Part shown: piece after piece, positions 1 to 64,000 of the stretch
Position numbering within the stretch: position 1 is the first letter of the stretch
Layout of the letters: each line of letters starts with the position of its first letter
IMG/VR virus record: IMGVR_UViG_3300027734_003164
Coordinates: 128,001 to 192,000 of that record
DNA from: a virus
Taxonomy: Duplodnaviria > Caudoviricetes
Direction: 5' to 3' (one strand)
DNA: 64,000 bases
The notes under the pieces: generated by a model
Databases searched by the model: none
Seen by the model: the letters and a program-made list of their open reading frames with translations, nothing else
Told to the model about the DNA's origin: nothing
Made by a program: the position numbers and the translations under genes

Positions 1-4
1 AAGT

Positions 5-38
5 TAATAAAAATCGGGCTTAGGTAGAAAACCCGATT
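5..38 (-). terminator. Rho-independent terminator after SSB gene
   Basis: Minus strand AATCGGGTTT-loop-AAGCCCGATT (one G-U pair) followed by TTTATT, 13 nt after the SSB stop. Confidence 0.75.
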
Positions 39-51
39 ATGTTTGTTTGAT

Positions 52-906
52 TTAGAATGGTAAATCTTCTGATGGTTCTTCGTTTGCTTGTGGGTCAACA
101 ACAGGAGCAGTTTCTTGTTTTGAGCCTCCAAGTGAAATCTCAGACTCTTCTCCGTAAACATATTTTTTTAGTTCAGATGACCAAATTGGAGTTTCCCCAA
201 CAGCAACTGCCTCTAAATATTCTACGGGTTTTTTAGAATATACATCATTCCATGTAAGTTCATCTTGAATCCATCCTTCCATGATTGCCTTATCCTCATG
301 TAGTGGTTGTGGGTCATCATACATAATAGTTTGAATTACTGTGTACTCTTTTCCTTGTGGTGTTTTTGCCCTTGTAAGTTCAATAATTAAATCACGACCT
401 TTTTCGGCATTGGTTACATCGCCTTTAGCTTTCCAAATAGGTAAAATTTTATCTAAAACACCTTCTTGTTTGTAGTTGTGTTTGAATCTCCAAAACTTAA
501 CCCCGTCTTGTTCATTATCTCGGTCAATAACTTTTACAATGTAAAATAAACGTGAACGGTATTGTGATGCCAATTCTTTGTCTTCTTTTTTACCTGTCGA
601 AATCAATTCGTTATAAACTTCACTTAATGGTGAACGGTCATTGTCGTTTTTCTCTGGGTCATACAACTTAACCCATTGTCCGTTTACTTGGATTTCATGA
701 TACCAAACTTCAACAAATGGTGATGAACCATCTTTTGTAGGTAAGATACGGATTCTTCGTGATGCGGATTTTTCATTCTTTTGAAGAATTGCAGAAAAAT
801 ACTTCTTCAATCTGTCTTCTTGGGAAATGTTTGTTTTTGTGCTGTTGCTCGATGTTGAATTTTTTTCGTACTGAGCAAGTACTGAATCTAATACTGAATT
901 TGCCAT
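52..906 (-). CDS. T4 gp32-like single-stranded DNA-binding protein
   Basis: RRIRILP...PF...H...VIDRD.E..GVK.W pattern of gp32-type SSBs; acidic C-terminus ending EPSEDLPF. Confidence 0.8.
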   Translation of the reverse strand: MANSVLDSVLAQYEKNSTSSNSTKTNISQEDRLKKYFSAILQKNEKSASRRIRILPTKDGSSPFVEVWYHEIQVNGQWVKLYDPEKNDNDRSPLSEVYNELISTGKKEDKELASQYRSRLFYIVKVIDRDNEQDGVKFWRFKHNYKQEGVLDKILPIWKAKGDVTNAEKGRDLIIELTRAKTPQGKEYTVIQTIMYDDPQPLHEDKAIMEGWIQDELTWNDVYSKKPVEYLEAVAVGETPIWSSELKKYVYGEESEISLGGSKQETAPVVDPQANEEPSEDLPF

Positions 907-941
907 AAATAAATTTTTAATTATTACTCTTTTATCTATGA

Positions 942-972
942 AAAATATAAGTGAAATTTCGTTTTTGTCAAA
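942..972 (-). promoter_or_regulatory. Bacteroidota-type housekeeping promoter for SSB
   Basis: TTTG-N19-TATATTTT on the minus strand; resembles the Bacteroidota -33 TTTG / -7 TAnnTTTG consensus. Confidence 0.6.
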
Positions 973-998
973 TAAAAAAGGGAAGATAATTCTTCCCT
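973..998 (-). terminator. Rho-independent terminator
   Basis: AGGGAAGA-ATTA-TCTTCCCT perfect stem followed by TTTTT on the minus strand, after the 1023..1733 stop. Confidence 0.8.
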
Positions 999-1022
999 CA
1001 AAAATATAATTATGAAAAATAG

Positions 1023-1733
1023 TTAGTAAGTATTTTCATCGTCATCTTGGTCAAAAATACCAAATGTTTTTTTAACTTCATTCGGTGAATAGTTTTCAAC
1101 CTCATCTGAAGTTAATATATATTCTTCTTTTCCTTGTTTTTCAAAGTCTTCTTTTTTGTCTTCAAAATAATCTGTCAATTTTTGATTATAAGGGTAAGAA
1201 TCAAGTGAACGTAACATCAATTTTTCTTCAGGTGACTTCGGTCTACTTTTTTCTACTTTACTTTCGATTGAGTCTATTTTTGACATTATTTGGTCCATCT
1301 GATTTAATTTTGTTTCTAAATCATTCAATTTAGAAAACATACTATCCATGAACTCTTCTTGTTTGGTTTTAATTTCTTCTTGAGTCGTTACTAAGTCTGT
1401 AATATCTATTTCTTCAGTACCCCCTTCTTCTTCATCTTTTTTTGTATCAACTTCTTCAACATCAGGGTCTGACTCAACATCTACTGGTTCGGGTATTGCG
1501 TCGGCTCCTCCTGCGTCAGGTGCTGGTGGTGTTGCTCCTGCGTCAGGTGCTGGTGGTGTTGCTCCTGCATCAGGTGCGGGTGCTCCTGCGTCAGGTGCGG
1601 GTGCTCCTGCGTCAGGTGCGGGTGGAGCTCCTCCTGCATCAGGTGCTGGCGGTGCAACTTCTTGTTCATTAATATATCCTGTAATTTGGTTAAAACGTTT
1701 TAACTCTTCTAAAATTTGTCTTTCTATACTCAT
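1023..1733 (-). CDS. Acidic Pro/Ala-rich protein with coiled coil; possible prohead core/scaffold-type protein
   Basis: 236-aa ORF with six PAPDAG repeats, an acidic tract and a heptad region (LNDLETKLNQMDQIMSKIDSIESKV); function inferred only. Confidence 0.5.
   Translation of the reverse strand: MSIERQILEELKRFNQITGYINEQEVAPPAPDAGGAPPAPDAGAPAPDAGAPAPDAGATPPAPDAGATPPAPDAGGADAIPEPVDVESDPDVEEVDTKKDEEEGGTEEIDITDLVTTQEEIKTKQEEFMDSMFSKLNDLETKLNQMDQIMSKIDSIESKVEKSRPKSPEEKLMLRSLDSYPYNQKLTDYFEDKKEDFEKQGKEEYILTSDEVENYSPNEVKKTFGIFDQDDDENTY
1504..1655 (-). repeat. Coding tandem repeat (PAPDAG x6; 21- and 27-bp units)
   Basis: Units gctcctgcgtcaggtgcgggt (21 bp) and gctcctgcgtcaggtgctggtggtgtt (27 bp), all in frame. 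Confidence 0.9.
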
Positions 1734-1735
1734 TT

Positions 1736-1960
1736 TTATCCATTTAATAATGTTTTAACCCCTTGTGGAGTTTCGACTTTTAATGTTCTATTTGTTTTCA
1801 TAGTATTGTCCACTCTTTCAATTAGACCATCTTTCATTCTAATTGTATAACAATCACCAGTTTCCAAATCACAAACTTCTTGATACCCATTACCTTTATC
1901 TCTTTGTGTAATTTTTGTATCTTTTCTTAGATAATTATCTAATAACATTTTTATTTCCAT
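1736..1960 (-). CDS. Hypothetical late protein (74 aa)
   Basis: ATG ORF preceded by a TATTTATA motif and A-rich leader; ends 2 nt before the next gene. Confidence 0.75.
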   Translation of the reverse strand: MEIKMLLDNYLRKDTKITQRDKGNGYQEVCDLETGDCYTIRMKDGLIERVDNTMKTNRTLKVETPQGVKTLLNG

Positions 1961-1971
1961 AGTTTTTTTTA

Positions 1972-1979
1972 TATAAATA
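1972..1979 (-). promoter_or_regulatory. Putative late promoter TATTTATA
   Basis: Same motif recurs upstream of about 11 structural or late genes in this window. Confidence 0.7.
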
Positions 1980-1984
1980 TTATG

Positions 1985-4900
1985 TTATGGGAAAAATATA
2001 CCATAACTATTTTTAAATTGGACAAAATATCTATTATAAATATCTTGTATGTCAGGGAACGACGAATTTACTTTGTCATTTTTTCTAGTTATGAAATCAT
2101 TTGTTGTGGTTGGTAAATTAACATAAAAACCTACTCCCCCTCCAGGATTAACAAATCTTCCTTCAAACCAAAACAAAGTAAATAAAGTGTATGCTTCTGC
2201 ATATTTTTCAACATCTGTGGTATTTGTACTGAAAGTTTTTAGTTGTTCTATAATAGGTAAAAAACTTTGAACTTGAGCATGTATAAATTGTGTTGGTACT
2301 ACAAAGTCAGAAAACGATGCATAAGGTCTAGAGGATGTATCATTTTCTAAAGCCGTTGTTAAACACACTTGTTGAGCTATAAGTGCATTTAAGTCTGCGG
2401 TATAGTTGTTTGAAGTTGATATTTCATATAAATTATAATTTGGTGGGTTACAAACAACTTGGTCAATTTTATTATTTATTCTAGTAAACGCAATACCAAA
2501 ATAAAGAGGTCGTAGTTTTTCTTGAGCCGATGGAATATTTGTCGTTAATAAAGTTTTTAAATCTTCAACCGTTATTGGTGTTATATTAATTCCAACAAAT
2601 GGTGTAGTTGTAAACGTTGTTGCTGAAAGACAAATATTTTCAGGACTTTGTAACGCTCCGGGTTGTACCGTACCTTGTTGTGTGTTCACATTTGTGATTG
2701 GTTCTGTTGTCTTAACTTCTTTTAATATTAATTCTTTATATGCGTTTATATAATTTTGATTGACAGTATCTAATAGACTATTTGGTTGTGGTAAACTATA
2801 TCTTGATATTCTTGGCCCTGAAATCGTTGTGGAAAATTTAGTCTGAGTAACATTGTGTTTTACAGATAAAACCATATACGGACCATAGAATAATGGTACA
2901 TGTCTTAAGTTAAAATACATGGTCGGTTGCATCATGGCGTTACCCATCATTTCAATACTAACATTATAACTTCTACTTTTATATATACTATAAAGTGAAA
3001 CGGATTGTTGAGCTACTTTGTCTCCTGACACAGATGCCCCAAATTGTGCTGCGATTTTATTTGATTCTGCGGTGTTTTTCTTTTCAGACATATCTATCGA
3101 AACACTTTTGAAAATACTTTGGTTTTGAGTTCCGTAATCAACACTAAAACCTACTACTCTATTTTTTTTGGAGTAGTCTTCCTCGGGGTTAGATGGTACC
3201 CTTAATGGGTTGTCTGAAGATTTTCTTATATCAAATGTATCACTTGCAAACTTTGAAAATGAAGAATTGCTTGCAACAAACTCTGACGGTTTACCTGTAT
3301 ATAGTAATAAAAATTTTGGGGTTGCTTTTAAATAATCAACATCCAAAAAGGTTCCAAACAATGTTTCAGTTGCGTCAACAGGTAATGGTGTACTTTTTGC
3401 CACCGCCTGTTGTATGCCGTAAAAATTAACGTATGCGGGTAAAGCAAAGAAAACCATATTGTTTTGCGAACATATTTGAGATATTAATGATAAATAATTT
3501 TGGTTGTCGTTTGATTTTAAATAACCTTTAATTTTTTCTAAGTCGATAGTAAACTCATCACCAATATCTCGACCCGCCTTATCTTGAAATAAAAAATCTT
3601 CAAATATTGTTTTATTTAAAAAATCAGTACCTGAAATCCATTTATCATTCATTGTTTTTAAAACAGAATATTGTTCTAACTTACCAACATCACCTGAAGT
3701 CGCATTTTTAATAGGTGTTGTATTAGTTGTTGTCGTAGGTAAGTCTACATTTAATTTACTGAAAGTTTGTGTTAAATTCTCCGAATTAAAATTTTGTTGT
3801 TGTAATAAAAAATTATTAATTGATTGTTGGAACTTTAATTTATTTAAAGTTGCATCTTCAGCCTTTTGTTTTGCAAATAATCTAATTAGTGGAAATAACG
3901 CTTCAATGTTCGCCTCCGTAAATTCAATATCCATTCCATTATTTGCCGTAAAAAAATCTGTAATTACACTTCCTGTATTTGTATATTGGAATGGTATTTG
4001 GTTAAAAACTCCCACATATTTTCTAAGAGCATTCCACGCATCTCTGTTGTTTGCAATACTTATTGTTAATGTAGGTGAGCCAACTGTCCCATCACCAGGT
4101 AATGACCCAGGTATATATGGATTAAGAGTTAAAGGGTTTAAAGGTTGGAATGTAGGATTGTTACTTATATAGTTAAAAACCCTTCGTTTAAAATTACCGG
4201 GGTTACCCATTTTAAGAACACATTCAAAATTTAAAAAATCTACGACTTTTGGAAAAAAGTTAGATATTTGTTTTTCAGCCAAAAGTAAACCATCTTGTGA
4301 TTCATCGTTTAGTAATGTCACACTATTTTTTGGCACCATAAATAAGGATTCCATTTGATTAAAAAGTCGTTTTTCTGTCACATTTCTAACTGAACCAGGA
4401 TTGGTATAGTTAGAGTTTGTTTGTTCTTCATTTAAAATTAAATCAGATACTGCCGGTGTTGGGTTACAAAAGTTTAAGAATAAATTTTCAAACTTGTCTA
4501 AAATTTCCGGTTCAAATACCGCAAATATTTCTTCTATATTAGAATATGTTGATTGTGCATTTTTTAATTCGAAACTTAAATTTTTACTGTTGTTTGTGTA
4601 AACAACTTTTAAATATTCATTAAATGCGGGTTTTTTAATTAAAGAATTTTTAAAATAACCAAACTGTGATACACCCCAAAGTGGTCTAACACTTCCATTA
4701 TAAACTGCCTTGTTATTAAAAACTTCTTCTTTAATTTTATTTGTTGCATCAAAACATTCAAAATTCATTTGGTTTATATTGATTCCCCCTGTTGATGGGA
4801 TTAACAAAAACTTTTGATTGCTTTCGGGATTATCAAAATAGGCGTAGTAATTTTTGTTCACAAACGCTCTGTTTGGATTTTGTAAATCAAATCCAAAGTT

Positions 4901-7900
4901 ATAGAATTTTCCTGAAGTTGAGTTTGTACCTATTTTTAAACCTACTGTATTATACGCATCTAAAAAAGACTGATAGGTTGGTGTGTTTAAAATGGTCAAA
5001 TCTTTGTTAAAGAAAAATCGATAAACATTATTAATTACTTTAGGATACACCCCTAAAGTGACATTATCCATTGTTTGATTAACATTTGGTATTAGTGTTG
5101 TTGTACTTTGTAATTTAATTTCTACTTGAGTTGTTCCTCCAGTATATGATGGAAAAATTAATTTACTATTCGCATTAGGTGTTGTCCCTGTTGTGTCATA
5201 ACTTTTTAAATAATCAAAATCGGTCCAAATTGTATTATCTAATATGTCATTTCCAGTTTCGATGAATTTTTTGTACCTATGCCATATACTTCCATATTTT
5301 AAAACCCAAGCATATGGTAGTCGGTGAATTGATGAAAACTTGTTAAAGGTTGACGCCAAATAATCTAAATCTGTTGCTACGGAACTTGTGTCATCAAAAC
5401 TTTTAATTTTTTCTCTTGTTGTAATTAAAGGTAATGAATTTAAATATAAATAACCTAATGCTGCGTAAGGGTCTGAAACGTTTGTTTTTTGATTTTCAAC
5501 TCCTTGAACTAAAGCATTAACAAAATATGGAGTATTCAATAATGATGTTGTTTGTATCTTTGTTGCCACTTGACCACTATATTCATTCCCATAATCAAAA
5601 ATACTTTCGGTAAAATATAAGTCTTTTTCTTTTCTTGTTGAATAAAAATTACTCAAAGAAGTTTGTGAGTTTACTGGTACACTTGTATTCAAGTTTGTCA
5701 TGAAAGGTTGTGTAAAATTTTTAAACTCATACTTAGAAACAAAAACATTAATATTTTTAGTGTTTTCTGTTTCGTTTACCCTCGCTATTGTTTTTTTCTC
5801 ATCTAAATAAACATAACTTGATGTTTTATTAAAGTCGTTTATTGATGAAATGCTATCGCCACCTTGTAAATTTGTCTTTAACCAATTAACATTTGTTATT
5901 GGGTAGTTGTCTAAAAAATAAGTGTCGGTGGCCGGCGTACCGTTTATAAAATTTTTGATTGAATCGGGTAGTGGTACATTCCCGTCTATGGCAATTGATG
6001 AATTGGATAATGTGTCAATACTATAAACGTCATTATAAACATCAACATTTTGTGTTCCATCATTTAATTCTAATAAATTTTTTATGTACTCTGTGGTAAA
6101 AACTGAGTCAGAATAAAGTGTCCATCTTGTACCAGTACCATTATTTGAAATTTTTCTTAATGTTTGTAAAAAATTAACGTAGGTGAATGAAAATTCTTTT
6201 AAAATTTTAGTGAGTGCCAAATTACTTTGTACTGTTTGTTTTATATTTTCAGCTTCTAAATTTCCCAAGAAAACAGGTATTTGTTCTTGGTTATATCCAT
6301 TTCTATTTAATTTAGCATAATACGCACCTAAATAACTTCTTTCAAAAATTTCATATAAATAACTTTGTTCTTGTGTATTAACGTATGGTGTTGTTTTGAA
6401 TGGAAATTCTACCGCATTTATAGATAAAACTTTACTTAACGATGCCGGATTATTATATACGTTTGCAGATTTTGGTGTTGTTTTTTGTACTATCGCGTTA
6501 ATGTATTCCTCAGTAAACGCAACTTCAGGCCATACAACACTATCAAAACCTTTTGTAGTGTTTATTACTGAACTATCTCCAGGATATTTTATAACGTATA
6601 ACTCTGAACCATCTTTTTGTGCTTCTTTTAAAAAATATTGTGGCCAAGGATAAACCACATTTAAATCGTTAAGTTGGTTTGTACCGTTTACCAAATTTTT
6701 AGAATCTACTCCAAAATTTTTTGATGCCGGTATAATTGATTCTAACCTTATTGGGTTTGTTCTTTGATTCCATGCGCTTGTGTGGGTGTCTTCCATAAGT
6801 CTATAAAACCCATCTAATCCGGCAAATAAAACTGCCATAACGTTTCTTATAGTTGGTATAAACCCTAAAACATTTGGTCCATTTACTATTTGGTCACTTA
6901 AAAACTGAGTGAGAGACTTTTCTATTTCTGCATTTTTTTTATTTAACTCATCATTAATTTTTTGAATCTTATCTAAAAAACTATTTGCAATATAATTGTT
7001 AGAACTTCCAACTTTATCACCAAATTTGTAATATTGGGGAAAATCATTAACCACATTGTTGGTTGTTGTGTCAAGTAAAAAATTTGGATTAAGGCTTTTA
7101 AAGTCGGCAATAGATTTATTTAATTGGTTGTCTGTTGGATTAGTACCGTAATTAACAACATACGTTTCTCTAAAGTCTGCATCTGTTAATGTATTATAAT
7201 CTATCTCTTCAAAAATATCATTAATTGAAAATTTAATCGGTATTTCACCAGGTATATTTCCCTTATTAGGTAATTTATATTGTCCTCCCGTTCCAAAACT
7301 TTTGTTATTTTTTAATAAAGTAACATAGTTATTTATTGCGGTTTCAACGCGTTGTTTATATTTTGCCCTATCTGCAAATGAAATGTTTTCTTTATATGGG
7401 TAATAAATTTGTCCTTTGTATAATTTTTCTGATGTATCTAAAAAGTCAGTTATTGAATTGGCGTAGACTTCGTTTCTTAATTTATTTAAGTTTGTCTGAA
7501 AATCAGCAACATCATTCATTACTGTAAAATCTGCCTTTTTTAATGCGTCCGCTAATGCTGTAGGTAGGTTTTCTATTCTAGCAATAAATTCCTCTAAAGT
7601 TATTTCAGGAAAATCGGAGGTAATTAACCCCTTACTTTTATAAATAGAATACGCTTCTCTCATTTTTTGTAATCCGACTGATTCAACAACAGTGGTTGAA
7701 TTGTTTGTATTTATACCGTTATTTGAGGAGTTTGAAGTACTTTGAGTAACTACTGTTTCTGTTTGAAACATTTTTGGTGAGTTTCTAGCGTATCCTATTA
7801 TACTGTCGGCGAGTATCGCGCTATTTCTACTTAAAAGTTTAAGAGTAATTTTAAAATTACCACTCGATGGTTCAAAACTCGCGTTAAAATCGGTTAAACT

Positions 7901-8560
7901 TAATTGATACCTAATTGCTTTTCCATAATATCCTTTCAAGGTTAAAAAAAACGGAGGATATGGTAAGTTAAAAAAAACAGAATATAATGAATTGTCTCCT
8001 TGTTCAAATAAAGCTCGACCTCTAATATCTTCCATAGATATTTCTACGTTTGTAACATTAGCCGGTGTTACGTCAACTTTTATTTCTGTAATACCTAAAG
8101 TTTGAGTATCTTCATAGTTTAAAACTTTTTGTTTAAAAACAGTATTTCCATCTTGATTAATTTGGTATTCAGAGTTTTGATTAATTCCTTGACCTTGTCT
8201 AACACCTCTACCTGTAAATTCATCTGACCAACTCGTATCAAATGCTTTTTTACCTTTGGGTCTTAAAAAATTAAGTTTCAAATCTTCAGGAAAAGTAGAT
8301 AAGGATGCGATTTGTGAATTATAAACAGGATTATCAAAACTATCACCAATTGCTAATTTTGTTCTTGGTATAATTTGTGTTTCTAAATTCGCATAAAAAA
8401 CAAGATTTTCTTGTTGAACGTATCTATCTTTAACATTGTTGTCTGCATCAACAACTTTGTTAGGGTCAATTAAAATAATATTATCGTAGTCGGCTTCAAC
8501 TAGAATTTTATTTTCTTTGTTATATATTTGTCTGAATTTTGTTGGGTCATTAACGGCCAT
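1985..8560 (-). CDS. Giant baseplate hub protein (T4 gp27 / P2 gpD-like), 2191 aa
   Basis: N-terminal ISMEDIRGRALFE...F.LTLKGYYG and C-terminal IEMMGNAMMQPTMYF...GPYMVLSVKH...FSTTISGPR resemble hub termini; position after tape measure and wedge genes. Confidence 0.7.
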   Translation of the reverse strand: MAVNDPTKFRQIYNKENKILVEADYDNIILIDPNKVVDADNNVKDRYVQQENLVFYANLETQIIPRTKLAIGDSFDNPVYNSQIASLSTFPEDLKLNFLRPKGKKAFDTSWSDEFTGRGVRQGQGINQNSEYQINQDGNTVFKQKVLNYEDTQTLGITEIKVDVTPANVTNVEISMEDIRGRALFEQGDNSLYSVFFNLPYPPFFLTLKGYYGKAIRYQLSLTDFNASFEPSSGNFKITLKLLSRNSAILADSIIGYARNSPKMFQTETVVTQSTSNSSNNGINTNNSTTVVESVGLQKMREAYSIYKSKGLITSDFPEITLEEFIARIENLPTALADALKKADFTVMNDVADFQTNLNKLRNEVYANSITDFLDTSEKLYKGQIYYPYKENISFADRAKYKQRVETAINNYVTLLKNNKSFGTGGQYKLPNKGNIPGEIPIKFSINDIFEEIDYNTLTDADFRETYVVNYGTNPTDNQLNKSIADFKSLNPNFLLDTTTNNVVNDFPQYYKFGDKVGSSNNYIANSFLDKIQKINDELNKKNAEIEKSLTQFLSDQIVNGPNVLGFIPTIRNVMAVLFAGLDGFYRLMEDTHTSAWNQRTNPIRLESIIPASKNFGVDSKNLVNGTNQLNDLNVVYPWPQYFLKEAQKDGSELYVIKYPGDSSVINTTKGFDSVVWPEVAFTEEYINAIVQKTTPKSANVYNNPASLSKVLSINAVEFPFKTTPYVNTQEQSYLYEIFERSYLGAYYAKLNRNGYNQEQIPVFLGNLEAENIKQTVQSNLALTKILKEFSFTYVNFLQTLRKISNNGTGTRWTLYSDSVFTTEYIKNLLELNDGTQNVDVYNDVYSIDTLSNSSIAIDGNVPLPDSIKNFINGTPATDTYFLDNYPITNVNWLKTNLQGGDSISSINDFNKTSSYVYLDEKKTIARVNETENTKNINVFVSKYEFKNFTQPFMTNLNTSVPVNSQTSLSNFYSTRKEKDLYFTESIFDYGNEYSGQVATKIQTTSLLNTPYFVNALVQGVENQKTNVSDPYAALGYLYLNSLPLITTREKIKSFDDTSSVATDLDYLASTFNKFSSIHRLPYAWVLKYGSIWHRYKKFIETGNDILDNTIWTDFDYLKSYDTTGTTPNANSKLIFPSYTGGTTQVEIKLQSTTTLIPNVNQTMDNVTLGVYPKVINNVYRFFFNKDLTILNTPTYQSFLDAYNTVGLKIGTNSTSGKFYNFGFDLQNPNRAFVNKNYYAYFDNPESNQKFLLIPSTGGININQMNFECFDATNKIKEEVFNNKAVYNGSVRPLWGVSQFGYFKNSLIKKPAFNEYLKVVYTNNSKNLSFELKNAQSTYSNIEEIFAVFEPEILDKFENLFLNFCNPTPAVSDLILNEEQTNSNYTNPGSVRNVTEKRLFNQMESLFMVPKNSVTLLNDESQDGLLLAEKQISNFFPKVVDFLNFECVLKMGNPGNFKRRVFNYISNNPTFQPLNPLTLNPYIPGSLPGDGTVGSPTLTISIANNRDAWNALRKYVGVFNQIPFQYTNTGSVITDFFTANNGMDIEFTEANIEALFPLIRLFAKQKAEDATLNKLKFQQSINNFLLQQQNFNSENLTQTFSKLNVDLPTTTTNTTPIKNATSGDVGKLEQYSVLKTMNDKWISGTDFLNKTIFEDFLFQDKAGRDIGDEFTIDLEKIKGYLKSNDNQNYLSLISQICSQNNMVFFALPAYVNFYGIQQAVAKSTPLPVDATETLFGTFLDVDYLKATPKFLLLYTGKPSEFVASNSSFSKFASDTFDIRKSSDNPLRVPSNPEEDYSKKNRVVGFSVDYGTQNQSIFKSVSIDMSEKKNTAESNKIAAQFGASVSGDKVAQQSVSLYSIYKSRSYNVSIEMMGNAMMQPTMYFNLRHVPLFYGPYMVLSVKHNVTQTKFSTTISGPRISRYSLPQPNSLLDTVNQNYINAYKELILKEVKTTEPITNVNTQQGTVQPGALQSPENICLSATTFTTTPFVGINITPITVEDLKTLLTTNIPSAQEKLRPLYFGIAFTRINNKIDQVVCNPPNYNLYEISTSNNYTADLNALIAQQVCLTTALENDTSSRPYASFSDFVVPTQFIHAQVQSFLPIIEQLKTFSTNTTDVEKYAEAYTLFTLFWFEGRFVNPGGGVGFYVNLPTTTNDFITRKNDKVNSSFPDIQDIYNRYFVQFKNSYGIFFP

Positions 8561-8867
8561 AATAAAAAATATGTGTATCTAATGCACTTTTGTAGCCTTG
8601 TAGAGCACTTATTAATGGGAATGGTATTATTAATACCGCACCGTCAGGAATATTTGTTTCTAAACCGCCATATATTGGATTTGCTGTTAATATTAACCAA
8701 CCAAAATATGGTGTTCCATATTTTTCATAACTTATTTTATCTAATCTACTTTTATTTTTTGTGTAAATGTATCTTTGGTCTGACGCTCTGACGGGTAGAT
8801 TAACAAATGGAACTACCGTCTGTTGACCGTTAATTAAAAAATTTTGGTATCTGTTGTAGTATTGCAT
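8550..8867 (-). CDS. Baseplate wedge protein, gp53 / P2 gpX (LysM-like)
   Basis: SRLDKISYEKYGTPYFGWLILTANP matches the RLD.I...YG....W.I..AN pattern; canonical position between tube initiator and hub. Confidence 0.8.
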   Translation of the reverse strand: MQYYNRYQNFLINGQQTVVPFVNLPVRASDQRYIYTKNKSRLDKISYEKYGTPYFGWLILTANPIYGGLETNIPDGAVLIIPFPLISALQGYKSALDTHIFYYGR

Positions 8868-8868
8868 A

Positions 8869-11800
8869 TTAGTTGAATGAAACTTTTAAGTTATATTCAT
8901 CACCTGTAGAATTAGTTGATGCGTTTAGAGCTTTCATGTTGTCAATTTCTGTTTGAGCAGGAAATAATACTTGAGAAAAATTCAGTTTTCTTTCCTTATC
9001 TTTATTTAAATTATAACTACATGTTGAACAAAATTCTTTACTTAAAAAATTATCTTCAAAACTTTTAAATCTTGCGTCAACAAAAGCCTTTGAATCTTTA
9101 TATTTTGCGTAAGGTCCTGTTGGTATTTCTTGACCTGTATTTGTAAATCCTAAATTACCTTTAAGATAATTAAACCAGTCAGTTTTTCTTTCATTGTTTG
9201 AAATTGTATCGACGACTTCATTCAAAAATTTAGTATAGTCATCAATAATTTCTTTACTAAATATCATAAAAAATCTATTTTCTTCAGGACTTATTGCGTC
9301 TGGGTCTGAATCTATGAAGGTATTAAAATCAAACTCATCGTTATAAACTTCATCTTGAGCAGTTGGAATTAGGCTATATGTTTCTAAGTTGTTATTAAAT
9401 CCACTCATTTTAGAACCAATAATTAATAAGTCTCCTTTTAACTCATCCAAAGTATTTGCGTATGTCGTATTAGATGGGTCAACCGCAGAAGTCCCTGTCA
9501 AAGAAAAAACAATTACTTCATTTTTATCGTTAGAATATCCATCAAAAGAATTACACACATAATTTAATTGGTCTAGTAAATCAATTGTTTTAGTTTCATC
9601 AACTTGATTTTTTACAATGTTGTTAGACGCCTCAGTTATTACAGACAAGTAAGTTGTCTGACGACTATCTATCATATCTTTAAGTTTTCTTTTAATTTTT
9701 CTTGTCGATATATTTGTAAAATTTTGAAGAGGTAAACTAGCCAATATCGGACTAGTTTCATTTTCTACATCTTCTTTTGCTTTAGAAAACAACGCATCAA
9801 CTTTATCTTCATACTGACTTTTTCCAAATATTTTTACTAAGTTAGTTTGTGGTTGGTTAATGTTATTAAAATATCCCGTTTGGTATTTTCTATCTTTTGT
9901 AAAAATCAAAATTCCTCCAATCAATAACTTATCATTTATATTTTTTAGATTTTGAAAAACACTATTTGCATATTCTTTGGTTATGTCTATAAAATTTTTC
10001 ATATTTTCTTTATATGATAAAACACCTGTAAATCCACTTAATGTTGTATCATATGTAGATGATTCTTGTTTTCCGATTGTAGTTCCAATTTTGTTCTGTT
10101 GGTTCTGCTGTGGTGTTGTCAATGGGTTTATTTTCAAAGCTTCAAAATATTCTGCATCATACTGTGATGTTACATCTTCAGTTATTGTTGCTCTCTCATC
10201 ATACATTTCAGTATTTGCATAATAATTAAATGAAAGTGCATTTTGAAGTTCTCCAATTGGACCTGCTAATCCATGACCTCCTATCATTTTAAACCTTAAT
10301 GTTATGTTTGCAAACATAGGTTGTACTCCAATTCCTTCAGGATTTAAATCTAATGGTATATTACCCCCATTTTCAAACTTAATATTTAAGTCTTCAGGTA
10401 TTATTTTAGTGTGGAAAAAATCACCAATCCTTAATACCAAAACAGGAGGAGCTCCAAATGCACTGTTGAAGGCATCGTTATAATCTAAACTATATGTTCC
10501 TGCCGCATTTTGTGACACAGTTGGAATCGTATCTCCTGGTCTTACACATTGTTGTAAAAAAGTTAATCTTGAGTTTAGACCTTCAGGAGTAATAGAGTGG
10601 AAAACAGGATTAAAATACTGAAACTTACTTCTAATTGTGTCATAAATAAATGGATTTGTCTCTTTAACCATTTGAAAATAATTACACTCTGTTAGTAATC
10701 TTCTTAATATTTTTTTCGCCAAATCTTTATATTGTGGTGTTTGTTTGAAGTTGTCAATTACTTGGTTTTGTGGTGTTGGTTTTGGAGCTGTACTTTCAGC
10801 GGCTGTAGGGTTTGGAGCAGCAGCCTCTACTTGTGCGGGAGGTGTTTCTGACTTTGCGGGCGGCCCTGGTTTATATACAATTTTTTCAATTTTTACTCTT
10901 CTACACGCCATTGCTTGTACAGAATAAATTCCTTCTTCGTATTGTGATTTAAAAGGTTTGGTACAATCAATTTGTGAATATTTAGGGTCTTGAATTGCGG
11001 CACTTGACCCTGTTGCCTTTTTAATAATTTTTAATTTTCCTGAATCTATAAATGATTTTAAAGTTTTATTATTTACTGTAAACTTTTCTATAAACTTTAA
11101 AACCGAATCGTTTCTTCTTTCAGATAAATTTTGATTACCACTAGTGTTTGTTGAGCTGGCAGTCGCTAATAAGTCAAAAGTAACTTCTCCTCCTGAGTCT
11201 AAAACTTTAAATACTTCACTTAAAAACTCTTTTAAATCATTAAACTCTTGTAATATATTATCAAAAAATCCACTAAGGGTTTGTTTTCTTGTGTCAACAT
11301 ATTCGGTTAATGAAAAAGTAGGGGTTGTTGTTGTGTTAAGGGCCACTTTATTTGCGTCACTATATTTGAAAACTTTATTAAGTGGTTTTGTTGTATCATA
11401 CAATGTTTTATTTGACGCATATTCATTATACCAATATTCAAAATCTTTAGTTGTTGTTGGGCCACTTGAATCGTTAGGTTGAGCATTTTCAAAAAACAAA
11501 AATATTTCTTGAAACTTGGGGTCTGAAATTTTTGTTTCAGTTTCTGGTGGTGTTGTTTTTACAATTTCTTGTTTTACAGGTTCGGGGTCAGGTGTTTCGT
11601 TTACAATAGTTGTTGCTTGTTCAGGATATTTTATTAATTGAATTGCGGTTTGAATATCTTGTGGAGCTAAAGATGCAAATCTTTGACCCAATGTATAAAT
11701 GTCATATTTTAAACACCCAGCAAAAAATGAATCCATAACTTTTTTTAATTCTGACTCAGGTTTTATATCTTTTAATTCTTGGTCCACTAAAATGTTTGAG

Positions 11801-14800
11801 ATGGAAGGGTGGTCAACAACAATATCAAAAGATATTTGTCCAGTTCTATCAGTATTATTATATGTGTATATTGGTTCAGGTCTACCTATAAAATTTGTTG
11901 GTTCAAATTTTGGTGATGAAGATTCATCAAAACTCAAATTATATGGAGGAAACCACATAATTCTACCTCCATTGGGTCCTCTTTCACAAGCCGGTAAATC
12001 TTGTACGGTAAATCCAGGTTTGTTTGATGTTCTCCAAGCCAAATTTTCTAACGAAAGCATATATTTTTTAACCTGACCATTAATAATATTTGACGATTGT
12101 CCGTTTTTATCATTGAACGGTGTGATATTAAGGTTATATGTATTATCTAAAACTGAATAGGTATAATTTCTTATATTACCATCCGTTTTTTGTAGTTGTG
12201 AATAATTTGTAAAAGGAACATCTTTTGTAAATAATCTACAATATTCATATCCTTTTATTGTACTGTCTGTACTACCTACTGAGTTTTTTGAAGTATATCT
12301 AATAACTCGAGAACCTTTTGTCATTTCAACATATCCATCATTAAAAACTTTAGATATTTGATTTATCGCAGTACCAACGTGTTCTAATTTTTTAATTCCT
12401 GACCTGTCTGCAGAATCAACAATTTTTTGAGTTGTGTCTAAAATTGAACCGTCTCTCCATACATTGTTTTCTTCTATTTTCCAAGACTCAGTATCTTTGA
12501 ACGCCGACTCATAATTTTTTGTAAATACACTACTTTCACCAAATCTTTGTTTTCCTTCAGGACCTGCCAATTGTCCCGTTTTAAAATATGATTTTTTAGA
12601 AGACCATGTAAATCCACCCGCTAAAGGTGTCGTACCATCTATATAATTTCTAGAATTAAGTCCAAATTTATAATTTTGAAAAGATTCACCTTCAAAATAC
12701 TTTCCTATTTCACCCACTGAGTAAACAGGTGCGCCACTAGGTTCTCCGTTTTTATCTAAAGGTTGAGCATTAACTGGAGAAATTAAAGTAGAAAATATAT
12801 CATCAGAATTACCTCCACCATAAAAATTTGGTTTAGGTGCAAATAACGAAGGTCTTCTTAACGTAAGTCCTCTATAGTCGGGTCTAAAATTATTATAAAA
12901 TAATTGACCAAATAATAAACTTCTTGTTGCGTTAGATGTGTTGGCTAAAAAAAGTTCAGACCCTCTTTTGTTTTTTTGACCTGTTATTGTTCTAATTGCT
13001 CCCATAACAGTACTTGTCACAACTTCAACAGGGTTTTCAACAAGTCTATTTAACATACGTTTATTTGGGTAGTCAAAATATTCTCCAACTATAATGGAAT
13101 ACGGTGAATATAATCCTGCTATTTTAGCTGTAAAATTCAACGCTCTTCCAACTAATGATTCAGGTGATGTAATTGTATAATTTCTAGCTAATAACGGAAT
13201 ATTTCCTGATATTATTCCTGCTGCGTCAAATGGGTTAAGGTTTGGTTTTACTGATATTTCACCACTATCGGGGTCAACCGATGAGTCAAGAGCATTAACT
13301 CTACCTAAAGTTTGAGACAACAACTCACTTGCAATTCTATACTTATATTCTTTTTTTAATTGTCTTGCACCAATTCCCGCTAATGCGGAATCCTGTGACA
13401 AAGTACCATCAGAACCTCTTGGGTTGTCGCTTAATAATATATTAATAGGTCTATAGGTCGAAGGTATAAAATTTAAAGGTGTTAATGAATATGCATATGC
13501 ACTTCCATAACTTGTTGGTATAATTTCATCAATTGTTATTACATCATAGTCCCCATCGCCTGTTACATATTTATTTCTAACATATGCCTCTTGTTCTTTT
13601 TGAAATCCAATAACTTCTAATCCACTACCTTTAGTATCGGGAAAACCATATTCACCTTCATTTGACAATTTACCCAAATTTTTATTTATATCAACTGAAT
13701 CTGTTGGTTGATTTTCAGGGTTATATTGATTTACACTAAATAAAAAAGGTCTTTCATTTTCACCTTTAATTTCTAATTCACTGTCTAGTGTATCAGGAAA
13801 ACCATAGTTACCTTCGTTAGAGTTTGTTTGTAAATTTAAATTTGGAACTACGGTAGATTGTGATTGTCCTTGTTCTGGCCCATATTGATTTATAGCAAAT
13901 AATATGGGTCTATCGGTTTCACCTTTAATTTCTAACTGACTATTTTCTGTATCAGGAAAACCATATTCACCTTCATTAGGGTTTGATTGCAAATTTTGAT
14001 TAATCTCTACCGTTGTGTTTGGTAAATTTTGAGGACCATATTGATTTATAGCGAATAATATGGGCCTATCGGTTTCACCTTTAATTTCTAATTCGCTATT
14101 TTCCGTATCAGGAAATCCATATTCCCCTTCATTAGGGTTTGTTTGGTTGTTAGTGAATGGAAAAATAATTTGATTATTTACGGTTTGGGGTCCGTACTGA
14201 TTTATAGGATAAAGAATATTTCTAAGTTGAATCCCCGTGGTAAATAAATCACTCCCTATCGCGTCATCGTATGAGTACTCGCCTTCATTTGCACCCAAAG
14301 ATAATATATTATTAATTGTATATCTTGTTGTTCCATACCCCGGAGCAGACTCATTAGGGGCGTATTTATTTAAAACTCTTAAAATAACTTCCCTATCATT
14401 ACCGTTTGTTTCTAATCTATTATTTACGGTGTCAGAAATATTGTATTCTCCCGACCCTATAGTTTGAATTACTTGATTATTTTGAATTTGATAAACAGGT
14501 TGGCCAAAACCACGGTTAAGTGTATTTTTATAAACATTTAAAACTTTTAAGATAATTTCTTGTTGGTTTCCAATACTATTTAGATAACTATTAAATGTGT
14601 CTGATATTGAATATTCACCATTACCTCTTGTAATTAAAGGTATTAAATTATTTATACTATAAACTGGAAACCCAAAATCGTTTCCATTATTTTTGTATGC
14701 ATTTTTAACTTTAGATAAAATCTCTTGTTGGTTTCCAATGCTATTTAAAAAACTATTTATCGTGTCAGAGATACTATACTCACCTTCTCCTCTTGATAGA

Positions 14801-15411
14801 ATTGTTTGATTGTTATTAATATACCATACAGTATCACCAAAACCACGGTCATTTGTGTTAAGTGGTTTATATAAGTTTGTAACAATTAATTCTTTTTCTT
14901 TTGTATCACCAATTTTTTCTAAATCACTTCCAACAGTTAAAGGGTAACCATATTTACCTTTATTTGTTTCTGTTTGTAAATTTTTGTTAATATCTATGGT
15001 ATTACCGTATGATGTTTCAAATTCTGTTGGTCCGTAAATGTTATTAACATATAATAATTTTTCTTGTCCATCTCCAATTTTTTCTAACTTAGAATTGATT
15101 GAGTTTTTAAAACCATATAAACCAAAATTAGTTTCAACATTAAGGTTAATGTTAATATTGACCATATCTCCATAGGTGGAGTTACTATTATCAGGTCCAT
15201 ATTTATTTTGTTTATATAAATCTTTTTCCTGTATATCACCAATTTTAGAAATTTCTTCAGAGTCTTTTACAGAATAATCTACAATTTGAAATTCTTTGTT
15301 TTGGAAAGATTCGCCAAAAGATGTACCGTCAACACGATATGGTTTAAGATTTCGTGTTAATAATCTTTTTCTAAAGTTTTCAGAAGAGTTAAATGAAAGT
15401 GGACTATCCAT
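8869..15411 (-). CDS. Giant baseplate / tail-tube initiator-like protein (two gp48/gp54-like domains, OmpA-like domain, N-terminal repeats), 2180 aa
   Basis: MWFPPYNLSFDE...FIGRPEPIYTYNNT.R...SF.I and FNPVFHS...PPVLVLRIGDFF...I.PE.L.I domains; NLSERRNDSV...RRVKI OmpA-like motif; directly after tape measure. Confidence 0.65.
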   Translation of the reverse strand: MDSPLSFNSSENFRKRLLTRNLKPYRVDGTSFGESFQNKEFQIVDYSVKDSEEISKIGDIQEKDLYKQNKYGPDNSNSTYGDMVNININLNVETNFGLYGFKNSINSKLEKIGDGQEKLLYVNNIYGPTEFETSYGNTIDINKNLQTETNKGKYGYPLTVGSDLEKIGDTKEKELIVTNLYKPLNTNDRGFGDTVWYINNNQTILSRGEGEYSISDTINSFLNSIGNQQEILSKVKNAYKNNGNDFGFPVYSINNLIPLITRGNGEYSISDTFNSYLNSIGNQQEIILKVLNVYKNTLNRGFGQPVYQIQNNQVIQTIGSGEYNISDTVNNRLETNGNDREVILRVLNKYAPNESAPGYGTTRYTINNILSLGANEGEYSYDDAIGSDLFTTGIQLRNILYPINQYGPQTVNNQIIFPFTNNQTNPNEGEYGFPDTENSELEIKGETDRPILFAINQYGPQNLPNTTVEINQNLQSNPNEGEYGFPDTENSQLEIKGETDRPILFAINQYGPEQGQSQSTVVPNLNLQTNSNEGNYGFPDTLDSELEIKGENERPFLFSVNQYNPENQPTDSVDINKNLGKLSNEGEYGFPDTKGSGLEVIGFQKEQEAYVRNKYVTGDGDYDVITIDEIIPTSYGSAYAYSLTPLNFIPSTYRPINILLSDNPRGSDGTLSQDSALAGIGARQLKKEYKYRIASELLSQTLGRVNALDSSVDPDSGEISVKPNLNPFDAAGIISGNIPLLARNYTITSPESLVGRALNFTAKIAGLYSPYSIIVGEYFDYPNKRMLNRLVENPVEVVTSTVMGAIRTITGQKNKRGSELFLANTSNATRSLLFGQLFYNNFRPDYRGLTLRRPSLFAPKPNFYGGGNSDDIFSTLISPVNAQPLDKNGEPSGAPVYSVGEIGKYFEGESFQNYKFGLNSRNYIDGTTPLAGGFTWSSKKSYFKTGQLAGPEGKQRFGESSVFTKNYESAFKDTESWKIEENNVWRDGSILDTTQKIVDSADRSGIKKLEHVGTAINQISKVFNDGYVEMTKGSRVIRYTSKNSVGSTDSTIKGYEYCRLFTKDVPFTNYSQLQKTDGNIRNYTYSVLDNTYNLNITPFNDKNGQSSNIINGQVKKYMLSLENLAWRTSNKPGFTVQDLPACERGPNGGRIMWFPPYNLSFDESSSPKFEPTNFIGRPEPIYTYNNTDRTGQISFDIVVDHPSISNILVDQELKDIKPESELKKVMDSFFAGCLKYDIYTLGQRFASLAPQDIQTAIQLIKYPEQATTIVNETPDPEPVKQEIVKTTPPETETKISDPKFQEIFLFFENAQPNDSSGPTTTKDFEYWYNEYASNKTLYDTTKPLNKVFKYSDANKVALNTTTTPTFSLTEYVDTRKQTLSGFFDNILQEFNDLKEFLSEVFKVLDSGGEVTFDLLATASSTNTSGNQNLSERRNDSVLKFIEKFTVNNKTLKSFIDSGKLKIIKKATGSSAAIQDPKYSQIDCTKPFKSQYEEGIYSVQAMACRRVKIEKIVYKPGPPAKSETPPAQVEAAAPNPTAAESTAPKPTPQNQVIDNFKQTPQYKDLAKKILRRLLTECNYFQMVKETNPFIYDTIRSKFQYFNPVFHSITPEGLNSRLTFLQQCVRPGDTIPTVSQNAAGTYSLDYNDAFNSAFGAPPVLVLRIGDFFHTKIIPEDLNIKFENGGNIPLDLNPEGIGVQPMFANITLRFKMIGGHGLAGPIGELQNALSFNYYANTEMYDERATITEDVTSQYDAEYFEALKINPLTTPQQNQQNKIGTTIGKQESSTYDTTLSGFTGVLSYKENMKNFIDITKEYANSVFQNLKNINDKLLIGGILIFTKDRKYQTGYFNNINQPQTNLVKIFGKSQYEDKVDALFSKAKEDVENETSPILASLPLQNFTNISTRKIKRKLKDMIDSRQTTYLSVITEASNNIVKNQVDETKTIDLLDQLNYVCNSFDGYSNDKNEVIVFSLTGTSAVDPSNTTYANTLDELKGDLLIIGSKMSGFNNNLETYSLIPTAQDEVYNDEFDFNTFIDSDPDAISPEENRFFMIFSKEIIDDYTKFLNEVVDTISNNERKTDWFNYLKGNLGFTNTGQEIPTGPYAKYKDSKAFVDARFKSFEDNFLSKEFCSTCSYNLNKDKERKLNFSQVLFPAQTEIDNMKALNASTNSTGDEYNLKVSFN
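13565..15280 (-). repeat. About 10-11 imperfect 52-56-aa repeats (G.Y...D...S.L...G.......N.Y(G)P)
   Basis: Visible in the translation; two adjacent copies are near-identical DNA at a 156-bp period (13881 vs 14037). Confidence 0.85.
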
Positions 15412-15425
15412 TTATTTGTTTATTT

Positions 15426-15433
15426 TATAAATA
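15426..15433 (-). promoter_or_regulatory. Putative late promoter TATTTATA
   Basis: Recurrent motif, 14 nt upstream of the ATG at 15411. Confidence 0.7.
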
Positions 15434-15448
15434 GACATAGCTTAATTT

Positions 15449-17521
15449 TTATCCTCTTTTTTGAGTAATAAATGCATTTGATAATTTATCTGAATATTCA
15501 GCACTTAATCTAGTATTGACTGTGGACATAATCGTATCTTTCAATTGAGCGGTATTCAAAACTTCGTTTATTAGATTTTGTGGTATATTTGTGTTAATGT
15601 TCAAAGTAAGTTCAGTTTTACCTCCGATTTCTACTTTTTGAATTATTTCTGTTTTAGTTGGTGAAAATGAAGAAGACTTTGTTAATAAGTCGACTAAATT
15701 TTGTGATGGTTGAGCGGCTGCGTTTTTATATAATAAAGATAAATCTCCTCCCGATTTGGGACCACCAATTGATTTAAAATTGTTTTGAGATTCATTATAT
15801 TTGTTAATAGGACCTCCAATTGATTTTAAAATATTTTCAGATTCATTATATTTGTTAAAAAAATCTCCTATTCCAGGAGAAAGTAATAAATCATCTTTTG
15901 TGTCGCCCAAAAATTGCCCAAAAGAGCCCGAAACCATTTTTCCTCCACCTGCAGGTACAAATGCATCAGATTGTTGAGGTACTGGGGTTGCCGAAGCGGT
16001 GGTTGCTGTGAAACCACCAAGAGATGTATAAACATTCTCTAAGGATGTTGCTGCATATCCCGCTAGTGCCACTGATATAGTTAAAACATTATTTGTAAGA
16101 GTTTTAAGTCCGGTATAAAAATTAGTAAGTTCGGTTGTTACAGTTCCTATCTCTGTAGTTATTTTATTTTTTAAATCAGTAAAAGTCGATTCAGTACCTG
16201 TTCCAGGTAATCCTGTTTGATTTTTCAATGCGGTTAAAACTGTATTACCTAATCCTTGATTTTCTAATGTTTTAATACCTTGTTGTTGAATAGAAATAAG
16301 AGTATTACTCATTTGTGTTTGAATACTTTGAGTTTGTAAAGCAATGTCTTTCATCTCCGTCTGTATTTCAACAGGTGTCTTATTCATATCATCTTGATAT
16401 TTGGCTAAAGCTCCTGCCAATGCATTAGGGTCACTTTTTAATGCCGATTCTAAATCTGCTATATTTCCAAACCCTGGTATATCTAAAGTTACTTTTCCTC
16501 CAGGTCCAATTTCTGCTAAACTCGCAACTAAACTTCTTTGGTCTTCAGTTAACTTTGATAAACCACCAACTCTAGCCCCAATTTCTTGTTCTTTTCTGGC
16601 GTTGATAGCTCCTTTTGCAACTTCTTCATAACTTAAACCTAATATTTTTGCTTGTTGTCTAAGTCTAAGCATTTCTTCACCACCAATTTTAAAATCTCCT
16701 GTAGTTTCATTAAAATCTACCGCAGAAGAGGACGCTTTAATTAATTCGTCCTGAAGTCCTTCAATATCATACATTGCCATACGATATAACTGACCCGGGT
16801 CACCTAACGCACCTATATTACCTCCTAAAGCTTGTAGTTCAGAAGATTTTTTTACCGCATCTTCAAGACCCCCTTCTAAAATATCCTCAGAAACCGCTTG
16901 AGCATTTTTTATATCAAATCCAACCCTTTGAGCTTGAGCGGCCATTTTTGTTAAACCTTCAACACCATTTTTAAACCCGTATATTTGAGCCTTTTGGATA
17001 TTATCAGACACAGTTTTGGTTAATGTTTTAGCATCTAAACCAAAAGCCCTTGCGGTCATTGTGGCTTTGTTTAATACATCTATAGACTTTTTTTGACTGT
17101 TACCATATGCTGTCATTTGACCAATTAACTTAGCAGCTTCTTCAGGAGTTTCCCCAATTACTTTACCTAAAACTAATGCGTTTGTGGCGTTTGCTTGGGT
17201 AAAAGGGACCATCCTTTTCATTTCAGAGGCCATTGATGAAATTAATTTAGACGAGTCGTCAAATGCAAACCCCAACTCAATATTTTCTAAATAAACATCA
17301 GAAATTGTTTTTCTATATATTTCCGCATACTCATAAAGACCAGTGGTTAGTGACTTATTTAAGTCTTTTGCCTTTGCTTCAACCGTTAAAAAATAGTCTT
17401 CAATTCTTTTTACTGAAAACGCCTCTACTGTTGCTTTTTTAATATCGGCTAAATATGAAAATGTACCCTTAGAATCAGTACCAGTTCCAGCAAAAGGGTC
17501 AGTATAACCTAAAAACATCAT
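15449..17521 (-). CDS. Tail tape measure protein (690 aa)
   Basis: Ala/Gln/Lys-rich helical sequence directly downstream of tube and chaperone genes. Confidence 0.8.
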   Translation of the reverse strand: MMFLGYTDPFAGTGTDSKGTFSYLADIKKATVEAFSVKRIEDYFLTVEAKAKDLNKSLTTGLYEYAEIYRKTISDVYLENIELGFAFDDSSKLISSMASEMKRMVPFTQANATNALVLGKVIGETPEEAAKLIGQMTAYGNSQKKSIDVLNKATMTARAFGLDAKTLTKTVSDNIQKAQIYGFKNGVEGLTKMAAQAQRVGFDIKNAQAVSEDILEGGLEDAVKKSSELQALGGNIGALGDPGQLYRMAMYDIEGLQDELIKASSSAVDFNETTGDFKIGGEEMLRLRQQAKILGLSYEEVAKGAINARKEQEIGARVGGLSKLTEDQRSLVASLAEIGPGGKVTLDIPGFGNIADLESALKSDPNALAGALAKYQDDMNKTPVEIQTEMKDIALQTQSIQTQMSNTLISIQQQGIKTLENQGLGNTVLTALKNQTGLPGTGTESTFTDLKNKITTEIGTVTTELTNFYTGLKTLTNNVLTISVALAGYAATSLENVYTSLGGFTATTASATPVPQQSDAFVPAGGGKMVSGSFGQFLGDTKDDLLLSPGIGDFFNKYNESENILKSIGGPINKYNESQNNFKSIGGPKSGGDLSLLYKNAAAQPSQNLVDLLTKSSSFSPTKTEIIQKVEIGGKTELTLNINTNIPQNLINEVLNTAQLKDTIMSTVNTRLSAEYSDKLSNAFITQKRG
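15759..15859 (-). repeat. 51-bp (17-aa) tandem duplication in tape measure C-terminal part
   Basis: NKYNESENILKSIGGPI / NKYNESQNNFKSIGGPK; units start at 15759 and 15810. Confidence 0.85.
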
Positions 17522-17533
17522 ATAGTTTTATTT

Positions 17534-17541
17534 GATAAATA
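17534..17541 (-). promoter_or_regulatory. Putative late promoter variant TATTTATC
   Basis: Motif variant 12 nt upstream of the tape measure ATG. Confidence 0.55.
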
Positions 17542-17703
17542 TTATTCTTGTTGTTTTTTATTTTCTTCAATCAACTTATTAATGAAGAACTTTCTTTCAT
17601 ATGTTGGCATACTCATAATGTCTCGATAAGAAAATCTTGCGAACTTGACCAAATAATATATTTCGTCTAAAAGATGTTTTTGATAATCAGAAGAAAGGGC
17701 GAA
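17542..17703 (-). CDS. Tail chaperone C-terminal extension (T4 gp51-like / lambda T-like), probably reached by +1 frameshift
   Basis: +1-frame ORF overlapping the chaperone 3' end: (F)ALSSDYQKHLLDEIYYLVKFARFSYRDIMSMPTYERKFFINKLIEEN; MP..ER motif typical of gp51-like peptides. Confidence 0.65.
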   Translation of the reverse strand, partial: FALSSDYQKHLLDEIYYLVKFARFSYRDIMSMPTYERKFFINKLIEENKKQQE

Positions 17704-18439
17704 AAAATTCCACCCCAAAAGCAACATCAATAGTCACTTTTTCTCCAGACGGGGTTTGAATTACTTTTTGTAAATCGATTTTTGGTTCACATTTATATGC
17801 AAATCTTCTAAAGTCTTTTGCATCTGATATAGGCATTTGATTAATAAACTTTACAATTTGAAGTGGGTCTTTAGTACCATCAATTTCTACAATTTGTTTT
17901 TCTAATCTTTTGGTTGCAATAGGAACGGTCATGCCGGCCGGATATTGAGAATTAAATTTGTCCAACTCTTTTTGGTCTCCAATCGTCATCAGTCTAAACT
18001 TAACTTCTTTTTTTGATTTTGGTAGTACATATGAGAATAACCCTTCAAAATCAGGTTTTTCTTCAATCGGTTTGTAATCCAACTCATCTAAAAGAACTGT
18101 TGTTTCAAATGTTTTGTTTGTTCTTGGGTCAGTAACTGTGAAGTTATATTCAGGACCAAAAGATGTGTTTCTTAAAAAAATTAAAACTGCTTGAACGTCA
18201 CAATCCAACATATCATTAATGTTAAATCCAGGTTCATATATTTTTTGTCTAAGTAATGAATAAATAATCCCTTCTTTATCGTTATTTTGTGACATCAAAA
18301 TATTTTCATCTTGTGCGGTTAAAAACCCCACTTTAATAGTTTCTTTTTTTGGTTTGTAAAATATACCTTGTGATGGTAATTTTATAACGTCATGTGGCAA
18401 ATTAAAATCCATTTGCCCGTATTTTGCTGATTCGTCCAT
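17687..18439 (-). CDS. Tail assembly chaperone / T4 gp26-like baseplate hub assembly protein (250 aa)
   Basis: LPSQG.FY...MT..DE.IL...LRN.SFG...LPKSKKEV.F...T; lies between tube and tape measure; start moved to MDESAK (A-rich leader) from the ORF-track 18493. Confidence 0.75.
   Translation of the reverse strand: MDESAKYGQMDFNLPHDVIKLPSQGIFYKPKKETIKVGFLTAQDENILMSQNNDKEGIIYSLLRQKIYEPGFNINDMLDCDVQAVLIFLRNTSFGPEYNFTVTDPRTNKTFETTVLLDELDYKPIEEKPDFEGLFSYVLPKSKKEVKFRLMTIGDQKELDKFNSQYPAGMTVPIATKRLEKQIVEIDGTKDPLQIVKFINQMPISDAKDFRRFAYKCEPKIDLQKVIQTPSGEKVTIDVAFGVEFFRPFF
17698..17707 (-). other. Candidate +1 ribosomal frameshift site UUU_UUU_CGC_C
   Basis: GAA TTT TTT CGC CCT TTC TTC TGA; tRNA-Phe could slip from UUU to UUC at the CGC codon into the downstream frame. 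Confidence 0.55.
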
Positions 18440-18480
18440 AGTTTTTATTTTAAAAATATTTTGAATAAAATTATTGTAAA

Positions 18481-18507
18481 TAAAAAATCCCATCTAATGA
18501 CGGGATT
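18481..18507 (-). terminator. Rho-independent terminator after tube gene
   Basis: AATCCCGTC-ATTA-GATGGGATT (one G-U pair) followed by TTTT. Confidence 0.8.
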
Positions 18508-18531
18508 AATTATAATTTTATTTTTAAAATT

Positions 18532-19020
18532 TTAGTAAACTAATATACATCTATCGGGTTGTAATGTCATGTCTACAGTCATAAGGTCTGAGTCACCATA
18601 TCCAACATCATTAAATTTTGCATCCGTTATACTACAATTTTGTAATATCCACTTTTCAACCGCAACTCCTGTTGGGTCTAACATTTCTAAGTTCACATCT
18701 TTTTTGTAACCTGCAGCATAACCCATACGTCCAGTTACTGATTCAGCATGTAAACGAACCCATTCCATTACTGCCTGTGCAGCAGATGGACCAATAGGGT
18801 CTCTTAAAGTTACAGAAATACTTTCCCAATTGAAAAAACCAGCAACATAAGTTTGTGTATTCAAAAATTTAATTTCTTTTGTATCGATTTTAATTGACGG
18901 TCTTGACGCTTTTTCAACATACCATGAATTAATACCCAAACTAGAGTCAAATGTTAGTATAAACCTATTTTTCTTTTTTGGTTCGTACTGAAACGGCATT
19001 CTCATTAATAAATCAGCCAT
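18532..19020 (-). CDS. Tail tube protein (T4 gp19-like)
   Basis: EPKKKNRF...RP.I...W..I..TLRDPI...W...GYKKD..LEMLDP.G...E.W.L; 162 aa. Confidence 0.9.
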   Translation of the reverse strand: MADLLMRMPFQYEPKKKNRFILTFDSSLGINSWYVEKASRPSIKIDTKEIKFLNTQTYVAGFFNWESISVTLRDPIGPSAAQAVMEWVRLHAESVTGRMGYAAGYKKDVNLEMLDPTGVAVEKWILQNCSITDAKFNDVGYGDSDLMTVDMTLQPDRCILVY

Positions 19021-19054
19021 GTTTTCTTATTTTTTAATTTTTATTTTATTTTAC

Positions 19055-19062
19055 TATAAATA
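19055..19062 (-). promoter_or_regulatory. Putative late promoter TATTTATA
   Basis: Recurrent motif upstream of the tube gene. Confidence 0.7.
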
Positions 19063-19123
19063 CTTACTAAATTATTTTTTGTATTTACTTTCAATTATTT
19101 TAAATTTATTCTATAACTAGAAA

Positions 19124-20014
19124 CTAGTATTTAACTTTATTTCCTCCTTTTGTTAAATATAAGTTTAAAGGTAATTCTTCATACTCACCAGATAATAATT
19201 CTTTAATTTTTTCAACATTTCTTAAATCGTCATCTGAAAAACCAATATAAGGTTCCCAACTTGAATTAAATTCAACATCATTTTTAAACATAGGACTACC
19301 CTCGACCCCGTAACGACTTTTTAATTCACTTGCCAAACTCTTACAATAAGATATAAATTGTTTTAATGCATCAAATTTTGCTTGTTCAGGGTTAGAGGCG
19401 TTTCCCTTTTTAAAAGACACGGGTTCAAATTTACATAAGTCCAAATAGTCATTAAGTTCTGATGGTGACAATGCTTTAACAGTAGTGTCCGCTTTAACTT
19501 TGTTTCCTATTTCTCGATACTTGTATAAATTTCTAGCTAATTCTCTTGAGTCTATTCCGTTTTTATTACTCATTACTAAGTTGTAAACAGCCTCTCTTAA
19601 AGTTTCAGGACTATGCCCTCTAGCGGTAATTATAGAAAAAACCGACCCACCATTTATACATTCCACAAAATCAGACCAAGACGGACCGGGTTTTGCAACC
19701 ATAGAATCAATAATAAATCTTTTGTTTCCAAACTCTTTGAAGTTTTTAAATGCCCCAATAGAAAATGCAACGATTCTTTTACCTTTATACATAAATGGTT
19801 CAAAACCAATTTTTTCTCTGTACTCTGCAAAGTCTTCTGTTGACATGGGTATTTCGTTTTCGTCTTCATCCATAACCAAAATAGAAGTTGGCATGAATAA
19901 AATATTATCATCCCAATCAAATGCATAATATTTTAAGTCAGGTCTACCAACATCATCAAATCCTTCGTTCAATCTTTGTTGAACAAATTTTCTAACATAC
20001 CCTTTAATATCCAT
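19124..20014 (-). CDS. HAD-superfamily phosphatase-like protein
   Basis: Motif I FDWDDN, motif II IITARGH, motif IV GFSDDD..N. Confidence 0.7.
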   Translation of the reverse strand: MDIKGYVRKFVQQRLNEGFDDVGRPDLKYYAFDWDDNILFMPTSILVMDEDENEIPMSTEDFAEYREKIGFEPFMYKGKRIVAFSIGAFKNFKEFGNKRFIIDSMVAKPGPSWSDFVECINGGSVFSIITARGHSPETLREAVYNLVMSNKNGIDSRELARNLYKYREIGNKVKADTTVKALSPSELNDYLDLCKFEPVSFKKGNASNPEQAKFDALKQFISYCKSLASELKSRYGVEGSPMFKNDVEFNSSWEPYIGFSDDDLRNVEKIKELLSGEYEELPLNLYLTKGGNKVKY

Positions 20015-20151
20015 TATTTTTGAAGTTTTTCTAAAAGTTTTTCTAACTGAGATTCAGTTAAAACTACATTTTGTTTTTTTGTGGAATAAGTTTTGTCCGA
20101 CCAATCTTTGATTCCAACTGACTCTTTAATAACTTTCTTTTTAATTTTCAT
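20014..20151 (-). CDS. Small hypothetical protein (45 aa, not in ORF track)
   Basis: MKIKKKVIKESVGIKDWSDKTYSTKKQNVVLTESQLEKLLEKLQK; TAATG coupling to the HAD gene and A-rich leader. Confidence 0.7.
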   Translation of the reverse strand: MKIKKKVIKESVGIKDWSDKTYSTKKQNVVLTESQLEKLLEKLQK

Positions 20152-20165
20152 TTTATTTATATTTT

Positions 20166-20193
20166 AAAAATAAGTGGGGGAGTGACCCCCCAC
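20166..20193 (-). terminator. Rho-independent terminator after sheath gene
   Basis: GTGGGGGG-TCAC-TCCCCCAC stem then TTATTTTT. Confidence 0.75.
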
Positions 20194-20198
20194 ATTTA

Positions 20199-23100
20199 TT
20201 ATACGTTGTCAAATGATGCTCCTGTTGGTGTAATAACAAACTCGATGTCAATGTATTCTAACGCTCTTGTTGGTTTCAAGTAAATCTTACCTGTAAGAGT
20301 GTTTGAGTCTAAATCTTCAGGTGTATTTGAAACTGTAACTCTAAAGTCAATTAAACCTCGGTCTCTTCTAATTGAATCCAAAATTGGATTTACTGAATCT
20401 AAGAAGTCTTGTCTTACTTTGTCATCATTTTGTTCAAATAACAATCTAATCGCCACTGCTGAAATTAACTTACGAGCTTGTAGTAATAATCTTCTAACAT
20501 TGATTCTGTCAAGTGCAGATTCTCTAATTTGTAGAGTTTTATTACCCCAAATTACTGTACCAACATCATTGAAAGTTGCAATTGGGTTGATTCTACCTTT
20601 ATATAATGTGTCTCTATCTTCTTGTGTCAACTTACGTCTCGCTCTAATTGCGTTTACAAGACCTCTCGTGTAACCCGCCGATGCGAACCAAGGGAATGCG
20701 ATGTTGTCTGTCAACGCTAAGTTTTTAGTAACTTCAGCCGTAGGTGGAAGATAAATTTGAGTGTTATTAACAGTATCTCTTGTTAATACCCAAGGATAAT
20801 AAGTAGCTGTGTAGTTAGAGTCAATACCTATATTTTCTAAGTTGTCAACCGCCTGTTGAGGATAAATTAACCCCTCTTCTATATTTTGGTAAGAAGGTAA
20901 GAATAAGTTAAAGTCAGGTGTAGTACAGATGTAAATTGAATCTGCTCTATCTTCCTCAATCAAATTAACCGCATCTTCAACTAAGTTACTGTTGTTTACA
21001 TAGTCAATTCCTGGTGTAACAAACACATTTATATTTGTAGATTCAGGATTAGAGAATGTTGATTGACCCCATTTGTAAGCGTAGTAGTCAGTGTTTGCCC
21101 AAGTCTCTTGGTTTGGTCCTGAAATTTGTTTGAACGCTCCCCAACCTGATGCTGTAGGATACGTTGCGGAAGCTGCTGCTCCTTGTTTGTATCCTGTCTG
21201 ACCTAACGCGAATGTATCTGCGTTTGTTCTTGACGCTCTATAAATATCCCAACCATCAAATCCGCCATAAGCATATAAAGTATATTTTCTCGTATTTAAG
21301 TTGTAATAAGGATTATCACTGTCTAAAGGTTCGCTCGAGAATGAACCTGCACCCACTTCAAACGCTGACTGACCTGAAGTAGCATAAGCGTTAGAAATAG
21401 TTACAATAGTAGCACCACTATCTAAGTGGAACCCTTTTGTTATATAACCCCAATCAGGACCTGTAGTATCAGTTGCGATATTTGTAGGAAGTTGTTTACC
21501 TTTGTATTCAAAGAAATCATAATCAACTCCTGTGATATTAGAAATACCTAAGTACGCTCTTCTAACATTTTCACCTGATGAAATTCTAATATTATCACCA
21601 CCGTTTGCAGAACCAAAAGGAGGATTGTCAATTTCATCACCCGCCTTTAAATATCTTGTTTTGTATATAACAAATGGAGGTGTTGCATTTGAGTATTCTC
21701 TCATGATGTAACCTTCAAACCCACAAGGAAGTGCGTCTGTTGGTGCTTCATCAGCCATTTCAATCATTAAGTATTTAGATTTTACTTGATATTCACCGTT
21801 AGAAGTACCAATTTTATTTGCTATAAAGTTATTTTGTGAAGGGTCTAATGAACAGTTTGTAAAACTTTCTATTACTCTTACGTTTTGGTCAGTATCATAA
21901 AAGTCTCTAACAAACACGTCAAAAGTATTGTTAGTGAAAGATACATTACCTATTGATATTTTTACAAGTCTATTAGCTGCGTTACCATCAGAAATCAATA
22001 CAAATTTAAATAACTTATAAACCAAATTACCTCTTAGTTCAGACACTAAGTAAGGTGTTTTAGGTGTTTGATATTGTTCTAAATAGAAACCAATAGTTTC
22101 AGTATTTAATGATTCGGCACTATCTAATTCAATTAAATCACAATACAAACCTCTAATTTTACTATTGTTATATCCCGAATTTAATAAACTTGGGTAAATT
22201 TCCTCAACAAAAATTGGAACTTCGTTTCTATCTTTTGCAAAATTTGATTTACCAAATAAACTTGACATGTAGTTAGAATTTGTAGACAACATTGAAGTTT
22301 CAAAACTAAATGTTTCAGAATCATATGTAATACCTGATATTACAAAAGTAGAATATGGGTCACTTGTAACTGCCGAATATGTACCAGTACATACCATTTG
22401 AACATTACTTGTTCCTGTAACCCAATATTGTGGTCCGTGTTGTGTTGAAGAATAAGAAGTAAGACCTCTTGAACGTAGTGTTGATACAACTAAATCATCC
22501 CATTCACTATAAGGTGAACCTGAATAGAATGTCATACCAATATTACATCTTCCTGAGAACACGCCTCCACCAAGAGATGACATTGCTCCGATTGAAGCCC
22601 CTAAACCGTATCCATAATATGAACCAACACTTTGAATTTTGTTATAATCAAATAATGCGTAGTACCACGTGTCATTTGTTCCCGCCGAAAGATTAGCTAA
22701 AGATAAATTAACATTATTAACTCCGAATGTTTCAGAAGTTGCAGTTACAGTATTTACTGAAGACCCTGAAACATATGTTAATGTATTTGCACTTAGAGTA
22801 CCCCAATAAATCGCAGTTTTTCCTGAAGTAGATGCACTCACACTAAAGCTATTAACGTTAGTAGAAATAAAGTTTTGAAAATCAGCATTTAATGTTGAAG
22901 TTCCTCCGTTATAAGTTGTGTATGTCCTATTAAAATCGGCACTTAATTGTGATGGAACAGATGTGATTGTTATGTTTGAACTTGTACCTGTAGTTCCTGT
23001 AAAGTTTAATGTAATACCTGTTGTGTTTCCTGTTGCCCTTATTGTTGCGGGATTTGGATTTGCAATAGTAACAACTGACCAAGACGGACCAGCATCGTAA

Positions 23101-23402
23101 CCTGATAATCCAAGTATTCTTGTTACAAATAATTGATTTGATTGACTTAAGTAAGCCTTTGCAATGTAAGACGCCTCATATTTTGGTATTTGTGTATTTA
23201 CAAATTTTTCAGGACTTGTTCCCCCAAAATAAACTTGATATTCGTCAAAGTTTGTTATGAAAATAGGTTCAAATGCGGGACCTTGTATGGTTTCACCGAC
23301 AATACCTAAAGTTGTTACACCAACGCTTTGTGCAACAAAAGTTAAATCTCTTTCTGAAGTGTAAACACCAGGTGAGACGAAAACCTTATTACTAGATGCC
23401 AT
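20199..23402 (-). CDS. Tail sheath protein (T4 gp18-like), 1067 aa
   Basis: N-terminal FVSPGVYTSERDL; C-terminal PWFASAGYTRG, INPI, WGNKTLQ, ALDRINVRRLL, P.RALEYI.I.F. Confidence 0.95.
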   Translation of the reverse strand: MASSNKVFVSPGVYTSERDLTFVAQSVGVTTLGIVGETIQGPAFEPIFITNFDEYQVYFGGTSPEKFVNTQIPKYEASYIAKAYLSQSNQLFVTRILGLSGYDAGPSWSVVTIANPNPATIRATGNTTGITLNFTGTTGTSSNITITSVPSQLSADFNRTYTTYNGGTSTLNADFQNFISTNVNSFSVSASTSGKTAIYWGTLSANTLTYVSGSSVNTVTATSETFGVNNVNLSLANLSAGTNDTWYYALFDYNKIQSVGSYYGYGLGASIGAMSSLGGGVFSGRCNIGMTFYSGSPYSEWDDLVVSTLRSRGLTSYSSTQHGPQYWVTGTSNVQMVCTGTYSAVTSDPYSTFVISGITYDSETFSFETSMLSTNSNYMSSLFGKSNFAKDRNEVPIFVEEIYPSLLNSGYNNSKIRGLYCDLIELDSAESLNTETIGFYLEQYQTPKTPYLVSELRGNLVYKLFKFVLISDGNAANRLVKISIGNVSFTNNTFDVFVRDFYDTDQNVRVIESFTNCSLDPSQNNFIANKIGTSNGEYQVKSKYLMIEMADEAPTDALPCGFEGYIMREYSNATPPFVIYKTRYLKAGDEIDNPPFGSANGGDNIRISSGENVRRAYLGISNITGVDYDFFEYKGKQLPTNIATDTTGPDWGYITKGFHLDSGATIVTISNAYATSGQSAFEVGAGSFSSEPLDSDNPYYNLNTRKYTLYAYGGFDGWDIYRASRTNADTFALGQTGYKQGAAASATYPTASGWGAFKQISGPNQETWANTDYYAYKWGQSTFSNPESTNINVFVTPGIDYVNNSNLVEDAVNLIEEDRADSIYICTTPDFNLFLPSYQNIEEGLIYPQQAVDNLENIGIDSNYTATYYPWVLTRDTVNNTQIYLPPTAEVTKNLALTDNIAFPWFASAGYTRGLVNAIRARRKLTQEDRDTLYKGRINPIATFNDVGTVIWGNKTLQIRESALDRINVRRLLLQARKLISAVAIRLLFEQNDDKVRQDFLDSVNPILDSIRRDRGLIDFRVTVSNTPEDLDSNTLTGKIYLKPTRALEYIDIEFVITPTGASFDNV

Positions 23403-23435
23403 TTTAAATTATGTTTTAGCTTTTTATGTTTTCTA

Positions 23436-23443
23436 TATAAATA
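23436..23443 (-). promoter_or_regulatory. Putative late promoter TATTTATA
   Basis: Recurrent motif upstream of the sheath gene. Confidence 0.7.
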
Positions 23444-23452
23444 CATTCAATT

Positions 23453-23484
23453 TTTGCAAAAAACTATTGACAATAATATATTTA
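23453..23484 (+). promoter_or_regulatory. Bacteroidota-type promoter for RHH gene
   Basis: TTTG-N20-TATATTTA, divergent from the sheath promoter. Confidence 0.55.
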
Positions 23485-23490
23485 TCTGAT

Positions 23491-23516
23491 AAGGCAGACA
23501 AAATTCTGCCTTTTTT
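23491..23516 (+). promoter_or_regulatory. Inverted repeat AAGGCAGA-N6-TCTGCCTT plus T-run (operator or leader terminator)
   Basis: Perfect 8-bp arms between the putative promoter and the RHH start codon. Confidence 0.55.
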
Positions 23517-23532
23517 CTCACCTTAAATTATT

Positions 23533-23691
23533 ATGAAAAATAAAAAAATTAAAAACATTAAAATATCTGATGATGTCCATTCAGTATTAAAAACTTACTG
23601 CGAAAAAAATGGTTTGAAATTGTATAAGTTTTTAGAAAATTTAATAATTAAAACTTGTAGTAAACCTAAAGATATATACGGTGAAGATTAA
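23533..23691 (+). CDS. Ribbon-helix-helix DNA-binding protein (52 aa, not in ORF track)
   Basis: MKNKKIKNIKISDDVHSVLKTYCEKNGLKLYKFLENLIIKTCSKPKDIYGED: alternating beta-strand, helix, G-turn, helix; stop overlaps the convergent gene stop. Confidence 0.75.
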   Translation: MKNKKIKNIKISDDVHSVLKTYCEKNGLKLYKFLENLIIKTCSKPKDIYGED

Positions 23692-24920
23692 ACAAAATAG
23701 GCGACGGTTTTAATTACTGATGTTTGAGTAATTAAACTTTTATATACCTTTATTAATAGAGAGTCTCCATCATTAACTTGAATAACATCCAAATCATCAC
23801 CTATGTAAAGACCATTTATATAAACAGAAAATGCACTACCACAAGATGTTGTTGAATTTGTTGTCGCACCTGTTGGGTTTGAAAATACAGGGAAAGTACC
23901 TCCTTGAACACAAATAGTACCTGTATTACCACTTGTTATTCCTGATATAATTGATGGCCCACTATTACATGTTACAAAATTTAAAGTGTTGTTTGTCGTT
24001 GCGGTATAATTAAAATTATAACAACTTGATAAATTTTGCAATTCAACAACTTTTAAATCTGCTGTGTATCTAAAAACTTCAGATAATTGTGTTACTCCAG
24101 GTAAAAAAGTAAAATCAAAATCAAAGTTGTCGGGTCGTGGAGGTTCAATTTCAACTCGTCTAGTTTTAATTTTTGTATCTACTTCAAACATCGTCATATA
24201 TCTTGATATTGCGGGAGAAACTTGAAAATCTTCTTCATCTAATAAAAACCCTTGTAGTGTCAACTTGTAATTTATAATGTAGTATTTTCTTTTTTCTAAA
24301 TCTTTTACTGACTCATCGGACACTTCTTCCATCATTATTGGCATATAGTGTCCATTGATTTGAGTATAGGATTGAGAAGACGCGAATGTTTGCATAACAA
24401 TTTTGTTAAACTCGTTGTTTTCTCTCATTCGATTACAAAACAACTTTAAATTGTAAACAATATCAACGGCAACAGGTTGTGGAACTTTATAGACATCAGC
24501 ACCTTTTCTTTGACCATCCCATGTTGGTACTGTAAAATAATTAATTCTAAGTTTTTCAGGGACATTAAATTTACCTCCAACATATTTACCTGGTTTAACT
24601 TCAGGAGTTCTTACAATTGCTAAAAAAGGTAATGATATATTTTTATCTAAATCTTGAAAATTCCACGTTTGTGTAAATTGCATCCAATTTTGATTGGTTA
24701 TAATTCTATCAATCAAAGGTACTTTTTTTTCATCAACAACTAATTCCAATTTGTCTTTAACAAAATCTAAAAACCCCCTGTCCAAATCGGCATGTAATAC
24801 CCCTTTTGGTAAAAACGTTCCATGTCTTGTTATGTCTTCGAGCATTTCTTCTCTTCTTTCCACACCAAACTTTTGTGGAATCAAAGGTAAATGTTTTTTT
24901 ACTTGTTTTGGAAAAGTCAT
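23688..24920 (-). CDS. Tail terminator / sheath stabiliser (T4 gp15-like) with inserted Cys module
   Basis: LPF..IVR...PQPV.VDI.Y.LK.F...M.E.N.F; follows the head-closure gene, precedes the sheath. Confidence 0.65.
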   Translation of the reverse strand: MTFPKQVKKHLPLIPQKFGVERREEMLEDITRHGTFLPKGVLHADLDRGFLDFVKDKLELVVDEKKVPLIDRIITNQNWMQFTQTWNFQDLDKNISLPFLAIVRTPEVKPGKYVGGKFNVPEKLRINYFTVPTWDGQRKGADVYKVPQPVAVDIVYNLKLFCNRMRENNEFNKIVMQTFASSQSYTQINGHYMPIMMEEVSDESVKDLEKRKYYIINYKLTLQGFLLDEEDFQVSPAISRYMTMFEVDTKIKTRRVEIEPPRPDNFDFDFTFLPGVTQLSEVFRYTADLKVVELQNLSSCYNFNYTATTNNTLNFVTCNSGPSIISGITSGNTGTICVQGGTFPVFSNPTGATTNSTTSCGSAFSVYINGLYIGDDLDVIQVNDGDSLLIKVYKSLITQTSVIKTVAYFV

Positions 24921-24927
24921 AATTTAA

Positions 24928-25443
24928 TTAAATTCCTTCAAATTCATTATTGGTAACAGGGGTTGCAACAATTGTTCTATAAAATCTTTTATAACCACCA
25001 TAGGTATGTTTATTGTCAGTAAACACCCTACCATCATTTACCACACTATAATATCTAACTCTACTTTCTGTTTCATAGTATCCAATATAATCACCATATT
25101 CTATATCAATTTCTAAGTCGTCTAAATAATCTTGATAAACACTAACAGTTAAATTACCCGGTTCTAACTGTTCTAATTTTGTTGAGCCGTAGTCTTGGTT
25201 TGCAGGAGCCTCTATTTTAACCAAACCTTTAAATTCTATTGGTGGTAAAAATTGTATCCCACCTTTTAAGGCTTCACCATACACATCGTCGTTATTTGTT
25301 TTTTGCCTATCGACTTTATATAAAACTAAAGTGAAGTTCATATCTCCCTCTAACCATTCTCTTCCCATTTTTATATCCAAATTAAAGTCTTCTTCTGCAA
25401 AAAACTTATTTAATCTTGTTATTGGAACTTTAGGTTGTGTCAT
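24928..25443 (-). CDS. Head closure / neck protein (T4 gp14-like)
   Basis: D.VYGEA...F.PP.E...G.L.V.VY..YL.DL..D...GDYI...YY.V.N. Confidence 0.65.
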   Translation of the reverse strand: MTQPKVPITRLNKFFAEEDFNLDIKMGREWLEGDMNFTLVLYKVDRQKTNNDDVYGEALKGGIQFLPPIEFKGLVKIEAPANQDYGSTKLEQLEPGNLTVSVYQDYLDDLEIDIEYGDYIGYYETESRVRYYSVVNDGRVFTDNKHTYGGYKRFYRTIVATPVTNNEFEGI

Positions 25444-25446
25444 ACC

Positions 25447-25454
25447 TATAAATA
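25447..25454 (-). promoter_or_regulatory. Putative late promoter TATTTATA (3 nt from ATG)
   Basis: tatttata-ggt-ATG on the minus strand. Confidence 0.65.
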
Positions 25455-25460
25455 CTTTGA

Positions 25461-25490
25461 TTGATTTTTTCTTGAATTTTATTATATTTT
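25461..25490 (+). promoter_or_regulatory. Bacteroidota-type promoter for helicase
   Basis: TTG-N19-TATATTTT. Confidence 0.5.
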
Positions 25491-25499
25491 ATATATACT

Positions 25500-27263
25500 A
25501 TGGAAGATTTTGTGCCTAAAACACCCGAATCAAAAGCCCTTTTAATATTAGATGATTACGAAGGGTCAAATAACTATATCCTTAATTTAAAACACAAAAA
25601 AGAGAACAGTAAGTCTTTCGTACCTACAAGACCGCAGTCGGATTATATCAATAATTATAACACAACACAACCAAAAGTTGCAAAAAAATGGGTCAAACTT
25701 GATTCATATTTTGGTAAAAAACTGATGGAAGATAAGATGTATACTAAGGAACCTTCTGAAATATATGTTGAAAAGTTGTTGGTTGAAAAAGACAAGGCAT
25801 ATCATATTTGGGGTAAAATCTTTTCAGGTGAAACTTTACATGACTTTTGGATGCCAAAATCGGCATTACTAAAAGATAATGAAGTTAAAAACATTTCTAT
25901 TGATTATGGTAAGTACACTCATAGACCTCCTATGGAACATCAAAAAGAAGCAATTGAAAAATTAGTAAGAAATAAAAAGTTTATTCTGGCCGATGACATG
26001 GGTCTTGGTAAAACAACATCAACTATCATTGCTGCGTTAGAAACGGGAGCTAAAAAAGTTTTAATTGTGTGTCCCGCATCATTAAAAATAAACTGGCAAA
26101 GAGAAATTGCAAATTATTCAGATAGGTCTGTTTATATTGCGGAAGGTAAGAAATTTTCAGATGAACATGATTTTGTTATTGTGAACTACGACATCTTAAA
26201 AAATTTCCACGACATTAAAGAAAAGGATAAGTCAGAAATTATGAAAATTAATTTTGATTTAGTAATCATGGATGAAGCACATATGATTTCTAATCCACAA
26301 GCGCAAAGAACAAAAATTGCCAACGACATTGCAAGTAAATCAAATAGAGTTTGGTTATTATCAGGAACACCTATGACCTCTAGACCTATGAATTATTATA
26401 ATTTATTAAACCTTGTTGATAGTCCTGTGGCAATGAATTGGATGGCTTATGCTAAAAGATATTGTAATGGATTTCAATTTAGTGTTGGAAAAAGAAAAGT
26501 GTGGAATGTTACAGGGGCATCTAATCTTGACGAATTAAGAGAAAGAACCTCAACACACATTCTAAGAAGATTAAAAGAAGAAGTTTTAGATTTACCTGAA
26601 AAAATTATTACACCTGTTTATTTAAGGCTAAAATCAAAAGACTACGAAGAATTAATGGGTGAATATTTTGATTGGTATGACCAAAACCCTGAAGAGTCAT
26701 CTTCACTTACAATTCAGTTTGGTAAACTAATGAAAGTAAGAAAAGTAATCGCACAAGAAAAAATTAATAACACAATAGAGTTAGCGGAAAACATTATAGA
26801 ACAAGGTAAAAAGGTTATTATATTTACAAATTTTACAGATACATTAAATCAAATCTATAATCACTTTGGTAAATCTGCGGTTTATTTAGATGGTAGTTGT
26901 TCCAAGTTTCACAGACAAAATGCGGTTGATGAGTTTCAAACAAATGATAAAATCAAAGTATTTGTTGGAAACTTGAAAGCCGCAGGTGTTGGTATTACTT
27001 TAACATCTGCCGAAGCCGTTATTATGAATGATTTATCTTTTGTTCCTGCTGAACATTCACAAGCAGAAGATAGGTCACATAGAATTGGTCAAAAAAATTC
27101 AACATCAGTTTATTACCCTCTTTTTGAAAATACAATAGAAGGTGCAATTTACGACATCTTAAATAGAAAAAAGAAAATTATTTCAACAGTAATGGGTGAC
27201 GATATGTTTGATGATGCATCCACAATTGAAGAAATGTTAAATTTAATTTCTGGTAATCGATGA
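25500..27263 (+). CDS. SNF2-family (SF2) helicase / ATPase
   Basis: LADDMGLGKT, DEAH, LSGTP, GVGITLT, QAEDRSHRIGQ. Confidence 0.95.
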   Translation: MEDFVPKTPESKALLILDDYEGSNNYILNLKHKKENSKSFVPTRPQSDYINNYNTTQPKVAKKWVKLDSYFGKKLMEDKMYTKEPSEIYVEKLLVEKDKAYHIWGKIFSGETLHDFWMPKSALLKDNEVKNISIDYGKYTHRPPMEHQKEAIEKLVRNKKFILADDMGLGKTTSTIIAALETGAKKVLIVCPASLKINWQREIANYSDRSVYIAEGKKFSDEHDFVIVNYDILKNFHDIKEKDKSEIMKINFDLVIMDEAHMISNPQAQRTKIANDIASKSNRVWLLSGTPMTSRPMNYYNLLNLVDSPVAMNWMAYAKRYCNGFQFSVGKRKVWNVTGASNLDELRERTSTHILRRLKEEVLDLPEKIITPVYLRLKSKDYEELMGEYFDWYDQNPEESSSLTIQFGKLMKVRKVIAQEKINNTIELAENIIEQGKKVIIFTNFTDTLNQIYNHFGKSAVYLDGSCSKFHRQNAVDEFQTNDKIKVFVGNLKAAGVGITLTSAEAVIMNDLSFVPAEHSQAEDRSHRIGQKNSTSVYYPLFENTIEGAIYDILNRKKKIISTVMGDDMFDDASTIEEMLNLISGNR

Positions 27264-27271
27264 TATTTATA
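27264..27271 (+). promoter_or_regulatory. Putative late promoter TATTTATA (4 nt from ATG)
   Basis: tatttata-tatc-ATG upstream of SOD. Confidence 0.65.
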
Positions 27272-27275
27272 TATC

Positions 27276-27995
27276 ATGGGGAATAATATTTTTGAAAGTT
27301 ATCTACAGAAAATTTACAAAATAGAACAGTTGTTAGAAATTGATTCAGCACAAAAAACTAATCTAATTAATGAAATAAAAAAAATAAGTATAGATAAACT
27401 ACCTTACGAATATGATTCTTTAGAAGTTTTTATTGATAGTGAAACAATGAAAACTCACTACAACAAACATTACAAAGGTTATGTTGATAAATTGAATAAA
27501 GAATTAGAAAAAATAAGTGGTAAAGATTTAGACTTAGAACAAATTATATCTGACATTTCAAGTTTTAATACAATAGTTAGAAATAATGGTGGTGGCGCAT
27601 TTAATCATGCGTTGTTTTGGAAAATGATGTCGCCTAAAAAACAAAAGTTAGACGACCCCATCAAAAGTAAAATAGAAAAGACTTTCGGTTCATTTGAAAA
27701 ATTTAAAACAGAATTTGAAGACGCCGCCAAATCTTGTTTTGGTTCAGGTTGGGTTTGGTTGATTCTTACAGATAAAAATAGATTGAAAATTGTAACCACC
27801 GCAAATCAAGACAATCCCCTAATGGATAATCAAGAAGAAAGAGGTTACCCCTTGTTAGGTCTTGACGTTTGGGAACACGCTTATTATTTAAAATACAAAA
27901 ATCTAAGAGACAAGTACGTATCTAATTTTTGGAAAGTGGTTAATTGGGGATTTGTTAATGATTTGTATTCTACTCAGTCTAAACTTAACAACTAA
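27276..27995 (+). CDS. sod: Mn/Fe superoxide dismutase with N-terminal extension
   Basis: THYNKHYKGY, NNGGGAFNHALFW, FGSGWVWL, TANQD, DVWEHAYY; all four metal ligands present; GGG/NQD pattern is Mn-type or cambialistic. Confidence 0.95.
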   Translation: MGNNIFESYLQKIYKIEQLLEIDSAQKTNLINEIKKISIDKLPYEYDSLEVFIDSETMKTHYNKHYKGYVDKLNKELEKISGKDLDLEQIISDISSFNTIVRNNGGGAFNHALFWKMMSPKKQKLDDPIKSKIEKTFGSFEKFKTEFEDAAKSCFGSGWVWLILTDKNRLKIVTTANQDNPLMDNQEERGYPLLGLDVWEHAYYLKYKNLRDKYVSNFWKVVNWGFVNDLYSTQSKLNN

Positions 27996-27999
27996 ATTA

Positions 28000-28007
28000 T
28001 ATTTATA
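28000..28007 (+). promoter_or_regulatory. Putative late promoter TATTTATA
   Basis: Recurrent motif 12 nt upstream of the neck gene ATG. Confidence 0.7.
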
Positions 28008-28019
28008 TAATAAAAACTT

Positions 28020-29141
28020 ATGGCAACTACTGTAATTATCACCGAACCTGAAAGAAGTAAATTATATAAAAGAATAAAAAATCTTTTAGGTGCCCCTATT
28101 CGTAGTGTTGAATTAGAAGATGAAATGATGGATTCATTATTAGAATTATCTATTCAGGATTACGCACAACATGTAAACGATTGGTTGATTGAGGCTCAAT
28201 GGTCTTCTTTGAATGGTTTGAATTTAGATGAGCAATCACTAACAAGAGCCTTTACTACAAGAAGTATGGATTGGGAAACACAATATACTTACGCGTATTC
28301 AAAAATTGTGGGATTACAAGCTGGTGGTGATTATGTATTGAAAAAAGATTATATCGATTTAGTTTCTAATCAACAAATATATGAAATACCTGCAGGTCGC
28401 GAAGTTAATGAAATATTATGGTTTTCTCGTTCTGAATTAGACGCAGCATATTTTGACCCGTTTATGGGTGGATTTGGTGGATTTGGCGGTATTGGTTTAG
28501 GCGGTGGGGCAGGATTTTCTCAAATGGGGACAACAGGAAATTATTTTATTACACCAGCCTTTGATATTTTACTTAGAATGGCTGACATTCAAATGAAAAG
28601 AAGAATCATAACAGGAGATTTGACTTATAGAATAACAGCACTTCCTGAAGGAAAAAAAGCATTACATTTAATGAATGTACCTGGTGGAAAATTTGATTTT
28701 GGAAATATTGCTTATCAAAAATACAAAGTATGGTATTGGTATTATGATACTTTTGATAGAGATGATTGTTTAGCGAAAAATCCTGACGTTGTTAGACTTC
28801 CTTCTGACGTTCCAATTGATGAAATGAGATGGGATGAATTAAATTCACCAGCAAAAACTTGGGTTAGAAGATGGTTTACTGCGTATTGTAAAGAAACTTT
28901 GGCAAAAGTAAGAGGTAAGTATAGTGGTAGTTTGAAGACCCCTGATAGTGAATTAACCTTAGAGTGGCAAAGTTTAAACACTGAAGCTAAAGATGAAAAG
29001 ACAATGTTGTGGGAAGAATTGAAAGCAAGACTTGAAAGATTAAGACCTGAAAAACAAATGGAGCAAAAAGCCTTACAGGCCGAAAACTTGAACAAAGCCT
29101 TGAAATTTAGAGCATTTACAAGTCCTTATAATATCATATAA
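28020..29141 (+). CDS. Neck / head-tail adaptor protein (T4 gp13-like)
   Basis: I..LLGAPIRSVELE...W...Y..A.CKE.L..VRGKY. Confidence 0.75.
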   Translation: MATTVIITEPERSKLYKRIKNLLGAPIRSVELEDEMMDSLLELSIQDYAQHVNDWLIEAQWSSLNGLNLDEQSLTRAFTTRSMDWETQYTYAYSKIVGLQAGGDYVLKKDYIDLVSNQQIYEIPAGREVNEILWFSRSELDAAYFDPFMGGFGGFGGIGLGGGAGFSQMGTTGNYFITPAFDILLRMADIQMKRRIITGDLTYRITALPEGKKALHLMNVPGGKFDFGNIAYQKYKVWYWYYDTFDRDDCLAKNPDVVRLPSDVPIDEMRWDELNSPAKTWVRRWFTAYCKETLAKVRGKYSGSLKTPDSELTLEWQSLNTEAKDEKTMLWEELKARLERLRPEKQMEQKALQAENLNKALKFRAFTSPYNII

Positions 29142-29148
29142 TTTTTTT

Positions 29149-29481
29149 ATGTCAGTATTTAAATCTATTCCTTCAATTAGAATAATTAATGGTAATAGCG
29201 TTGAAACATCAGATTCTGCAATAGTTTCAAACTCTTATTATGAAACCAATGGTGAATACGTCATTATTGTTTCGGGAGTTGAAAATTGTGAACTTTTGTT
29301 AAATTCATCAAATACCGACCACGTTGTTGTAAAATCTATGACGAATGTTTTAGTAAAGGGAGACTCATTAATTGATGAGCAATATGAAGAAGTTGAATTA
29401 ACTAAAGGCTCGTGCGTTGAGTTTAAAAAAGTCGGAAATTACTGGTATATATTATCTTCAGACGGATTAAAAAACTCTTAG
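29149..29481 (+). CDS. Hypothetical beta-rich protein, probably structural
   Basis: 110-aa ORF 7 nt after the neck gene; ends VEFKKVGNYWYILSSDG. Confidence 0.6.
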   Translation: MSVFKSIPSIRIINGNSVETSDSAIVSNSYYETNGEYVIIVSGVENCELLLNSSNTDHVVVKSMTNVLVKGDSLIDEQYEEVELTKGSCVEFKKVGNYWYILSSDGLKNS

Positions 29482-32306
29482 TCGAAACTAAGAGCCATTA
29501 AATCCCCATCCACATCAAATTCAAAGTATTCATCAATATCCACCTTTTTTTGTTGTACGACAAACTCTTCCATTAACTTTTTGTTGTTTTCAACCCAATC
29601 AACATCCACTAAATCAACAGTACCATCTAAATACATATAGTAAGGGTCAATACCTACGTTTTTCCAAAACGTTAATTCCATGTCAGATAAAGTTAATACT
29701 TCCTCTAATGTATCTTGATGAGCCTCTTTCATTGGGTAACCGCGTACTAATTCAGTTTGAGACTTAGTAAAGATAGGTCTATCTTTTGGGTCTTCAATTA
29801 AAATGTCTTCTCTGATTTCAGGTCTATAAACAACAAGTAATGGTTCGATTCTTTTGTTAAATGCTGCCAAATATCTTGGAACATTATACTCACCCAATAA
29901 ATCAGGATTCATTTCAATATCACGTTCATCAATCATATAACAATTCAAAACCAATTCATCTTTTTTCTTTTGAACGTCTCCATGTGATTTTTTCTCACCA
30001 TTATTAACATAGAAGATAGTATCACCAAGACCTGGATTTTTACCTTCTTTAATCAAAAGTTCCATATGCGCCTGACGGGACATCATATTTCCTGCCTTTG
30101 TAGTTTTAGTAATGTGAACTTTGTAATCGTCTATTGATTGTTTTACCCGAGCTTTGTTTGCAATTTTTGCCAAAGGGATTTGTCTATTATAAAGTTTGTC
30201 CACATATTCATAGTAAAAATCTAAAAACTCACCACCCTTACCGTCTAACAACATTCTAAGCCCCTTATCCAAAAATTCAGCAACATATGTTTGAAGTTTT
30301 TTAGATTTAATACTATTTCCTGTAAGTTTTACTTTACCCTTATCTGTAAGAAGTGCATAGTTTTTACGAGCCACATTAATTGTTGATGGCCAAACACCGT
30401 CAATATCCAATCCCATTTCACCTCGTAAAAATAAATCATTGTATTCTGCAACATCCGCTTCTGCTCCAATATATTCCTTACCTTCTTTAACCAATCCGTT
30501 CAACCCCTTTCCAATATACTTATACTCTTCTCTATCTTGTGGTGTTTCGAAGTTTACACCATCCGTATCCATTACGAGAGGAACATAACCTCTTTTCATA
30601 AAGAACATAATCATTTGACGTAGGTATTGTCTACCTGTACAAGTAATCTGTTCACCCATATCAATATCACCCCACGGAAAAACTTGTGGTGCTGATAATG
30701 AACCAAAGAATGCGTTGATAAAGATTTTAATTGGTAATTGTTTTCTGTCGTAAGAAATCGCAAGTTTTGGGTCAATAGATTTATATTCACTTGATAAGTT
30801 CTTGTATTTAATACGAGTATCACGGAAATACTTTAACATACTTTTCATTGCTCCTGTTACGTCACATTTAGGGAATACGTCGTGAACCAACTGAATAGAT
30901 GGGTATAGTGAAGAGTAGTCAAGTTTCAATACGTTTTTAGAGAACCCAACCTGTACTAAACGAGAAAGACCTCCTGTAAATTTTCTTTTTTCTAATTTTC
31001 TTGGTAATGCTAAGTTATGTTTATATGACCATGCTGCCATAATCATTTTCCATAATGTTGCAGTTCCCATAGTTGAAAGTCTTTCATATGTTGTTGGTAC
31101 AAGTTTAGACAATAAGAAGTTTGCTTGATTAAACTGTTCATCAACTATCATCGTTTCATAAAGGTCATCGTCCAAGTAGTCCTCAATAATTTTTGAACCT
31201 GTAACTAATTTATAAACATCATCTCTTCTTTTACATATTTCATCTATTTTTGAATCAAATCCAACTTTCTTATATGCTCCGTTTTCTTTGTTCATCCAAT
31301 ATTCAAGATTATCAAAATAAATTTTACCAATCTTATCCCCTTCAACATAAACACGATTTGGTTTTTCTGCTTCAATAAACTTGGTAATATACTTCAAAGA
31401 CCAACTTTTAATGTCTGAGTTGATTGCTTGAGCTCTACGAACCGCATGAGCAATATCAACAATATTATATCCCCACATTTGAGTTTGAACGTATGGTTCC
31501 ATTTCGTTCGCCAACTTTAGAATACCATCTTTTTGTTTTAGTGTATAATCAGGATGTAAGGTCTTGCAGATTTTTTTGATATTAACTTTTAATATTTCAG
31601 CTCTTTTTAGAATAAATGGGAAGTCAAAGAATGCTGAGTTGTAACCCCCAATCAAAGATGGTTTTAACTCATCAATAGTCTTAAAGAAGTCGACAATCAT
31701 TTGTCGTTCTTCATCTTCATTTTGTGCAGATAATAATTTTAGAAAACCACGATTGTCTTTCATCCCAATCAAGAATATCTTACTTGTTTTAGGGTCAAGA
31801 CCTGTGGTCTCAATATCGAATACAAACCTGTGGATTTCATCGTATTCGTCAAAACCTTTGAATAGTCTTTTACTTTTTTGAATTAAGTATTGTTCTACGG
31901 GTGATAATATTTGAATTGAATCTGTGTTGTCTCTACCCCATGGGTCTAATCCTCCACCTTTAAAGAAGTTTACAAGATTGGAGTATGACTTTGTTGTTTT
32001 AACCAAATACCTCAATCCGTTCTCTAAACGTTCATCATCGTGAGTATCAAGTTTTTCTATGATAATACCATTTTCACTCATCGCACGTTTTTGTGCGTGT
32101 TTGTCGTTCTTGTAAAAGTTTTTACCTTTCAAGTCGCCAACCCAAGCAAATGGAATAAATGTGTCGGGGCGTAATAATTTACCCTTAACAGGGTCTTGGA
32201 TTACTTTATAAATTTTAGATGATTTGTAATCGTATTCGAGTGATACGATATATTTTTCGTCGTCTTCGCCTAATAAAAAGCGTTCAATTTCTTCTTGTGG
32301 AACCAT
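29478..32306 (-). CDS. Family B DNA polymerase
   Basis: Exo motifs FDIETTG, YNSAFFD, YLDDDL; polymerase motifs LDYSSLYPS, KIFINAFFG, MDTDG. Confidence 0.95.
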   Translation of the reverse strand: MVPQEEIERFLLGEDDEKYIVSLEYDYKSSKIYKVIQDPVKGKLLRPDTFIPFAWVGDLKGKNFYKNDKHAQKRAMSENGIIIEKLDTHDDERLENGLRYLVKTTKSYSNLVNFFKGGGLDPWGRDNTDSIQILSPVEQYLIQKSKRLFKGFDEYDEIHRFVFDIETTGLDPKTSKIFLIGMKDNRGFLKLLSAQNEDEERQMIVDFFKTIDELKPSLIGGYNSAFFDFPFILKRAEILKVNIKKICKTLHPDYTLKQKDGILKLANEMEPYVQTQMWGYNIVDIAHAVRRAQAINSDIKSWSLKYITKFIEAEKPNRVYVEGDKIGKIYFDNLEYWMNKENGAYKKVGFDSKIDEICKRRDDVYKLVTGSKIIEDYLDDDLYETMIVDEQFNQANFLLSKLVPTTYERLSTMGTATLWKMIMAAWSYKHNLALPRKLEKRKFTGGLSRLVQVGFSKNVLKLDYSSLYPSIQLVHDVFPKCDVTGAMKSMLKYFRDTRIKYKNLSSEYKSIDPKLAISYDRKQLPIKIFINAFFGSLSAPQVFPWGDIDMGEQITCTGRQYLRQMIMFFMKRGYVPLVMDTDGVNFETPQDREEYKYIGKGLNGLVKEGKEYIGAEADVAEYNDLFLRGEMGLDIDGVWPSTINVARKNYALLTDKGKVKLTGNSIKSKKLQTYVAEFLDKGLRMLLDGKGGEFLDFYYEYVDKLYNRQIPLAKIANKARVKQSIDDYKVHITKTTKAGNMMSRQAHMELLIKEGKNPGLGDTIFYVNNGEKKSHGDVQKKKDELVLNCYMIDERDIEMNPDLLGEYNVPRYLAAFNKRIEPLLVVYRPEIREDILIEDPKDRPIFTKSQTELVRGYPMKEAHQDTLEEVLTLSDMELTFWKNVGIDPYYMYLDGTVDLVDVDWVENNKKLMEEFVVQQKKVDIDEYFEFDVDGDLMALSFD

Positions 32307-32369
32307 ATTTTATATTATTAATTTTGGGTTATTATTCTCACAAACTATGTTGTGGTTTCCCTTTTTTAA

Positions 32370-32401
32370 TAAATATAAAAATGTCTTGTCTTAATGTCAA
32401 A
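32370..32401 (-). promoter_or_regulatory. Bacteroidota-type promoter for DNA polymerase
   Basis: TTTG-N20-TATATTTA on the minus strand. Confidence 0.55.
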
Positions 32402-32750
32402 CGATGTTTATATAAAGATTTTCTCTAATTGGTGAAATCAATTCTCCATTTTGTAAAACTATGGAAAATTCACCTATAAACCTACCTTTTATTTTTGTAT
32501 CATTCGCAGTCCATTTGTAGTATAAATAATATTCAGTTGGACTATCAGGGTTATTTTTTAATTTCTCGACAATATAAGCTTGGTTCATAAATATTTTTTG
32601 TATTCCATTCTTTTCGTCTTTCATTGAAAAACGAATAATTGCATTATCTAAAATTTCTATAATATTTTTATAAGAGTCACTTCTACCGTCCACGACTGGT
32701 TCCATTTTCAAAATTGGTAATGTAGAGTTTTGATTTATAAAAAATTCCAT
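32397..32750 (-). CDS. BppU-like baseplate upper / fibre-anchor domain protein
   Basis: FFI.QN.TLP.L...I.FSM...Y.W...DT...G.F.GEF.I pattern. Confidence 0.55.
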   Translation of the reverse strand: MEFFINQNSTLPILKMEPVVDGRSDSYKNIIEILDNAIIRFSMKDEKNGIQKIFMNQAYIVEKLKNNPDSPTEYYLYYKWTANDTKIKGRFIGEFSIVLQNGELISPIRENLYINIV

Positions 32751-32768
32751 TTTTTCTTCTTATGTGGT

Positions 32769-35465
32769 TTATGAACAATTATTTAATACTTGAGTAACAA
32801 TTCCATTCGAAATACTTATTAATACGTAGTTTGCTCCGTTTTGTGCGATATAAAATCCTGTCATACCATAGTAATTACATGTCGTAGGTCCACTATAGAA
32901 CACCGTACCAACTTGAATTTGTGGAGTATCAATGTGCATAGGATTAATTGCTCCATTGGTGTTACATGTTCCGGCAGATAAACACAACAACGAACTACAA
33001 GCCAACGAATAATTATTTGAAAAATTACCGTATTGATTGGTAGAAAAACTTAAATATGAAGATAAGTACGGGTGTGTTGTTAAGCAAGGTATTGGTGTCG
33101 GAGCAGGAGGACATAACGAGCAATCTGCGTTTTGACCATAAACTTGACCGTTCCATGTCACGGTTTGAGGCCCTGCAGATGGACCTGTAACAATATAACA
33201 TTGACCATTTGTTCCACCAACAACATAATAGATGTCAAGATTTTGATATTGTGGAGGTATTGAAATAACTTCCGCTTCAGATTCACCTAAACACGGTATT
33301 GCCACTGCAAGTATATTTGCGGGCGTAGGGGTTGGTGTAGGTGTAGGAGTTGGGGTCGGTGTCGGAGTTGGTGTAGGTGTAGGAGTTGGAGTCGGTGTCG
33401 GTGCAGGCGCCAAACAATTAGGACACCAATAATCAAACAAATTAAATTTATCTTTTAAAATTCTAAAGTTGTGTTGTACTTGAGGACTTGCAAAAGGTTC
33501 AGTATACATTCTAAACTGTGATATACCACCCATAAATGAACCCCCAAAATTTTGTTCAACTAAAATATTTGTCGATAAAGAATTTAAAGAAGTTGCTGAT
33601 AAAATTTCATCTGGAAATAATTCAGGGTCTTGTATGTAAGGACCACTCAAAGGTATATAATCACCAATAAAGGTTAAAGTACTAGCAGTTGATGCCGATG
33701 TAAAGTAAGGTATTGAACCATATTCTACAGTAATTGTATTTGATTGTCCTGTCAAACCTGATAATGTTATTATACTCCCGCTACAATTTGTATAAATTAA
33801 ATTTGTGCCAATATTACCAACAGACCAAGACCATTGTTGACAAGAATCAAATATTAAATTGTCGTGTAATCCTTGACTACCTCCACCCCAAGAAATATTA
33901 AACGGTACACCGATTTGTTTTTCTTTTTCACAATTTAATTCTCTTGGGATTATTTCTTCAAAGTTTTCAATTATGGTGAATAAGTAACCGTTAATATATA
34001 ATTTGAGTCTTCCTAATCTATACCAAGTATCATCAAACCATTTATGGTCAAAAACAATTCTATAAACTTTATTTTCTTTTGTGTCACCAGAATGTGTTTC
34101 AGGTGGCATAATCAAATTATATGCAGTCCCGTTTAAAATAGATTGGTAAGTTACCTCTCTTATATCCCCTAAACCACCAAGATTTAATAAATCACACTCT
34201 TCCATTGTTGTATATCTTTCAAAAACTGCCGTAACCATTACCCATCTGTCTTCAGTTATTGTACCACAAATGTAATCACAAATTTCATAAATTGGGGGAG
34301 TACATACTTCTGTAATTGTATATCCTGTTTGAAAAGTAACACCAGTAGTTTCACAAACACCTGTTGTAACACAATCTCCTGTAATTTTTATGTATTTTAC
34401 ACATAAACTTGGATTTAAAGGGCAACCACTAAATCTCATTGATAATCCATTTGATAATACATCAAACTTGGGGTCTAAAGGAGGGTTTGGAATTTGTTCT
34501 GTACATCCTCCGCAATTACACCCAATATTATGATACGCTGTAGTTGAACTTGTGGGGTATAATTTTACACAATTTGCATTTGTGTATCCCGTTTGATAAC
34601 AAGTACAACTACTTAAACTACCTAAACCTATTGTACTTCTAGTATATCCCGAATCAGATTCAGGACTACCGCTTGCGTAATGATAAAATTTGTTTTCGGC
34701 TCTTGTCCCAAAATAGAAAAAAGTGCCGGAATTACTTGGGTATTTTGTATTTAAGTATTCTTGTGTTAAAGTATTAATTCCGTATTCTTCTATGTTTCTT
34801 GGTTTTATAACCGTCTCCATAGTCCAACCTTTATTTACTCGTTCAGGAAAAACTTCATAGTCATAACCAAAAAGTTTATAAAATCCTTGATAAAACCCAC
34901 CATATAGTTCTTGATAATAACCGACCTTTTGGTTAAATTTTGACACAATATTATACATAGATTGCTTAGGTCTTCCTGAAAAAACCACATTTGGTGGATT
35001 AGTATAACCCGTAACCATATGCATCTTCATACGTCTATCATAATAATAGGGATTAAATTTAAAATCGTTTCTAATCCCCATGGTGTAGTACAAAGTTTGA
35101 CCAGTTAAAGATGTAAACAATCCATTATCAGTACCCACTAATCCCACGTCACAAGTTCCTGTAAATGCTGATATACAATTTAAATCAACATTATTAGGGT
35201 TGTAATAATTTTTACTAACTAATGTGGCGTTGATATAAAAGTTATTAAATAACATAGGTATTTGAGGACAAGTATTGGAATTTCCTAAATCAAATAAAAT
35301 TGGAAGTCTATTTCCGTCATTGTATGCGATGAGTTCGTTAGAGAATACCACTTCTTCATCGTAGTCTTTTTCGTCTCCGACAAGTGTAAAATCAAAATAG
35401 TCCGCAAAATTTAATTTTTGGGAATATTTTGGTGTAAAATATGAATTAATACTTTGACTTGGCAT
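32769..35465 (-). CDS. Cys-rich virion protein with LamG/ConA-like fold, PT linker and C-terminal accessory domains
   Basis: GWTMETVIKP, W..V..VF, G.LKLYING, QIGVPFNISWGGG, F.GGISQFRMY fit LamG-like beta-sandwiches; (PT)13 linker. Confidence 0.55.
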   Translation of the reverse strand: MPSQSINSYFTPKYSQKLNFADYFDFTLVGDEKDYDEEVVFSNELIAYNDGNRLPILFDLGNSNTCPQIPMLFNNFYINATLVSKNYYNPNNVDLNCISAFTGTCDVGLVGTDNGLFTSLTGQTLYYTMGIRNDFKFNPYYYDRRMKMHMVTGYTNPPNVVFSGRPKQSMYNIVSKFNQKVGYYQELYGGFYQGFYKLFGYDYEVFPERVNKGWTMETVIKPRNIEEYGINTLTQEYLNTKYPSNSGTFFYFGTRAENKFYHYASGSPESDSGYTRSTIGLGSLSSCTCYQTGYTNANCVKLYPTSSTTAYHNIGCNCGGCTEQIPNPPLDPKFDVLSNGLSMRFSGCPLNPSLCVKYIKITGDCVTTGVCETTGVTFQTGYTITEVCTPPIYEICDYICGTITEDRWVMVTAVFERYTTMEECDLLNLGGLGDIREVTYQSILNGTAYNLIMPPETHSGDTKENKVYRIVFDHKWFDDTWYRLGRLKLYINGYLFTIIENFEEIIPRELNCEKEKQIGVPFNISWGGGSQGLHDNLIFDSCQQWSWSVGNIGTNLIYTNCSGSIITLSGLTGQSNTITVEYGSIPYFTSASTASTLTFIGDYIPLSGPYIQDPELFPDEILSATSLNSLSTNILVEQNFGGSFMGGISQFRMYTEPFASPQVQHNFRILKDKFNLFDYWCPNCLAPAPTPTPTPTPTPTPTPTPTPTPTPTPTPANILAVAIPCLGESEAEVISIPPQYQNLDIYYVVGGTNGQCYIVTGPSAGPQTVTWNGQVYGQNADCSLCPPAPTPIPCLTTHPYLSSYLSFSTNQYGNFSNNYSLACSSLLCLSAGTCNTNGAINPMHIDTPQIQVGTVFYSGPTTCNYYGMTGFYIAQNGANYVLISISNGIVTQVLNNCS
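33321..33401 (-). repeat. (Pro-Thr)13 linker
   Basis: 27 alternating P/T codons with varied third positions. Confidence 0.95.
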
Positions 35466-35472
35466 TTTTATT

Positions 35473-35501
35473 AATAAATACTTTAACAGAAGATATTTAT
35501 A
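35473..35501. promoter_or_regulatory. Back-to-back late promoters (TATTTATT minus, TATTTATA plus)
   Basis: 35473-35480 faces the 35465 ATG; 35494-35501 faces the 35515 ATG. Confidence 0.65.
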
Positions 35502-35514
35502 TAAAAAGTATTAA

Positions 35515-36231
35515 ATGAAAACTTATAAATATTCTACAAAAGAAAGAGCAGAAAGAGTTGCTAAGACTTTAGGATGTACAGGTTCACACCAACATACAGA
35601 AAAAGGTAAGAAGATTTTTATGCCTTGTAAGAGTCATGAAATTTTCACAAAAAAAACAAAAAACTCAGATGGTGAGGTTACAGAATTGGTAGATGATGAT
35701 GGAACTTGGAAATCATCTTCTATACCTATTTTGAATCCTGCAACGACAGGAACAAAAAACAACCCGACAACTACAGATAAAATTGTTTCTATGAGTAAAA
35801 ACCCAAGAGACCCACTTTTAAGGGGTTGGTATGGTTATTATGGTGAAGGTCACGTAAAAGAAATTGACATGTCGAAGGCTTTTGGTTTCGAAGACACAAA
35901 ATTTATGGATGCAGAAGAAACTGAGAAATTTTTCAAAAAAGAATTAAAGTTAAAACCACAAAACGCAAAAGTAAGAACATTAGACCAAGGAAAGAAAAAA
36001 GGGTTAGATAAAAAAACACCCCCACAAATAAAAAAGAAAAAAGGGTTTATAGATAGAGAAATACTAAAAGAGTTGGAATTAGATGAGGAAATTTTATTAG
36101 ACAAATCAAGAAAATCAGACGATGGTGTTATTGGTGATTTAATTAAAAAAAATGTAAGAGCCCTTAAAAAAATGGCAAATGACAACAACATTTCTCTTCA
36201 AGAATTAATTTATATGTTAAAAGATGAATAG
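35515..36231 (+). CDS. Hypothetical late protein with N-terminal Cys/His motif
   Basis: GCTGSHQH...FMPCKSH; late promoter upstream. Confidence 0.7.
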   Translation: MKTYKYSTKERAERVAKTLGCTGSHQHTEKGKKIFMPCKSHEIFTKKTKNSDGEVTELVDDDGTWKSSSIPILNPATTGTKNNPTTTDKIVSMSKNPRDPLLRGWYGYYGEGHVKEIDMSKAFGFEDTKFMDAEETEKFFKKELKLKPQNAKVRTLDQGKKKGLDKKTPPQIKKKKGFIDREILKELELDEEILLDKSRKSDDGVIGDLIKKNVRALKKMANDNNISLQELIYMLKDE

Positions 36232-36688
36232 TTCATTATACGATAGAAAGGCGGTTGTGCCCGATACATTGTTAAAACATTTAGAACAATGTTTTAGTTC
36301 GACAGATGGTGACGAAGGAACTGAAGGGTATAATAGAAATAAAGAATTGCGTGAAAAAAAAGTTGCAACCTACCAACAAATAAAAAGAATAAAAAATTGG
36401 TTTGATGGTTACAACGGAAATAAAAAGGACGCTCCTTTTATTTTAAACGGTGGAGACAGAATGAAATCTTGGTGTGATGAGGTTTTAAAAACTTGGAGAA
36501 ACAGTGTCGAGGGTGGAAAAAAAGTTAAAAGTGATACGGGAATGCAAAACCAGTTTAACGACACTCATGAAAAAAATGGCATTAATTTAATACCAAGTAA
36601 AAGACATGAAAAGGGGGGAAATAAATTTGATACGTCAATAAAAGAAGAAGTTAAAAAAATAAACTATTTAATTAAAAAAATATTGTAA
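36224..36688 (+). CDS. Hypothetical late protein
   Basis: 154-aa ORF overlapping both neighbours (coupled). Confidence 0.7.
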   Translation: MNSSLYDRKAVVPDTLLKHLEQCFSSTDGDEGTEGYNRNKELREKKVATYQQIKRIKNWFDGYNGNKKDAPFILNGGDRMKSWCDEVLKTWRNSVEGGKKVKSDTGMQNQFNDTHEKNGINLIPSKRHEKGGNKFDTSIKEEVKKINYLIKKIL

Positions 36689-36981
36689 TGGCAGTTCAAT
36701 CAGATAAATTAGATTTTTCGCAACCTGACAACACGTTGTCAAAAATTGCCGAAGAACAAAGAAGAAAAATGTTCGCTCGTAATGATTTCAAGGAAGTTAA
36801 TCCCTATTCAAGTGTTAATCCCGCAGCATTAGCAGATGGTGATGGTAAAGGTAGAGGTACTGGTGGTGATTTAGATATATACAATCAAAATGCAGGAACA
36901 GCACTTGATAGATTTGAAAGAAAAGACGATTTGAAAAGTAATAAATTTTCAGAAAAAAATCCTTATTACGTTCCACAATGA
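36688..36981 (+). CDS. Hypothetical late protein
   Basis: 97 aa, TAATG coupling; Gly/Asp-rich core ADGDGKGRGTGG. Confidence 0.7.
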   Translation: MAVQSDKLDFSQPDNTLSKIAEEQRRKMFARNDFKEVNPYSSVNPAALADGDGKGRGTGGDLDIYNQNAGTALDRFERKDDLKSNKFSEKNPYYVPQ

Positions 36982-37367
36982 AATTAGTCAGCAATCTTAG
37001 TGAATTGATTACAGAAATTGCCGCAATTTCTGACATGACGGATTCTATTAAAAAAAGAAACGTGGTAACAATTTACTATGATGGTAATGATAATGGTGGT
37101 AAAGGATATAGAACAATAGAGCCTGTGTGTTTAGGATTTTCAAAAAGAGATAATATGGTTTTAAGAGCGTGGGAAAGAGAAGGTGCTTCCTACAGTGCAC
37201 AAAATAAAGGTAATGTTTTACCAGGTTGGAGATTATTTAGAGTAGATAAAATCTTTACATATAAACCCTCCTTTGATAAGTTTGATGAAGTTAGACCTAA
37301 CTATAATCCACAAGGTGATAAATCAATGATTAGAGTTTTACTTAACGCTAAATTTGATAATGAATAA
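36978..37367 (+). CDS. Stand-alone WYL-domain protein
   Basis: V.IYY...R.IEP..LG...LRAW...WRLFRVDKI WYL core; no HTH. Confidence 0.8.
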   Translation: MKLVSNLSELITEIAAISDMTDSIKKRNVVTIYYDGNDNGGKGYRTIEPVCLGFSKRDNMVLRAWEREGASYSAQNKGNVLPGWRLFRVDKIFTYKPSFDKFDEVRPNYNPQGDKSMIRVLLNAKFDNE

Positions 37368-37380
37368 AAAATAAAAAAAT

Positions 37381-38016
37381 ATGTCATCAGCAGAAGAATT
37401 AATGCAAAGATTGGCCGTGTCCAAAAAAATTATGGACAGACAGAGCACAATAAAAAGAGGTGAAATTCCACAAAATATTAATGCGGCACCAATGTTAGAG
37501 AGTTTTAACACTCCTCAGGCTACGTATAACATACCACAAGAATTTTTATCTGAAACCCCAACACAGAGTCAAAAACCAAACTTTGACCCAACAAAACCAA
37601 TTGAAGAATCAAAAATTTTAAATTCAAAATTACCAGAGGAAATTAAAAAATTAATGATTGAAAAACCAATAATACAACCCAATACTATGTCAAGTGCATC
37701 AATATCGGATGATATTATTGAAGGGGCACAAAGACTAATGAAAATGGAAAGTAAAAATTTACAACCATCCGATTCATTACCAAAATCAAATATCAAAACA
37801 ACAACTCAAAACGTACAATCACAATTTAATATAAATGAAATGAGAACAATGATTAGAGATGTTGTAAGAGATGTGGTTAGAGATGTTATTAGAGAAGAAT
37901 TGCAAGACGCTGGTGTCATCAGCGAATCATCTGAAGATGCCAACGAATCAATCCAATTTAAAGTTGGTAAACACATATTTTTAGGTAGAGTTACAAAAAT
38001 TCAAAAAGTAAAATAA
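37381..38016 (+). CDS. Hypothetical protein
   Basis: 211-aa ORF with A-rich leader, followed by a terminator. Confidence 0.75.
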   Translation: MSSAEELMQRLAVSKKIMDRQSTIKRGEIPQNINAAPMLESFNTPQATYNIPQEFLSETPTQSQKPNFDPTKPIEESKILNSKLPEEIKKLMIEKPIIQPNTMSSASISDDIIEGAQRLMKMESKNLQPSDSLPKSNIKTTTQNVQSQFNINEMRTMIRDVVRDVVRDVIREELQDAGVISESSEDANESIQFKVGKHIFLGRVTKIQKVK

Positions 38017-38030
38017 CTTTAAATAAAATT

Positions 38031-38067
38031 AAAAAAAAATCCACCTATTTTAGGTGGATTTTTTTTT
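38031..38067 (+). terminator. Rho-independent terminator (symmetrical A9/T9 flanks)
   Basis: AAAAAAAAATCCACCTA-TTT-TAGGTGGATTTTTTTTT perfect inverted repeat. Confidence 0.9.
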
Positions 38068-38084
38068 AATGAATATTTTGAGGA

Positions 38085-38115
38085 TTGATTTAATTGTAAA
38101 TTAGTTTTATATTTT
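38085..38115 (+). promoter_or_regulatory. Bacteroidota-type promoter for glycosylation operon
   Basis: TTG-N20-TATATTTT between the terminator and the ATG at 38166. Confidence 0.5.
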
Positions 38116-38165
38116 CATTATAGTTGGTTAATACGCCCTCTATATTTAAAAAATCAATTACACAC

Positions 38166-39380
38166 ATGAAAAAAATTAAAGTACTTGTTCTAGCTAGTGA
38201 CCGCACAGGAGTTGGAAAATTTAGGTCTATAGACCCTCACGTAATGTTACAAAATAATCACTCAGATGAATTTCACGTAGATATAGATTACGACCCAAAA
38301 ATTAATGATTATAACTATTGGAAACAATATGACATTGTTCACTTCCATAGGTCAATTGGTCAAGATTTTGACCAAGCTAATGATTTAATCAAAAGGTTAA
38401 ACTCTATTGGAGTAATTACAATTATGGATTTAGACGACTATTGGTTGCCGACTAAAGAACACCCAATTCATCAACTAATCATACAGAACAAAATAAATGA
38501 AAAGATAGTTGCAAATTTAAAAGTAGCAGCACATGTTACAACAACAACTTCTTTATTCGCTTCAGAAATATCTAAAATTAATAAAAACGTATACGTTCTT
38601 CCAAACGCCATTAATCCAAAAGAACCTCAATTTAAATATGAAACAAAACCGTCAGATAAACTTCGTTTTGGATGGTTGGGCGGTTCTTCTCACTTACATG
38701 ATTTAAAATTATTAAACGGTGTTACAAATAAATTAAAAGATAGTCATGACAAATTTTCATTGTATCTATGTGGTTTCGATACAAGAGGAAGTGTTACTGA
38801 AATTAATAAAGAAACAGGTGAACAAAAACAAAGACCGATACGACCAGAAGAAACCGTATGGGCACGTTATGAAGAAATTTTTACTGACAATTATAAGTTA
38901 GTTTCTCCCCAACATCTTGAATACCTGAAAAAATTTGAGGATTCTGAATATATTATGGAGTCTGAACCTTTTTACAATCGAGTTTGGACAAAACCTGTTA
39001 CAAGTTACGCTTCAAATTATAGATTATTTGACGTTTCATTAGCTCCGATTGTAAATCATATTTTTAACCGAGTTAAGTCGCAATTAAAAGTTATTGAAGC
39101 TGGTTTTTACAAAAAAGCAATTATTGCTTCAAATGTTGGTCCCTACACTATTGATTTAAAACACGCATTAAAAAATGGTCAATTCTCTGACGGAAATGCA
39201 CTTTTAGTTGATGAAGTAAAAAATCATAGTGATTGGGCTAAAAACATGAAAAAATTAATTGATAATCCTAACTTTGCTTATGACTTGGGACAACGATTGT
39301 ATGAAACGGTTAAAGACACATATGATTTGAATGTGGTCACAAAAAATAGAGCGGAACTTTATAAATCTTTAATAAAATGA
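38166..39380 (+). CDS. GT-B (GT4-like) glycosyltransferase
   Basis: DLDDYW, FGWLGGSSH, DVSLAP...N.VKSQLKVIEAG...AIIAS.VGPY; start set at MKKIKV rather than 38124. Confidence 0.8.
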   Translation: MKKIKVLVLASDRTGVGKFRSIDPHVMLQNNHSDEFHVDIDYDPKINDYNYWKQYDIVHFHRSIGQDFDQANDLIKRLNSIGVITIMDLDDYWLPTKEHPIHQLIIQNKINEKIVANLKVAAHVTTTTSLFASEISKINKNVYVLPNAINPKEPQFKYETKPSDKLRFGWLGGSSHLHDLKLLNGVTNKLKDSHDKFSLYLCGFDTRGSVTEINKETGEQKQRPIRPEETVWARYEEIFTDNYKLVSPQHLEYLKKFEDSEYIMESEPFYNRVWTKPVTSYASNYRLFDVSLAPIVNHIFNRVKSQLKVIEAGFYKKAIIASNVGPYTIDLKHALKNGQFSDGNALLVDEVKNHSDWAKNMKKLIDNPNFAYDLGQRLYETVKDTYDLNVVTKNRAELYKSLIK

Positions 39381-40105
39381 TAAACATACCTATTAACAAA
39401 ATTTTATTTATCGACATTGAAACTGTTGGTATATGTAAGGATTGGCGGACTTGTCAAGAAAATCACCCCAAAATTGCAGAACAATTTGTTAAATACTTTG
39501 ATTGGTTTTTAAAACGATTTCCTGAAGATGACGTTGAGACGAATGGTCTTGAAGAAGAACTTCAAAAAATGAATGATGTTTATTCTTCAAGAGCGGCACT
39601 TGTTCCAGAGTTTGCTAAAATTGTTTGTGTATCAATGGCATTTGTTTTAGAAAACGGTGAAGTAAAAAAACAAACTTTTAAAAATGACAGCGAAGAGGAT
39701 TTATTGTTGGAAGTTAGAAATTTATTAGACCGTTGTCACAAATTAGATTTTTATTTGTGTGGGCATAATTTAAAAAACTTTGACATACCTATGTTGGCAA
39801 AACGTATGATTATTAACAACATTATGCCATCAAAAATACTTCCATCATACGACACTAAACCATGGGAAGTAAAAGCAATTGACACTAAAGAAATTTGGCA
39901 ATACGGTTCGTATAGTTCAATTGGTTCTTTAGATTTAATGTGTTCTTGTTTAGATATTCCAACACCAAAAGATGGTGAAATAAATGGGGGTATGGTTCAT
40001 CAGGCATATTGGAATCAGAATAGACTTGATGAAATTGCAAAATATTGTGAAAAAGATGTTGATGTTTTGATTGAATCAATAAAAAAATTAAAAAGTTTAA
40101 AATAA
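39377..40105 (+). CDS. DnaQ / PolB-like 3'-5' exonuclease
   Basis: FIDIET, GHNLKNFDIP, YCEKDV (DEDDy). Confidence 0.85.
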   Translation: MINIPINKILFIDIETVGICKDWRTCQENHPKIAEQFVKYFDWFLKRFPEDDVETNGLEEELQKMNDVYSSRAALVPEFAKIVCVSMAFVLENGEVKKQTFKNDSEEDLLLEVRNLLDRCHKLDFYLCGHNLKNFDIPMLAKRMIINNIMPSKILPSYDTKPWEVKAIDTKEIWQYGSYSSIGSLDLMCSCLDIPTPKDGEINGGMVHQAYWNQNRLDEIAKYCEKDVDVLIESIKKLKSLK

Positions 40106-40707
40106 TGTTTGAAAATATAAAAGATTTAAAAAATAGCATGAAAGCTTTAAAGGAGCTTCAATCTCAATTTGGTAATGTTGACATGACAAATCCTGAAAGT
40201 ATGTTAAAATCCATGGGACTTAATGTTGATGAAATCAATCAACATTTTGAAGGTCAATTTACATCAGAAGTTAATTTAAATTTTGTGAATAGTAGTGACA
40301 ATCAAAACCCTGAATACGCTTATAAAGGTGATTCGGGGTTTGATTTAAGAGCTTCGGAAGAAAAATGGGTTTTTCCAAACTCAAGAGTTTTAATACCTAC
40401 AGGTTTAAAATTTGACATTCCTGATGGTTATGAAATACAAGTAAGGTCTAAAAGTGGTTTAGCATTAAATCAAGGATTATTTGTTTTAAATTCACCTGGC
40501 ACGGTTGATAGTGGATACTTAGGTGAAATACAAGTTATTTTATTTAACACAACAACAGAAAAAGTTAAAATTGAAAAGGGTCAAAAAATTGCCCAAGCGG
40601 TTCTTTGTCCTGTTGTTAATGGCAAATGGGTTAATTTAACACAAATTTCAAATTTAGGTTCAAAAGACCGAAATGATAATGGATTTGGTTCAACAGGTTT
40701 AGTATGA
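40105..40707 (+). CDS. dut: Trimeric dUTPase with N-terminal extension
   Basis: DSGFDL, RSKSGLA, GTVDSGYLGEI, R..NGFGSTG. Confidence 0.95.
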   Translation: MFENIKDLKNSMKALKELQSQFGNVDMTNPESMLKSMGLNVDEINQHFEGQFTSEVNLNFVNSSDNQNPEYAYKGDSGFDLRASEEKWVFPNSRVLIPTGLKFDIPDGYEIQVRSKSGLALNQGLFVLNSPGTVDSGYLGEIQVILFNTTTEKVKIEKGQKIAQAVLCPVVNGKWVNLTQISNLGSKDRNDNGFGSTGLV

Positions 40708-42344
40708 TTACAGTAGGATTTTCAACAAGAAAAATAGATGACAATTTTGTCTCGATGTTAAAAAAAACGTCAGGAGTAAGTAAATTGGAAATAATACCAA
40801 TCGAAAACAATGGTGTATTTTCTCTTAGTGAAGCTTATAATAAAATTTTAAACGATTCCACTAATGACATTGTTGTATTGATGCATGACGACATTTATTT
40901 TGATAGCAAGAATTGGGCATCAAAAGTTTTAAATTATTTTAAAAGAAATCCTGACTATGGTATTCTTGGTGTTGCCGGCTCAACTTCGTTACCTTCTTCT
41001 GGTAAATGGTGGGAAGATTTTTCAAAACTTAAAGGAATTGTTAATCATGAACATGAAGGAAAAAAATGGGAGTCAAAATATTCAACAAGTAAGGGTAATC
41101 AGTTAGATGACGTATTGTTGGTAGATGGATTATTTATAGCAATTAATAAAAAAAATATTAAACACAACTTTAACGAAGAAGTTAAAGGGTTTCACTTTTA
41201 CGATGTAGATTTTTCTTTTAGAAATTATTTAGAAGATGTTAAAATTGGGGTTATGTATGATGTAAGAGTTACACATAAATCAATTGGTATGACTAATGAA
41301 CAATGGGAAAAAAATAGAGAAGAGTTTGCAGAAAAATTCAAAGATGTTTTACCCGTTAAAATCAAACGAAATCTTACAATCGATTCACCTTTAAAAGTTT
41401 TATTATCTTGTTTATTTTTTAAATCTTTTACAGGTTCAGAAATGTATGTTTATGAATTAGCAAGAGGATTAAAAAAATTAAATTGTGACGTTACGGTACT
41501 ATCAGACATTAATGGACCCTTATCTCAATTAGCAAAACAACAAGGAATCAAAGTCGTTTCATTTCAAGATGCTCCTGGTTACAAAATGGGAGATGGAAAG
41601 TGGGGATTTAACACACCACAAGGGTTTCAACCGACACAACAAAATGTAATGTACAAAATTGGTGATGTTAATTATGATATAATTCATACTCAACACACAC
41701 CCGTTTCAAATCAAATGTGTCAGATGTATCCTAATATTTCAAAAATATCAACAATACATTCTGAAGTCATAGAATTAGAAAATCCAATTATTCACAATTC
41801 AATTAAAAAATATATTTGCATTCGTCCTGAAATACAAAACCATATTGTTGAAAAATTTAATATTGATAAGGATAATACTAAAGTAATTTATAACCCAATC
41901 GACACAAAAAGATTCAATTCAAATAACATTAAAGATGATAATTACGTTTTGTTTGTTGGGACAATTGATTATTTAAGAGAAAATACAATAAGAGATTTAG
42001 TTACATACTCCTCTGAAATTAATAAAGAATTATGGTTAGTTGGTGAAAATAAATCAAATTACTTGGATGATTTATTAAAAAATCCACACGTAAAACATTT
42101 TAACGCAACAAGTAAAGTTGAACAGTATGTTAAAAACTGTTCTGAAACCGCAGGTATTCTTTTGGGAAGAACAACTATTGAAGGTTGGATGTGTAATAAA
42201 CCCGGATGGATTTACAATGTTGAAAGTAGTGGTTATATTTTAGATAAAAAATTACATATGCCGCCGACAGATGTTAGTAAATTTGATTCTATTGAGGTTG
42301 CAAAAAAAATAAAAGAAGAATATATTAAAGTTATAAATCAATGA
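40704..42344 (+). CDS. Fused GT-A (GT2-like) plus GT-B glycosyltransferase
   Basis: N-half VLMHDD...VDGLF...FHFYDVD; C-half FTGSEMYVYELA...HSE...GRT.IEG. Confidence 0.75.
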   Translation: MITVGFSTRKIDDNFVSMLKKTSGVSKLEIIPIENNGVFSLSEAYNKILNDSTNDIVVLMHDDIYFDSKNWASKVLNYFKRNPDYGILGVAGSTSLPSSGKWWEDFSKLKGIVNHEHEGKKWESKYSTSKGNQLDDVLLVDGLFIAINKKNIKHNFNEEVKGFHFYDVDFSFRNYLEDVKIGVMYDVRVTHKSIGMTNEQWEKNREEFAEKFKDVLPVKIKRNLTIDSPLKVLLSCLFFKSFTGSEMYVYELARGLKKLNCDVTVLSDINGPLSQLAKQQGIKVVSFQDAPGYKMGDGKWGFNTPQGFQPTQQNVMYKIGDVNYDIIHTQHTPVSNQMCQMYPNISKISTIHSEVIELENPIIHNSIKKYICIRPEIQNHIVEKFNIDKDNTKVIYNPIDTKRFNSNNIKDDNYVLFVGTIDYLRENTIRDLVTYSSEINKELWLVGENKSNYLDDLLKNPHVKHFNATSKVEQYVKNCSETAGILLGRTTIEGWMCNKPGWIYNVESSGYILDKKLHMPPTDVSKFDSIEVAKKIKEEYIKVINQ

Positions 42345-43009
42345 AATTATTAATAAAGTTTCCAACAAGAGGTAGAGTAGATAAATTTTTTTCAGTATTA
42401 CAAATTTATCATGATTTATGTTTAGATATTGATAATACTGAATTTCTCATATCCATAGATGAAGATGATAATTCTATGAACAACGATGAAGTTATAAATA
42501 AAATAAAGAGTTATAAAAATACAACTCTCAAAATTGGTCTTTCTAATTCTAAAATTCATGCCGTCAATAGGGATTTAAATGAACATAAAAATAAATGGGA
42601 TATTCTTTTATTGGCCTCTGATGACATGATTCCGCAAATAAAAGGTTATGATAAGATTATAAAAGATAATATGTTGTTTAATTATCCAGATTTGGATGGT
42701 GTATTGTGGTTTAATGACGGTTATCAGGGAAACAAATTAAATACACTATGTATTTTAGGTTATAAATATTATAAACGTTTTAATTATATATATCACCCCG
42801 ATTATAAATCATGCTGGTCAGACAATGAATTTATGCTTGTTGGAAATTTGTTACGTAAACAATCATATATAGACCAAGTCATCATTAGACATGAACATCC
42901 GGACTGGGGGTATGGGAATATAGATTTTGTACATGATAATAATGTAAAAGACTTAAGTCATGACTACAACGTATTCCAATTAAGAAAATCAATAAATTTT
43001 GAAATATGA
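42341..43009 (+). CDS. GT-A fold glycosyltransferase-like protein
   Basis: KFPTRGR...DEDD...LASDDMIP...DNEF...I.HEH. Confidence 0.65.
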   Translation: MKLLIKFPTRGRVDKFFSVLQIYHDLCLDIDNTEFLISIDEDDNSMNNDEVINKIKSYKNTTLKIGLSNSKIHAVNRDLNEHKNKWDILLLASDDMIPQIKGYDKIIKDNMLFNYPDLDGVLWFNDGYQGNKLNTLCILGYKYYKRFNYIYHPDYKSCWSDNEFMLVGNLLRKQSYIDQVIIRHEHPDWGYGNIDFVHDNNVKDLSHDYNVFQLRKSINFEI

Positions 43010-43836
43010 AAATATCACTAAACACGATGGTAAAAAATGAAGCGGACACACTTCAAAACGTTTTACCGATATGGAATAAATACAAGGTTGATTATTTTAT
43101 TTTTTACAATGACAATTCAACTGACGAAACCGTAGACGTTATATATGATTTACTACCTGAAGAAAAAATTATTATATTAAATCATCACCTTGAATCTTTT
43201 AATGAAGGGTACCAAAGACAAACTATGATAGATAAAAGTAGAGAACTGGGAATTGATTATATTATATGTTTAGATGCGGATGAACTGTTAAGTAGTAATA
43301 TTACCAAAGACATAACTACTTTCATGAAAAACTATGAAGAATATGACATGAAATTGTTTTGGTATAATGTTGTGAATGATGGACTTATTCTTTATAGAAA
43401 CGACCCAATGTATTCAAATAATTACAGGACTTTTGTATTACCAGTAAAAAACATAGGAGATTTAAATAAAAATGATTGGAAATATCACACACCTAGAACT
43501 CCCGAGGTAAATTTACCTAAAAAATTTACAAAAGATTATGGAATTATACATCTTCAAAGCGTAAATAGAAAATATTATGCAATGAAACAATTATGGTATA
43601 AACATCATGAGTTTAAACATTATAACCACACAGTTGATTTTATTAATGGAAGATATGACTCAGTAGTGAATAATTTAAATTTTAACCCCCAATTTACACC
43701 TAAAGAAATTATAGATGGTATTGACATAGACTTATCGTTTTTTAATCTATTAGAAGTAAAAAAAGGATATTATGATTTTATCATAAACAATAAAAACGAA
43801 GATTTAATAACATTTGGAAAGGAATATTTTATATGA
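43006..43836 (+). CDS. GT2-like glycosyltransferase
   Basis: MVKNEA...DNSTD...LDADE. Confidence 0.7.
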   Translation: MKISLNTMVKNEADTLQNVLPIWNKYKVDYFIFYNDNSTDETVDVIYDLLPEEKIIILNHHLESFNEGYQRQTMIDKSRELGIDYIICLDADELLSSNITKDITTFMKNYEEYDMKLFWYNVVNDGLILYRNDPMYSNNYRTFVLPVKNIGDLNKNDWKYHTPRTPEVNLPKKFTKDYGIIHLQSVNRKYYAMKQLWYKHHEFKHYNHTVDFINGRYDSVVNNLNFNPQFTPKEIIDGIDIDLSFFNLLEVKKGYYDFIINNKNEDLITFGKEYFI

Positions 43837-44570
43837 ATTACACAATAGGAATAACAACATTTTCGGCTAGAATAGATTTTTTAATCAAACTTTTAGAACA
43901 AATACGTTTTTTTACTGAAGTACCAATTATTGTAGTTATTAATGGTGAAAAGAATGGAAAATTATCTGACGATTATTTACTAAAATTATATTCTCTTTTT
44001 TCTAGATACAATCAAATATATCCAATATTTTTTCAAGAAATTAGAGGACTATCAAAAATGTGGAATACGGCTATTATTCATTCGTCTTCTGATAATATAT
44101 TATTGTTGAATGATGATATTGAAATTCACAACAATGATATATTCAAAAAAGTAGAGGAGCTTTCAAATAATAATAGTTTTAACTCAATTTGTAAATTTAA
44201 TGGGTCTTTTTCACATTTTTTTGTTAAGAAAGAATGTATTGAAAAAATTGGATTTTTTGATGAGAGGTTACTAGGATTTGGAGAGGAAGATGGTGATATA
44301 TCATATAGACTTATAAAGGATAGTATGGAACTCCGCTCATTAGGTGTTTCAGGTTTAATTAATATTGTTTCTGATGTAAGGCATTCTGAAATTAAACCGG
44401 GTATTGGTAAATACTCTAAATTTAATAGGGATTTTATATATGGTCAAAAATATGTACCAACTAATCAAGGTATTAAAGGTATGTTTGACACTCCGATGAT
44501 TGAAAACCTACAAAATGAAAATATTAATCCTTACGAAGTATTTTTTAGAGAGAATAAATCAAAATTATAG
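43833..44570 (+). CDS. GT2-like glycosyltransferase
   Basis: LLLNDD...GFFDER..G.GEEDGD. Confidence 0.75.
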   Translation: MNYTIGITTFSARIDFLIKLLEQIRFFTEVPIIVVINGEKNGKLSDDYLLKLYSLFSRYNQIYPIFFQEIRGLSKMWNTAIIHSSSDNILLLNDDIEIHNNDIFKKVEELSNNNSFNSICKFNGSFSHFFVKKECIEKIGFFDERLLGFGEEDGDISYRLIKDSMELRSLGVSGLINIVSDVRHSEIKPGIGKYSKFNRDFIYGQKYVPTNQGIKGMFDTPMIENLQNENINPYEVFFRENKSKL

Positions 44571-44579
44571 AATAGAAAA

Positions 44580-45785
44580 ATGTTAGACTTGAATAATTTA
44601 ATACCTTTTAAAACACTTTTTGAAAGTGATAATAACGGGAGAGAAATTAATATTTACAAATTACATAATGTGCAATTTTATGAAAATAACATTTTTTATC
44701 CAAATGTGATATTAAAGTCTGAAAAAAACGACATAAAACCTATTAATGAAACGGTATTATCATTAAAGGAATTGGATTTTTCATCACATAATAAATCAAT
44801 GTTAGAAATAAAAGATAGAGATTCAAAACCTTATTTTTTCTTCATTTATAATACTGATAACTATTATCATTTTGTGTATGATACACTACCATATTTAATT
44901 ACGTTTTTTGAACTTAAAAAAGAAATCCCCGATTTACAACTTTTGATGAATTACCCTAATTACCAAAAGTTTGAACATTATAAATTTGTTATTGAATTTT
45001 TATATATTTTATCAATAAACAAAGATGATATTACAATTGTAAATCCATCTATCGCATATGATAATTTATACGTATCTAATTCATACACTCACGATGGTAA
45101 ATCAAATATTAAACCAAGAAATGAAGTTTACAAGTTTTACAATAATATGGTTAATTTTATAACTAATGATATTAAAAAAGAAAAATTACCGACAAAAATT
45201 TATATTTCCAGAAGAACATGGATTAATAAAGACACGTCAAATATAGGTACAAATTATACAACAAAAAGAAGATTATTAAATGAAGATGAGATTGTTGAGT
45301 ATTTAAAAACTAAAGGTTTTGTTGAAGTTTTTACTGAAAATCTTTCAACACCTGAGAAAATATTATTATTCAATAATGCGGAACACATTATAGGGCCGAT
45401 AGGTGGTGGGTTATGTAATGCACTATTTTCTAACAAAAAAACAAAATTAACAGTTTTAAATTCACCCACTTTTTTTGACATAAACTATCGGTTTTTATTT
45501 TCGTTTGAAAATGTTAATTATGAAATATTAGATATTTCTGAACATACAGAAAAAAGTAAAATAAAAAAATTCATGAGAGTTAAATTTGATAATAAAGTGG
45601 GTGAAGTGGTTGACATAGATGGTGATAATATTACTATTAATTATAGTGATATGGATGTTGCGGGGTGGAATAATCAAATTGAATTTAAACAAATTATTAA
45701 AAATATAATGGAACTAATCCCTTTAGATGACGGACTTAATTCTGAATGGATAATTGACATTAAAAAACTAAAAGAAATAATATGA
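44580..45785 (+). CDS. GT61 (DUF563-like) glycosyltransferase
   Basis: NYYHF..DTLP, IYISRR, LLNEDE, E.L...E.I.LF..A..I.GP.GGGL.N.LF. Confidence 0.75.
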   Translation: MLDLNNLIPFKTLFESDNNGREINIYKLHNVQFYENNIFYPNVILKSEKNDIKPINETVLSLKELDFSSHNKSMLEIKDRDSKPYFFFIYNTDNYYHFVYDTLPYLITFFELKKEIPDLQLLMNYPNYQKFEHYKFVIEFLYILSINKDDITIVNPSIAYDNLYVSNSYTHDGKSNIKPRNEVYKFYNNMVNFITNDIKKEKLPTKIYISRRTWINKDTSNIGTNYTTKRRLLNEDEIVEYLKTKGFVEVFTENLSTPEKILLFNNAEHIIGPIGGGLCNALFSNKKTKLTVLNSPTFFDINYRFLFSFENVNYEILDISEHTEKSKIKKFMRVKFDNKVGEVVDIDGDNITINYSDMDVAGWNNQIEFKQIIKNIMELIPLDDGLNSEWIIDIKKLKEII

Positions 45786-46600
45786 TTAATTATGTAATTT
45801 ATGGTCATACGGATTATTTAGACGTTTTAAATATCCAAACTGATTACTCACAAAATAAGGGACATTTGACTCTTTTTATAAATGAAAATAATTTAGAACT
45901 AACAGATTTATATGAAAAATATAATGAGGTTATTTTTTATGATGATAAGGGCACTTACGCAACGAGAGTTTTAAGTTGTTTAGAAAAAATAAAGTATGAT
46001 TATATTTTATTTTTTCACGATATTGACATTATATTAAAAAGTGATGATAGGACTATTGAAAAATTGTTTGAGTTTTTAAGAACAAATAATTTTGATAGGG
46101 TCGATTTAAAATTTTCAGATAAGATTAACCCATCGACAAAATTAATTAAAATAAATAATTTAGATGATATATCAGAATGGGAACATATTAATATGAGTGA
46201 AATTGAGAAAAAAAATAATATTCCGTATTTAATTGAACAGGACGATGTGACTAATTACATATATAATGTAAACCCGTCTATATGGAAAAAAGAATCTTTT
46301 ATTGATTTACTTAGTAATTTTAAACATAAAAATTATCGTACAATAGAAGACATTGATGTCCAAGAGTACTCAAAAAAATTCAAAATATTTAAAATGTTTT
46401 CAAACAAAAAACTAAATTGTGGGTATTTCCAATGCTTAGAAAGTTTTGTATACTTACATATAAGTCATAATGGTAAACTTTTACCATTAAATATGAATTT
46501 TGTTACAGTTTACGGTCAATCTTACCGTGATATAAGTAATGAATATATAAAAATTGTAGAAAAATATAATCTAATAAATTCAAATAAATGGTATAAATAA
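45782..46600 (+). CDS. Hypothetical GT-A-like protein (paralog of 47522..48331)
   Basis: YILFFHDIDI, FDRVDL, YNVNPSIWKKE shared with the paralog. Confidence 0.65.
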   Translation: MINYVIYGHTDYLDVLNIQTDYSQNKGHLTLFINENNLELTDLYEKYNEVIFYDDKGTYATRVLSCLEKIKYDYILFFHDIDIILKSDDRTIEKLFEFLRTNNFDRVDLKFSDKINPSTKLIKINNLDDISEWEHINMSEIEKKNNIPYLIEQDDVTNYIYNVNPSIWKKESFIDLLSNFKHKNYRTIEDIDVQEYSKKFKIFKMFSNKKLNCGYFQCLESFVYLHISHNGKLLPLNMNFVTVYGQSYRDISNEYIKIVEKYNLINSNKWYK

Positions 46601-46601
46601 T

Positions 46602-47525
46602 ATGAGCTTAGAACAATTAAAAGAATGTAAATACATTTCTAGTGTTGGAATGTTACTATCATTGGACGATAATAACATCATAACCTATCAGAAAGAACCT
46701 CACAGAATAACTCATGATTTCGTAAAATTATTAAATGGTAAAGATGGTGATTGCATCTACATTAAATTTGCATTTTTTACCCAATTTATACATCAAATTT
46801 TACCACAATTAAATTATAAATTTATATTAATCACGGGAGACGGAGATGAAACTATGCCTGACGATATGATTAGTCCTGAAATATTTAATAATATTATTAA
46901 TGACGCAAGACTAATACATTGGTATTCAGTAAACTGTAATGAACGTTATCATGAAAAATTTTCATTAATACCTATTGGTGTAAATTTCCATTCTCTAACA
47001 TTTGGTGAATTTTGCGGGTGGAGTAGTGGTGCGATGACACCAAAAGAACAAGAAGAAATGTTGGATTCCATAAAGAAAAAATCTGGAGAATTTTATCAAA
47101 GACAACCTAAATGTTACTCTAATTTTCATTTTGTAACATATTCGGAGTTTGGTAATCCGAGACAGGACGCCATTAACAAAATACCAAAGGACCTAATTTA
47201 TTATGAACCTTCATTAGTAGATAGAGAAACAACTTGGACAAAAAACGCAGAGTACGCATTTACCGTATCCCCAATGGGACATGGTATGGATTGTCATAGA
47301 ACATGGGAATCGTTAATGTTAGGTACAATTGTAATTGTAAAAAAATCTCAATTAGATAGTTTATATGAAGGGTTACCTGTACTTATCGTGGATGATTGGA
47401 GTGAAATTACACAAGATTTATTAGATAAGACAATTGAAGAATTTAAAAATAAAGAATTTAACTATGAAAGAATCACCCTAAAATATTGGGTAGATAAAAT
47501 CCGTAATACCCCATACCAAAAATGA
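46602..47525 (+). CDS. Exostosin (GT47)-like glycosyltransferase
   Basis: FTVSPMGHGMDCHRTWE.L.LG.I.IV...LY..LPVL.V.DW. Confidence 0.6.
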   Translation: MSLEQLKECKYISSVGMLLSLDDNNIITYQKEPHRITHDFVKLLNGKDGDCIYIKFAFFTQFIHQILPQLNYKFILITGDGDETMPDDMISPEIFNNIINDARLIHWYSVNCNERYHEKFSLIPIGVNFHSLTFGEFCGWSSGAMTPKEQEEMLDSIKKKSGEFYQRQPKCYSNFHFVTYSEFGNPRQDAINKIPKDLIYYEPSLVDRETTWTKNAEYAFTVSPMGHGMDCHRTWESLMLGTIVIVKKSQLDSLYEGLPVLIVDDWSEITQDLLDKTIEEFKNKEFNYERITLKYWVDKIRNTPYQK

Positions 47526-48331
47526 TATTTTTTGATGTAAAAAAATTTGAATTATCAGACAACACTCATATTGATAAATTGAAATTTGTCGTTTATAGTC
47601 ATTCTTCTTTCTTAGAGGTTTTAAAGATACAAATTGATTATTTAACCAATATTGGGGATATGATTTTAATCATAAATAAAAATGATGAAGACCTTAATGA
47701 AATCTATAATAGTTTTGAAAAAGTTATTTTTTATGATGATTCACAACCATATGGTTACCGTTTATTAAGTACTATTGAAGAAGTTCCCTATGATTATTTT
47801 ATTTTCATACACGATAATGATATTGTATTTCATATTGATGTAGAAAAAGTAAAAAGTATGTTTACCTTTTTGCGTAAAAATAACTATGATAGAGTAGATT
47901 TTCAATTAGCATATGATTTTGATACTCTAAAAGGTCACGAAATAATGGATGACGAGTTATATTATATTAAATCGTCAAATACTGATACAGCAAATAAAGG
48001 TTATCCATATAATGTAAATCCATCAATATGGAAAAAAGAAACATTACTTGACATAATGAATAAATTTGGATTTAGGGATTATAGAACAATTGAACACCCT
48101 GAAACTCAAAACTACGCAGTTAATTTTAACATCTTTAAACTTTTTTCAAAAAACAAATATCAATGCGGATATTTTATTTGTATGGAGCCGTTTAGATATA
48201 TTCACATAACACATAGTCAGAAATATTTAAATATAAACTCATTACCTATTGGCTCTTGTGAAGACATTAAAGATGAATACGAAAAAATAGTAAATAAATA
48301 TAATTTAAAAAATTCAAGTAAATGGATGTAA
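47522..48331 (+). CDS. Hypothetical GT-A-like protein (paralog of 45782..46600)
   Basis: YFIFIHDNDI, YDRVDF, YNVNPSIWKKE. Confidence 0.65.
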   Translation: MIFFDVKKFELSDNTHIDKLKFVVYSHSSFLEVLKIQIDYLTNIGDMILIINKNDEDLNEIYNSFEKVIFYDDSQPYGYRLLSTIEEVPYDYFIFIHDNDIVFHIDVEKVKSMFTFLRKNNYDRVDFQLAYDFDTLKGHEIMDDELYYIKSSNTDTANKGYPYNVNPSIWKKETLLDIMNKFGFRDYRTIEHPETQNYAVNFNIFKLFSKNKYQCGYFICMEPFRYIHITHSQKYLNINSLPIGSCEDIKDEYEKIVNKYNLKNSSKWM

Positions 48332-49113
48332 TTAAAAATTTAAATAAACCAATTTTTATCATTGCTCATAAATATTTTAGAGGTTATGAGTCATATAGTG
48401 AATATTATGTACAAACCATACAAAAATTTTATGAAGACTCTCTTATAATTTTTGTCGATAATAACTCAAACCACAAAGAAGACATTTTTGTAAATTTAAG
48501 AAAATATAAAAATGTGATATTATTAGATAATAATATAGAGTGTAAATTTGAAATTGGCGCATATCAAGTTGGTTTAAAATACCTTCTGGATAATTCATTA
48601 ATTAATGATTATTCATACATTGTTTTAACACAAGACACGTTCATATTGAAAAATAAATTAGATTTCAAGGAACTCCATAATGAAAACGTTAAGGCCTGTA
48701 CTATAAATTCATACTTCCAAGATGGTATGTTACAAGGTATATCAAATGAGGTACTATCAAAATTAGGATTACTAGATAATTTAGACAAATGTACTTTTTG
48801 TTGGTGTTGTAGTTTTATTATATCATCCTCAAAAACTGAACAGTTATATGATTATTTTAAACAAATAGTAATAACAAATAGAACTGAAAGTTGTGCTGCG
48901 GAAAGATATTTGGCTAGAATTTTATGGGAATTAAATGACCATAAAAATTATGATATTGATGGCGATATACGGCACTTAGGGGACGTGTGGAATAATATAC
49001 CGAATCCAAACCCTAAATATGATTGTCACTCAGTTAATCCTTTTGATGAAAATATAAAAACTTTTTTTGTTAAAAGAGCCCAACAAAAAACGGAACAAAC
49101 AGTAGATAGATGA
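48322..49113 (+). CDS. Hypothetical glycan-related protein (GT-A-like)
   Basis: FVDNNS, FEIGAY, LTQDT, ERYL; operon context. Confidence 0.5.
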   Translation: MDVIKNLNKPIFIIAHKYFRGYESYSEYYVQTIQKFYEDSLIIFVDNNSNHKEDIFVNLRKYKNVILLDNNIECKFEIGAYQVGLKYLLDNSLINDYSYIVLTQDTFILKNKLDFKELHNENVKACTINSYFQDGMLQGISNEVLSKLGLLDNLDKCTFCWCCSFIISSSKTEQLYDYFKQIVITNRTESCAAERYLARILWELNDHKNYDIDGDIRHLGDVWNNIPNPNPKYDCHSVNPFDENIKTFFVKRAQQKTEQTVDR

Positions 49114-49997
49114 TTATTGAAAAAATTAATAACAGTTTTTTATATTACACAGATACTCAGGTTATACATACTAGAGAGTATTATAACTACATAGTTGGTT
49201 TGTTAAAAAATTGGTTAAATAGTAGTACTGAGGACATAAACATTATCTTTGGTGATTATTATTTTGACTTTAAAAATAATAATAAAACAATAAAGATTGA
49301 CATACAATGTGAACATACCTTAGTAAAAGAAGGGGGTAGGTCTGTTAATGATATAATATATGGTAATGTAAAAAATTCAGATGGGGTTTATTTAGTACGT
49401 ATTGATAAATTTAACTATCTTAATTCATTAGACTATATTATTGAGTATAGTTTGCCTAATGTTGAGAACATTAGGTCTTGCGGTAAATTCCAAAACTTTT
49501 TATCAAAAGTAATTTACGTACCTCCTATTTTATACCAACTCAATTTTAGTGGTGATAAAACTAAAGTAATTACATTATTTGATTCAAAATCTAACTTTAG
49601 GAGAATAAGCACTTTAACACAAATGAGTAAGTTAGGTATTGATAATACCACGGTAGGTGACTGTTTTTCAAATGAATGTTTATTAGACTTATATAATAAA
49701 ACAAAAATAATGGTAAACGTACATCAGACAGACCACCATCATACTTTTGAAGAATTACGTGTTTTACCAGCATTACTTAATGGTGTTATCATTGTTAGTG
49801 AAGATGTTCCATTAAAAGAAAAAATACCATACAATCAATATATCATTTGGGCCAATTACGACGATATACCAAGTAAAACTAAAGAAGTAATTGATAACTA
49901 TGATTTTTATTATGATAAAATATTCAATGACCCAAAACTTTTAGATATATTAAATGATATGAAATATAAAAATAAAAATTTGTTTAAATCACTTTAA
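49110..49997 (+). CDS. Hypothetical GT-B-like protein
   Basis: KI.VNVH...FEELR.LPALL.G..IVSE donor-binding-like motif. Confidence 0.55.
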   Translation: MIIEKINNSFLYYTDTQVIHTREYYNYIVGLLKNWLNSSTEDINIIFGDYYFDFKNNNKTIKIDIQCEHTLVKEGGRSVNDIIYGNVKNSDGVYLVRIDKFNYLNSLDYIIEYSLPNVENIRSCGKFQNFLSKVIYVPPILYQLNFSGDKTKVITLFDSKSNFRRISTLTQMSKLGIDNTTVGDCFSNECLLDLYNKTKIMVNVHQTDHHHTFEELRVLPALLNGVIIVSEDVPLKEKIPYNQYIIWANYDDIPSKTKEVIDNYDFYYDKIFNDPKLLDILNDMKYKNKNLFKSL

Positions 49998-50000
49998 CAT

Positions 50001-51455
50001 ATGAAAGTTGCACTATTAATTGCCGGTTATATAAGAAATTATGAAACAAGTATTGAGTTTATACAGAATGAGATAATTAAAAAATTTGACAATGTTGATG
50101 TATATTTACACATTACAAAAAGTGAAAATATTGAGGATAAATACCTAAATCAAATAGAGGATTCGGATATTCAAAAAATAGTGGAAGGGCTCAACCCAAT
50201 AACCACTATTGTTGAAAATAACCAATTATATGTTGATGACAATAGAATTAATAATGTAATAAATCTTTGGGCTAAGTTGTATAAACTAAATGAAATAAAA
50301 TCTATCCGAGAATCGGAATCAACCGATTATGATTTAGTAATACGTTACCGATTAGATTTAAACATTCTAACTAAGAATCTATTTGGCATCTTAATTGAGG
50401 ATGATATTGTATATCTACCTTTAGATGCTAAAATGGATAAAACCAGACTTACTAATTCTGACGATGGATACCTTTGTGATGCTCTCGCATTTGGTAGGTC
50501 AAAAATAATGAATAAATATTTTGATATTTATGAATTTTATGGTAATAAATTTTTACCTGTATCTGAAACATCGTTATTTGAATATTTAACAAATAATAAT
50601 ATTTGTTTCAAACAAATAGACATTAAATATAACTTCTTATTGTCTAAGTGTAATATTTTTGCAATTTGCGGCGATTCAGGCTCAGGAAAATCTACATTAA
50701 GCACACTATTAAAAAATTGTTATAATAATTCTTTCACTTTAGAATGTGATAGGTATCATAAATGGGAGCGTCATAATAAAAATTGGGAGCAAACAACTCA
50801 TTTAAACCCAAAAGCAAATTACATCACCAAAATGGAAGAAGATATTTTTAATTTAAAATTAGGTAATGAAATTTATCAAGTAGATTACGACCATCACAGT
50901 GGAAAGTTTACTGAAAAGCAATTAATTAACCCATCGGATAATCTCATAGTTTGTGGATTACATAGTTTGTATGGGGATAATAATCTTTATGATTTAAAAA
51001 TTTTCATGGACACTGATAATGAGTTGAAAAAAAAATGGAAAGTTAAACGTGACGTATTAGAAAGAGGATATAGTATCGATAAAGTATTGGAAAGTATCGA
51101 AAAAAGACAGAAAGACTTCAATATGTTTATAAAACCTCAAAGAGAAAATGCCGACCTTGTAGTACGTTTTTTTAGTAAAGATGAAATAGATTACACTAAT
51201 TTAAATAATAAAGAATCCTTAAGTTTAGAAATTTCAATAGGAGAAAACTGTAAAAACCTAAAAACCGTTTTAAAAGACCTTGAAGATTTAAATATTGAGT
51301 ATAGATTTAAAAAAAATAATAATTTTATAAGTATAATTTTTGACGAGTACACGGAACTAAACGTTAAAGACGGAGGTTTTTTAACTAATAACAAAACAAA
51401 TAGTTTTTACGACATAATACTATATCTTATTTTTCATCTCAACTTTACTGTTTAA
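50001..51455 (+). CDS. Fusion: putative glycosyltransferase-like domain plus phosphoribulokinase/uridine-kinase-family kinase
   Basis: N-half KVALLIAG..R...DVY.H...YDLVIRYRLD; C-half GDSGSGKST, DRYH, NPKAN, YDH.SG, GLH, WK..RD..ERG...I.PQ...ADLV (PRK-like). Confidence 0.75.
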   Translation: MKVALLIAGYIRNYETSIEFIQNEIIKKFDNVDVYLHITKSENIEDKYLNQIEDSDIQKIVEGLNPITTIVENNQLYVDDNRINNVINLWAKLYKLNEIKSIRESESTDYDLVIRYRLDLNILTKNLFGILIEDDIVYLPLDAKMDKTRLTNSDDGYLCDALAFGRSKIMNKYFDIYEFYGNKFLPVSETSLFEYLTNNNICFKQIDIKYNFLLSKCNIFAICGDSGSGKSTLSTLLKNCYNNSFTLECDRYHKWERHNKNWEQTTHLNPKANYITKMEEDIFNLKLGNEIYQVDYDHHSGKFTEKQLINPSDNLIVCGLHSLYGDNNLYDLKIFMDTDNELKKKWKVKRDVLERGYSIDKVLESIEKRQKDFNMFIKPQRENADLVVRFFSKDEIDYTNLNNKESLSLEISIGENCKNLKTVLKDLEDLNIEYRFKKNNNFISIIFDEYTELNVKDGGFLTNNKTNSFYDIILYLIFHLNFTV

Positions 51456-51479
51456 TTTTTTTATCTTATTTTTCTTAAA

Positions 51480-52151
51480 ATGAAGTTATTCAAAAATAAT
51501 ACTATTAAAAAACTTATCAACTTATCTAATCAAATAAGTAAGTATTGTGTTGGTATGGAGGGTAATGTGTCAGGAAAAGATGGTGATTTTTTCTACATAA
51601 AGGCAAGCGGTAGCCATCTTTATGAGTTAGGTTTAAATGATTTAGTAAAATATGACTTTAATGGTAATCAGTTAAATAATTTTAAAAAAAAAGGTAGTAT
51701 GGAGTTAGGATTTCATACCTTTTTACTTACTTATGAAAATATAAATTTTATTTCCCATACACACCCCAGTAAGACAGTTTCAATACTATCAAGTGATAAA
51801 ATTTTAGAATTTGCCAATGAACGCATATTTCCTGACCAAGTTATTTTTAATGGGGAAAAATCATGTATAGTTCCTTATGCAAAACCAGGGGATGAACTAA
51901 CGAAATTTATTAAAAAATATGTCACAGAATTTATTAATGAAAATAATACATTTCCTAAATTAATTTTACTTCAAAATCACGGCATTATCGCATGTGGTTC
52001 TACAATTGAAGAGTGTACGATAATTTCAGACATTTGTGAAAAGTCTGCAGAAATTTTTCTAAGTTCACCTAAAATAAATTTTCTTAGAAAACAAGACATA
52101 AATAGTTTGTTAGATGACGAAAAAGAAAAATATAGAAAATCATTATTATGA
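51480..52151 (+). CDS. Class II aldolase / epimerase family protein
   Basis: EGNVS, SME..FH, HTHP, NHG Zn-binding motifs. Confidence 0.85.
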   Translation: MKLFKNNTIKKLINLSNQISKYCVGMEGNVSGKDGDFFYIKASGSHLYELGLNDLVKYDFNGNQLNNFKKKGSMELGFHTFLLTYENINFISHTHPSKTVSILSSDKILEFANERIFPDQVIFNGEKSCIVPYAKPGDELTKFIKKYVTEFINENNTFPKLILLQNHGIIACGSTIEECTIISDICEKSAEIFLSSPKINFLRKQDINSLLDDEKEKYRKSLL

Positions 52152-52867
52152 ATAGAGAAGGAATAAGTTTAGGTTGGAATTGCTCCGCAGCCCAAGAAGC
52201 GTTGTCAATTGGATTACGAAAAAATAAATCTGATGGATATAACACTTGTCCATTTGATATGATGATATCAAATTATGTAGGTCTTTGTGAATGTATTAAG
52301 GACGACTTTAAACATTTTTGTGACCCCAAATATATAGAACTACGTCCGGCGCCTAAAATGAACAAACATATACCAAATCAAAAAGATGATGAATTATGGG
52401 TTTATAATACATATTATAATTTTGTATTTAATCACGAATCTCCATATCATGGCAATCTTTATTTAAATGAAACTTGGTCTAGTCCTTATCATTTTGTTGA
52501 AAATGATTTTAAAAATTTTATAGAAAGATATAGTAAAAGAATAGAAAGTTTTAGAAACTATTTAAATGGTAATAATTTTATTGATTTTGTTTTAGTTCGT
52601 TATAATTCAGTACCTTATGAATTAGAAAATATTATAAAAGAAAAATACCCAAACTTAAAATTTAAGATACATACAATATCAAGATTTACAAATAATAATA
52701 TTGGACATTTATATAATTGTACAATTGATGGAGGCGTTAGTTATGAAATGGATTATTTGGAATATATGGGCATAAATCAAAATAATAACCCAATGGAAAT
52801 AAAAAGATACCTTTCTGATTTTAATAATTTAATCGGAGATATAAATGAAAATATAACAATAATATGA
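52148..52867 (+). CDS. DUF1796-like (putative papain-like) protein
   Basis: ISLGWNC......GLR....PFD. Confidence 0.55.
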   Translation: MNREGISLGWNCSAAQEALSIGLRKNKSDGYNTCPFDMMISNYVGLCECIKDDFKHFCDPKYIELRPAPKMNKHIPNQKDDELWVYNTYYNFVFNHESPYHGNLYLNETWSSPYHFVENDFKNFIERYSKRIESFRNYLNGNNFIDFVLVRYNSVPYELENIIKEKYPNLKFKIHTISRFTNNNIGHLYNCTIDGGVSYEMDYLEYMGINQNNNPMEIKRYLSDFNNLIGDINENITII

Positions 52868-53163
52868 ATTTAAAAGTAATATATGTTGACATAGATGAGA
52901 CTATTTGTAAAACGTCTGAGGATAGGAAGTATGAAAACTCAACTCCAATCTATGAAAATATTGAAAAAATAAATAATCTATACGAACAGGGACATACTAT
53001 AGTTTACTGGACCGCTAGAGGTAGTAGAAAACAATTAAACTGGTATGATTTAACATATAATCAATTAAATATGTGGGGTGCCAAGTTTCATGAATTAAGG
53101 GTCGATAAACCATATTATGATGTCTTTGTAGATGATAAAACACTAAGAATTGAAGAAATATGA
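52864..53163 (+). CDS. Small HAD phosphatase (EcbF/BcbF capsule-biosynthesis type)
   Basis: VDIDETIC, YWTARG, KP..D.FVDDK; 99 aa. Confidence 0.8.
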   Translation: MNLKVIYVDIDETICKTSEDRKYENSTPIYENIEKINNLYEQGHTIVYWTARGSRKQLNWYDLTYNQLNMWGAKFHELRVDKPYYDVFVDDKTLRIEEI

Positions 53164-53615
53164 AAATTATATCTCACAGAGGAAACATAAACGGACCTAT
53201 ACCAAAAAAAGAAAATAGACCATCGTATATTGATTCGGCAATACAACTCGGATATGAGGTTGAAATTGACTTAAGGGTTATTAATAATGAGTTTTGGTTA
53301 GGTCATGACGAACCTCAATATAAAATTGAATTGTTATGGATGCGTTTAAGAAAAGAAAAATTATGGTTTCATTGTAAAGATATGGAATCCGCACTTATGT
53401 TAGCTTCATTAGATGATGATTTTAAATATTTTTGCCATTCATCTGAACCTTACGTTTGTACAAGTCATAAATATCTATGGATTCATGATTTAACATCAGG
53501 AATAAATGATAAATGCATAATTCCTCTTTTATCTAAAGATGATATTATGAACTATAAAAACAATAAACCTTACGCGATATGTACCGATTTTGTTAACACT
53601 ATAACTTTAAAATGA
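53160..53615 (+). CDS. GDPD / PLC-like phosphodiesterase-family protein
   Basis: ISHRGN...EN, VEIDL, GHD.P, HCKD. Confidence 0.7.
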   Translation: MKIISHRGNINGPIPKKENRPSYIDSAIQLGYEVEIDLRVINNEFWLGHDEPQYKIELLWMRLRKEKLWFHCKDMESALMLASLDDDFKYFCHSSEPYVCTSHKYLWIHDLTSGINDKCIIPLLSKDDIMNYKNNKPYAICTDFVNTITLK

Positions 53616-53817
53616 AAAAAATTTTAATAGTAGTTAGTGGTGAATGTTTTAAAAGTGGTGGTAGTAACAATAGAAACAGGGGAGATAATGAGTTTTCAAA
53701 TGAACAACAAAAAATAGCAATAGAATCACATATATAGTAGAAAATTGTAACTATTATGACGATTTAAGACTTAATGAGTTTTTAGAAAATCCAGATTTAT
53801 ATAAATTTTACACATGA
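53612..53817 (+). pseudogene. Internally deleted gene: 41-aa N-terminal piece plus out-of-frame 28-aa C-terminal piece
   Basis: MKKILIVVSGECFKSGG...SHI* (53612..53737) begins with an ATGA overlap; a second frame YIVENCNYYDDLRLNEFLENPDLYKFYT* ends in an ATGA overlap with 53814. Confidence 0.7.
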
Positions 53818-54710
53818 GAAATAATGTTATTTTAATTCCCCCAAACCACGCTTTTGGTGATGTTTTGTCTGCAATTAGTATGGTTTATTATCTATTATCG
53901 TATTATAAAAAAGTTTACTTTTACATTAAAGTTGAAAGAGAAAATTATGCGGTTCCTAACTACTATAATCATTATTTTAGGTTTGACCCTTTGTTTAATC
54001 ATAGAATTTTTATTACAGTTAATGCTGATGAATTAATAAATAATTCACAATATGGAGAATACGATATTATTAATATGTCAACAGGAGATTGGCAATCAGC
54101 AAAAACTGATTTTTATAAAGAAACAAAAATAGATAAAAGTTTTTATTTTAATGATTTAAATCCGTTATATAACTCTTTAAATATTCCAGTTGAGCATCAA
54201 ACAAACCCCAATACTCATTTACCAAATCAAAATGTTGAAGTAAATCATTTATTTTATTATAAATTAATTGGATTAAACAATAATGTAAGGATGAATTATT
54301 TTAATTATTATAGAAACATAGAACATGAAATGCAATTTTCTAAAATTGTATTGGAGAGACATGGTTTACAATTAGGGGATAAATATAATATTGTAAATAA
54401 TCCAGTAGGGGGAGCACAGGTAGTTCAAAATAGAATTAATAACAATTACCCAATCATAAATATTAGTCACGCATCTCCTTGTATAGGTTATCTTATGTCA
54501 TTAGTTGAAAACGCAGAAAGTATTCATTTTATAGAAGGTAATAATGTAAATTTTTTCTATCATTCACAATATAAAGGTATTTTTAAATACAATAAAATAA
54601 TAAATTTTTATGTTTATCTTAGAAACAGAAATTGGGAAGGGTTTAATTTAGATTATGCATGGAAAATGATGGATGAACCGAGACTACAGAATTGGAACTT
54701 TTTATTTTAA
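53814..54710 (+). CDS. Hypothetical glycosyltransferase-like protein
   Basis: HAFGDV N-terminal motif reminiscent of GT-B enzymes; operon context. Confidence 0.5.
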   Translation: MRNNVILIPPNHAFGDVLSAISMVYYLLSYYKKVYFYIKVERENYAVPNYYNHYFRFDPLFNHRIFITVNADELINNSQYGEYDIINMSTGDWQSAKTDFYKETKIDKSFYFNDLNPLYNSLNIPVEHQTNPNTHLPNQNVEVNHLFYYKLIGLNNNVRMNYFNYYRNIEHEMQFSKIVLERHGLQLGDKYNIVNNPVGGAQVVQNRINNNYPIINISHASPCIGYLMSLVENAESIHFIEGNNVNFFYHSQYKGIFKYNKIINFYVYLRNRNWEGFNLDYAWKMMDEPRLQNWNFLF

Positions 54711-54727
54711 AAAACAAAATTAAAAAA

Positions 54728-56278
54728 ATGAAAAATAATATACACCTAATTATCCCCATGTCGGGGATAGGAAAAAGATTTATCGATTATGGATATGACA
54801 CACCCAAACCACTTATTGAAGTAGACGGTAAACCAATTATTGAACACGTAGTAGGATTATTTCCAGGTATTGAAAAACTTTCTTTTATATGCAATCAAAC
54901 ACATTTAAGGGACACAAATATGAGGAAAATTTTAAATAAAATAGCCCCTAATTCAAATATTATTGAAGTTCCTGATAATATGAAAAAGGGACCAGTCTAT
55001 GCAGTTTCAAAAGTATTTGACCATATTGATGATAATGAAGAAGTAATTTTTAGTTATTGTGACTATAGTAGTGTTTGGGATTTTAAAAAATTTTTAAAAG
55101 AAAAAGATAATTATGATGGGTTAATACCCTCATACATTGGATTTCATCCTCATATGTTAGGTTCAGATAATTACGCATTTTCAAAAATGGATGGTGACTA
55201 CGTAAAAGAAATACGAGAAAAACGACCATTCACCGATAATAAAATGAATGAGTATGCATCAAATGGCACGTATTATTTTAAATCAGGCTCAATGGTTAAA
55301 AAATACTTCAAAGATTTAATTGATTTAGATATAAATGTTAATGGTGAGTATTATATAAGTTTAGTATATAATTTATTAATACAGGATGGTTTAAAAGTTG
55401 GTGTTTTTGAAATAGATAAAATGCTGCAGTGGGGAACTCCTTATGATTTAGAGGTTTATAAAAAATGGTCTAATTTTTTTAAAAAACCAAAAATGAAAAC
55501 AGTTAACACCCCAAAAGACACAACACTGGTATTACCAATGGCCGGAGACGGTAGTAGATTCAAAGAAGAAAAATACACATTACCAAAACCATTATTAGAT
55601 GTTAATGGAGTTCCTATGGTGATTAATGCCGTCAACGATTTACCATTATGTAATGATAAAATCTTCATAGTAAAAAATGAACACATTAATGAATATGGTA
55701 TAGATGAGGTTATAAAAAAACATTTTGACTCAAAAATTATTCGGATAGATACATTAACTGAAGGTCAAGCATGTACCTGTGAAATAGGTCTAAAAGATTT
55801 TGATGAAAACAAACCGATACTCATTTCCGCATGTGATAATGGAATATACTACGACACCAAAATGTGTCAAGAATTATTGATGGATGAATCAATAGATGTT
55901 TTAGTATGGTCATTTAGGAATAACCAAACAAGTAAGGTGAACCCTAATGCCTATGCGTGGTTAAAGGTTAATTCCGATAATAATATAGAACACGTATCTT
56001 GTAAAAAATTTATTTATGATGACCCACTAAAAACTCATGCGATAATAGGAACTATGTTTTTTAGAAAGGCGAAGTATTTTTTAGAAGGATTACAAAAAAA
56101 TATTAAAGAAAATATACGTACAAATAATGAGTTCTATGTTGATGACGTATTAAATCAAAACATTAAAGATGGTCTTACTGTTAAAGTTTTTGAAGTTGAG
56201 GATTATATATGTTGGGGAACACCTAACGACTATAAAACTTATAATTACTGGAAAGAGTATTTTGATAGGAGTAAATAA
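54728..56278 (+). CDS. Tandem double nucleotidyltransferase (two NTP_transferase domains)
   Basis: IIPMSGIGKRF..GY..PKPLI...WGTPYDL and VLPMAGDGSRF...Y..PKPLL...WGTPNDY; start set at MKNNIH. Confidence 0.85.
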   Translation: MKNNIHLIIPMSGIGKRFIDYGYDTPKPLIEVDGKPIIEHVVGLFPGIEKLSFICNQTHLRDTNMRKILNKIAPNSNIIEVPDNMKKGPVYAVSKVFDHIDDNEEVIFSYCDYSSVWDFKKFLKEKDNYDGLIPSYIGFHPHMLGSDNYAFSKMDGDYVKEIREKRPFTDNKMNEYASNGTYYFKSGSMVKKYFKDLIDLDINVNGEYYISLVYNLLIQDGLKVGVFEIDKMLQWGTPYDLEVYKKWSNFFKKPKMKTVNTPKDTTLVLPMAGDGSRFKEEKYTLPKPLLDVNGVPMVINAVNDLPLCNDKIFIVKNEHINEYGIDEVIKKHFDSKIIRIDTLTEGQACTCEIGLKDFDENKPILISACDNGIYYDTKMCQELLMDESIDVLVWSFRNNQTSKVNPNAYAWLKVNSDNNIEHVSCKKFIYDDPLKTHAIIGTMFFRKAKYFLEGLQKNIKENIRTNNEFYVDDVLNQNIKDGLTVKVFEVEDYICWGTPNDYKTYNYWKEYFDRSK

Positions 56279-56284
56279 AATTAT

Positions 56285-57262
56285 ATGAAAAAAGCACTAA
56301 TAACTGGCATAAATGGTCAGGACGGCTCTTACTTAGCCGAATTATTAATAAGTAAAAACTATGAGGTTTGGGGTACAGTTAAACGTAACTCGGTTTCTGA
56401 AACACAATCCAGTAGAATTGAGCACTTACGGGAAAATAATTTAGTAAATTTAGAATATGCCGATTTAAGTGATATGGCATCTTTAGTAAGAGTCATATCT
56501 AAAGTACAACCTGATGAGGTATATAATTTGGCAGCACAATCACACGTTAGAATAAGTTTTGACCAACCATTATATACTGCAAATGTGACAGGTATTGGTA
56601 CTTTAAACTTATTGGAAGCGGTTAGATTAGTTTCCCCACATTCTAAAATATACCAAGCGTCCTCTTCGGAGATGTTTGGTAATACCATTGATGATGACGG
56701 GTTTCAAAGAGAGACGACCCCAATGAATCCAGTTTCACCATATGGTTGTGCTAAAGTTTTTTCATATAACATATGCAGAAATTATAGAAACTCATATGGT
56801 ATGAAAATATGGAACGGAATTTTATTTAATCATGAATCACCTAGACGAGGGACCAATTTTGTTACTAATAAAGTCGTTAAAGCTGCTGTTAGAATAAGTC
56901 TTGGGTTGCAAGACAAATTGGAAATAGGTAATTTAGATGCGACTAGAGATTGGGGACATGCAAAAGATTACGTTTACGCAATGTGGTTAATGTTGCAATC
57001 TGAAAAGCCAGATGATTATGTTTGCTCAACAGGTATTTCACATTCTGTTAGAGATTTATGTGGTTATGTTTTTAATTCGCTTGGGTTAAATTTTTTAGAC
57101 TATGTTTTAGTTGACGAAAAACATTTTAGACCTGAAGAGTTAGAAAACTTAAAAGGCGATTCTTCAAAACTTAGGTCGGAGTTATTTTGGGAACCAAAAT
57201 ACACGTTTGAGTCAATGTTAGATGAAATGATTAAATATTGGTTAGACTATTATGGAAAATAA
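56285..57262 (+). CDS. gmd: GDP-mannose 4,6-dehydratase
   Basis: LITGINGQDGSYLAE, YNLAAQSHV, YQASSSE, SPYGCAK, FNHESPRRG..FVT.K, RDWGHA.DY. Confidence 0.97.
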   Translation: MKKALITGINGQDGSYLAELLISKNYEVWGTVKRNSVSETQSSRIEHLRENNLVNLEYADLSDMASLVRVISKVQPDEVYNLAAQSHVRISFDQPLYTANVTGIGTLNLLEAVRLVSPHSKIYQASSSEMFGNTIDDDGFQRETTPMNPVSPYGCAKVFSYNICRNYRNSYGMKIWNGILFNHESPRRGTNFVTNKVVKAAVRISLGLQDKLEIGNLDATRDWGHAKDYVYAMWLMLQSEKPDDYVCSTGISHSVRDLCGYVFNSLGLNFLDYVLVDEKHFRPEELENLKGDSSKLRSELFWEPKYTFESMLDEMIKYWLDYYGK

Positions 57263-58163
57263 AATTTTAGTAACAGGAGGGAATGGTTTAGTTGGTCGGG
57301 AATTTGTGGGAGAACAATATTACAAACCAACATCAAAAGAATATAATCTAAAAAATACAGATGACGTAAATCGTTTAATGTTAAAAAGATTTGACAGTGT
57401 AATTCACACTGCAGGTAAAGTTGGTGGGTTAGGAGGGAATATGAATCACAAGGGAGATTTTTTTTATGATAATATTATGATAAATACAAATGTGATTGAA
57501 TCCTCTAGAATCTCCGGAGTAAAAAATTTAGTAGCCTTTTTATCTACATGTGTGTTTCCCGATAATTTAGATTACCCATTAACTGAAAAAAAAATACACA
57601 TGGGACCTCCTCATTTTTCAAATGATGCTTACGCATACGCAAAACGTATGGTTGATGTTCAAATACGGGCATATAAAGAACAATACGGTTTAAATTATAA
57701 ATCAGTCATACCTACTAATATTTATGGTCCAAACGATAATTATGACATTAAAAATGGTCACGTAATTCCTTCACTAATACATAAATGTTATTTAGCGAGA
57801 GAACATAAAACACCACTAACTATTTGGGGTAGTGGGAATCCGCTAAGAGAGTTTATTTTTAGTAGAGATGTTGCTAAATTAACCGAGTGGGTTCTTTTTA
57901 ACTATGACGAAAATGAACCAATAATACTTTCTACCTCGGAGGAGATTTCAATAAAAGAAGTTGTGGGTATAATAGTCGAAATTATGAATTTTAAAGGTGA
58001 AGTTAAGTTTGATACAACAAAACCTGACGGACAATATAGAAAACCTTCAGACAACTCCAAAATTAAAAGTTATTTACCTGACTTTAATTTTACAAACCTT
58101 TTTGATGGATTAAAAGAAACTATTGAATATTTTGAAAAATACTATAATGTTGTAAGAAAATAA
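57252..58163 (+). CDS. fcl: GDP-L-fucose synthase
   Basis: VTGGNGLVG, KVGG.G.N, FLSTCVFP, YAYAKR, TNIYGPNDN, HVIP.L, WG.G.PLREF, KPDG. Confidence 0.95.
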   Translation: MENKILVTGGNGLVGREFVGEQYYKPTSKEYNLKNTDDVNRLMLKRFDSVIHTAGKVGGLGGNMNHKGDFFYDNIMINTNVIESSRISGVKNLVAFLSTCVFPDNLDYPLTEKKIHMGPPHFSNDAYAYAKRMVDVQIRAYKEQYGLNYKSVIPTNIYGPNDNYDIKNGHVIPSLIHKCYLAREHKTPLTIWGSGNPLREFIFSRDVAKLTEWVLFNYDENEPIILSTSEEISIKEVVGIIVEIMNFKGEVKFDTTKPDGQYRKPSDNSKIKSYLPDFNFTNLFDGLKETIEYFEKYYNVVRK

Positions 58164-58167
58164 CCAA

Positions 58168-58902
58168 ATGACAAGAAAAAAAATAACAACAGAAGAACCT
58201 GTAATTCCACAAACATTTTCAAAAAAAGATTTCATAAATGCAACAATCAAAAGAAAACAAAAAAGTAAATTTTTATCTGACAACCAAAAAGACTACTACG
58301 ATATTTTATTAAGTAATCAAATTACAATCTGTTCAGGACCTGCGGGTGTTGGTAAAAGTTACATTTCTATGAAAGCGGCTGTCGATTTATTAATTGACCC
58401 ATCGAACTCATATGAAAAAATAATTATTGTAAGACCTGCGGTTGAGGCTGAAGAAAAATTGGGTTCCTTACCGGGTAATTTAGAAGAGAAATTAGACCCT
58501 TATATTTTTCCATCTTATTATTTATTAAACAAAATTATTGGTAAGGATGTCAGAGAAAAACTAAAAGAGGCTGAAATAATTGAAGTTTTTGCTTTAGCTT
58601 ATATGAGGGGTATGAATATTGATAATTCTATTTTAATATTTGAGGAAGCTCAAAACGCAACACCAAATCAAATTAAATTACTATTGACAAGAATCGGTTT
58701 TAATAGTAAATTTTTCATATCTGGCGATTTGGAACAAACTGATAGATATAAAGATAAAAAACAATCAGGACTATACGACGCCCTTCAAAGATTTCAAAAT
58801 GTAAACGATATTGGAATTTATGATTTTAGAAATGCAAAAAACGTAAGAAACCCATTAATTGGTAAAATTTTAGAAAGATACGATGAAGAAAATAGGAATT
58901 GA
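58168..58902 (+). CDS. phoH: PhoH-family ATPase
   Basis: GPAGVGKS, RPAVE..E.LG.LPG, LAYMRG, EEAQN, GD..Q.D. Confidence 0.95.
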   Translation: MTRKKITTEEPVIPQTFSKKDFINATIKRKQKSKFLSDNQKDYYDILLSNQITICSGPAGVGKSYISMKAAVDLLIDPSNSYEKIIIVRPAVEAEEKLGSLPGNLEEKLDPYIFPSYYLLNKIIGKDVREKLKEAEIIEVFALAYMRGMNIDNSILIFEEAQNATPNQIKLLLTRIGFNSKFFISGDLEQTDRYKDKKQSGLYDALQRFQNVNDIGIYDFRNAKNVRNPLIGKILERYDEENRN

Positions 58903-59530
58903 GGTTAATGGTGTATTAAGAAATACCTTGGGTAAAATTCAACAAACTTATGAAAAGTTTTTGATTGAAAACAACTCAACAGAAAAAACTTATGTTTTGG
59001 ACGAATCAGGTAATACTGAATCAATTATACAGAAAGAAGAGTTTGAATACGAGGTGTTAGGTAATATTGACAGCCTTAATTTATTAAACCATTTTAAGTT
59101 TAAGTCTGACGATGAACTTTATGAGTTTTTATATCAAGAATTTTCGATGCAAATATTTGGTCATGCCGAATCTTCAGAGATGCACACATTTTATACCTTA
59201 AATGACATTTATTTAAAATATCGAAGTACAAATGATATTGTAATTGTCTCTGATGAAATTGGTAAATCTAAACCGGCCACATTATTTTTTTTATCAAAGT
59301 TTGGTTGTCAAATTGAAAAAATTAAATTTTATTCAGACACCACTAAAAACTCAATTTGGGATGAGGTTGATGTTTTAGTTAGTTCAAATCCAAGTTTAAT
59401 TGAAGACCATCCAGAAAACAAAGTTGTTATAAAGTTCAATACTCAATACAACAAAACAAATAAATCTGAACACGAAATCAGTTCACTTAAAGAATTAGAT
59501 GAATGTTTACAAAAATTAGGAATATGTTAG
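58883..59530 (+). CDS. 5'(3')-deoxyribonucleotidase (NT5C)-like protein with degenerate active site
   Basis: IGIEVNGVLRN in place of IxxDxDGVL; overall NT5C-like layout. Confidence 0.55.
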   Translation: MKKIGIEVNGVLRNTLGKIQQTYEKFLIENNSTEKTYVLDESGNTESIIQKEEFEYEVLGNIDSLNLLNHFKFKSDDELYEFLYQEFSMQIFGHAESSEMHTFYTLNDIYLKYRSTNDIVIVSDEIGKSKPATLFFLSKFGCQIEKIKFYSDTTKNSIWDEVDVLVSSNPSLIEDHPENKVVIKFNTQYNKTNKSEHEISSLKELDECLQKLGIC

Positions 59531-59808
59531 AATTTTTAGGTGAGAGATATTATATCGACGTACAGGAAATAGAAAATAAAATTGCAATGTCTGTCCCCAC
59601 TTTGGAATCAACTGAAGTTGAGGGTCAAAACGAACCACATATAAGTGTTTCAAAATGGGAAGTATATAAAAATTTAGTAGATGTTATATTATCCGAAAGA
59701 GAAGAACTTGATGAAAATTTAGGTATACATAGTGCCAAAAATTTATCAATCCCTTTTAAATTCGCATTCAATACTTTACTAATAAACAACATAATAAAAA
59801 AGTTATAA
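59524..59808 (+). CDS. Hypothetical protein
   Basis: MLEFLGERYY...; start set at 59524. Confidence 0.7.
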   Translation: MLEFLGERYYIDVQEIENKIAMSVPTLESTEVEGQNEPHISVSKWEVYKNLVDVILSEREELDENLGIHSAKNLSIPFKFAFNTLLINNIIKKL

Positions 59809-59812
59809 TAAA

Positions 59813-60877
59813 ATGGAATTAGACAAAATTAAAAAAATTGAAACTTCAGTTGAAAAACTTGGAAATAAAACCGCAAGAATTTATTTTTTAGTTCAAGACA
59901 CAAAAGGAAACCCGAAGGCGGGTGTTTCTTACATTTATCAAATGGCTATGTCATTGTTAAAGAAAGGATTTAACGTGAAAATGATTCACGAAACAAAAGA
60001 TTACCAAGGTGTTGGTGATTGGTTAGGAAAAGAATACATGGAAATGGAGCATATCGCAATTGAGGGTCAGAATCTTCCTATTTCACCTGAAGATTTTGTT
60101 GTTATTCCTGAATTGTACGCGCACGTTATGGAGCAACTTAAAAATTATCCATGTGGTAAATTGGTGTTGTGTCAAGCATATGATTACATGTTAGAAACTT
60201 TACCTCCAGGTATTTCATGGGCCAATTATGGGTTTTTAAAAAGTATTAGTACTTCTGAATTTCAAAAAGAATATATCAAATCAGTTTTTAAAAATGTAAG
60301 TGTTGACGTTGTTGAACCTCTTATTTCTGAAGTATTCAGTAAAAAAGACAAACCATCAAAACCAATTGTTTCTATTCACTGTAGAGAACCAAGAGACACT
60401 GCTAAAATTATCAAAAGTTTTTATTTAAAATATCCTCAGTATCGTTGGTTTACTTTTAGAGACATGAAAAACATTAGTCAAACAGACTTTTCAAAGTTTT
60501 TAAAAGAATCTTTTGTTTCGGTTTGGGTCGATAGAGAGTCAGGGTTTGGTACATTCCCAATCGAAAGCATGATTTCAAATACACCAGTAATTGGTGTGGT
60601 TCCTAATTTGAAACCTGATTGGATGAATGAAAATAACGGTATTTGGACATATTCTTTTAACGAAATTATCGACGTTTTAGCAAATTTTGCACAAAATTGG
60701 TTAGAAGACAACATCAACGAAGAGTTGTATACTAAAATGTCCGAAACTGGTGAAAAATATCAAAATAAAGAATCATTTGAAAATAAAATTGAATCTTTGT
60801 TTACTGGATATTTTAACGTAAGAAAAGAAATGTTTAGTCAACAATTAGAAAAATTAAAAATAACTGAAGAAAAATAA
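59813..60877 (+). CDS. GT-B (GT4-like) glycosyltransferase
   Basis: VVIPE..., VWVDRESGFG.FPIE.M...P.IG. Confidence 0.7.
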   Translation: MELDKIKKIETSVEKLGNKTARIYFLVQDTKGNPKAGVSYIYQMAMSLLKKGFNVKMIHETKDYQGVGDWLGKEYMEMEHIAIEGQNLPISPEDFVVIPELYAHVMEQLKNYPCGKLVLCQAYDYMLETLPPGISWANYGFLKSISTSEFQKEYIKSVFKNVSVDVVEPLISEVFSKKDKPSKPIVSIHCREPRDTAKIIKSFYLKYPQYRWFTFRDMKNISQTDFSKFLKESFVSVWVDRESGFGTFPIESMISNTPVIGVVPNLKPDWMNENNGIWTYSFNEIIDVLANFAQNWLEDNINEELYTKMSETGEKYQNKESFENKIESLFTGYFNVRKEMFSQQLEKLKITEEK

Positions 60878-60881
60878 TATT

Positions 60882-61694
60882 ATGGAAAACTTAGAAAAAT
60901 TAGATGTATCGGTAATTCTACCAATTGATTCGGCAAATAATATCATGTTTGAAGATTTATTCAACAGAGCCATTACATCCATTCAAACACAAACAAAACC
61001 TATTAATGAATTAGTAATTGTTCATTCGGGTGAAGAGTTATTAAAAAATAAATTAGATAATTACAACTTTAGTGGTCTAACAGTTACTATGGTAGAAAAT
61101 CAAAATGAATTTGATTTTTGTTCTCAAGTAAATATTGGTGTAAAACACGCTAAAAGTACTTGGATTTCTATTTTAGAATTTGATGATGAATATTCTACAA
61201 TTTGGTTTAAAAATTTCGATAGATATAGTAAATCATATTCTGAAGTTGATGCATTTTTACCTATTGTTGTTGATACTGACGAAAAAGGAGTTTTTGTTGG
61301 GTTTACTAATGAAGCCACATTTGCAGTTAGTATGAACTCAGAAATTGGTTACTTAAATAATGATACACTTTTGAATTATCAAAACTTTCAATCAAGTGGA
61401 ATTGTTATTAAAAAGTCAGTTTATGAAGAAAACGGCGGGTTTAAATCAAGTATGAAATTAACTTTTGTGTATGAGTTCTTATTAAGATTAACTTATAATT
61501 CTGTTAAAATTATGACAATTCCAAGAATTGGTTACAAACACATGAATTTAAGACCAGGTTCTATATTTTGGAATTATAAAAATGGGGAAAGTAAAATTAC
61601 AGATGATGAGGTTTCGTTTTGGATTGAGTCGGCAAAAAAAGAACATTTTTTCACAACCGATAGGAACATAAAATACGAACCACAAAATGTATAA
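60882..61694 (+). CDS. GT2 glycosyltransferase
   Basis: VSVILP, Q.NIGV..A...W.SILEFDD, FLLRL. Confidence 0.75.
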   Translation: MENLEKLDVSVILPIDSANNIMFEDLFNRAITSIQTQTKPINELVIVHSGEELLKNKLDNYNFSGLTVTMVENQNEFDFCSQVNIGVKHAKSTWISILEFDDEYSTIWFKNFDRYSKSYSEVDAFLPIVVDTDEKGVFVGFTNEATFAVSMNSEIGYLNNDTLLNYQNFQSSGIVIKKSVYEENGGFKSSMKLTFVYEFLLRLTYNSVKIMTIPRIGYKHMNLRPGSIFWNYKNGESKITDDEVSFWIESAKKEHFFTTDRNIKYEPQNV

Positions 61695-62437
61695 TGTTTT
61701 TAGAGGAGTCAAACCCTGAACATTTAGACGAAAAGAAAAAGACAGAAAAAAAAAGTAAAAATTATTTTGATGTGAGAGAGGAAGAGGCGGTGAAAGATTA
61801 TATCACCGCCGAAACTCAAATAGAAAAAGAAGAGATTTATAATAAATTTCTTAAAGAACCGTTAGATAAGATGATTGAATCAATCATAAGACGCTACAAA
61901 CTTTATAGAAAAGATATGGAGTATCGAGATTTACATACTGATACACATTCTTTTTTAATGACAAAAGTTGATAAATTTAAACCAGCTAAAAACAAAAAAG
62001 CGTATTCTTACTTTGGTACTATTTGTAAGAACTATTTAATGGGTCAAATACAAAAAGACCAAAAAGAAACAAATAGAAAAGTGTCTTATGAAGATATTTC
62101 ACAAGCATTGGAGAACAGACCTGACATGGTTTATTATTTAGAGTTTGAAAAAATTGATGCTGAAAAAATAATAGATATATTTTTAAAAGACTTAAAAGAC
62201 CACGTTAAAAATACATCAATGGCAGATGGAGAATTTAAACTTGGAAACGCCTTGATTGAATTATTTGAAAATTATGGTAATATTTTTATTGGAAATGACA
62301 ACAATAAGTTTAATAAAAATATAGTTTTACTTTCGCTTCGAGAAATGACAAATTTATCAACAAAAGAAATAAGAACATATCTAAAAAAATATAAAATTCT
62401 TTATTTGAATACTATTAGAAGAATAAATAATAATTAA
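61694..62437 (+). CDS. Phage sigma factor (T4 gp55-like late sigma)
   Basis: EEAV..Y...IY...L..M.E.II, K.DKF.P....KAYSYFGTI.KNYL (sigma region 2). Confidence 0.7.
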   Translation: MFLEESNPEHLDEKKKTEKKSKNYFDVREEEAVKDYITAETQIEKEEIYNKFLKEPLDKMIESIIRRYKLYRKDMEYRDLHTDTHSFLMTKVDKFKPAKNKKAYSYFGTICKNYLMGQIQKDQKETNRKVSYEDISQALENRPDMVYYLEFEKIDAEKIIDIFLKDLKDHVKNTSMADGEFKLGNALIELFENYGNIFIGNDNNKFNKNIVLLSLREMTNLSTKEIRTYLKKYKILYLNTIRRINNN

Positions 62438-62445
62438 AATTTATC

Positions 62446-62453
62446 TATTTATT
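62446..62453 (+). promoter_or_regulatory. Putative late promoter TATTTATT (4 nt from ATG 62458)
   Basis: tatttatt-gagt-ATG. Confidence 0.55.
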
Positions 62454-62457
62454 GAGT

Positions 62458-62832
62458 ATGGATAGAAAGAGAAAAAAAGAAATCGCATTAAACAAAGATT
62501 CAGTATTAGGTTTAATGCAAGAGATATACAACGAATTAGTTGAACAAAGGTCAACAGCCATTAGGATTCAAAATAAAATGTTAGGACTTCTTAAAGATGC
62601 TGAAGATATGACTGTTATTGGTCCCGTTATAAAAGAACAACAAAAAATTATCAACGACACAATTGAAAAGAAGTTAAGTCTTTCCAAACTTCAATCTACA
62701 ATTTGGGAAAAATCTAACAGTTCTAAAGAAGAAAATTTTTCATTGTCTGATATGGATGAAACTGTCCTTCAAAGTTTAATTCAAAAAGACATTAGTCAAA
62801 ATAATGATAATAATTTTACACTTGAAAAATAA
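62458..62832 (+). CDS. Hypothetical coiled-coil protein
   Basis: MDRKRKKEIALNKD...; TAATG coupling to the next gene. Confidence 0.7.
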   Translation: MDRKRKKEIALNKDSVLGLMQEIYNELVEQRSTAIRIQNKMLGLLKDAEDMTVIGPVIKEQQKIINDTIEKKLSLSKLQSTIWEKSNSSKEENFSLSDMDETVLQSLIQKDISQNNDNNFTLEK

Positions 62833-64000
62833 TGGCAAATCTAGACATCAATCAAGGTTATTCACAAGCTAAAAGTAAAATTAGTGCTTACCAAACTGTA
62901 AAACAAAGTAAGGAAGACGACAAAAAACAACAAAAAGAAAAAACAAGGGCTAGTACTGATAAGAAAAAAAGCGAAGTTCAAAAATCAATCAATGATTTAA
63001 AAAAAGGTGGTCAAGACAAAAAAAATCAAATAAAAAATGAAATAAAAAGTCAGTTAGAACAACTTTTAGAGTTATTCAAATCAACTTTACCAAGTGGTGG
63101 TGGGTCATCTTTAAAACTTTTAACTAACGTTTTTTTACAAGCGGCAACAAATACAAAATCAAAAATACAAGAAACGTTAGTAAGTGAAATAGTTTCAACT
63201 ATTGGGTGTTCTGAAGAACAATCATATGGTAGTGTTGCTAACCAACCAATTTATATAAAAGTTAATCAAGTGGATTTATTTAAAATATTAAAAAATTCAC
63301 CTGATGACGAAAATTTCAAATATCAATACGAAAAAAATACTACAAATAATGGTTCGTTTCCATATGCAATGAATCAACAACTTTATAAAAGATTACAAAA
63401 CCCATCACAATCCTTTTCACAAGATAATACGGGAGGTAATGGTCAAACATATCAAGGAGCATCACAATCACAAATTTTTGATATACAATACGTACAAAAT
63501 TATTTAGGTCCAAACAACTTACAAGTTACTGGTGATTTTTTCAAAGTAACCTTAAATAATCAAGCCAATAATAGAACGTCAGTTACTGATTTTTTACAAG
63601 ATTATTATAGTAGTATAGACATTATGCCTTTTGATAATTTATCAGTAAACTTAAAAAATTTACTTACAGGTTCTTTTGATTTTTCTGCTGGTTTAAGTAG
63701 TGATGAATTAAAAGAGCAGAGCAAATTCATGACCGTTTTAAAAAGAATAATGGGGATTTGTGAAGACCCAAACAAAAAAATTGATGTTGCAGGAACATCA
63801 AAACTTAGTGACATAGATGAAATTGACGATTCTTTTTTTGATGTTACAAATCAAGAATTAATGGTTATTGAGCAAGAAATTAATAATACCATTGATGGGG
63901 TTGTTGAATTTGAAGGTTGTGAAGGAATTAAATTACCAATAGATGTTTTAGCTGATAGGAAATCTCAAGATGAAATTATTAATGAAAACTCAAATAATTC
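62832..64000 (+). CDS. Large hypothetical (probably structural) protein, truncated by window end
   Basis: Frame open from ATG 62832 (MANLDINQGYSQAKSKISAYQ...) to the last base; absent from the ORF track because it has no stop. Confidence 0.8.
   Translation, partial: MANLDINQGYSQAKSKISAYQTVKQSKEDDKKQQKEKTRASTDKKKSEVQKSINDLKKGGQDKKNQIKNEIKSQLEQLLELFKSTLPSGGGSSLKLLTNVFLQAATNTKSKIQETLVSEIVSTIGCSEEQSYGSVANQPIYIKVNQVDLFKILKNSPDDENFKYQYEKNTTNNGSFPYAMNQQLYKRLQNPSQSFSQDNTGGNGQTYQGASQSQIFDIQYVQNYLGPNNLQVTGDFFKVTLNNQANNRTSVTDFLQDYYSSIDIMPFDNLSVNLKNLLTGSFDFSAGLSSDELKEQSKFMTVLKRIMGICEDPNKKIDVAGTSKLSDIDEIDDSFFDVTNQELMVIEQEINNTIDGVVEFEGCEGIKLPIDVLADRKSQDEIINENSNN

Follow-up and report, generated by a model that had tools for sequence, protein, structure and literature searches.

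Lineage-core glycosyltransferases bracket a strain-swapped glycan cassette in a freshwater jumbo phage

The 64,000-nucleotide stretch analysed here (hereafter the window; positions 128,001 to 192,000 of record IMGVR_UViG_3300027734_003164) derives from an uncultured giant phage of lake water, and its DNA is present in freshwater runs. Between 38166 and 61694 (~24 kb), the ORF listing gives 27 genes, all on the + strand, within an unbroken + strand ORF array that spans 38124 to the window end; an alignment places the true start of the first gene at the ATG at 38166 (Table 1; genes are referred to by their first position). ATGA overlaps occur at 11 of the 26 junctions and TAATG overlaps at two, and most of the others are overlaps of 8–28 nt or spacings of at most 9 nt. 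A preliminary description had counted about 25 same-strand genes, mostly joined by ATGA or TAATG, in one operon. The same-strand array and its tight packing stand, but these two kinds of overlap account for 13/26 junctions, and "one operon" overstates the unity of a region made up of core genes, nucleotide-metabolism genes and a swappable cassette. The exonuclease, dUTPase and PhoH genes inside the array, none of them glycan-related, were absent from that description. A past rearrangement may have left the one sizeable non-coding gap, since the gene order around it is unlike that of two distant relatives (L154 and L155). Both cassette junctions are crossed with zero differences by contigs of other freshwater runs, so the arrangement does not stem from misassembly.

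A strong terminator-like hairpin and a promoter-like element precede the array. The TTG-N20-TATATTT motif also precedes the helicase gene (25461), with another copy near the polB start, whereas structural genes are preceded by a different motif, TATTTAT; the locus is therefore not obviously co-expressed with the late genes. The single upstream promoter-like element described earlier is indeed present after the hairpin, but sigma-70-like matches are at chance level (106 vs 103 expected; 96 vs 90 expected), so that its assignment follows from position only. No internal terminator had been noticed, and this holds, as the + strand terminator-like sites within the array are all intragenic with poor T tails.

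Table 1. Features of the glycan-biosynthesis locus and its upstream region (window coordinates).
Feature	Position	Strand	Evidence
Bidirectional terminator-like hairpin, 20-bp stem between A and T runs; ends the upstream late unit	38028..38070	.	
Promoter-like TTGATT-N17-TATATT (38085..38113), as TTG-N20-TATATTT one base longer	38085..38114	+	Position
Core glycosyltransferase 1, GT-B-like	38166..39380	+	phrog_7162 E 1.4e-46; weak Glyco_trans_1_4
PolB-exo-like 3'-5' exonuclease, core, not glycan-related	39377..40105	+	PF10108 E 2.7e-12; 52/59 loci
dUTPase, core, not glycan-related	40105..40707	+	PF00692 E 5e-25
Core glycosyltransferase 2, left anchor: GT-A (Glyco_tranf_2_5) + GT4 N-terminal domain	40704..42344	+	Pfam
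Glycosyltransferase	42341..43009	+	phrog_14945 E 2e-17
GT2 glycosyltransferase	43006..43836	+	PF13704, PF00535
GT2-like, sub-threshold	43833..44570	+	PF00535 E 1.3e-4, 22.3 bits vs 23.3-bit cut-off
GT61 glycosyltransferase	44580..45785	+	PF04577 E 3.7e-20
Candidate GT-A-type protein, HDID motif, paralogue of 47522	45782..46600	+	Alignment
Possible transferase (candidate)	46602..47525	+	RXYLT1_C E 0.002, under cut-off
Paralogue of 45782, 45% identity	47522..48331	+	
Orphan phage family, GT-A-like DNNS and QDxF motifs	48322..49113	+	>220 homologues
Compact GT-B-fold protein	49110..49997	+	Atlas model pTM 0.87
Fusion: WavE-like GT-A domain + phosphoribulokinase/uridine-kinase-family P-loop kinase	50001..51455	+	PF00485 E 2.5e-34
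Class II aldolase / 4-epimerase family enzyme	51480..52151	+	PF00596 E 9e-25
DUF1796 protein	52148..52867	+	PF08795 E 3e-9
Small HAD-type phosphatase-like protein	52864..53163	+	TIGR01689 capsule biosynthesis phosphatase E 8e-8, under cut-off
Protein of phrog_34507	53160..53615	+	E 1.7e-47
Sole sizeable non-coding gap, 198 nt, containing 41-codon ORF (MKKILIVVSGE...)	53616..53813	+	
Orphan phage family	53814..54710	+	104 homologues
Tandem double sugar-1-phosphate nucleotidyltransferase	54692..56278	+	PF12804, PF00483; NT domains residues 20-254, 276-508
GDP-mannose 4,6-dehydratase (Gmd)	56285..57262	+	PF16363 E 5e-120
GDP-L-fucose synthase (Fcl)	57252..58163	+	NF047922 E 2.5e-66, under equivalog cut-off
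PhoH-like ATPase, core, right anchor	58168..58902	+	PF02562 E 1e-61; 80/80 loci
Two conserved genes, 215 and 101 aa	58883..59808	+	79/79 loci
Core glycosyltransferase 3, GT1-like, lead only	59813..60877	+	Atlas feature neighbours with PF00534 (0.98-0.99); 79/79 loci
Core glycosyltransferase 4, GT2	60882..61694	+	PF00535 E 2e-6; 79/79 loci

At least nine of the 27 genes encode well-supported glycosyltransferases, and Gmd, Fcl and the tandem nucleotidyltransferase bear out the sugar activation reported earlier. Pfam and PHROGs likewise confirmed GT2 (43006, 60882 and the N-terminal half of 40704), GT4 (an N-terminal domain of that family forming the C-terminal half of 40704) and GT61 (44580) transferases; for an exostosin-like one no such match was found, the closest being the sub-threshold RXYLT1_C hit of 46602. 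Four glycosyltransferase genes, 38166, 40704, 59813 and 60882, are conserved lineage-wide, the first at 51 of 59 related loci with a median identity of 79% and the second at 59 loci. The 59813 protein itself had no match in the Pfam search, nor did family searches match the 215-aa and 101-aa proteins.

Beyond the core four, this strain's cassette encodes about ten further transferase-like proteins. That of 45782 is probably of GT-A type; AF2 modelled it poorly (pLDDT 45), with a Rossmann-like part at the N-terminus only, and its Atlas neighbours are viral throughout. Judged from its motifs, the 48322 family may be glycosyltransferases; Pfam and PDB searches gave nothing for it, and neither Pfam nor PDB matched the 53814 family. 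The folds of 45782, 47522, 48322 and 53814 are unproven. The model of 49110 resembles GT1/GT4 clusters and giant-virus glycosyltransferases (TM 0.6–0.8), and the N-terminal domain of the 50001 fusion (AF2 pLDDT 89.9), a protein with more than 1500 homologues, resembles GT6 BoGT6a (Foldseek E 3e-7) and WavE (TM 0.79, E 1.5e-15). The 51480 protein falls below every NCBIfam equivalog cut-off.

Comparison across related contigs, a test put forward in the preliminary description, clearly separates conserved flanks from a variable core. The hypervariable block extends from 42339 to ~57700 (~14–15 kb) between core genes: left-flank genes are present at 46–59 of 59 loci and cassette genes at 0–8 of 59, right-flank genes are present at 79 of 79, and 12 of the 16 cassette genes are absent from all 64 relatives (0/64). 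The nearest relative (G001) is 93–97% identical in both flanks, with an unrelated 9.2-kb glycan cassette between them that encodes GT2, GT11, UDP-glucose dehydrogenase, FkbM methyltransferases and an epimerase. Nucleotide identity to this relative is 94–96% in 40704 through base 42338 and none beyond, and the identity profile places the right recombination boundary within the Fcl gene, at ~57.5–57.8 kb; Gmd, which is optional within the lineage (38/64 relatives), belongs to the divergent segment (72–82% nucleotide identity). The closest relatives carry four different cassettes, and 19 complete islands comprise 130 gene families, of which 88 are confined to one island and the recurrent ones are nearly all glycan-related. 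Cassette GC is 0.25–0.28, vs 0.29–0.32 in the flanks. The enzyme set in the window supports the original proposal of a complex glycan built with phage-encoded enzymes, and since strains replace this middle block in the manner of a bacterial O-antigen locus, the glycan is probably particular to each phage strain.

Far more distant phages (L154, L155 and L054) have a collinear version of the window's cassette type, with the same 16–18 genes in unchanged order even where PhoH is 31% identical. In L154, cassette genes are 51–81% identical, the anchor glycosyltransferase 53% and PhoH only 31%; since conservation of the cassette type exceeds that of PhoH, cassettes pass as wholes from one backbone to another.

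None of the 231 ORFs of the 19 islands has two or more membrane segments, and the window's cassette and glycosyltransferase proteins have zero TM-like segments, the exonuclease having one sub-threshold segment. Profile searches of five near-complete relatives for Bac_transf, Glycos_transf_4, Wzx and Wzy_C, all of which score in control genomes, gave 0/5 for each, the Wzm/Wzt ABC-exporter families lying outside this search. The locus and the related complete genomes yielded neither a priming phosphoglycosyl transferase nor a flippase, polymerase or ligase, and GtrA/GtrB-type or acetyltransferase-type membrane proteins were found neither in the window nor in the islands. Most O-antigen transferases are soluble or peripheral too, and a phage could use host undecaprenyl-phosphate priming and export; thus, the missing membrane genes are suggestive, not decisive.

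We tentatively favour a strain-specific glycan of cytoplasmic assembly, with virion proteins as its most likely acceptors, and infer the division of labour, timing and acceptor as follows. During infection, soluble enzymes would make activated sugars, GDP-L-fucose among them; core transferases would build a common inner glycan in the host cytoplasm, and cassette enzymes would then attach the strain-specific outer part. The acceptors would most likely be proteins of the phage particle. One candidate is the sheath, 19.9% of whose residues are Ser or Thr; another is an 898-aa late protein that combines a (PT)13 linker with a stretch rich in Ser and Thr, the latter failing to align with G001. Both proteins exist as the preliminary description had it. 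The lack of polytopic and processing proteins, the four core transferases and the mostly viral gene families (Atlas neighbours of 45782, 49110 and 59813 are 86–100% viral) favour a cytoplasmic, virus-owned target. Against a virion glycan, the locus lies among nucleotide-metabolism genes, outside the structural module, and its promoter-like motif is of the helicase/polymerase type, not TATTTAT. Known mycobacteriophage glycosylation genes sit in the structural module. Virions glycosylated by virus-encoded soluble enzymes are described for chloroviruses and Megavirinae, with clade-specific clusters, in PMC9614988 and PMC10117803, and for mycobacteriophages through work cited in PMC12619734.

Remodelling of the host envelope is the main alternative, though a somewhat less likely one. 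The soluble enzymes would act on host lipid-linked intermediates (undecaprenyl-phosphate-linked O-antigen, capsule or glycoprotein precursors), and host priming, flipping and ligation machinery would then display the modified glycan at the surface of infected cells, so as to block superinfection by other phages, keep progeny from re-adsorbing to lysing cells or change grazing. Similar pelagimyophage and cyanomyophage islands are read in print as host O-chain modification and coinfection avoidance (PMC7029224). The cassettes do resemble O-antigen or capsule clusters minus the processing genes (sugar-nucleotide enzymes, GT2, GT11, GT61, FkbM methyltransferases), their GC content is below that of the conserved flanks between which they replace one another, the WavE-like domain points toward LPS-core-type chemistry, and a promoter-like motif of replication-gene type fits an early function. 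However, polytopic membrane proteins number zero in the 19 islands, and priming transferase, Wzx and Wzy are missing from all five near-complete genomes, whereas known seroconverting phages act via Gtr-, Oac- or Wzy-type membrane proteins. The usual structural specificity of host flippases and polymerases fits poorly with 130 gene families in 19 islands. Furthermore, four transferases are strict core where other lineage proteins are only 31–80% identical, which is unusual for an accessory host-modifying role, and the island gene families are mostly viral.

It is doubtful that the product ends on another soluble acceptor, whether a protein of the host cytoplasm, a lipid or a small molecule, or that it is a free oligo- or polysaccharide, perhaps released at lysis or serving as a decoy. 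Every enzyme is soluble, and the kinase–glycosyltransferase fusion, the aldolase-family enzyme and the phosphatase are without an assigned substrate, but at least ten transferases and strain-level cassette replacement point to a recognition-exposed structure, not an intracellular metabolite, and the locus holds none of the PKS, NRPS or lipid genes of a biosynthetic scaffold. A mere accretion zone of unrelated sugar-related auxiliary genes with no common pathway, to which the interspersed exonuclease, dUTPase and PhoH genes and the high singleton content might point, is very improbable, given that whole cassettes are co-conserved in order across backbones with divergent PhoH, that start/stop overlaps couple the genes and that nearly every recurrent family is glycan-related.

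T-even phages glycosylate hydroxymethylated DNA bases and escape restriction. A similar hypermodification here, with cassette diversity reflecting an arms race with modification-dependent nucleases, would share phage-encoded glycosyltransferases with that system; genes for dUTPase, exonuclease and PhoH adjoin the locus, T4-Gluco-transf occurs in an Atlas neighbour cluster of 49110 (rank 62), and phage transferases are reported to make DNA glycans of diverse kinds (Pyle et al. 2024, as cited in PMC12619734). DNA glycosylation is nevertheless unlikely, and we give it the least credence: a thymidylate-synthase-family gene is single-copy in each of five near-complete relatives, three of four tested pass the NCBIfam thymidylate synthase equivalog cut-off (295–310 bits vs 108), and that of G002 scores 78 bits on this model and 312.6 on NF002495, slightly below its 327-bit cut-off, so that only ordinary thymidylate synthase and no sign of a dCMP/dUMP hydroxymethylase is seen, while the window ORFs gave no match at E ≤0.01 to either T4 glucosyltransferase family (alpha or beta). 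The more than ten transferases that each genome carries, together with fucose pathways, methyltransferases and aminotransferases, go beyond what any DNA glycan is known to require.

The E. coli rfb O-antigen locus lies between galF and gnd. O-antigen and capsule loci share with the present one sugar-nucleotide genes, many transferases, whole-cassette replacement between conserved flanks, lower GC, a divergence gradient in a flanking gene (here gmd/fcl) and old cassette types across divergent backbones; unlike them, the locus belongs to a lytic-type jumbo phage, lacks priming transferase, flippase, polymerase and ligase, and has four core transferases outside the cassette. Seroconverting Gtr/Oac phages also encode glycosyltransferases, but of their Gtr- or acetyltransferase-type membrane proteins there are none here. 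The glycosylation clusters behind Megavirinae fibrils (PMC10117803) and the chlorovirus capsid (PMC9614988) likewise combine soluble viral transferases with their own sugar-nucleotide pathways in clade- or strain-specific content, and giant-virus transferases are among the structural neighbours of two window proteins; however, replacement here occurs between strains 93–97% identical, and the virion glycan is a predicted one. Mycobacteriophages, with O-glycans on capsid and tail tube (Freeman et al. 2023, as cited in PMC12619734), have two to four transferases, far fewer than here, where the locus is also outside the structural module. Pelagimyophage and cyanomyophage islands (PMC7029224; S-SCSM1, PMC9602691) are non-syntenic, rich in glycosyltransferase and deoxy-sugar genes and carried by large aquatic myoviruses, and the window's Gmd is 52% identical to a cyanophage Gmd; yet these "host recognition cluster" islands lie in the structural module, from VrlC to gp14, with tail fibres (PMC7029224), whereas here there are no fibre genes but sharp anchors, four bracketing core transferases and a predicted Bacteroidota host.

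The phage is a freshwater jumbo myovirus with a positionally fixed glycan-biosynthesis locus, and its lineage is probably the moraphage group infecting Bacteroidota, a likeness drawn from described features. Moraphages are freshwater phages of 200–307 kb with PolB, PhoH, T4-like tail genes, four core glycosyltransferase orthogroups and an Hc1 histone-like gene (PMC12619734); the window's relatives are 272–304 kb, all with Hc1, and have four conserved transferases in the locus. That account lists the transferases as core genes only, without a cassette locus, hypervariability or sugar pathways. The main new result is the architecture, in which lineage-core transferases bracket a strain-swapped cassette, and exchange of cassettes by recombination within the conserved flanks would give rise to a serotype-like polymorphism.

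The locus comprises 27 genes between 38166 and 61694, and all ORFs from 38124 through the end of the window lie on the plus strand. The preliminary description of a ~24-kb operon of about 25 genes is confirmed overall as an observation: its start at ATG 38166 is upheld by an alignment of 16 homologues of the first gene, and its claim that internal terminators are missing agrees with our failure to find a convincing intergenic one on the plus strand inside the array. Among the 26 gene junctions, 11 are ATGA overlaps and two are TAATG overlaps, and the remainder mostly overlap or lie no more than 9 nt apart. The only sizeable gap, of 198 nt, contains a remnant 41-codon ORF (MKKILIVVSGE...) with no significant match in related cassettes. 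The homologue of the next gene, 53814, sits between a phosphatase gene and a phrog_34507 gene in L154 and L155, two records with the same cassette type, so that a local gene-order swap is indicated for the window at this point, perhaps with the gap as its scar. Upstream of the locus are encoded a 1067-aa tail sheath, a baseplate hub, two ORFs of ~2,190 aa, and also a helicase and a family-B DNA polymerase. A terminator-like hairpin closes the preceding unit and is followed by a promoter-like element. Since generic sigma-70 matches are no more frequent than chance, the promoter claim is not based on a sigma-70 scan. Two motif classes can be distinguished: the first precedes the helicase, the polymerase and the glycan locus, whereas the second lies within 40 nt of the starts of the sheath and other structural genes and is absent before the locus genes, few motifs having been sampled. 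These classes are consistent with early/middle and late promoters, respectively. The late-type motif also stands immediately 5' of a gene for an Fe/Mn superoxide dismutase, which contains both Sod_Fe_N and Sod_Fe_C domains and carries ~35 additional N-terminal residues.

The enzyme set encoded in the locus comprises at least nine supported transferases, together with Gmd, Fcl and a double nucleotidyltransferase, and includes a GDP-fucose route. The double enzyme is a single 528-aa polypeptide with tandem sugar-1-phosphate nucleotidyltransferase domains (residues 20–254 and 276–508), and is 62–64% identical to its counterparts in distant phages with the same cassette. The exostosin-like transferase named in the preliminary description did not hold, as no exostosin match was obtained in the locus. 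Searches of the PDB by sequence, with single proteins and with profiles of 38166, 40704, 44580, 48322 and 53814, yielded nothing useful, the sole match being a marginal one (E 0.007) between the GT-A half of 40704 and 'ATP synthase subunits region ORF 6'. PHROGs gave no match for 16 of the 20 ORFs searched. Modeling of 45782 with AF2 from an alignment of four sequences gave a result too poor for structure search (pLDDT 44.8), and the assignment of this protein to GT-A is a motif-level guess. The enzyme set is soluble: a TM-like hydrophobic segment was found in none of the cassette or glycosyltransferase proteins, the only one flagged belonging to the exonuclease.

Features of the glycan locus and its surroundings (positions in the window; genes of the array are on the plus strand, and (-) marks the minus strand)
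Position	Feature	Basis or remark
15433, 17541, 19062, 23443, 27264, 28000, 35480, 35494, 62446	Motif class 2, TATTTAT[ATC]	
25461, 32400 (-), 38085	Motif class 1, TTG-N19/20-TATATTT	
27276-27995	Fe/Mn superoxide dismutase	
32769-35465 (-)	898-aa late protein	Late motif upstream
38028-38070	Terminator-like hairpin	20-bp stem, A and T runs on both sides
38085-38113	Promoter-like element, TTGATT-N17-TATATT	3' of the hairpin
38166	Transferase	phrog_7162, E 1e-46
40704	Transferase	Glyco_tranf_2_5 and GT4 N-terminal domain
42341	Transferase	phrog_14945
43006	GT2	
43833	Lead only: GT2	Slightly below cut-off
44580	GT61	
45782, 47522	Lead only: paralogues with HDxD motif	Poor model
46602	Lead only	RXYLT1_C, E 0.002
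48322, 53814	Lead only	Large orphan phage families
49110	GT-B fold	Atlas model pTM 0.87; GT1/GT4 clusters and giant-virus transferases at TM 0.6-0.8
50001-51455	GT-A (N-terminal 215 residues), kinase fusion	Fold model against BoGT6a and WavE
53616-53813	Gap in array	
54692-56278	Tandem nucleotidyltransferase	
59813	Lead only: GT1-like	Language-model features
60882	GT2	
	Gmd, sugar activation	E 5e-120
	Fcl, sugar activation	GDP-L-fucose synthase model, E 2.5e-66
	Class II aldolase/epimerase-family protein	Cassette
	DUF1796 protein	Cassette
	HAD-like phosphatase, 99 aa	Cassette
	PolB-exo-like exonuclease, dUTPase, PhoH	Within array, not glycan-related

One cassette gene, 50001, encodes a WavE-like GT-A domain fused to a P-loop kinase of the phosphoribulokinase/uridine-kinase family. 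The transferase half was folded from a 40-sequence alignment (pLDDT 89.9), and the model matches both the GT-A enzyme BoGT6a (E 3e-7) and a WavE LPS-synthesis cluster (TM 0.79, E 1.5e-15). More than 1500 full-length homologues of the fusion are found, mostly on large phage contigs and annotated at source as 'uridine kinase'. This arrangement suggests a transferase linked to the phosphorylation of a glycan residue, or else an unusual sugar-activation step, and fits both equally well. A pentulose-activation pathway encoded by 50001–56278 was not adopted, the PRK-like domain being joined to a transferase domain, and the identification of 50001 as a Calvin-cycle gene was rejected.

The locus is divided into conserved flanks and an exchangeable middle. 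The nearest relative, G001 (a 63-kb IMG/VR record), is collinear with the window over 10690–42338 and 56277–64000 at 93–97% identity, and between these stretches carries a different 9.2-kb block encoding a GT2, a GT11 fucosyltransferase, UDP-glucose dehydrogenase, FkbM methyltransferases, NAD synthase and an epimerase. On the left, similarity is lost sharply: identity is 94–96% through base 42338, and the break coincides exactly with the stop/start overlap at the end of the gene for the 546-aa two-domain transferase (40704). On the right, identity is 72–82% in gmd, 90% at 57.5 kb and 97–98% from 57.8 kb. The variable segment therefore extends from 42339 to ~57700, with its right boundary within fcl. 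The same pattern appears across related contigs, where the comparison of flanks and core called for by the preliminary description gave a positive result. When loci are anchored on the 546-aa transferase (59 in all), genes of the left flank occur in 46–59 of them and cassette genes in 0–8. In a second set of 80 loci, anchored on PhoH, all genes from PhoH through 62832 are present (79/79). Of 64 loci, 38 have gmd and 32 an fcl-like gene, and 12 of the 16 cassette genes were missing from all 64. Relatives that are 89–96% identical upstream carry four different cassettes, none with detectable nucleotide similarity to that of the window.

Nineteen complete islands, as we call the same slot in relatives, range from 4.8 to 16.6 kb and contain 231 ORFs in 130 families, 88 of which occur in a single island. 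Island loci were joined by same-contig pairs only, joining across contigs via shared 150-mers having been dropped for the risk of chimeras. Glycan enzymes predominate in the Pfam tally of 108 family representatives: GT2 (10), FkbM methyltransferases (7), epimerases (5), GT11 (4), RmlD (4), DegT aminotransferases (3) and UDP-glucose dehydrogenase (2). The window as a whole is low in GC (0.25–0.35), and islands (0.25–0.28) are lower than their flanks (0.29–0.32). The arrangement in the window is real, since contigs of other freshwater runs span both cassette junctions without differences; all contig joints had sides of fewer than 30 letters and were counted as noise. Taken as observed, the core-plus-cassette architecture is a conclusion in which we place high confidence.

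The cassette type of the window is present gene for gene, and in the same genomic slot, in L155 (a 277-kb contig), L054 and L154 (a 331-kb contig). Cassette proteins of L154 are 51–81% identical to those of the window, whereas identity falls to 53% for the anchor transferase and to 31% for PhoH. The cassette is thus better conserved than the backbone, which implies that whole cassettes have passed between divergent phages; cassettes are both old and mobile. In L155, two neighboring ORFs of 140 and 145 aa (19161–20025 of that record) make up a single split DegT/DnrJ-family aminotransferase, probably a broken gene in the cassette of that phage.

Related contigs of 272–304 kb have an estimated completeness of 93–100%, one window protein was found on a 216-kb contig, and cassette DNA occurs in several freshwater metagenome runs, with no RNA run among those listed. 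PolB, the sheath, the baseplate hub and PhoH are all encoded in the window. An Hc1 histone-like protein of 59–73 aa (PF07432) is present in all five near-complete relatives (G002–G006); Bacteroides thetaiotaomicron is the only one of 14 control genomes in which this family scores. Moraphages are aquatic jumbo phages with genomes of 200–307 kb that include PolB, PhoH and T4-like tail genes, and they are predicted to infect Bacteroidota; four glycosyltransferase orthogroups are among their core genes and they have an Hc1 histone-like gene, the cassette locus not being described (PMC12619734). The present lineage matches them in size, habitat, PolB, PhoH, Hc1 and four core transferase genes, and the T4-like tail is also common to both. 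In three of the near-complete relatives (G005, G004 and G003), the thymidylate synthases L150, L152 and L153 are 330–366 aa long and match the family model in two to three separate stretches, which implies a mid-enzyme insertion of ~30–70 residues.

The preliminary description had interpreted the locus as the means by which the phage builds its own complex glycan, on the virion or on the host surface. This interpretation is supported in part: a phage-encoded, soluble enzyme set made up of core and cassette holds, and both acceptors are candidates. In the mechanism proposed here, a common inner glycan would be laid down by the core enzymes and extended by those of the cassette with a strain-specific outer part, and assembly would take place in the cytoplasm of the infected cell. 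That the acceptors are virion proteins we rate at slightly less than an even chance. Several findings count in favor of it. Proteins with two or more TM-like segments are absent from the 35 window ORFs and the 231 island ORFs. Priming and export genes are not found in the relatives: an initiating phosphoglycosyl transferase of the WbaP/WecA type, which acts on undecaprenyl phosphate, has no Pfam match in the window, Bac_transf and Glycos_transf_4 (PF02397, PF00953) score in none of the five near-complete relatives with controls positive, and the same holds for Wzx and Wzy_C (PF01943, PF04932), which score in control genomes; ABC exporters of the Wzm/Wzt type are covered by the count of TM-like segments. 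In addition, a divergent lineage retains four transferases (38166, 40704, 59813 and 60882) as strict core genes, and the gene families are overwhelmingly viral, as seen in the Atlas (predicted structures and language-model features) among neighbors of 45782, 49110 and 59813. Candidate acceptors include the sheath, with 19.9% Ser+Thr compared with 11.3% for locus proteins, and the Cys-, Ser- and Thr-rich 898-aa late protein, which has no Pfam or PHROG match and contains a perfect (PT)13 linker at residues 689–715. Its Ser/Thr-rich segment (~residues 539–607, nt 33645–33849) is one of the few window stretches that do not align with the 93–97% identical G001. Against virion acceptors, the locus is set among nucleotide-metabolism genes, and its motif, TTG-N20-TATATTT, is of the helicase/polymerase type and not the TATTTAT of structural genes, although few motifs are available.

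Alternatively, lipid-linked intermediates of the host could be the substrates of the soluble transferases, an interpretation published for pelagimyophage islands (PMC7029224). Glycosylation of phage DNA is unlikely: its only trace is a T4-type enzyme at rank 62 among Atlas feature neighbors, and against it, the T4 alpha- and beta-glucosyltransferase families have no Pfam match at E ≤0.01 in 30 ORFs, and each relative has a single thymidylate-synthase-family gene and no sign of a dCMP/dUMP hydroxymethylase, with three of four tested passing the thymidylate synthase equivalog cut-off (295–310 bits against 108).

The locus resembles bacterial O-antigen and capsule clusters in its nucleotide-sugar synthesis genes, its several glycosyltransferases and its cassette polymorphism between conserved flanks, but is without the priming and export genes that define that family. 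Low island GC, flank-bounded replacement and old, mobile cassettes are the population genetics of those loci. Virion glycosylation in giant viruses and mycobacteriophages, defined by a glycan bound covalently to a virion protein, likewise employs soluble virus-encoded transferases and a sugar-nucleotide pathway belonging to the virus; for the present locus, candidate acceptor proteins were seen. In those systems, however, the genes lie in, or are co-expressed with, the structural module, whereas this locus follows a terminator and has a replication-type motif. T-even DNA glycosylation depends on a hydroxymethylase and a T4-type glucosyltransferase, of which the former was not found in the relatives and the latter not in the window ORFs. 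Seroconverting phages use integral-membrane flippases, transferases or acetyltransferases (GtrABC, Oac, phage Wzy), none of which occurs in this locus or the islands. The host recognition cluster of pelagimyophages and cyanomyophages is likewise a hypervariable glycosyltransferase island of large aquatic myoviruses, but its place is in the structural module, between VrlC and gp14, and it contains tail-fiber genes, whereas the present island lies between the two-domain transferase and gmd/phoH, with no fiber-like ORFs seen.

Glycosyltransferase-rich islands are known in large aquatic phages, and have usually been dismissed, without test, as modifiers of host LPS. In the literature found, the architecture of four core transferases and a cassette between fixed anchors, its scale and its transfer across backbones are absent. 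The anatomy is now clear enough to frame an experiment: the anchors are fixed, the core transferases number four, and dozens of soluble cassettes are interchangeable; lipid-carrier and export genes were not found in the locus or in related near-complete genomes. A bolder proposal, which we regard as less likely than not, is a viral 'serotype' system, in which the four-enzyme core and exchanged cassettes would produce a strain-specific glycan coat on the particle, kept polymorphic by negative frequency-dependent selection through coat recognition; the recognizers might be host glycan-sensing defenses or receptors, competing phages, grazers or particle adhesion. If true, viruses of bacteria would thereby gain their first described O-antigen-like system of antigenic variation, and the widespread GT-A/PRK-like kinase fusion would mark a new glycan-phosphorylating or ketose-handling step. 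If the glycan is on the virion, phages infecting abundant lake Bacteroidota would have serotype-like coats, with bearing on host range, defense evasion, particle stickiness and carbon flow, and access would be gained to a large reservoir of uncharacterized transferase families, of which some count their members in the hundreds or even at more than 1500. If it is on the host surface, the locus would provide superinfection exclusion without any membrane protein.

Follow-up and report, generated by a model that had tools for sequence, protein, structure and literature searches.

Why does a virus of the Caudoviricetes carry a run of sugar-phosphate enzymes, and do these enzymes form a single pathway? 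The question is raised by positions 50001-56278 of the window, i.e. the whole 64,000-nucleotide stretch analyzed here (positions 128,001 to 192,000 of IMG/VR record IMGVR_UViG_3300027734_003164). The original prediction saw there a PRK-like kinase fused to a glycosyltransferase-like domain, a class II aldolase/epimerase, a DUF1796-like protein, an EcbF/BcbF-type HAD phosphatase, a GDPD-like protein, and a double nucleotidyltransferase, and suggested that they may lead to an activated ribulose or xylulose donor. This gene set is confirmed, and its coordinates match open reading frame boundaries exactly. The genes are coupled by 4-nt start/stop overlaps at 52148, 52864, and 53160, the only intergenic gap of the cassette being 53616-53813; a GT-B-like gene (53814-54710) and a probable 41-aa gene remnant (53612-53737) had been overlooked. 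Our literature search found no paper on the cassette, which is probably the phage version of a widespread six-function module and part of a surrounding 25-kb glycan island, with the following features:

44580..45785, + strand: GT61-like glycosyltransferase (PF04577, E = 3.7e-20)
45782..46600, + strand: 272-aa protein, paralogue of 47522-48331, co-occurs with the cassette
47522..48331, + strand: 269-aa protein, paralogue of 45782-46600, co-occurs with the cassette
50001..51455, + strand: GT-A::PRK-type fusion, 484 aa (PF00485 plus fold of the N-domain)
51480..52151, + strand: class II aldolase/adducin-fold metalloenzyme (PF00596)
52148..52867, + strand: DUF1796 protein (PF08795)
52864..53163, + strand: capless 99-aa HAD phosphatase (DxDxT plus invariant residues)
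53160..53615, + strand: minimal GDPD/PI-PLC-like phosphodiesterase, 151 aa (structure model and hhalign)
53612..53737, + strand: 41-aa ORF, probable N-terminal remnant (tblastn)
53814..54710, + strand: GT-B-like putative glycosyltransferase, 298 aa (structural neighbours)
54728..56278 (alternative start TTG 54692), + strand: tandem nucleotidyltransferase (PF12804, PF00483)
56285..58163, + strand: GDP-mannose 4,6-dehydratase and Fcl-like epimerase/reductase (PF16363, E = 5e-120; PF01370, E = 8e-45)

In the fusion protein, profile searches place PF00485 (PRK) on residues 219-394 (E = 2.5e-34), within a kinase domain of about residues 215-484, and structure prediction gives residues 1-212 a GT-A fold that resembles GT6/LgtC/WavE-like GT-A proteins (labelled WavE/TOD1-like), which bears out the glycosyltransferase-like N-domain. 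The kinase is PRK-type and not a uridine kinase, as had been proposed; specifically, phmmer matches it to Synechococcus PRK (6hzk) at E = 4e-33 and 118 bits, vs 5e-10 and 42 bits for the uridine kinase Udk, and its D250 and H298 line up with the catalytic Asp/His dyad known for plant-type PRK (PMC9978339). None of 27 kinase homologues (50-87% identity) deviates at these two positions or at H253, R257, Y296, R350, D351, or R355. Because the kinase scores 182 bits against NF005655 (phosphoribulokinase), below the curated NCBIfam threshold of 236, we place it in a sister group of PRK whose substrate could differ, e.g. sedoheptulose 7-phosphate.

The second enzyme matches PF00596 (Aldolase_II, E = 9e-25) and is orthologous to the aldolase of the bacterial cassette (hhalign, 99.9%). 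The residues of its zinc and phosphate sites (N29, S43, G44, S73, E75, H93, H95, and H167) do not vary among 77 orthologues from viruses and bacteria. The fold is as predicted, with the epimerase assignment only one candidate: the protein scores far under every curated FucA, AraD, and MtnB cut-off, and it may equally be an aldolase or a dehydratase. Similarly, the 99-aa HAD protein carries DxDxT and invariant D9, D11, T13, T50, K82, and D91, and it resembles EcbF/BcbF phosphatases without belonging to them, with only 32 bits against TIGR01689 (cut-off 162). This score gives no support to the suggested parallel with the capsule loci of E. coli K4 and H. influenzae type e. The next protein (53160-53615) has no match in a Pfam search, but structure prediction upholds the GDPD-like assignment: the model (pLDDT 95) retrieves GDPDs as its 13 best PDB matches (E from 1.4e-3, TM 0.4-0.59), and the HR, ExD, and HD motifs are kept (invariant H6, R7, E35, D37, H49, and D50). 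Its profile also matches the PLC/GDPD-family protein of the bacterial cassette (hhalign probability 94.5%, E = 8e-8).

The nucleotidyltransferase contains two NTP_transferase domains, NT-A (about residues 1-255) and NT-B (about residues 256-516), with PF12804 and PF00483 above cut-off and the G-x-G-x-R-F, K-P, and C-D motifs kept in both halves across 16 homologues. The alignment of homologues begins at ATG 54728, which is therefore a more probable translation start than TTG 54692. Among its nearest solved relatives is the heptose-1-phosphate guanylyltransferase HddC (5xhw, 6jq8), and there are weak matches to IspD-type cytidylyltransferases (PF01128, E = 4e-7; 1vgw). In some bacteria NT-A and NT-B are separate neighbouring genes.

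Do these genes travel together elsewhere? They are found together in most of the 160 viral, bacterial, and archaeal loci we analyzed, as the original prediction requires. Within 10 kb of the kinase, a double nucleotidyltransferase is encoded in 72/80 viral loci and in 68/80 bacterial or archaeal ones. In the reverse direction, 69/80 viral loci centred on the double nucleotidyltransferase have the kinase close by; the other 11 are nearly all short contigs or have cut flanks, and one of them (L222) has full flanks. All six functions are present in 66 of the 80 viral loci, and in 51 of the 56 with full flanks; for the GDPD-like enzyme the counts are 73/80 (viral) and 70/80 (bacterial). The small HAD (58/80 viral loci) and a bacterial-type HAD_2 (18/80) are mutually exclusive; overall, either of two unrelated types can fill the HAD role, and likewise the GDPD-like role, but the alternatives never co-occur, which shows that the function is selected rather than the gene. 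The association also holds despite changes in gene order, fusions (NT-NT, NT-NT-GDPD, and GT::PRK), and non-orthologous replacement. This co-occurrence is far above chance, and the cassette is a conserved pathway module.

Other genes of the island are linked to this core to different degrees. The GT61-like gene, in 74/80 viral loci, has the tightest link to the cassette of all transferases. The paralogues 45782-46600 (58/80; no match in a Pfam search) and 47522-48331 (57/80) both match one same gene in relatives, with 40-60% identity. Between them, 46602-47525 has a weak RXYLT1_C match (E = 0.002, below cut-off). The DUF1796 protein (37 bits vs a cut-off of 23, E = 3.3e-9), encoded in only 12/80 viral loci, is accessory and outside the conserved core. 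The GT-B-like gene is found in 19/80, between the HAD and GDPD-like genes in relatives, and has no match in a Pfam search; its product has GT9, GT28, and pyruvyl-transferase folds as structural neighbours in the Atlas, where it matches a viral 'glycosyltransferase' cluster (TM 0.82), and the models suggest an accessory, virus-specific putative glycosyltransferase. By tblastn, the 41-aa ORF matches the start of genes in two related viral contigs (L146:15981-16859 and L188:5549-6373; 44% over 41 aa). It probably represents what is left of the N-terminal part of such a gene, which in related contigs is intact at 275-292 aa. The GDP-mannose 4,6-dehydratase and Fcl-like genes (GDP-fucose route) adjoin the cassette downstream and are not part of the core, as they occur in only 15-20/80 viral loci.

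The viral and bacterial forms differ mainly in their transferases. The viral core is linked to soluble GT-A and GT61-like transferases, and the bacterial core to GtrA, a GtrB-like GT2 (69/80 bacterial loci), and a kinase-fused GT-C domain. None of the 80 viral loci has GtrA or the GtrB-like GT2, and almost no bacterial locus has the GT61-like gene. The GtrB-like link argues for a true glycosyl-NDP donor. An E. coli IncR plasmid (NZ_CP145712) has all six functions annotated, and the Hirschia baltica plasmid pHbal01 carries phosphodiesterase, kinase, HAD, and aldolase together. In this GT-C::PRK cassette (also in Clostridium sp. LS), the kinase domain is orthologous to that of the phage (33-46% identity), and the NT-A/NT-B pair (37-48%) and a HAD phosphatase are shared. 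By contrast, the bacterial kinase is fused to a ~400-aa GT87/MptA-like membrane domain with no homology to the GT-A of the phage, and the sugar passes via a lipid carrier. A fusion of first enzyme and terminal transferase is odd, and it is seen with two unrelated transferase folds; the kinase may have another role.

The cassette had been considered unusual for a phage. This holds for isolates, as the kinase fusion is absent from isolated phages among 50,697 records, but not for uncultivated viruses, where it occurs in at least 120 IMG/VR stretches; moreover, two cultured cyanophages have a kinase-less version. Specifically, the complete Bellamy and S-SM2 genomes (Kyanoviridae) carry a block ordered as double nucleotidyltransferase, GT61-like gene directly 3' of it, aldolase, small HAD, and GDPD-like gene, with 36-62% identity to the window's phage, and PF00485 has no match anywhere in either genome. 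The GT-A of S-SM2 stands alone, without the kinase fusion seen in the window's phage. The 'phosphoheptose isomerase' of cyanophage GenBank records is in fact the small HAD gene, wrongly annotated. Five more kinase-less contigs all carry psbA/psbD, compared with none of three kinase-bearing viral genomes (95-98% complete), and every kinase-lacking copy is from a cyanophage. Since the kinase is absent only in phages whose hosts make ribulose-1,5-bisphosphate, this pattern suggests that the pathway starts from that compound, in an argument that covers one related phage group (Kyanoviridae-like).

Given these results, we consider it somewhat more probable than the contrary that the module turns a sugar of the pentose-phosphate pool into an activated, nucleotide-linked sugar for the island's glycosyltransferases. 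The PRK-type kinase would convert ribulose 5-phosphate to ribulose 1,5-bisphosphate by phosphorylation at C1, a step we infer because catalytic and substrate residues are conserved and the kinase is dispensable exactly in cyanophages. Going only by the chemistry of their families, the HAD phosphatase would then strip a single phosphate, the likely one being that at C5, and so allow ring closure to a furanose, and the zinc-dependent aldolase-fold enzyme would reset the stereochemistry of the ketose 1-phosphate or isomerise it. Two nucleotidyl transfers and one GDPD-like phosphodiester cleavage would yield the final donor. In the preferred, speculative version, NT-A makes an NDP-1-ketose, the PLC/GDPD-like enzyme shifts the phosphate to the anomeric C2 via a 1,2-cyclic phosphate, and NT-B produces a genuine NDP-ketofuranose, i.e. 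a donor of ribulose or xylulose type; to our knowledge, such a phosphate migration is without precedent in sugar-nucleotide synthesis. In the phage, soluble transferases (the kinase-fused GT-A, the GT61-like enzyme, and others) would use this donor to modify a virion protein or a glycan of the host surface, and in bacteria the same core would feed the GtrB-like GT2, GtrA, and the GT-C domain fused to the kinase.

Other chemistries could be drawn from the same enzymes. Kinase, HAD phosphatase, and nucleotidyltransferase together are the enzyme logic of ADP/GDP-heptose synthesis, and an unlikely reading transfers it to an aldopentofuranose donor: archaeal ribose-1,5-bisphosphate isomerase chemistry run backwards would convert ribulose 1,5-bisphosphate to the 1,5-bisphosphate of ribofuranose or arabinofuranose, the HAD would take the 5-phosphate, and one nucleotidyltransferase would make an NDP-pentofuranose, the other being regulatory or serving a second sugar. 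The HddC relatives, the prevalence of the GT61-like gene (plant GT61 enzymes transfer pentoses), and the glycosyl-NDP needed by the bacterial GT2 are consistent with it, but profile searches detect no MtnA/e2b2-type isomerase or SIS domain in the cassette, we know of no member of the class II aldolase fold with the isomerisation required, and both the GDPD-like enzyme and a catalytically intact second nucleotidyltransferase domain are left unexplained. A phosphodiester donor of teichoic-acid-like type (cf. CDP-ribitol, CDP-glycerol, and CDP-6-fructose) is similarly improbable. Here the nucleotidyltransferase would activate a non-anomeric phosphate of a pentulose or derived polyol, the sugar phosphate would be transferred, and the GDPD-like enzyme would trim or remodel the phosphodiester. 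PRK does phosphorylate a non-anomeric carbon, GDPD enzymes act on phosphodiesters of this kind, and the IspD-type and RXYLT1_C matches fit; however, no TagF, LicD, or fukutin-type phosphotransferase is detected in the island, the conserved core has no reductase, and the bacterial GtrB/DPM1-type GT2, GtrA, and GT-C indicate glycosyl, not phosphoglycosyl, transfer.

Less probable still is another kinase substrate, sedoheptulose 7-phosphate (giving the 1,7-bisphosphate) or xylulose 5-phosphate, with a heptose, heptulose, or other sugar as product. The sub-threshold PRK equivalog score allows for it, and sedoheptulose 1,7-bisphosphate is a Calvin-cycle metabolite too and compatible with the cyanophage argument. 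GenBank also labels neighbouring cyanophage genes as heptose enzymes, but the 'isomerase' among them is the mislabelled small HAD, no SIS/GmhA domain is present, and the residues aligned to the PRK dyad and substrate-binding positions are all invariant. Finally, phage glycan islands are mosaic and the DUF1796, GT-B-like, and GDP-fucose genes are variable (12-20/80 loci), as expected of independent auxiliary metabolic genes in a hypervariable island; that the genes share no pathway is nevertheless very improbable, being contradicted by the co-occurrence of six core functions across viruses, bacteria, and archaea.

Among known systems, the ADP/GDP-glycero-manno-heptose route (GmhA, HldE/HddA, GmhB, and HldC/HddC) likewise starts from a pentose-phosphate-pathway sugar phosphate and proceeds from a bisphosphate through HAD dephosphorylation to nucleotidyltransferase activation. 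Its kinase is PfkB or GHMP rather than a P-loop PRK, it has a SIS isomerase that the cassette lacks, and it has no counterpart to the cassette's class II aldolase-fold enzyme, its GDPD-like phosphodiesterase, or its second active nucleotidyltransferase domain. PRPP-dependent ribofuranosylation (H. influenzae type b Bcs3 and O-antigen ribofuranosyltransferases) also uses a pentose-phosphate-derived donor, with a dedicated HAD-type phosphatase that removes the distal phosphate, which makes a small capless HAD plausible in a glycan locus; unlike the cassette, it depends on PRPP and a phosphoribosyltransferase fold, with no nucleotidyltransferase, PRK, or aldolase-fold enzyme. The Calvin-cycle PRKs (6hzk, 6kev; archaeal 5b3f) are ~35% identical to the cassette kinase in the catalytic core, and it retains their P-loop, Asp/His dyad, and conserved Arg/Tyr positions; unlike them, it is fused to a glycosyltransferase, scores below the PRK cut-off, and lies in a phage glycan island, not near RuBisCO.

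The window comes from a large tailed phage of low GC content (25-35%), and its other genes include those for a DNA polymerase, PhoH, a baseplate hub, and a tail sheath (20199-23402). No close DNA-level relatives of the window were found among isolated phages, and the cassette region is absent from G001, the nearest related virus record compared. A glycan island extends along the plus strand from ~38 to 62 kb, with at least 8 glycosyltransferase-like genes and a GDP-fucose route, and the window genes within 12 kb of the kinase are all glycan genes according to Pfam. Within this island we confirm the cassette (50001-56278) noticed in the original prediction, whose coordinates coincide exactly with open reading frame (ORF) boundaries.

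Genes of the cassette and its surroundings
44580-45785, +, GT61-like gene
45782-46600 and 47522-48331, +, two paralogous genes with no Pfam match, found alongside the cassette in 57-58 of 80 viral loci
46602-47525, +, weak, sub-threshold match to the RXYLT1 C-terminal domain (E 0.002, 17.9 bits, cut-off 27)
50001-51455, +, phosphoribulokinase (PRK)-like kinase fused to a predicted GT-A domain
51480-52151, +, aldolase-fold protein
52148-52867, +, DUF1796 protein
52864-53163, +, small HAD protein
53160-53615, +, GDPD-like protein
53612-53737, +, 41-aa ORF overlapping the GDPD-like stop, 44% over 41 aa to the N-terminus of a 275-292-aa gene
53814-54710, +, putative GT-B-like transferase
54728-56278, +, tandem nucleotidyltransferase (NT), halves NT-A and NT-B
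56285-58163, +, intact GDP-mannose 4,6-dehydratase and Fcl-like epimerase/reductase, directly downstream of the cassette

The aldolase, DUF1796, HAD, and GDPD-like genes are joined by 4-base start/stop overlaps. The cassette also contains a 298-aa protein that was missing from the predicted gene list and looks like a virus-specific GT-B-like transferase. Its gene sits between the HAD and GDPD-like genes in several close relatives (L082, L085, L090, and L107) and is absent from others (L084, L088, and L093); in the window it is placed after the GDPD-like gene, beside the 41-aa ORF and the cassette's only intergenic gap (53616-53813). This ORF is probably a truncated remnant left by rearrangement, and its 275-292-aa counterpart, which has no family assignment, is intact in related viral contigs (L146:15981-16859 and L188:5549-6373). 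Even at a Pfam threshold of E up to 1, the GDPD-like and GT-B-like proteins and four neighbour proteins of unknown family have no match. The two paralogous genes upstream are often represented by a single copy in relatives, and the gene between them has its weak match to RXYLT1, which acts as ribitol xylosyltransferase in the dystroglycan pathway. Although it occurs in only 12 of 80 loci, the accessory DUF1796 protein shares 95% identity with its L082 copy, more than most flanking cassette genes do (62-95%). The two GDP-mannose pathway genes are found in only 15-20 of 80 related loci, so they are a distinct and optional island module.

The kinase lies at residues 219-394 of a 484-aa fusion (PF00485, E 2.5e-34; 119 bits against a Pfam cut-off of 22), and we placed it by its relative phmmer and HMM scores against PRK and uridine kinase (Udk). 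Among solved structures, its core is closest to Synechococcus PRK (118 bits, E 4e-33), with 84-110 bits to other plant-type, cyanobacterial, and archaeal PRKs versus 42 bits to uridine kinase; Udk models give 75-81 bits (cut-offs 180-220). Because its 182 bits on the NCBIfam phosphoribulokinase model NF005655 fall below the curated cut-off of 236, we treat it as a PRK-type sister group rather than a proven PRK. The Walker A P-loop GDSGSGKS (residues 224-231) is invariant in an alignment of 27 homologues (50-87% identity), as are D250, H253, R257, Y296, H298, R350, D351, and R355. Of these, D250 and H298 occupy the positions of D42 and H90 in 6hzk, the Asp/His pair that serves as catalytic dyad in plant-type PRK (Asp57/His105 of CrPRK; PMC9978339). 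The kinase may thus phosphorylate ribulose 5-phosphate at C1, for which the cyanophage versions of the cassette, the only ones that lack it, give indirect support. The GT-like domain proposed for the remainder of the fusion is confirmed by structure prediction: residues 1-212 have no Pfam match and adopt a high-confidence predicted GT-A fold, with GT6, LgtC, WavE, and TOD1/MUCI70-like proteins as nearest fold matches.

The aldolase-fold protein is a clear member of PF00596 (E 9e-25, 88 bits against a cut-off of 22) and reaches none of the curated FucA, AraD, or MtnB equivalog cut-offs. Specifically, its best equivalog score is 51 bits (FucA_Meth, cut-off 250), with 27-45 bits on AraD models (cut-offs 251-389) and 40 bits on MtnB (cut-off 137). 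All 77 viral and bacterial orthologues compared keep N29, S43, G44, S73, E75, H93, H95, and H167, which make up a zinc site of three His and a Glu and a phosphate-binding Asn/Ser-Gly/Ser set, as in FucA. Bacterial versions of this aldolase carry a C-terminal extension, and comparison ruled out that it is a hidden GDPD-like or HAD domain.

The small HAD had been described as an EcbF/BcbF-type phosphatase. The HAD assignment stands for this 99-aa protein because its DxDxT, T, K, and D motifs are all present and invariant, but membership of TIGR01689 does not, at 32 bits against a cut-off of 162. This small capless family is also common, with no other cassette gene, in single-cell genomes of SAR11 (Pelagibacteraceae), in Prochlorococcus, and in MAGs of Chitinophagaceae (L253-L301), and is therefore a general-purpose part. 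Two loci in that set, L253 (binned as a planctomycete) and L254 (binned as an archaeon), do contain a kinase-less cassette of the cyanophage type and may be mis-binned phage contigs.

The GDPD-like protein begins with MKIISHRG and, at 151 aa, is much shorter than the usual 220-250 aa of GDPDs. Its predicted model (pLDDT 95) has 13 best PDB matches, all of them glycerophosphodiester phosphodiesterases (with E-values of only 1.4e-3 to 0.03, TM 0.4-0.59). Residues H6, R7, E35, D37, H49, and D50, which make up His-Arg, Glu-x-Asp, and His-Asp motifs, are invariant, and hhalign gives 94.5% for its profile against a bacterial-cassette protein that RefSeq annotates as PLC/GDPD family. By predicted fold and motifs, the protein is a GDPD/PI-PLC-like phosphodiesterase.

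The tandem NT matches PF00483 and PF12804 in two stretches (48.8 bits versus a cut-off of 27, and 36.2 versus 21.2), and reaches none of the RmlA, GlmU, GalU, IspD, or MurU equivalog cut-offs. Since the G-x-G-x-R, Lys, and Asp signatures are kept in both halves, with G13, R17, K27, and D112 invariant in NT-A and G273, G275, R277, K287, and D370 in NT-B, two nucleotidyl transfers are likely in the pathway. Relatives of the NT domain are fused in phages to HAD_2 domains (Atlas clusters) or to a domain like 3,4-dihydroxy-2-butanone-4-phosphate (DHBP) synthase, an enzyme that uses ribulose 5-phosphate (e.g. Synechococcus phage S-SKS1, L305:4995-6422), and in a bacterial Atlas cluster of 82 members to a RuBisCO-large-chain-like domain. 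These fusions hint that this NT clade specialises in ribulose-phosphate-derived substrates.

The fusion protein has >1,500 homologues, and full-length copies are almost restricted to viral contigs, several of them 295-407 kb long and some binned as giant viruses; none was found among 50,697 isolated-phage records. To count neighbours, we used 80 viral and 80 bacterial or archaeal loci and genes within 10 kb of the kinase. The gene set recurs well outside the window: the double NT accompanies the kinase in 72/80 viral and 68/80 bacterial or archaeal loci and, in the reverse search from the NT, the kinase is present in 69/80 viral loci, the other 11 being nearly all short contigs or cut flanks, with one (L222) having full flanks. 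When either gene type is counted, the aldolase is present in 74, the HAD in 76, and the GDPD-like function in 73 of the 80 viral loci, and all six functions occur together in 66/80, or 51 of the 56 with full flanks. The GT61-like gene is present in 74/80. Of the two HAD types, the small one is found in 58 loci and a bacterial-type HAD_2 in 18, never in the same locus, and two types of GDPD-like gene (58 and 15 loci) likewise exclude each other. This pattern of non-orthologous replacement argues that it is the functions that are required. Fusions also vary, i.e. NT-A and NT-B are separate or fused, NT-NT-GDPD proteins reach ~740 aa, and the kinase is joined to GT-A or GT-C. The module is thus genuine and conserved as a sugar-activation unit. 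The observation in the original prediction is confirmed, and its interpretation as a ketose activation cassette is partly supported.

In bacteria and archaea, the kinase domain (33-46% identity) follows a different N-domain of ~400 aa, which looks GT-C/GT87-like; homology between this domain and the phage GT-A domain was ruled out (hhalign probability 0.1%). According to annotation, the core is complete and forms a single operon on an E. coli IncR plasmid (NZ_CP145712). The phosphodiesterase, kinase, HAD, and aldolase are annotated on a Hirschia baltica plasmid, and in Clostridium sp. LS the kinase and HAD accompany the aldolase and the NT pair. Bacterial loci also contain GtrA (36/80), a GtrB-like GT2 (69/80), and the GT-C domain (78/80), and the E. 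coli plasmid versions of these three have matches in 0/80 viral loci.

Among the 50,697 isolated-phage records, 20 have NT matches and 19 of these are Synechococcus phages. In IMG/VR, 228 stretches carry the double NT. Bellamy and S-SM2 share one order of the double NT, GT61-like gene, aldolase, small HAD, and GDPD-like gene, and S-SM2 additionally has a stand-alone GT-A gene. Their complete genomes give no match to PF00485, while control genomes do. Seven metagenomic relatives share this kinase-less arrangement; all five examined have psbA/psbD, although these are only 10-34% complete, and three viral genomes with the kinase, at 95-98% completeness, have neither gene. Cyanobacteria produce ribulose 1,5-bisphosphate in bulk, and the simplest reading of the kinase-less cassettes, based on one related cyanophage group, is that this compound or a very similar Calvin-cycle metabolite is the cassette's input, with viruses of other hosts bringing the kinase. 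Genes labelled 'phosphoheptose isomerase' in the RefSeq records of Bellamy and S-SM2 (L162:12285-12593, L163:10300-10611 and 11941-12270) are 47-62% identical to the small HAD of the window, and these labels are likely mis-annotations. A gene of S-SKS1 (L305:7371-7727) has the same label.

As a pathway, the kinase would convert ribulose 5-phosphate to ribulose 1,5-bisphosphate, the HAD would take off one phosphate, and the zinc enzyme, whose class II aldolase family acts on ketose 1-phosphates, would alter the stereochemistry or isomerise the sugar. After two nucleotidyl transfers and the cleavage of one phosphodiester, the sugar would be transferred. The kinase might instead have a different substrate, as its place in a sister group would allow, with its scores pointing to PRK rather than Udk. 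A phosphodiester-type donor is a further alternative, but the GtrB-type GT2 of the bacterial form speaks for a true glycosyl-NDP donor.

Because the anomeric carbon of a ketose is not C1, the position phosphorylated by PRK, this phosphate has two ways of becoming anomeric: isomerisation of the sugar to an aldofuranose, or a move to C2. A heptose-like route to an NDP-pentofuranose would likewise employ a HAD and an NT, but the NDP-heptose pathway relies on the SIS isomerase GmhA and a PfkB/GHMP heptose kinase, and SIS, PfkB, and GHMP domains have no match in the cassette with Pfam and curated models. We provisionally prefer the move to C2, solely because it uses all conserved enzymes: NT-A would activate the 1-phosphate, the PLC/GDPD-like enzyme would form and open a 1,2-cyclic phosphate, and NT-B would activate the 2-phosphate. 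To our knowledge, such a migration is without precedent. Taken as one scheme, which we consider rather unlikely, ribulose 1,5-bisphosphate would feed a nucleotide-sugar pathway, hitherto undescribed, in jumbo phages, giant-virus-like contigs, bacteria, and archaea, in which two nucleotidyl transfers and a cyclic-phosphodiesterase step bring the C1 phosphate to the anomeric position and yield a ribulose- or xylulose-type NDP-pentulofuranose, the first such neutral-ketose donor, with phages of heterotrophs bringing PRK and cyanophages tapping the host pool.

If the proposed pathway is right, the Calvin-cycle enzyme that makes the CO2 acceptor ribulose 1,5-bisphosphate would have a second, widespread job, supplying glycan synthesis in large viruses, archaea, and non-photosynthetic bacteria. 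The short list of known sugar-activation routes would gain a new one, which might account for the entry of rare ketose or pentofuranose residues into bacterial polysaccharides. It would also offer phage biology a testable case of a virus that carries a host-independent precursor supply, or drops it when the host provides the metabolite, with the cyanophages S-SM2 and Bellamy and the E. coli IncR plasmid as culturable systems.

We found no paper describing the cassette in full-text literature, where the EcbF/BcbF query was obscured by unrelated abbreviations. The capsule parallels mentioned in the original prediction (E. coli K4 and H. influenzae type e) were followed with a small-HAD profile search of genomes, which had no Pasteurella or E. 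coli capsule locus among its matches. KfoE is required for K4 fructosylation, and the review reporting this holds no demonstration that KfoE or its neighbours resemble cassette proteins (PMC8858990).

All of the enzyme families are known, and so is the occurrence of nucleotide-sugar cassettes in glycan islands of phages. The novelty lies in the combination of these enzymes with PRK as the first step, along with the soluble GT-A::PRK architecture in phages and the cyanophage-specific loss of the kinase. Finally, the phage version differs from Gtr-type three-component glycosylation in that, in place of GtrA, GtrB, and a GT-C protein, it uses soluble transferases.
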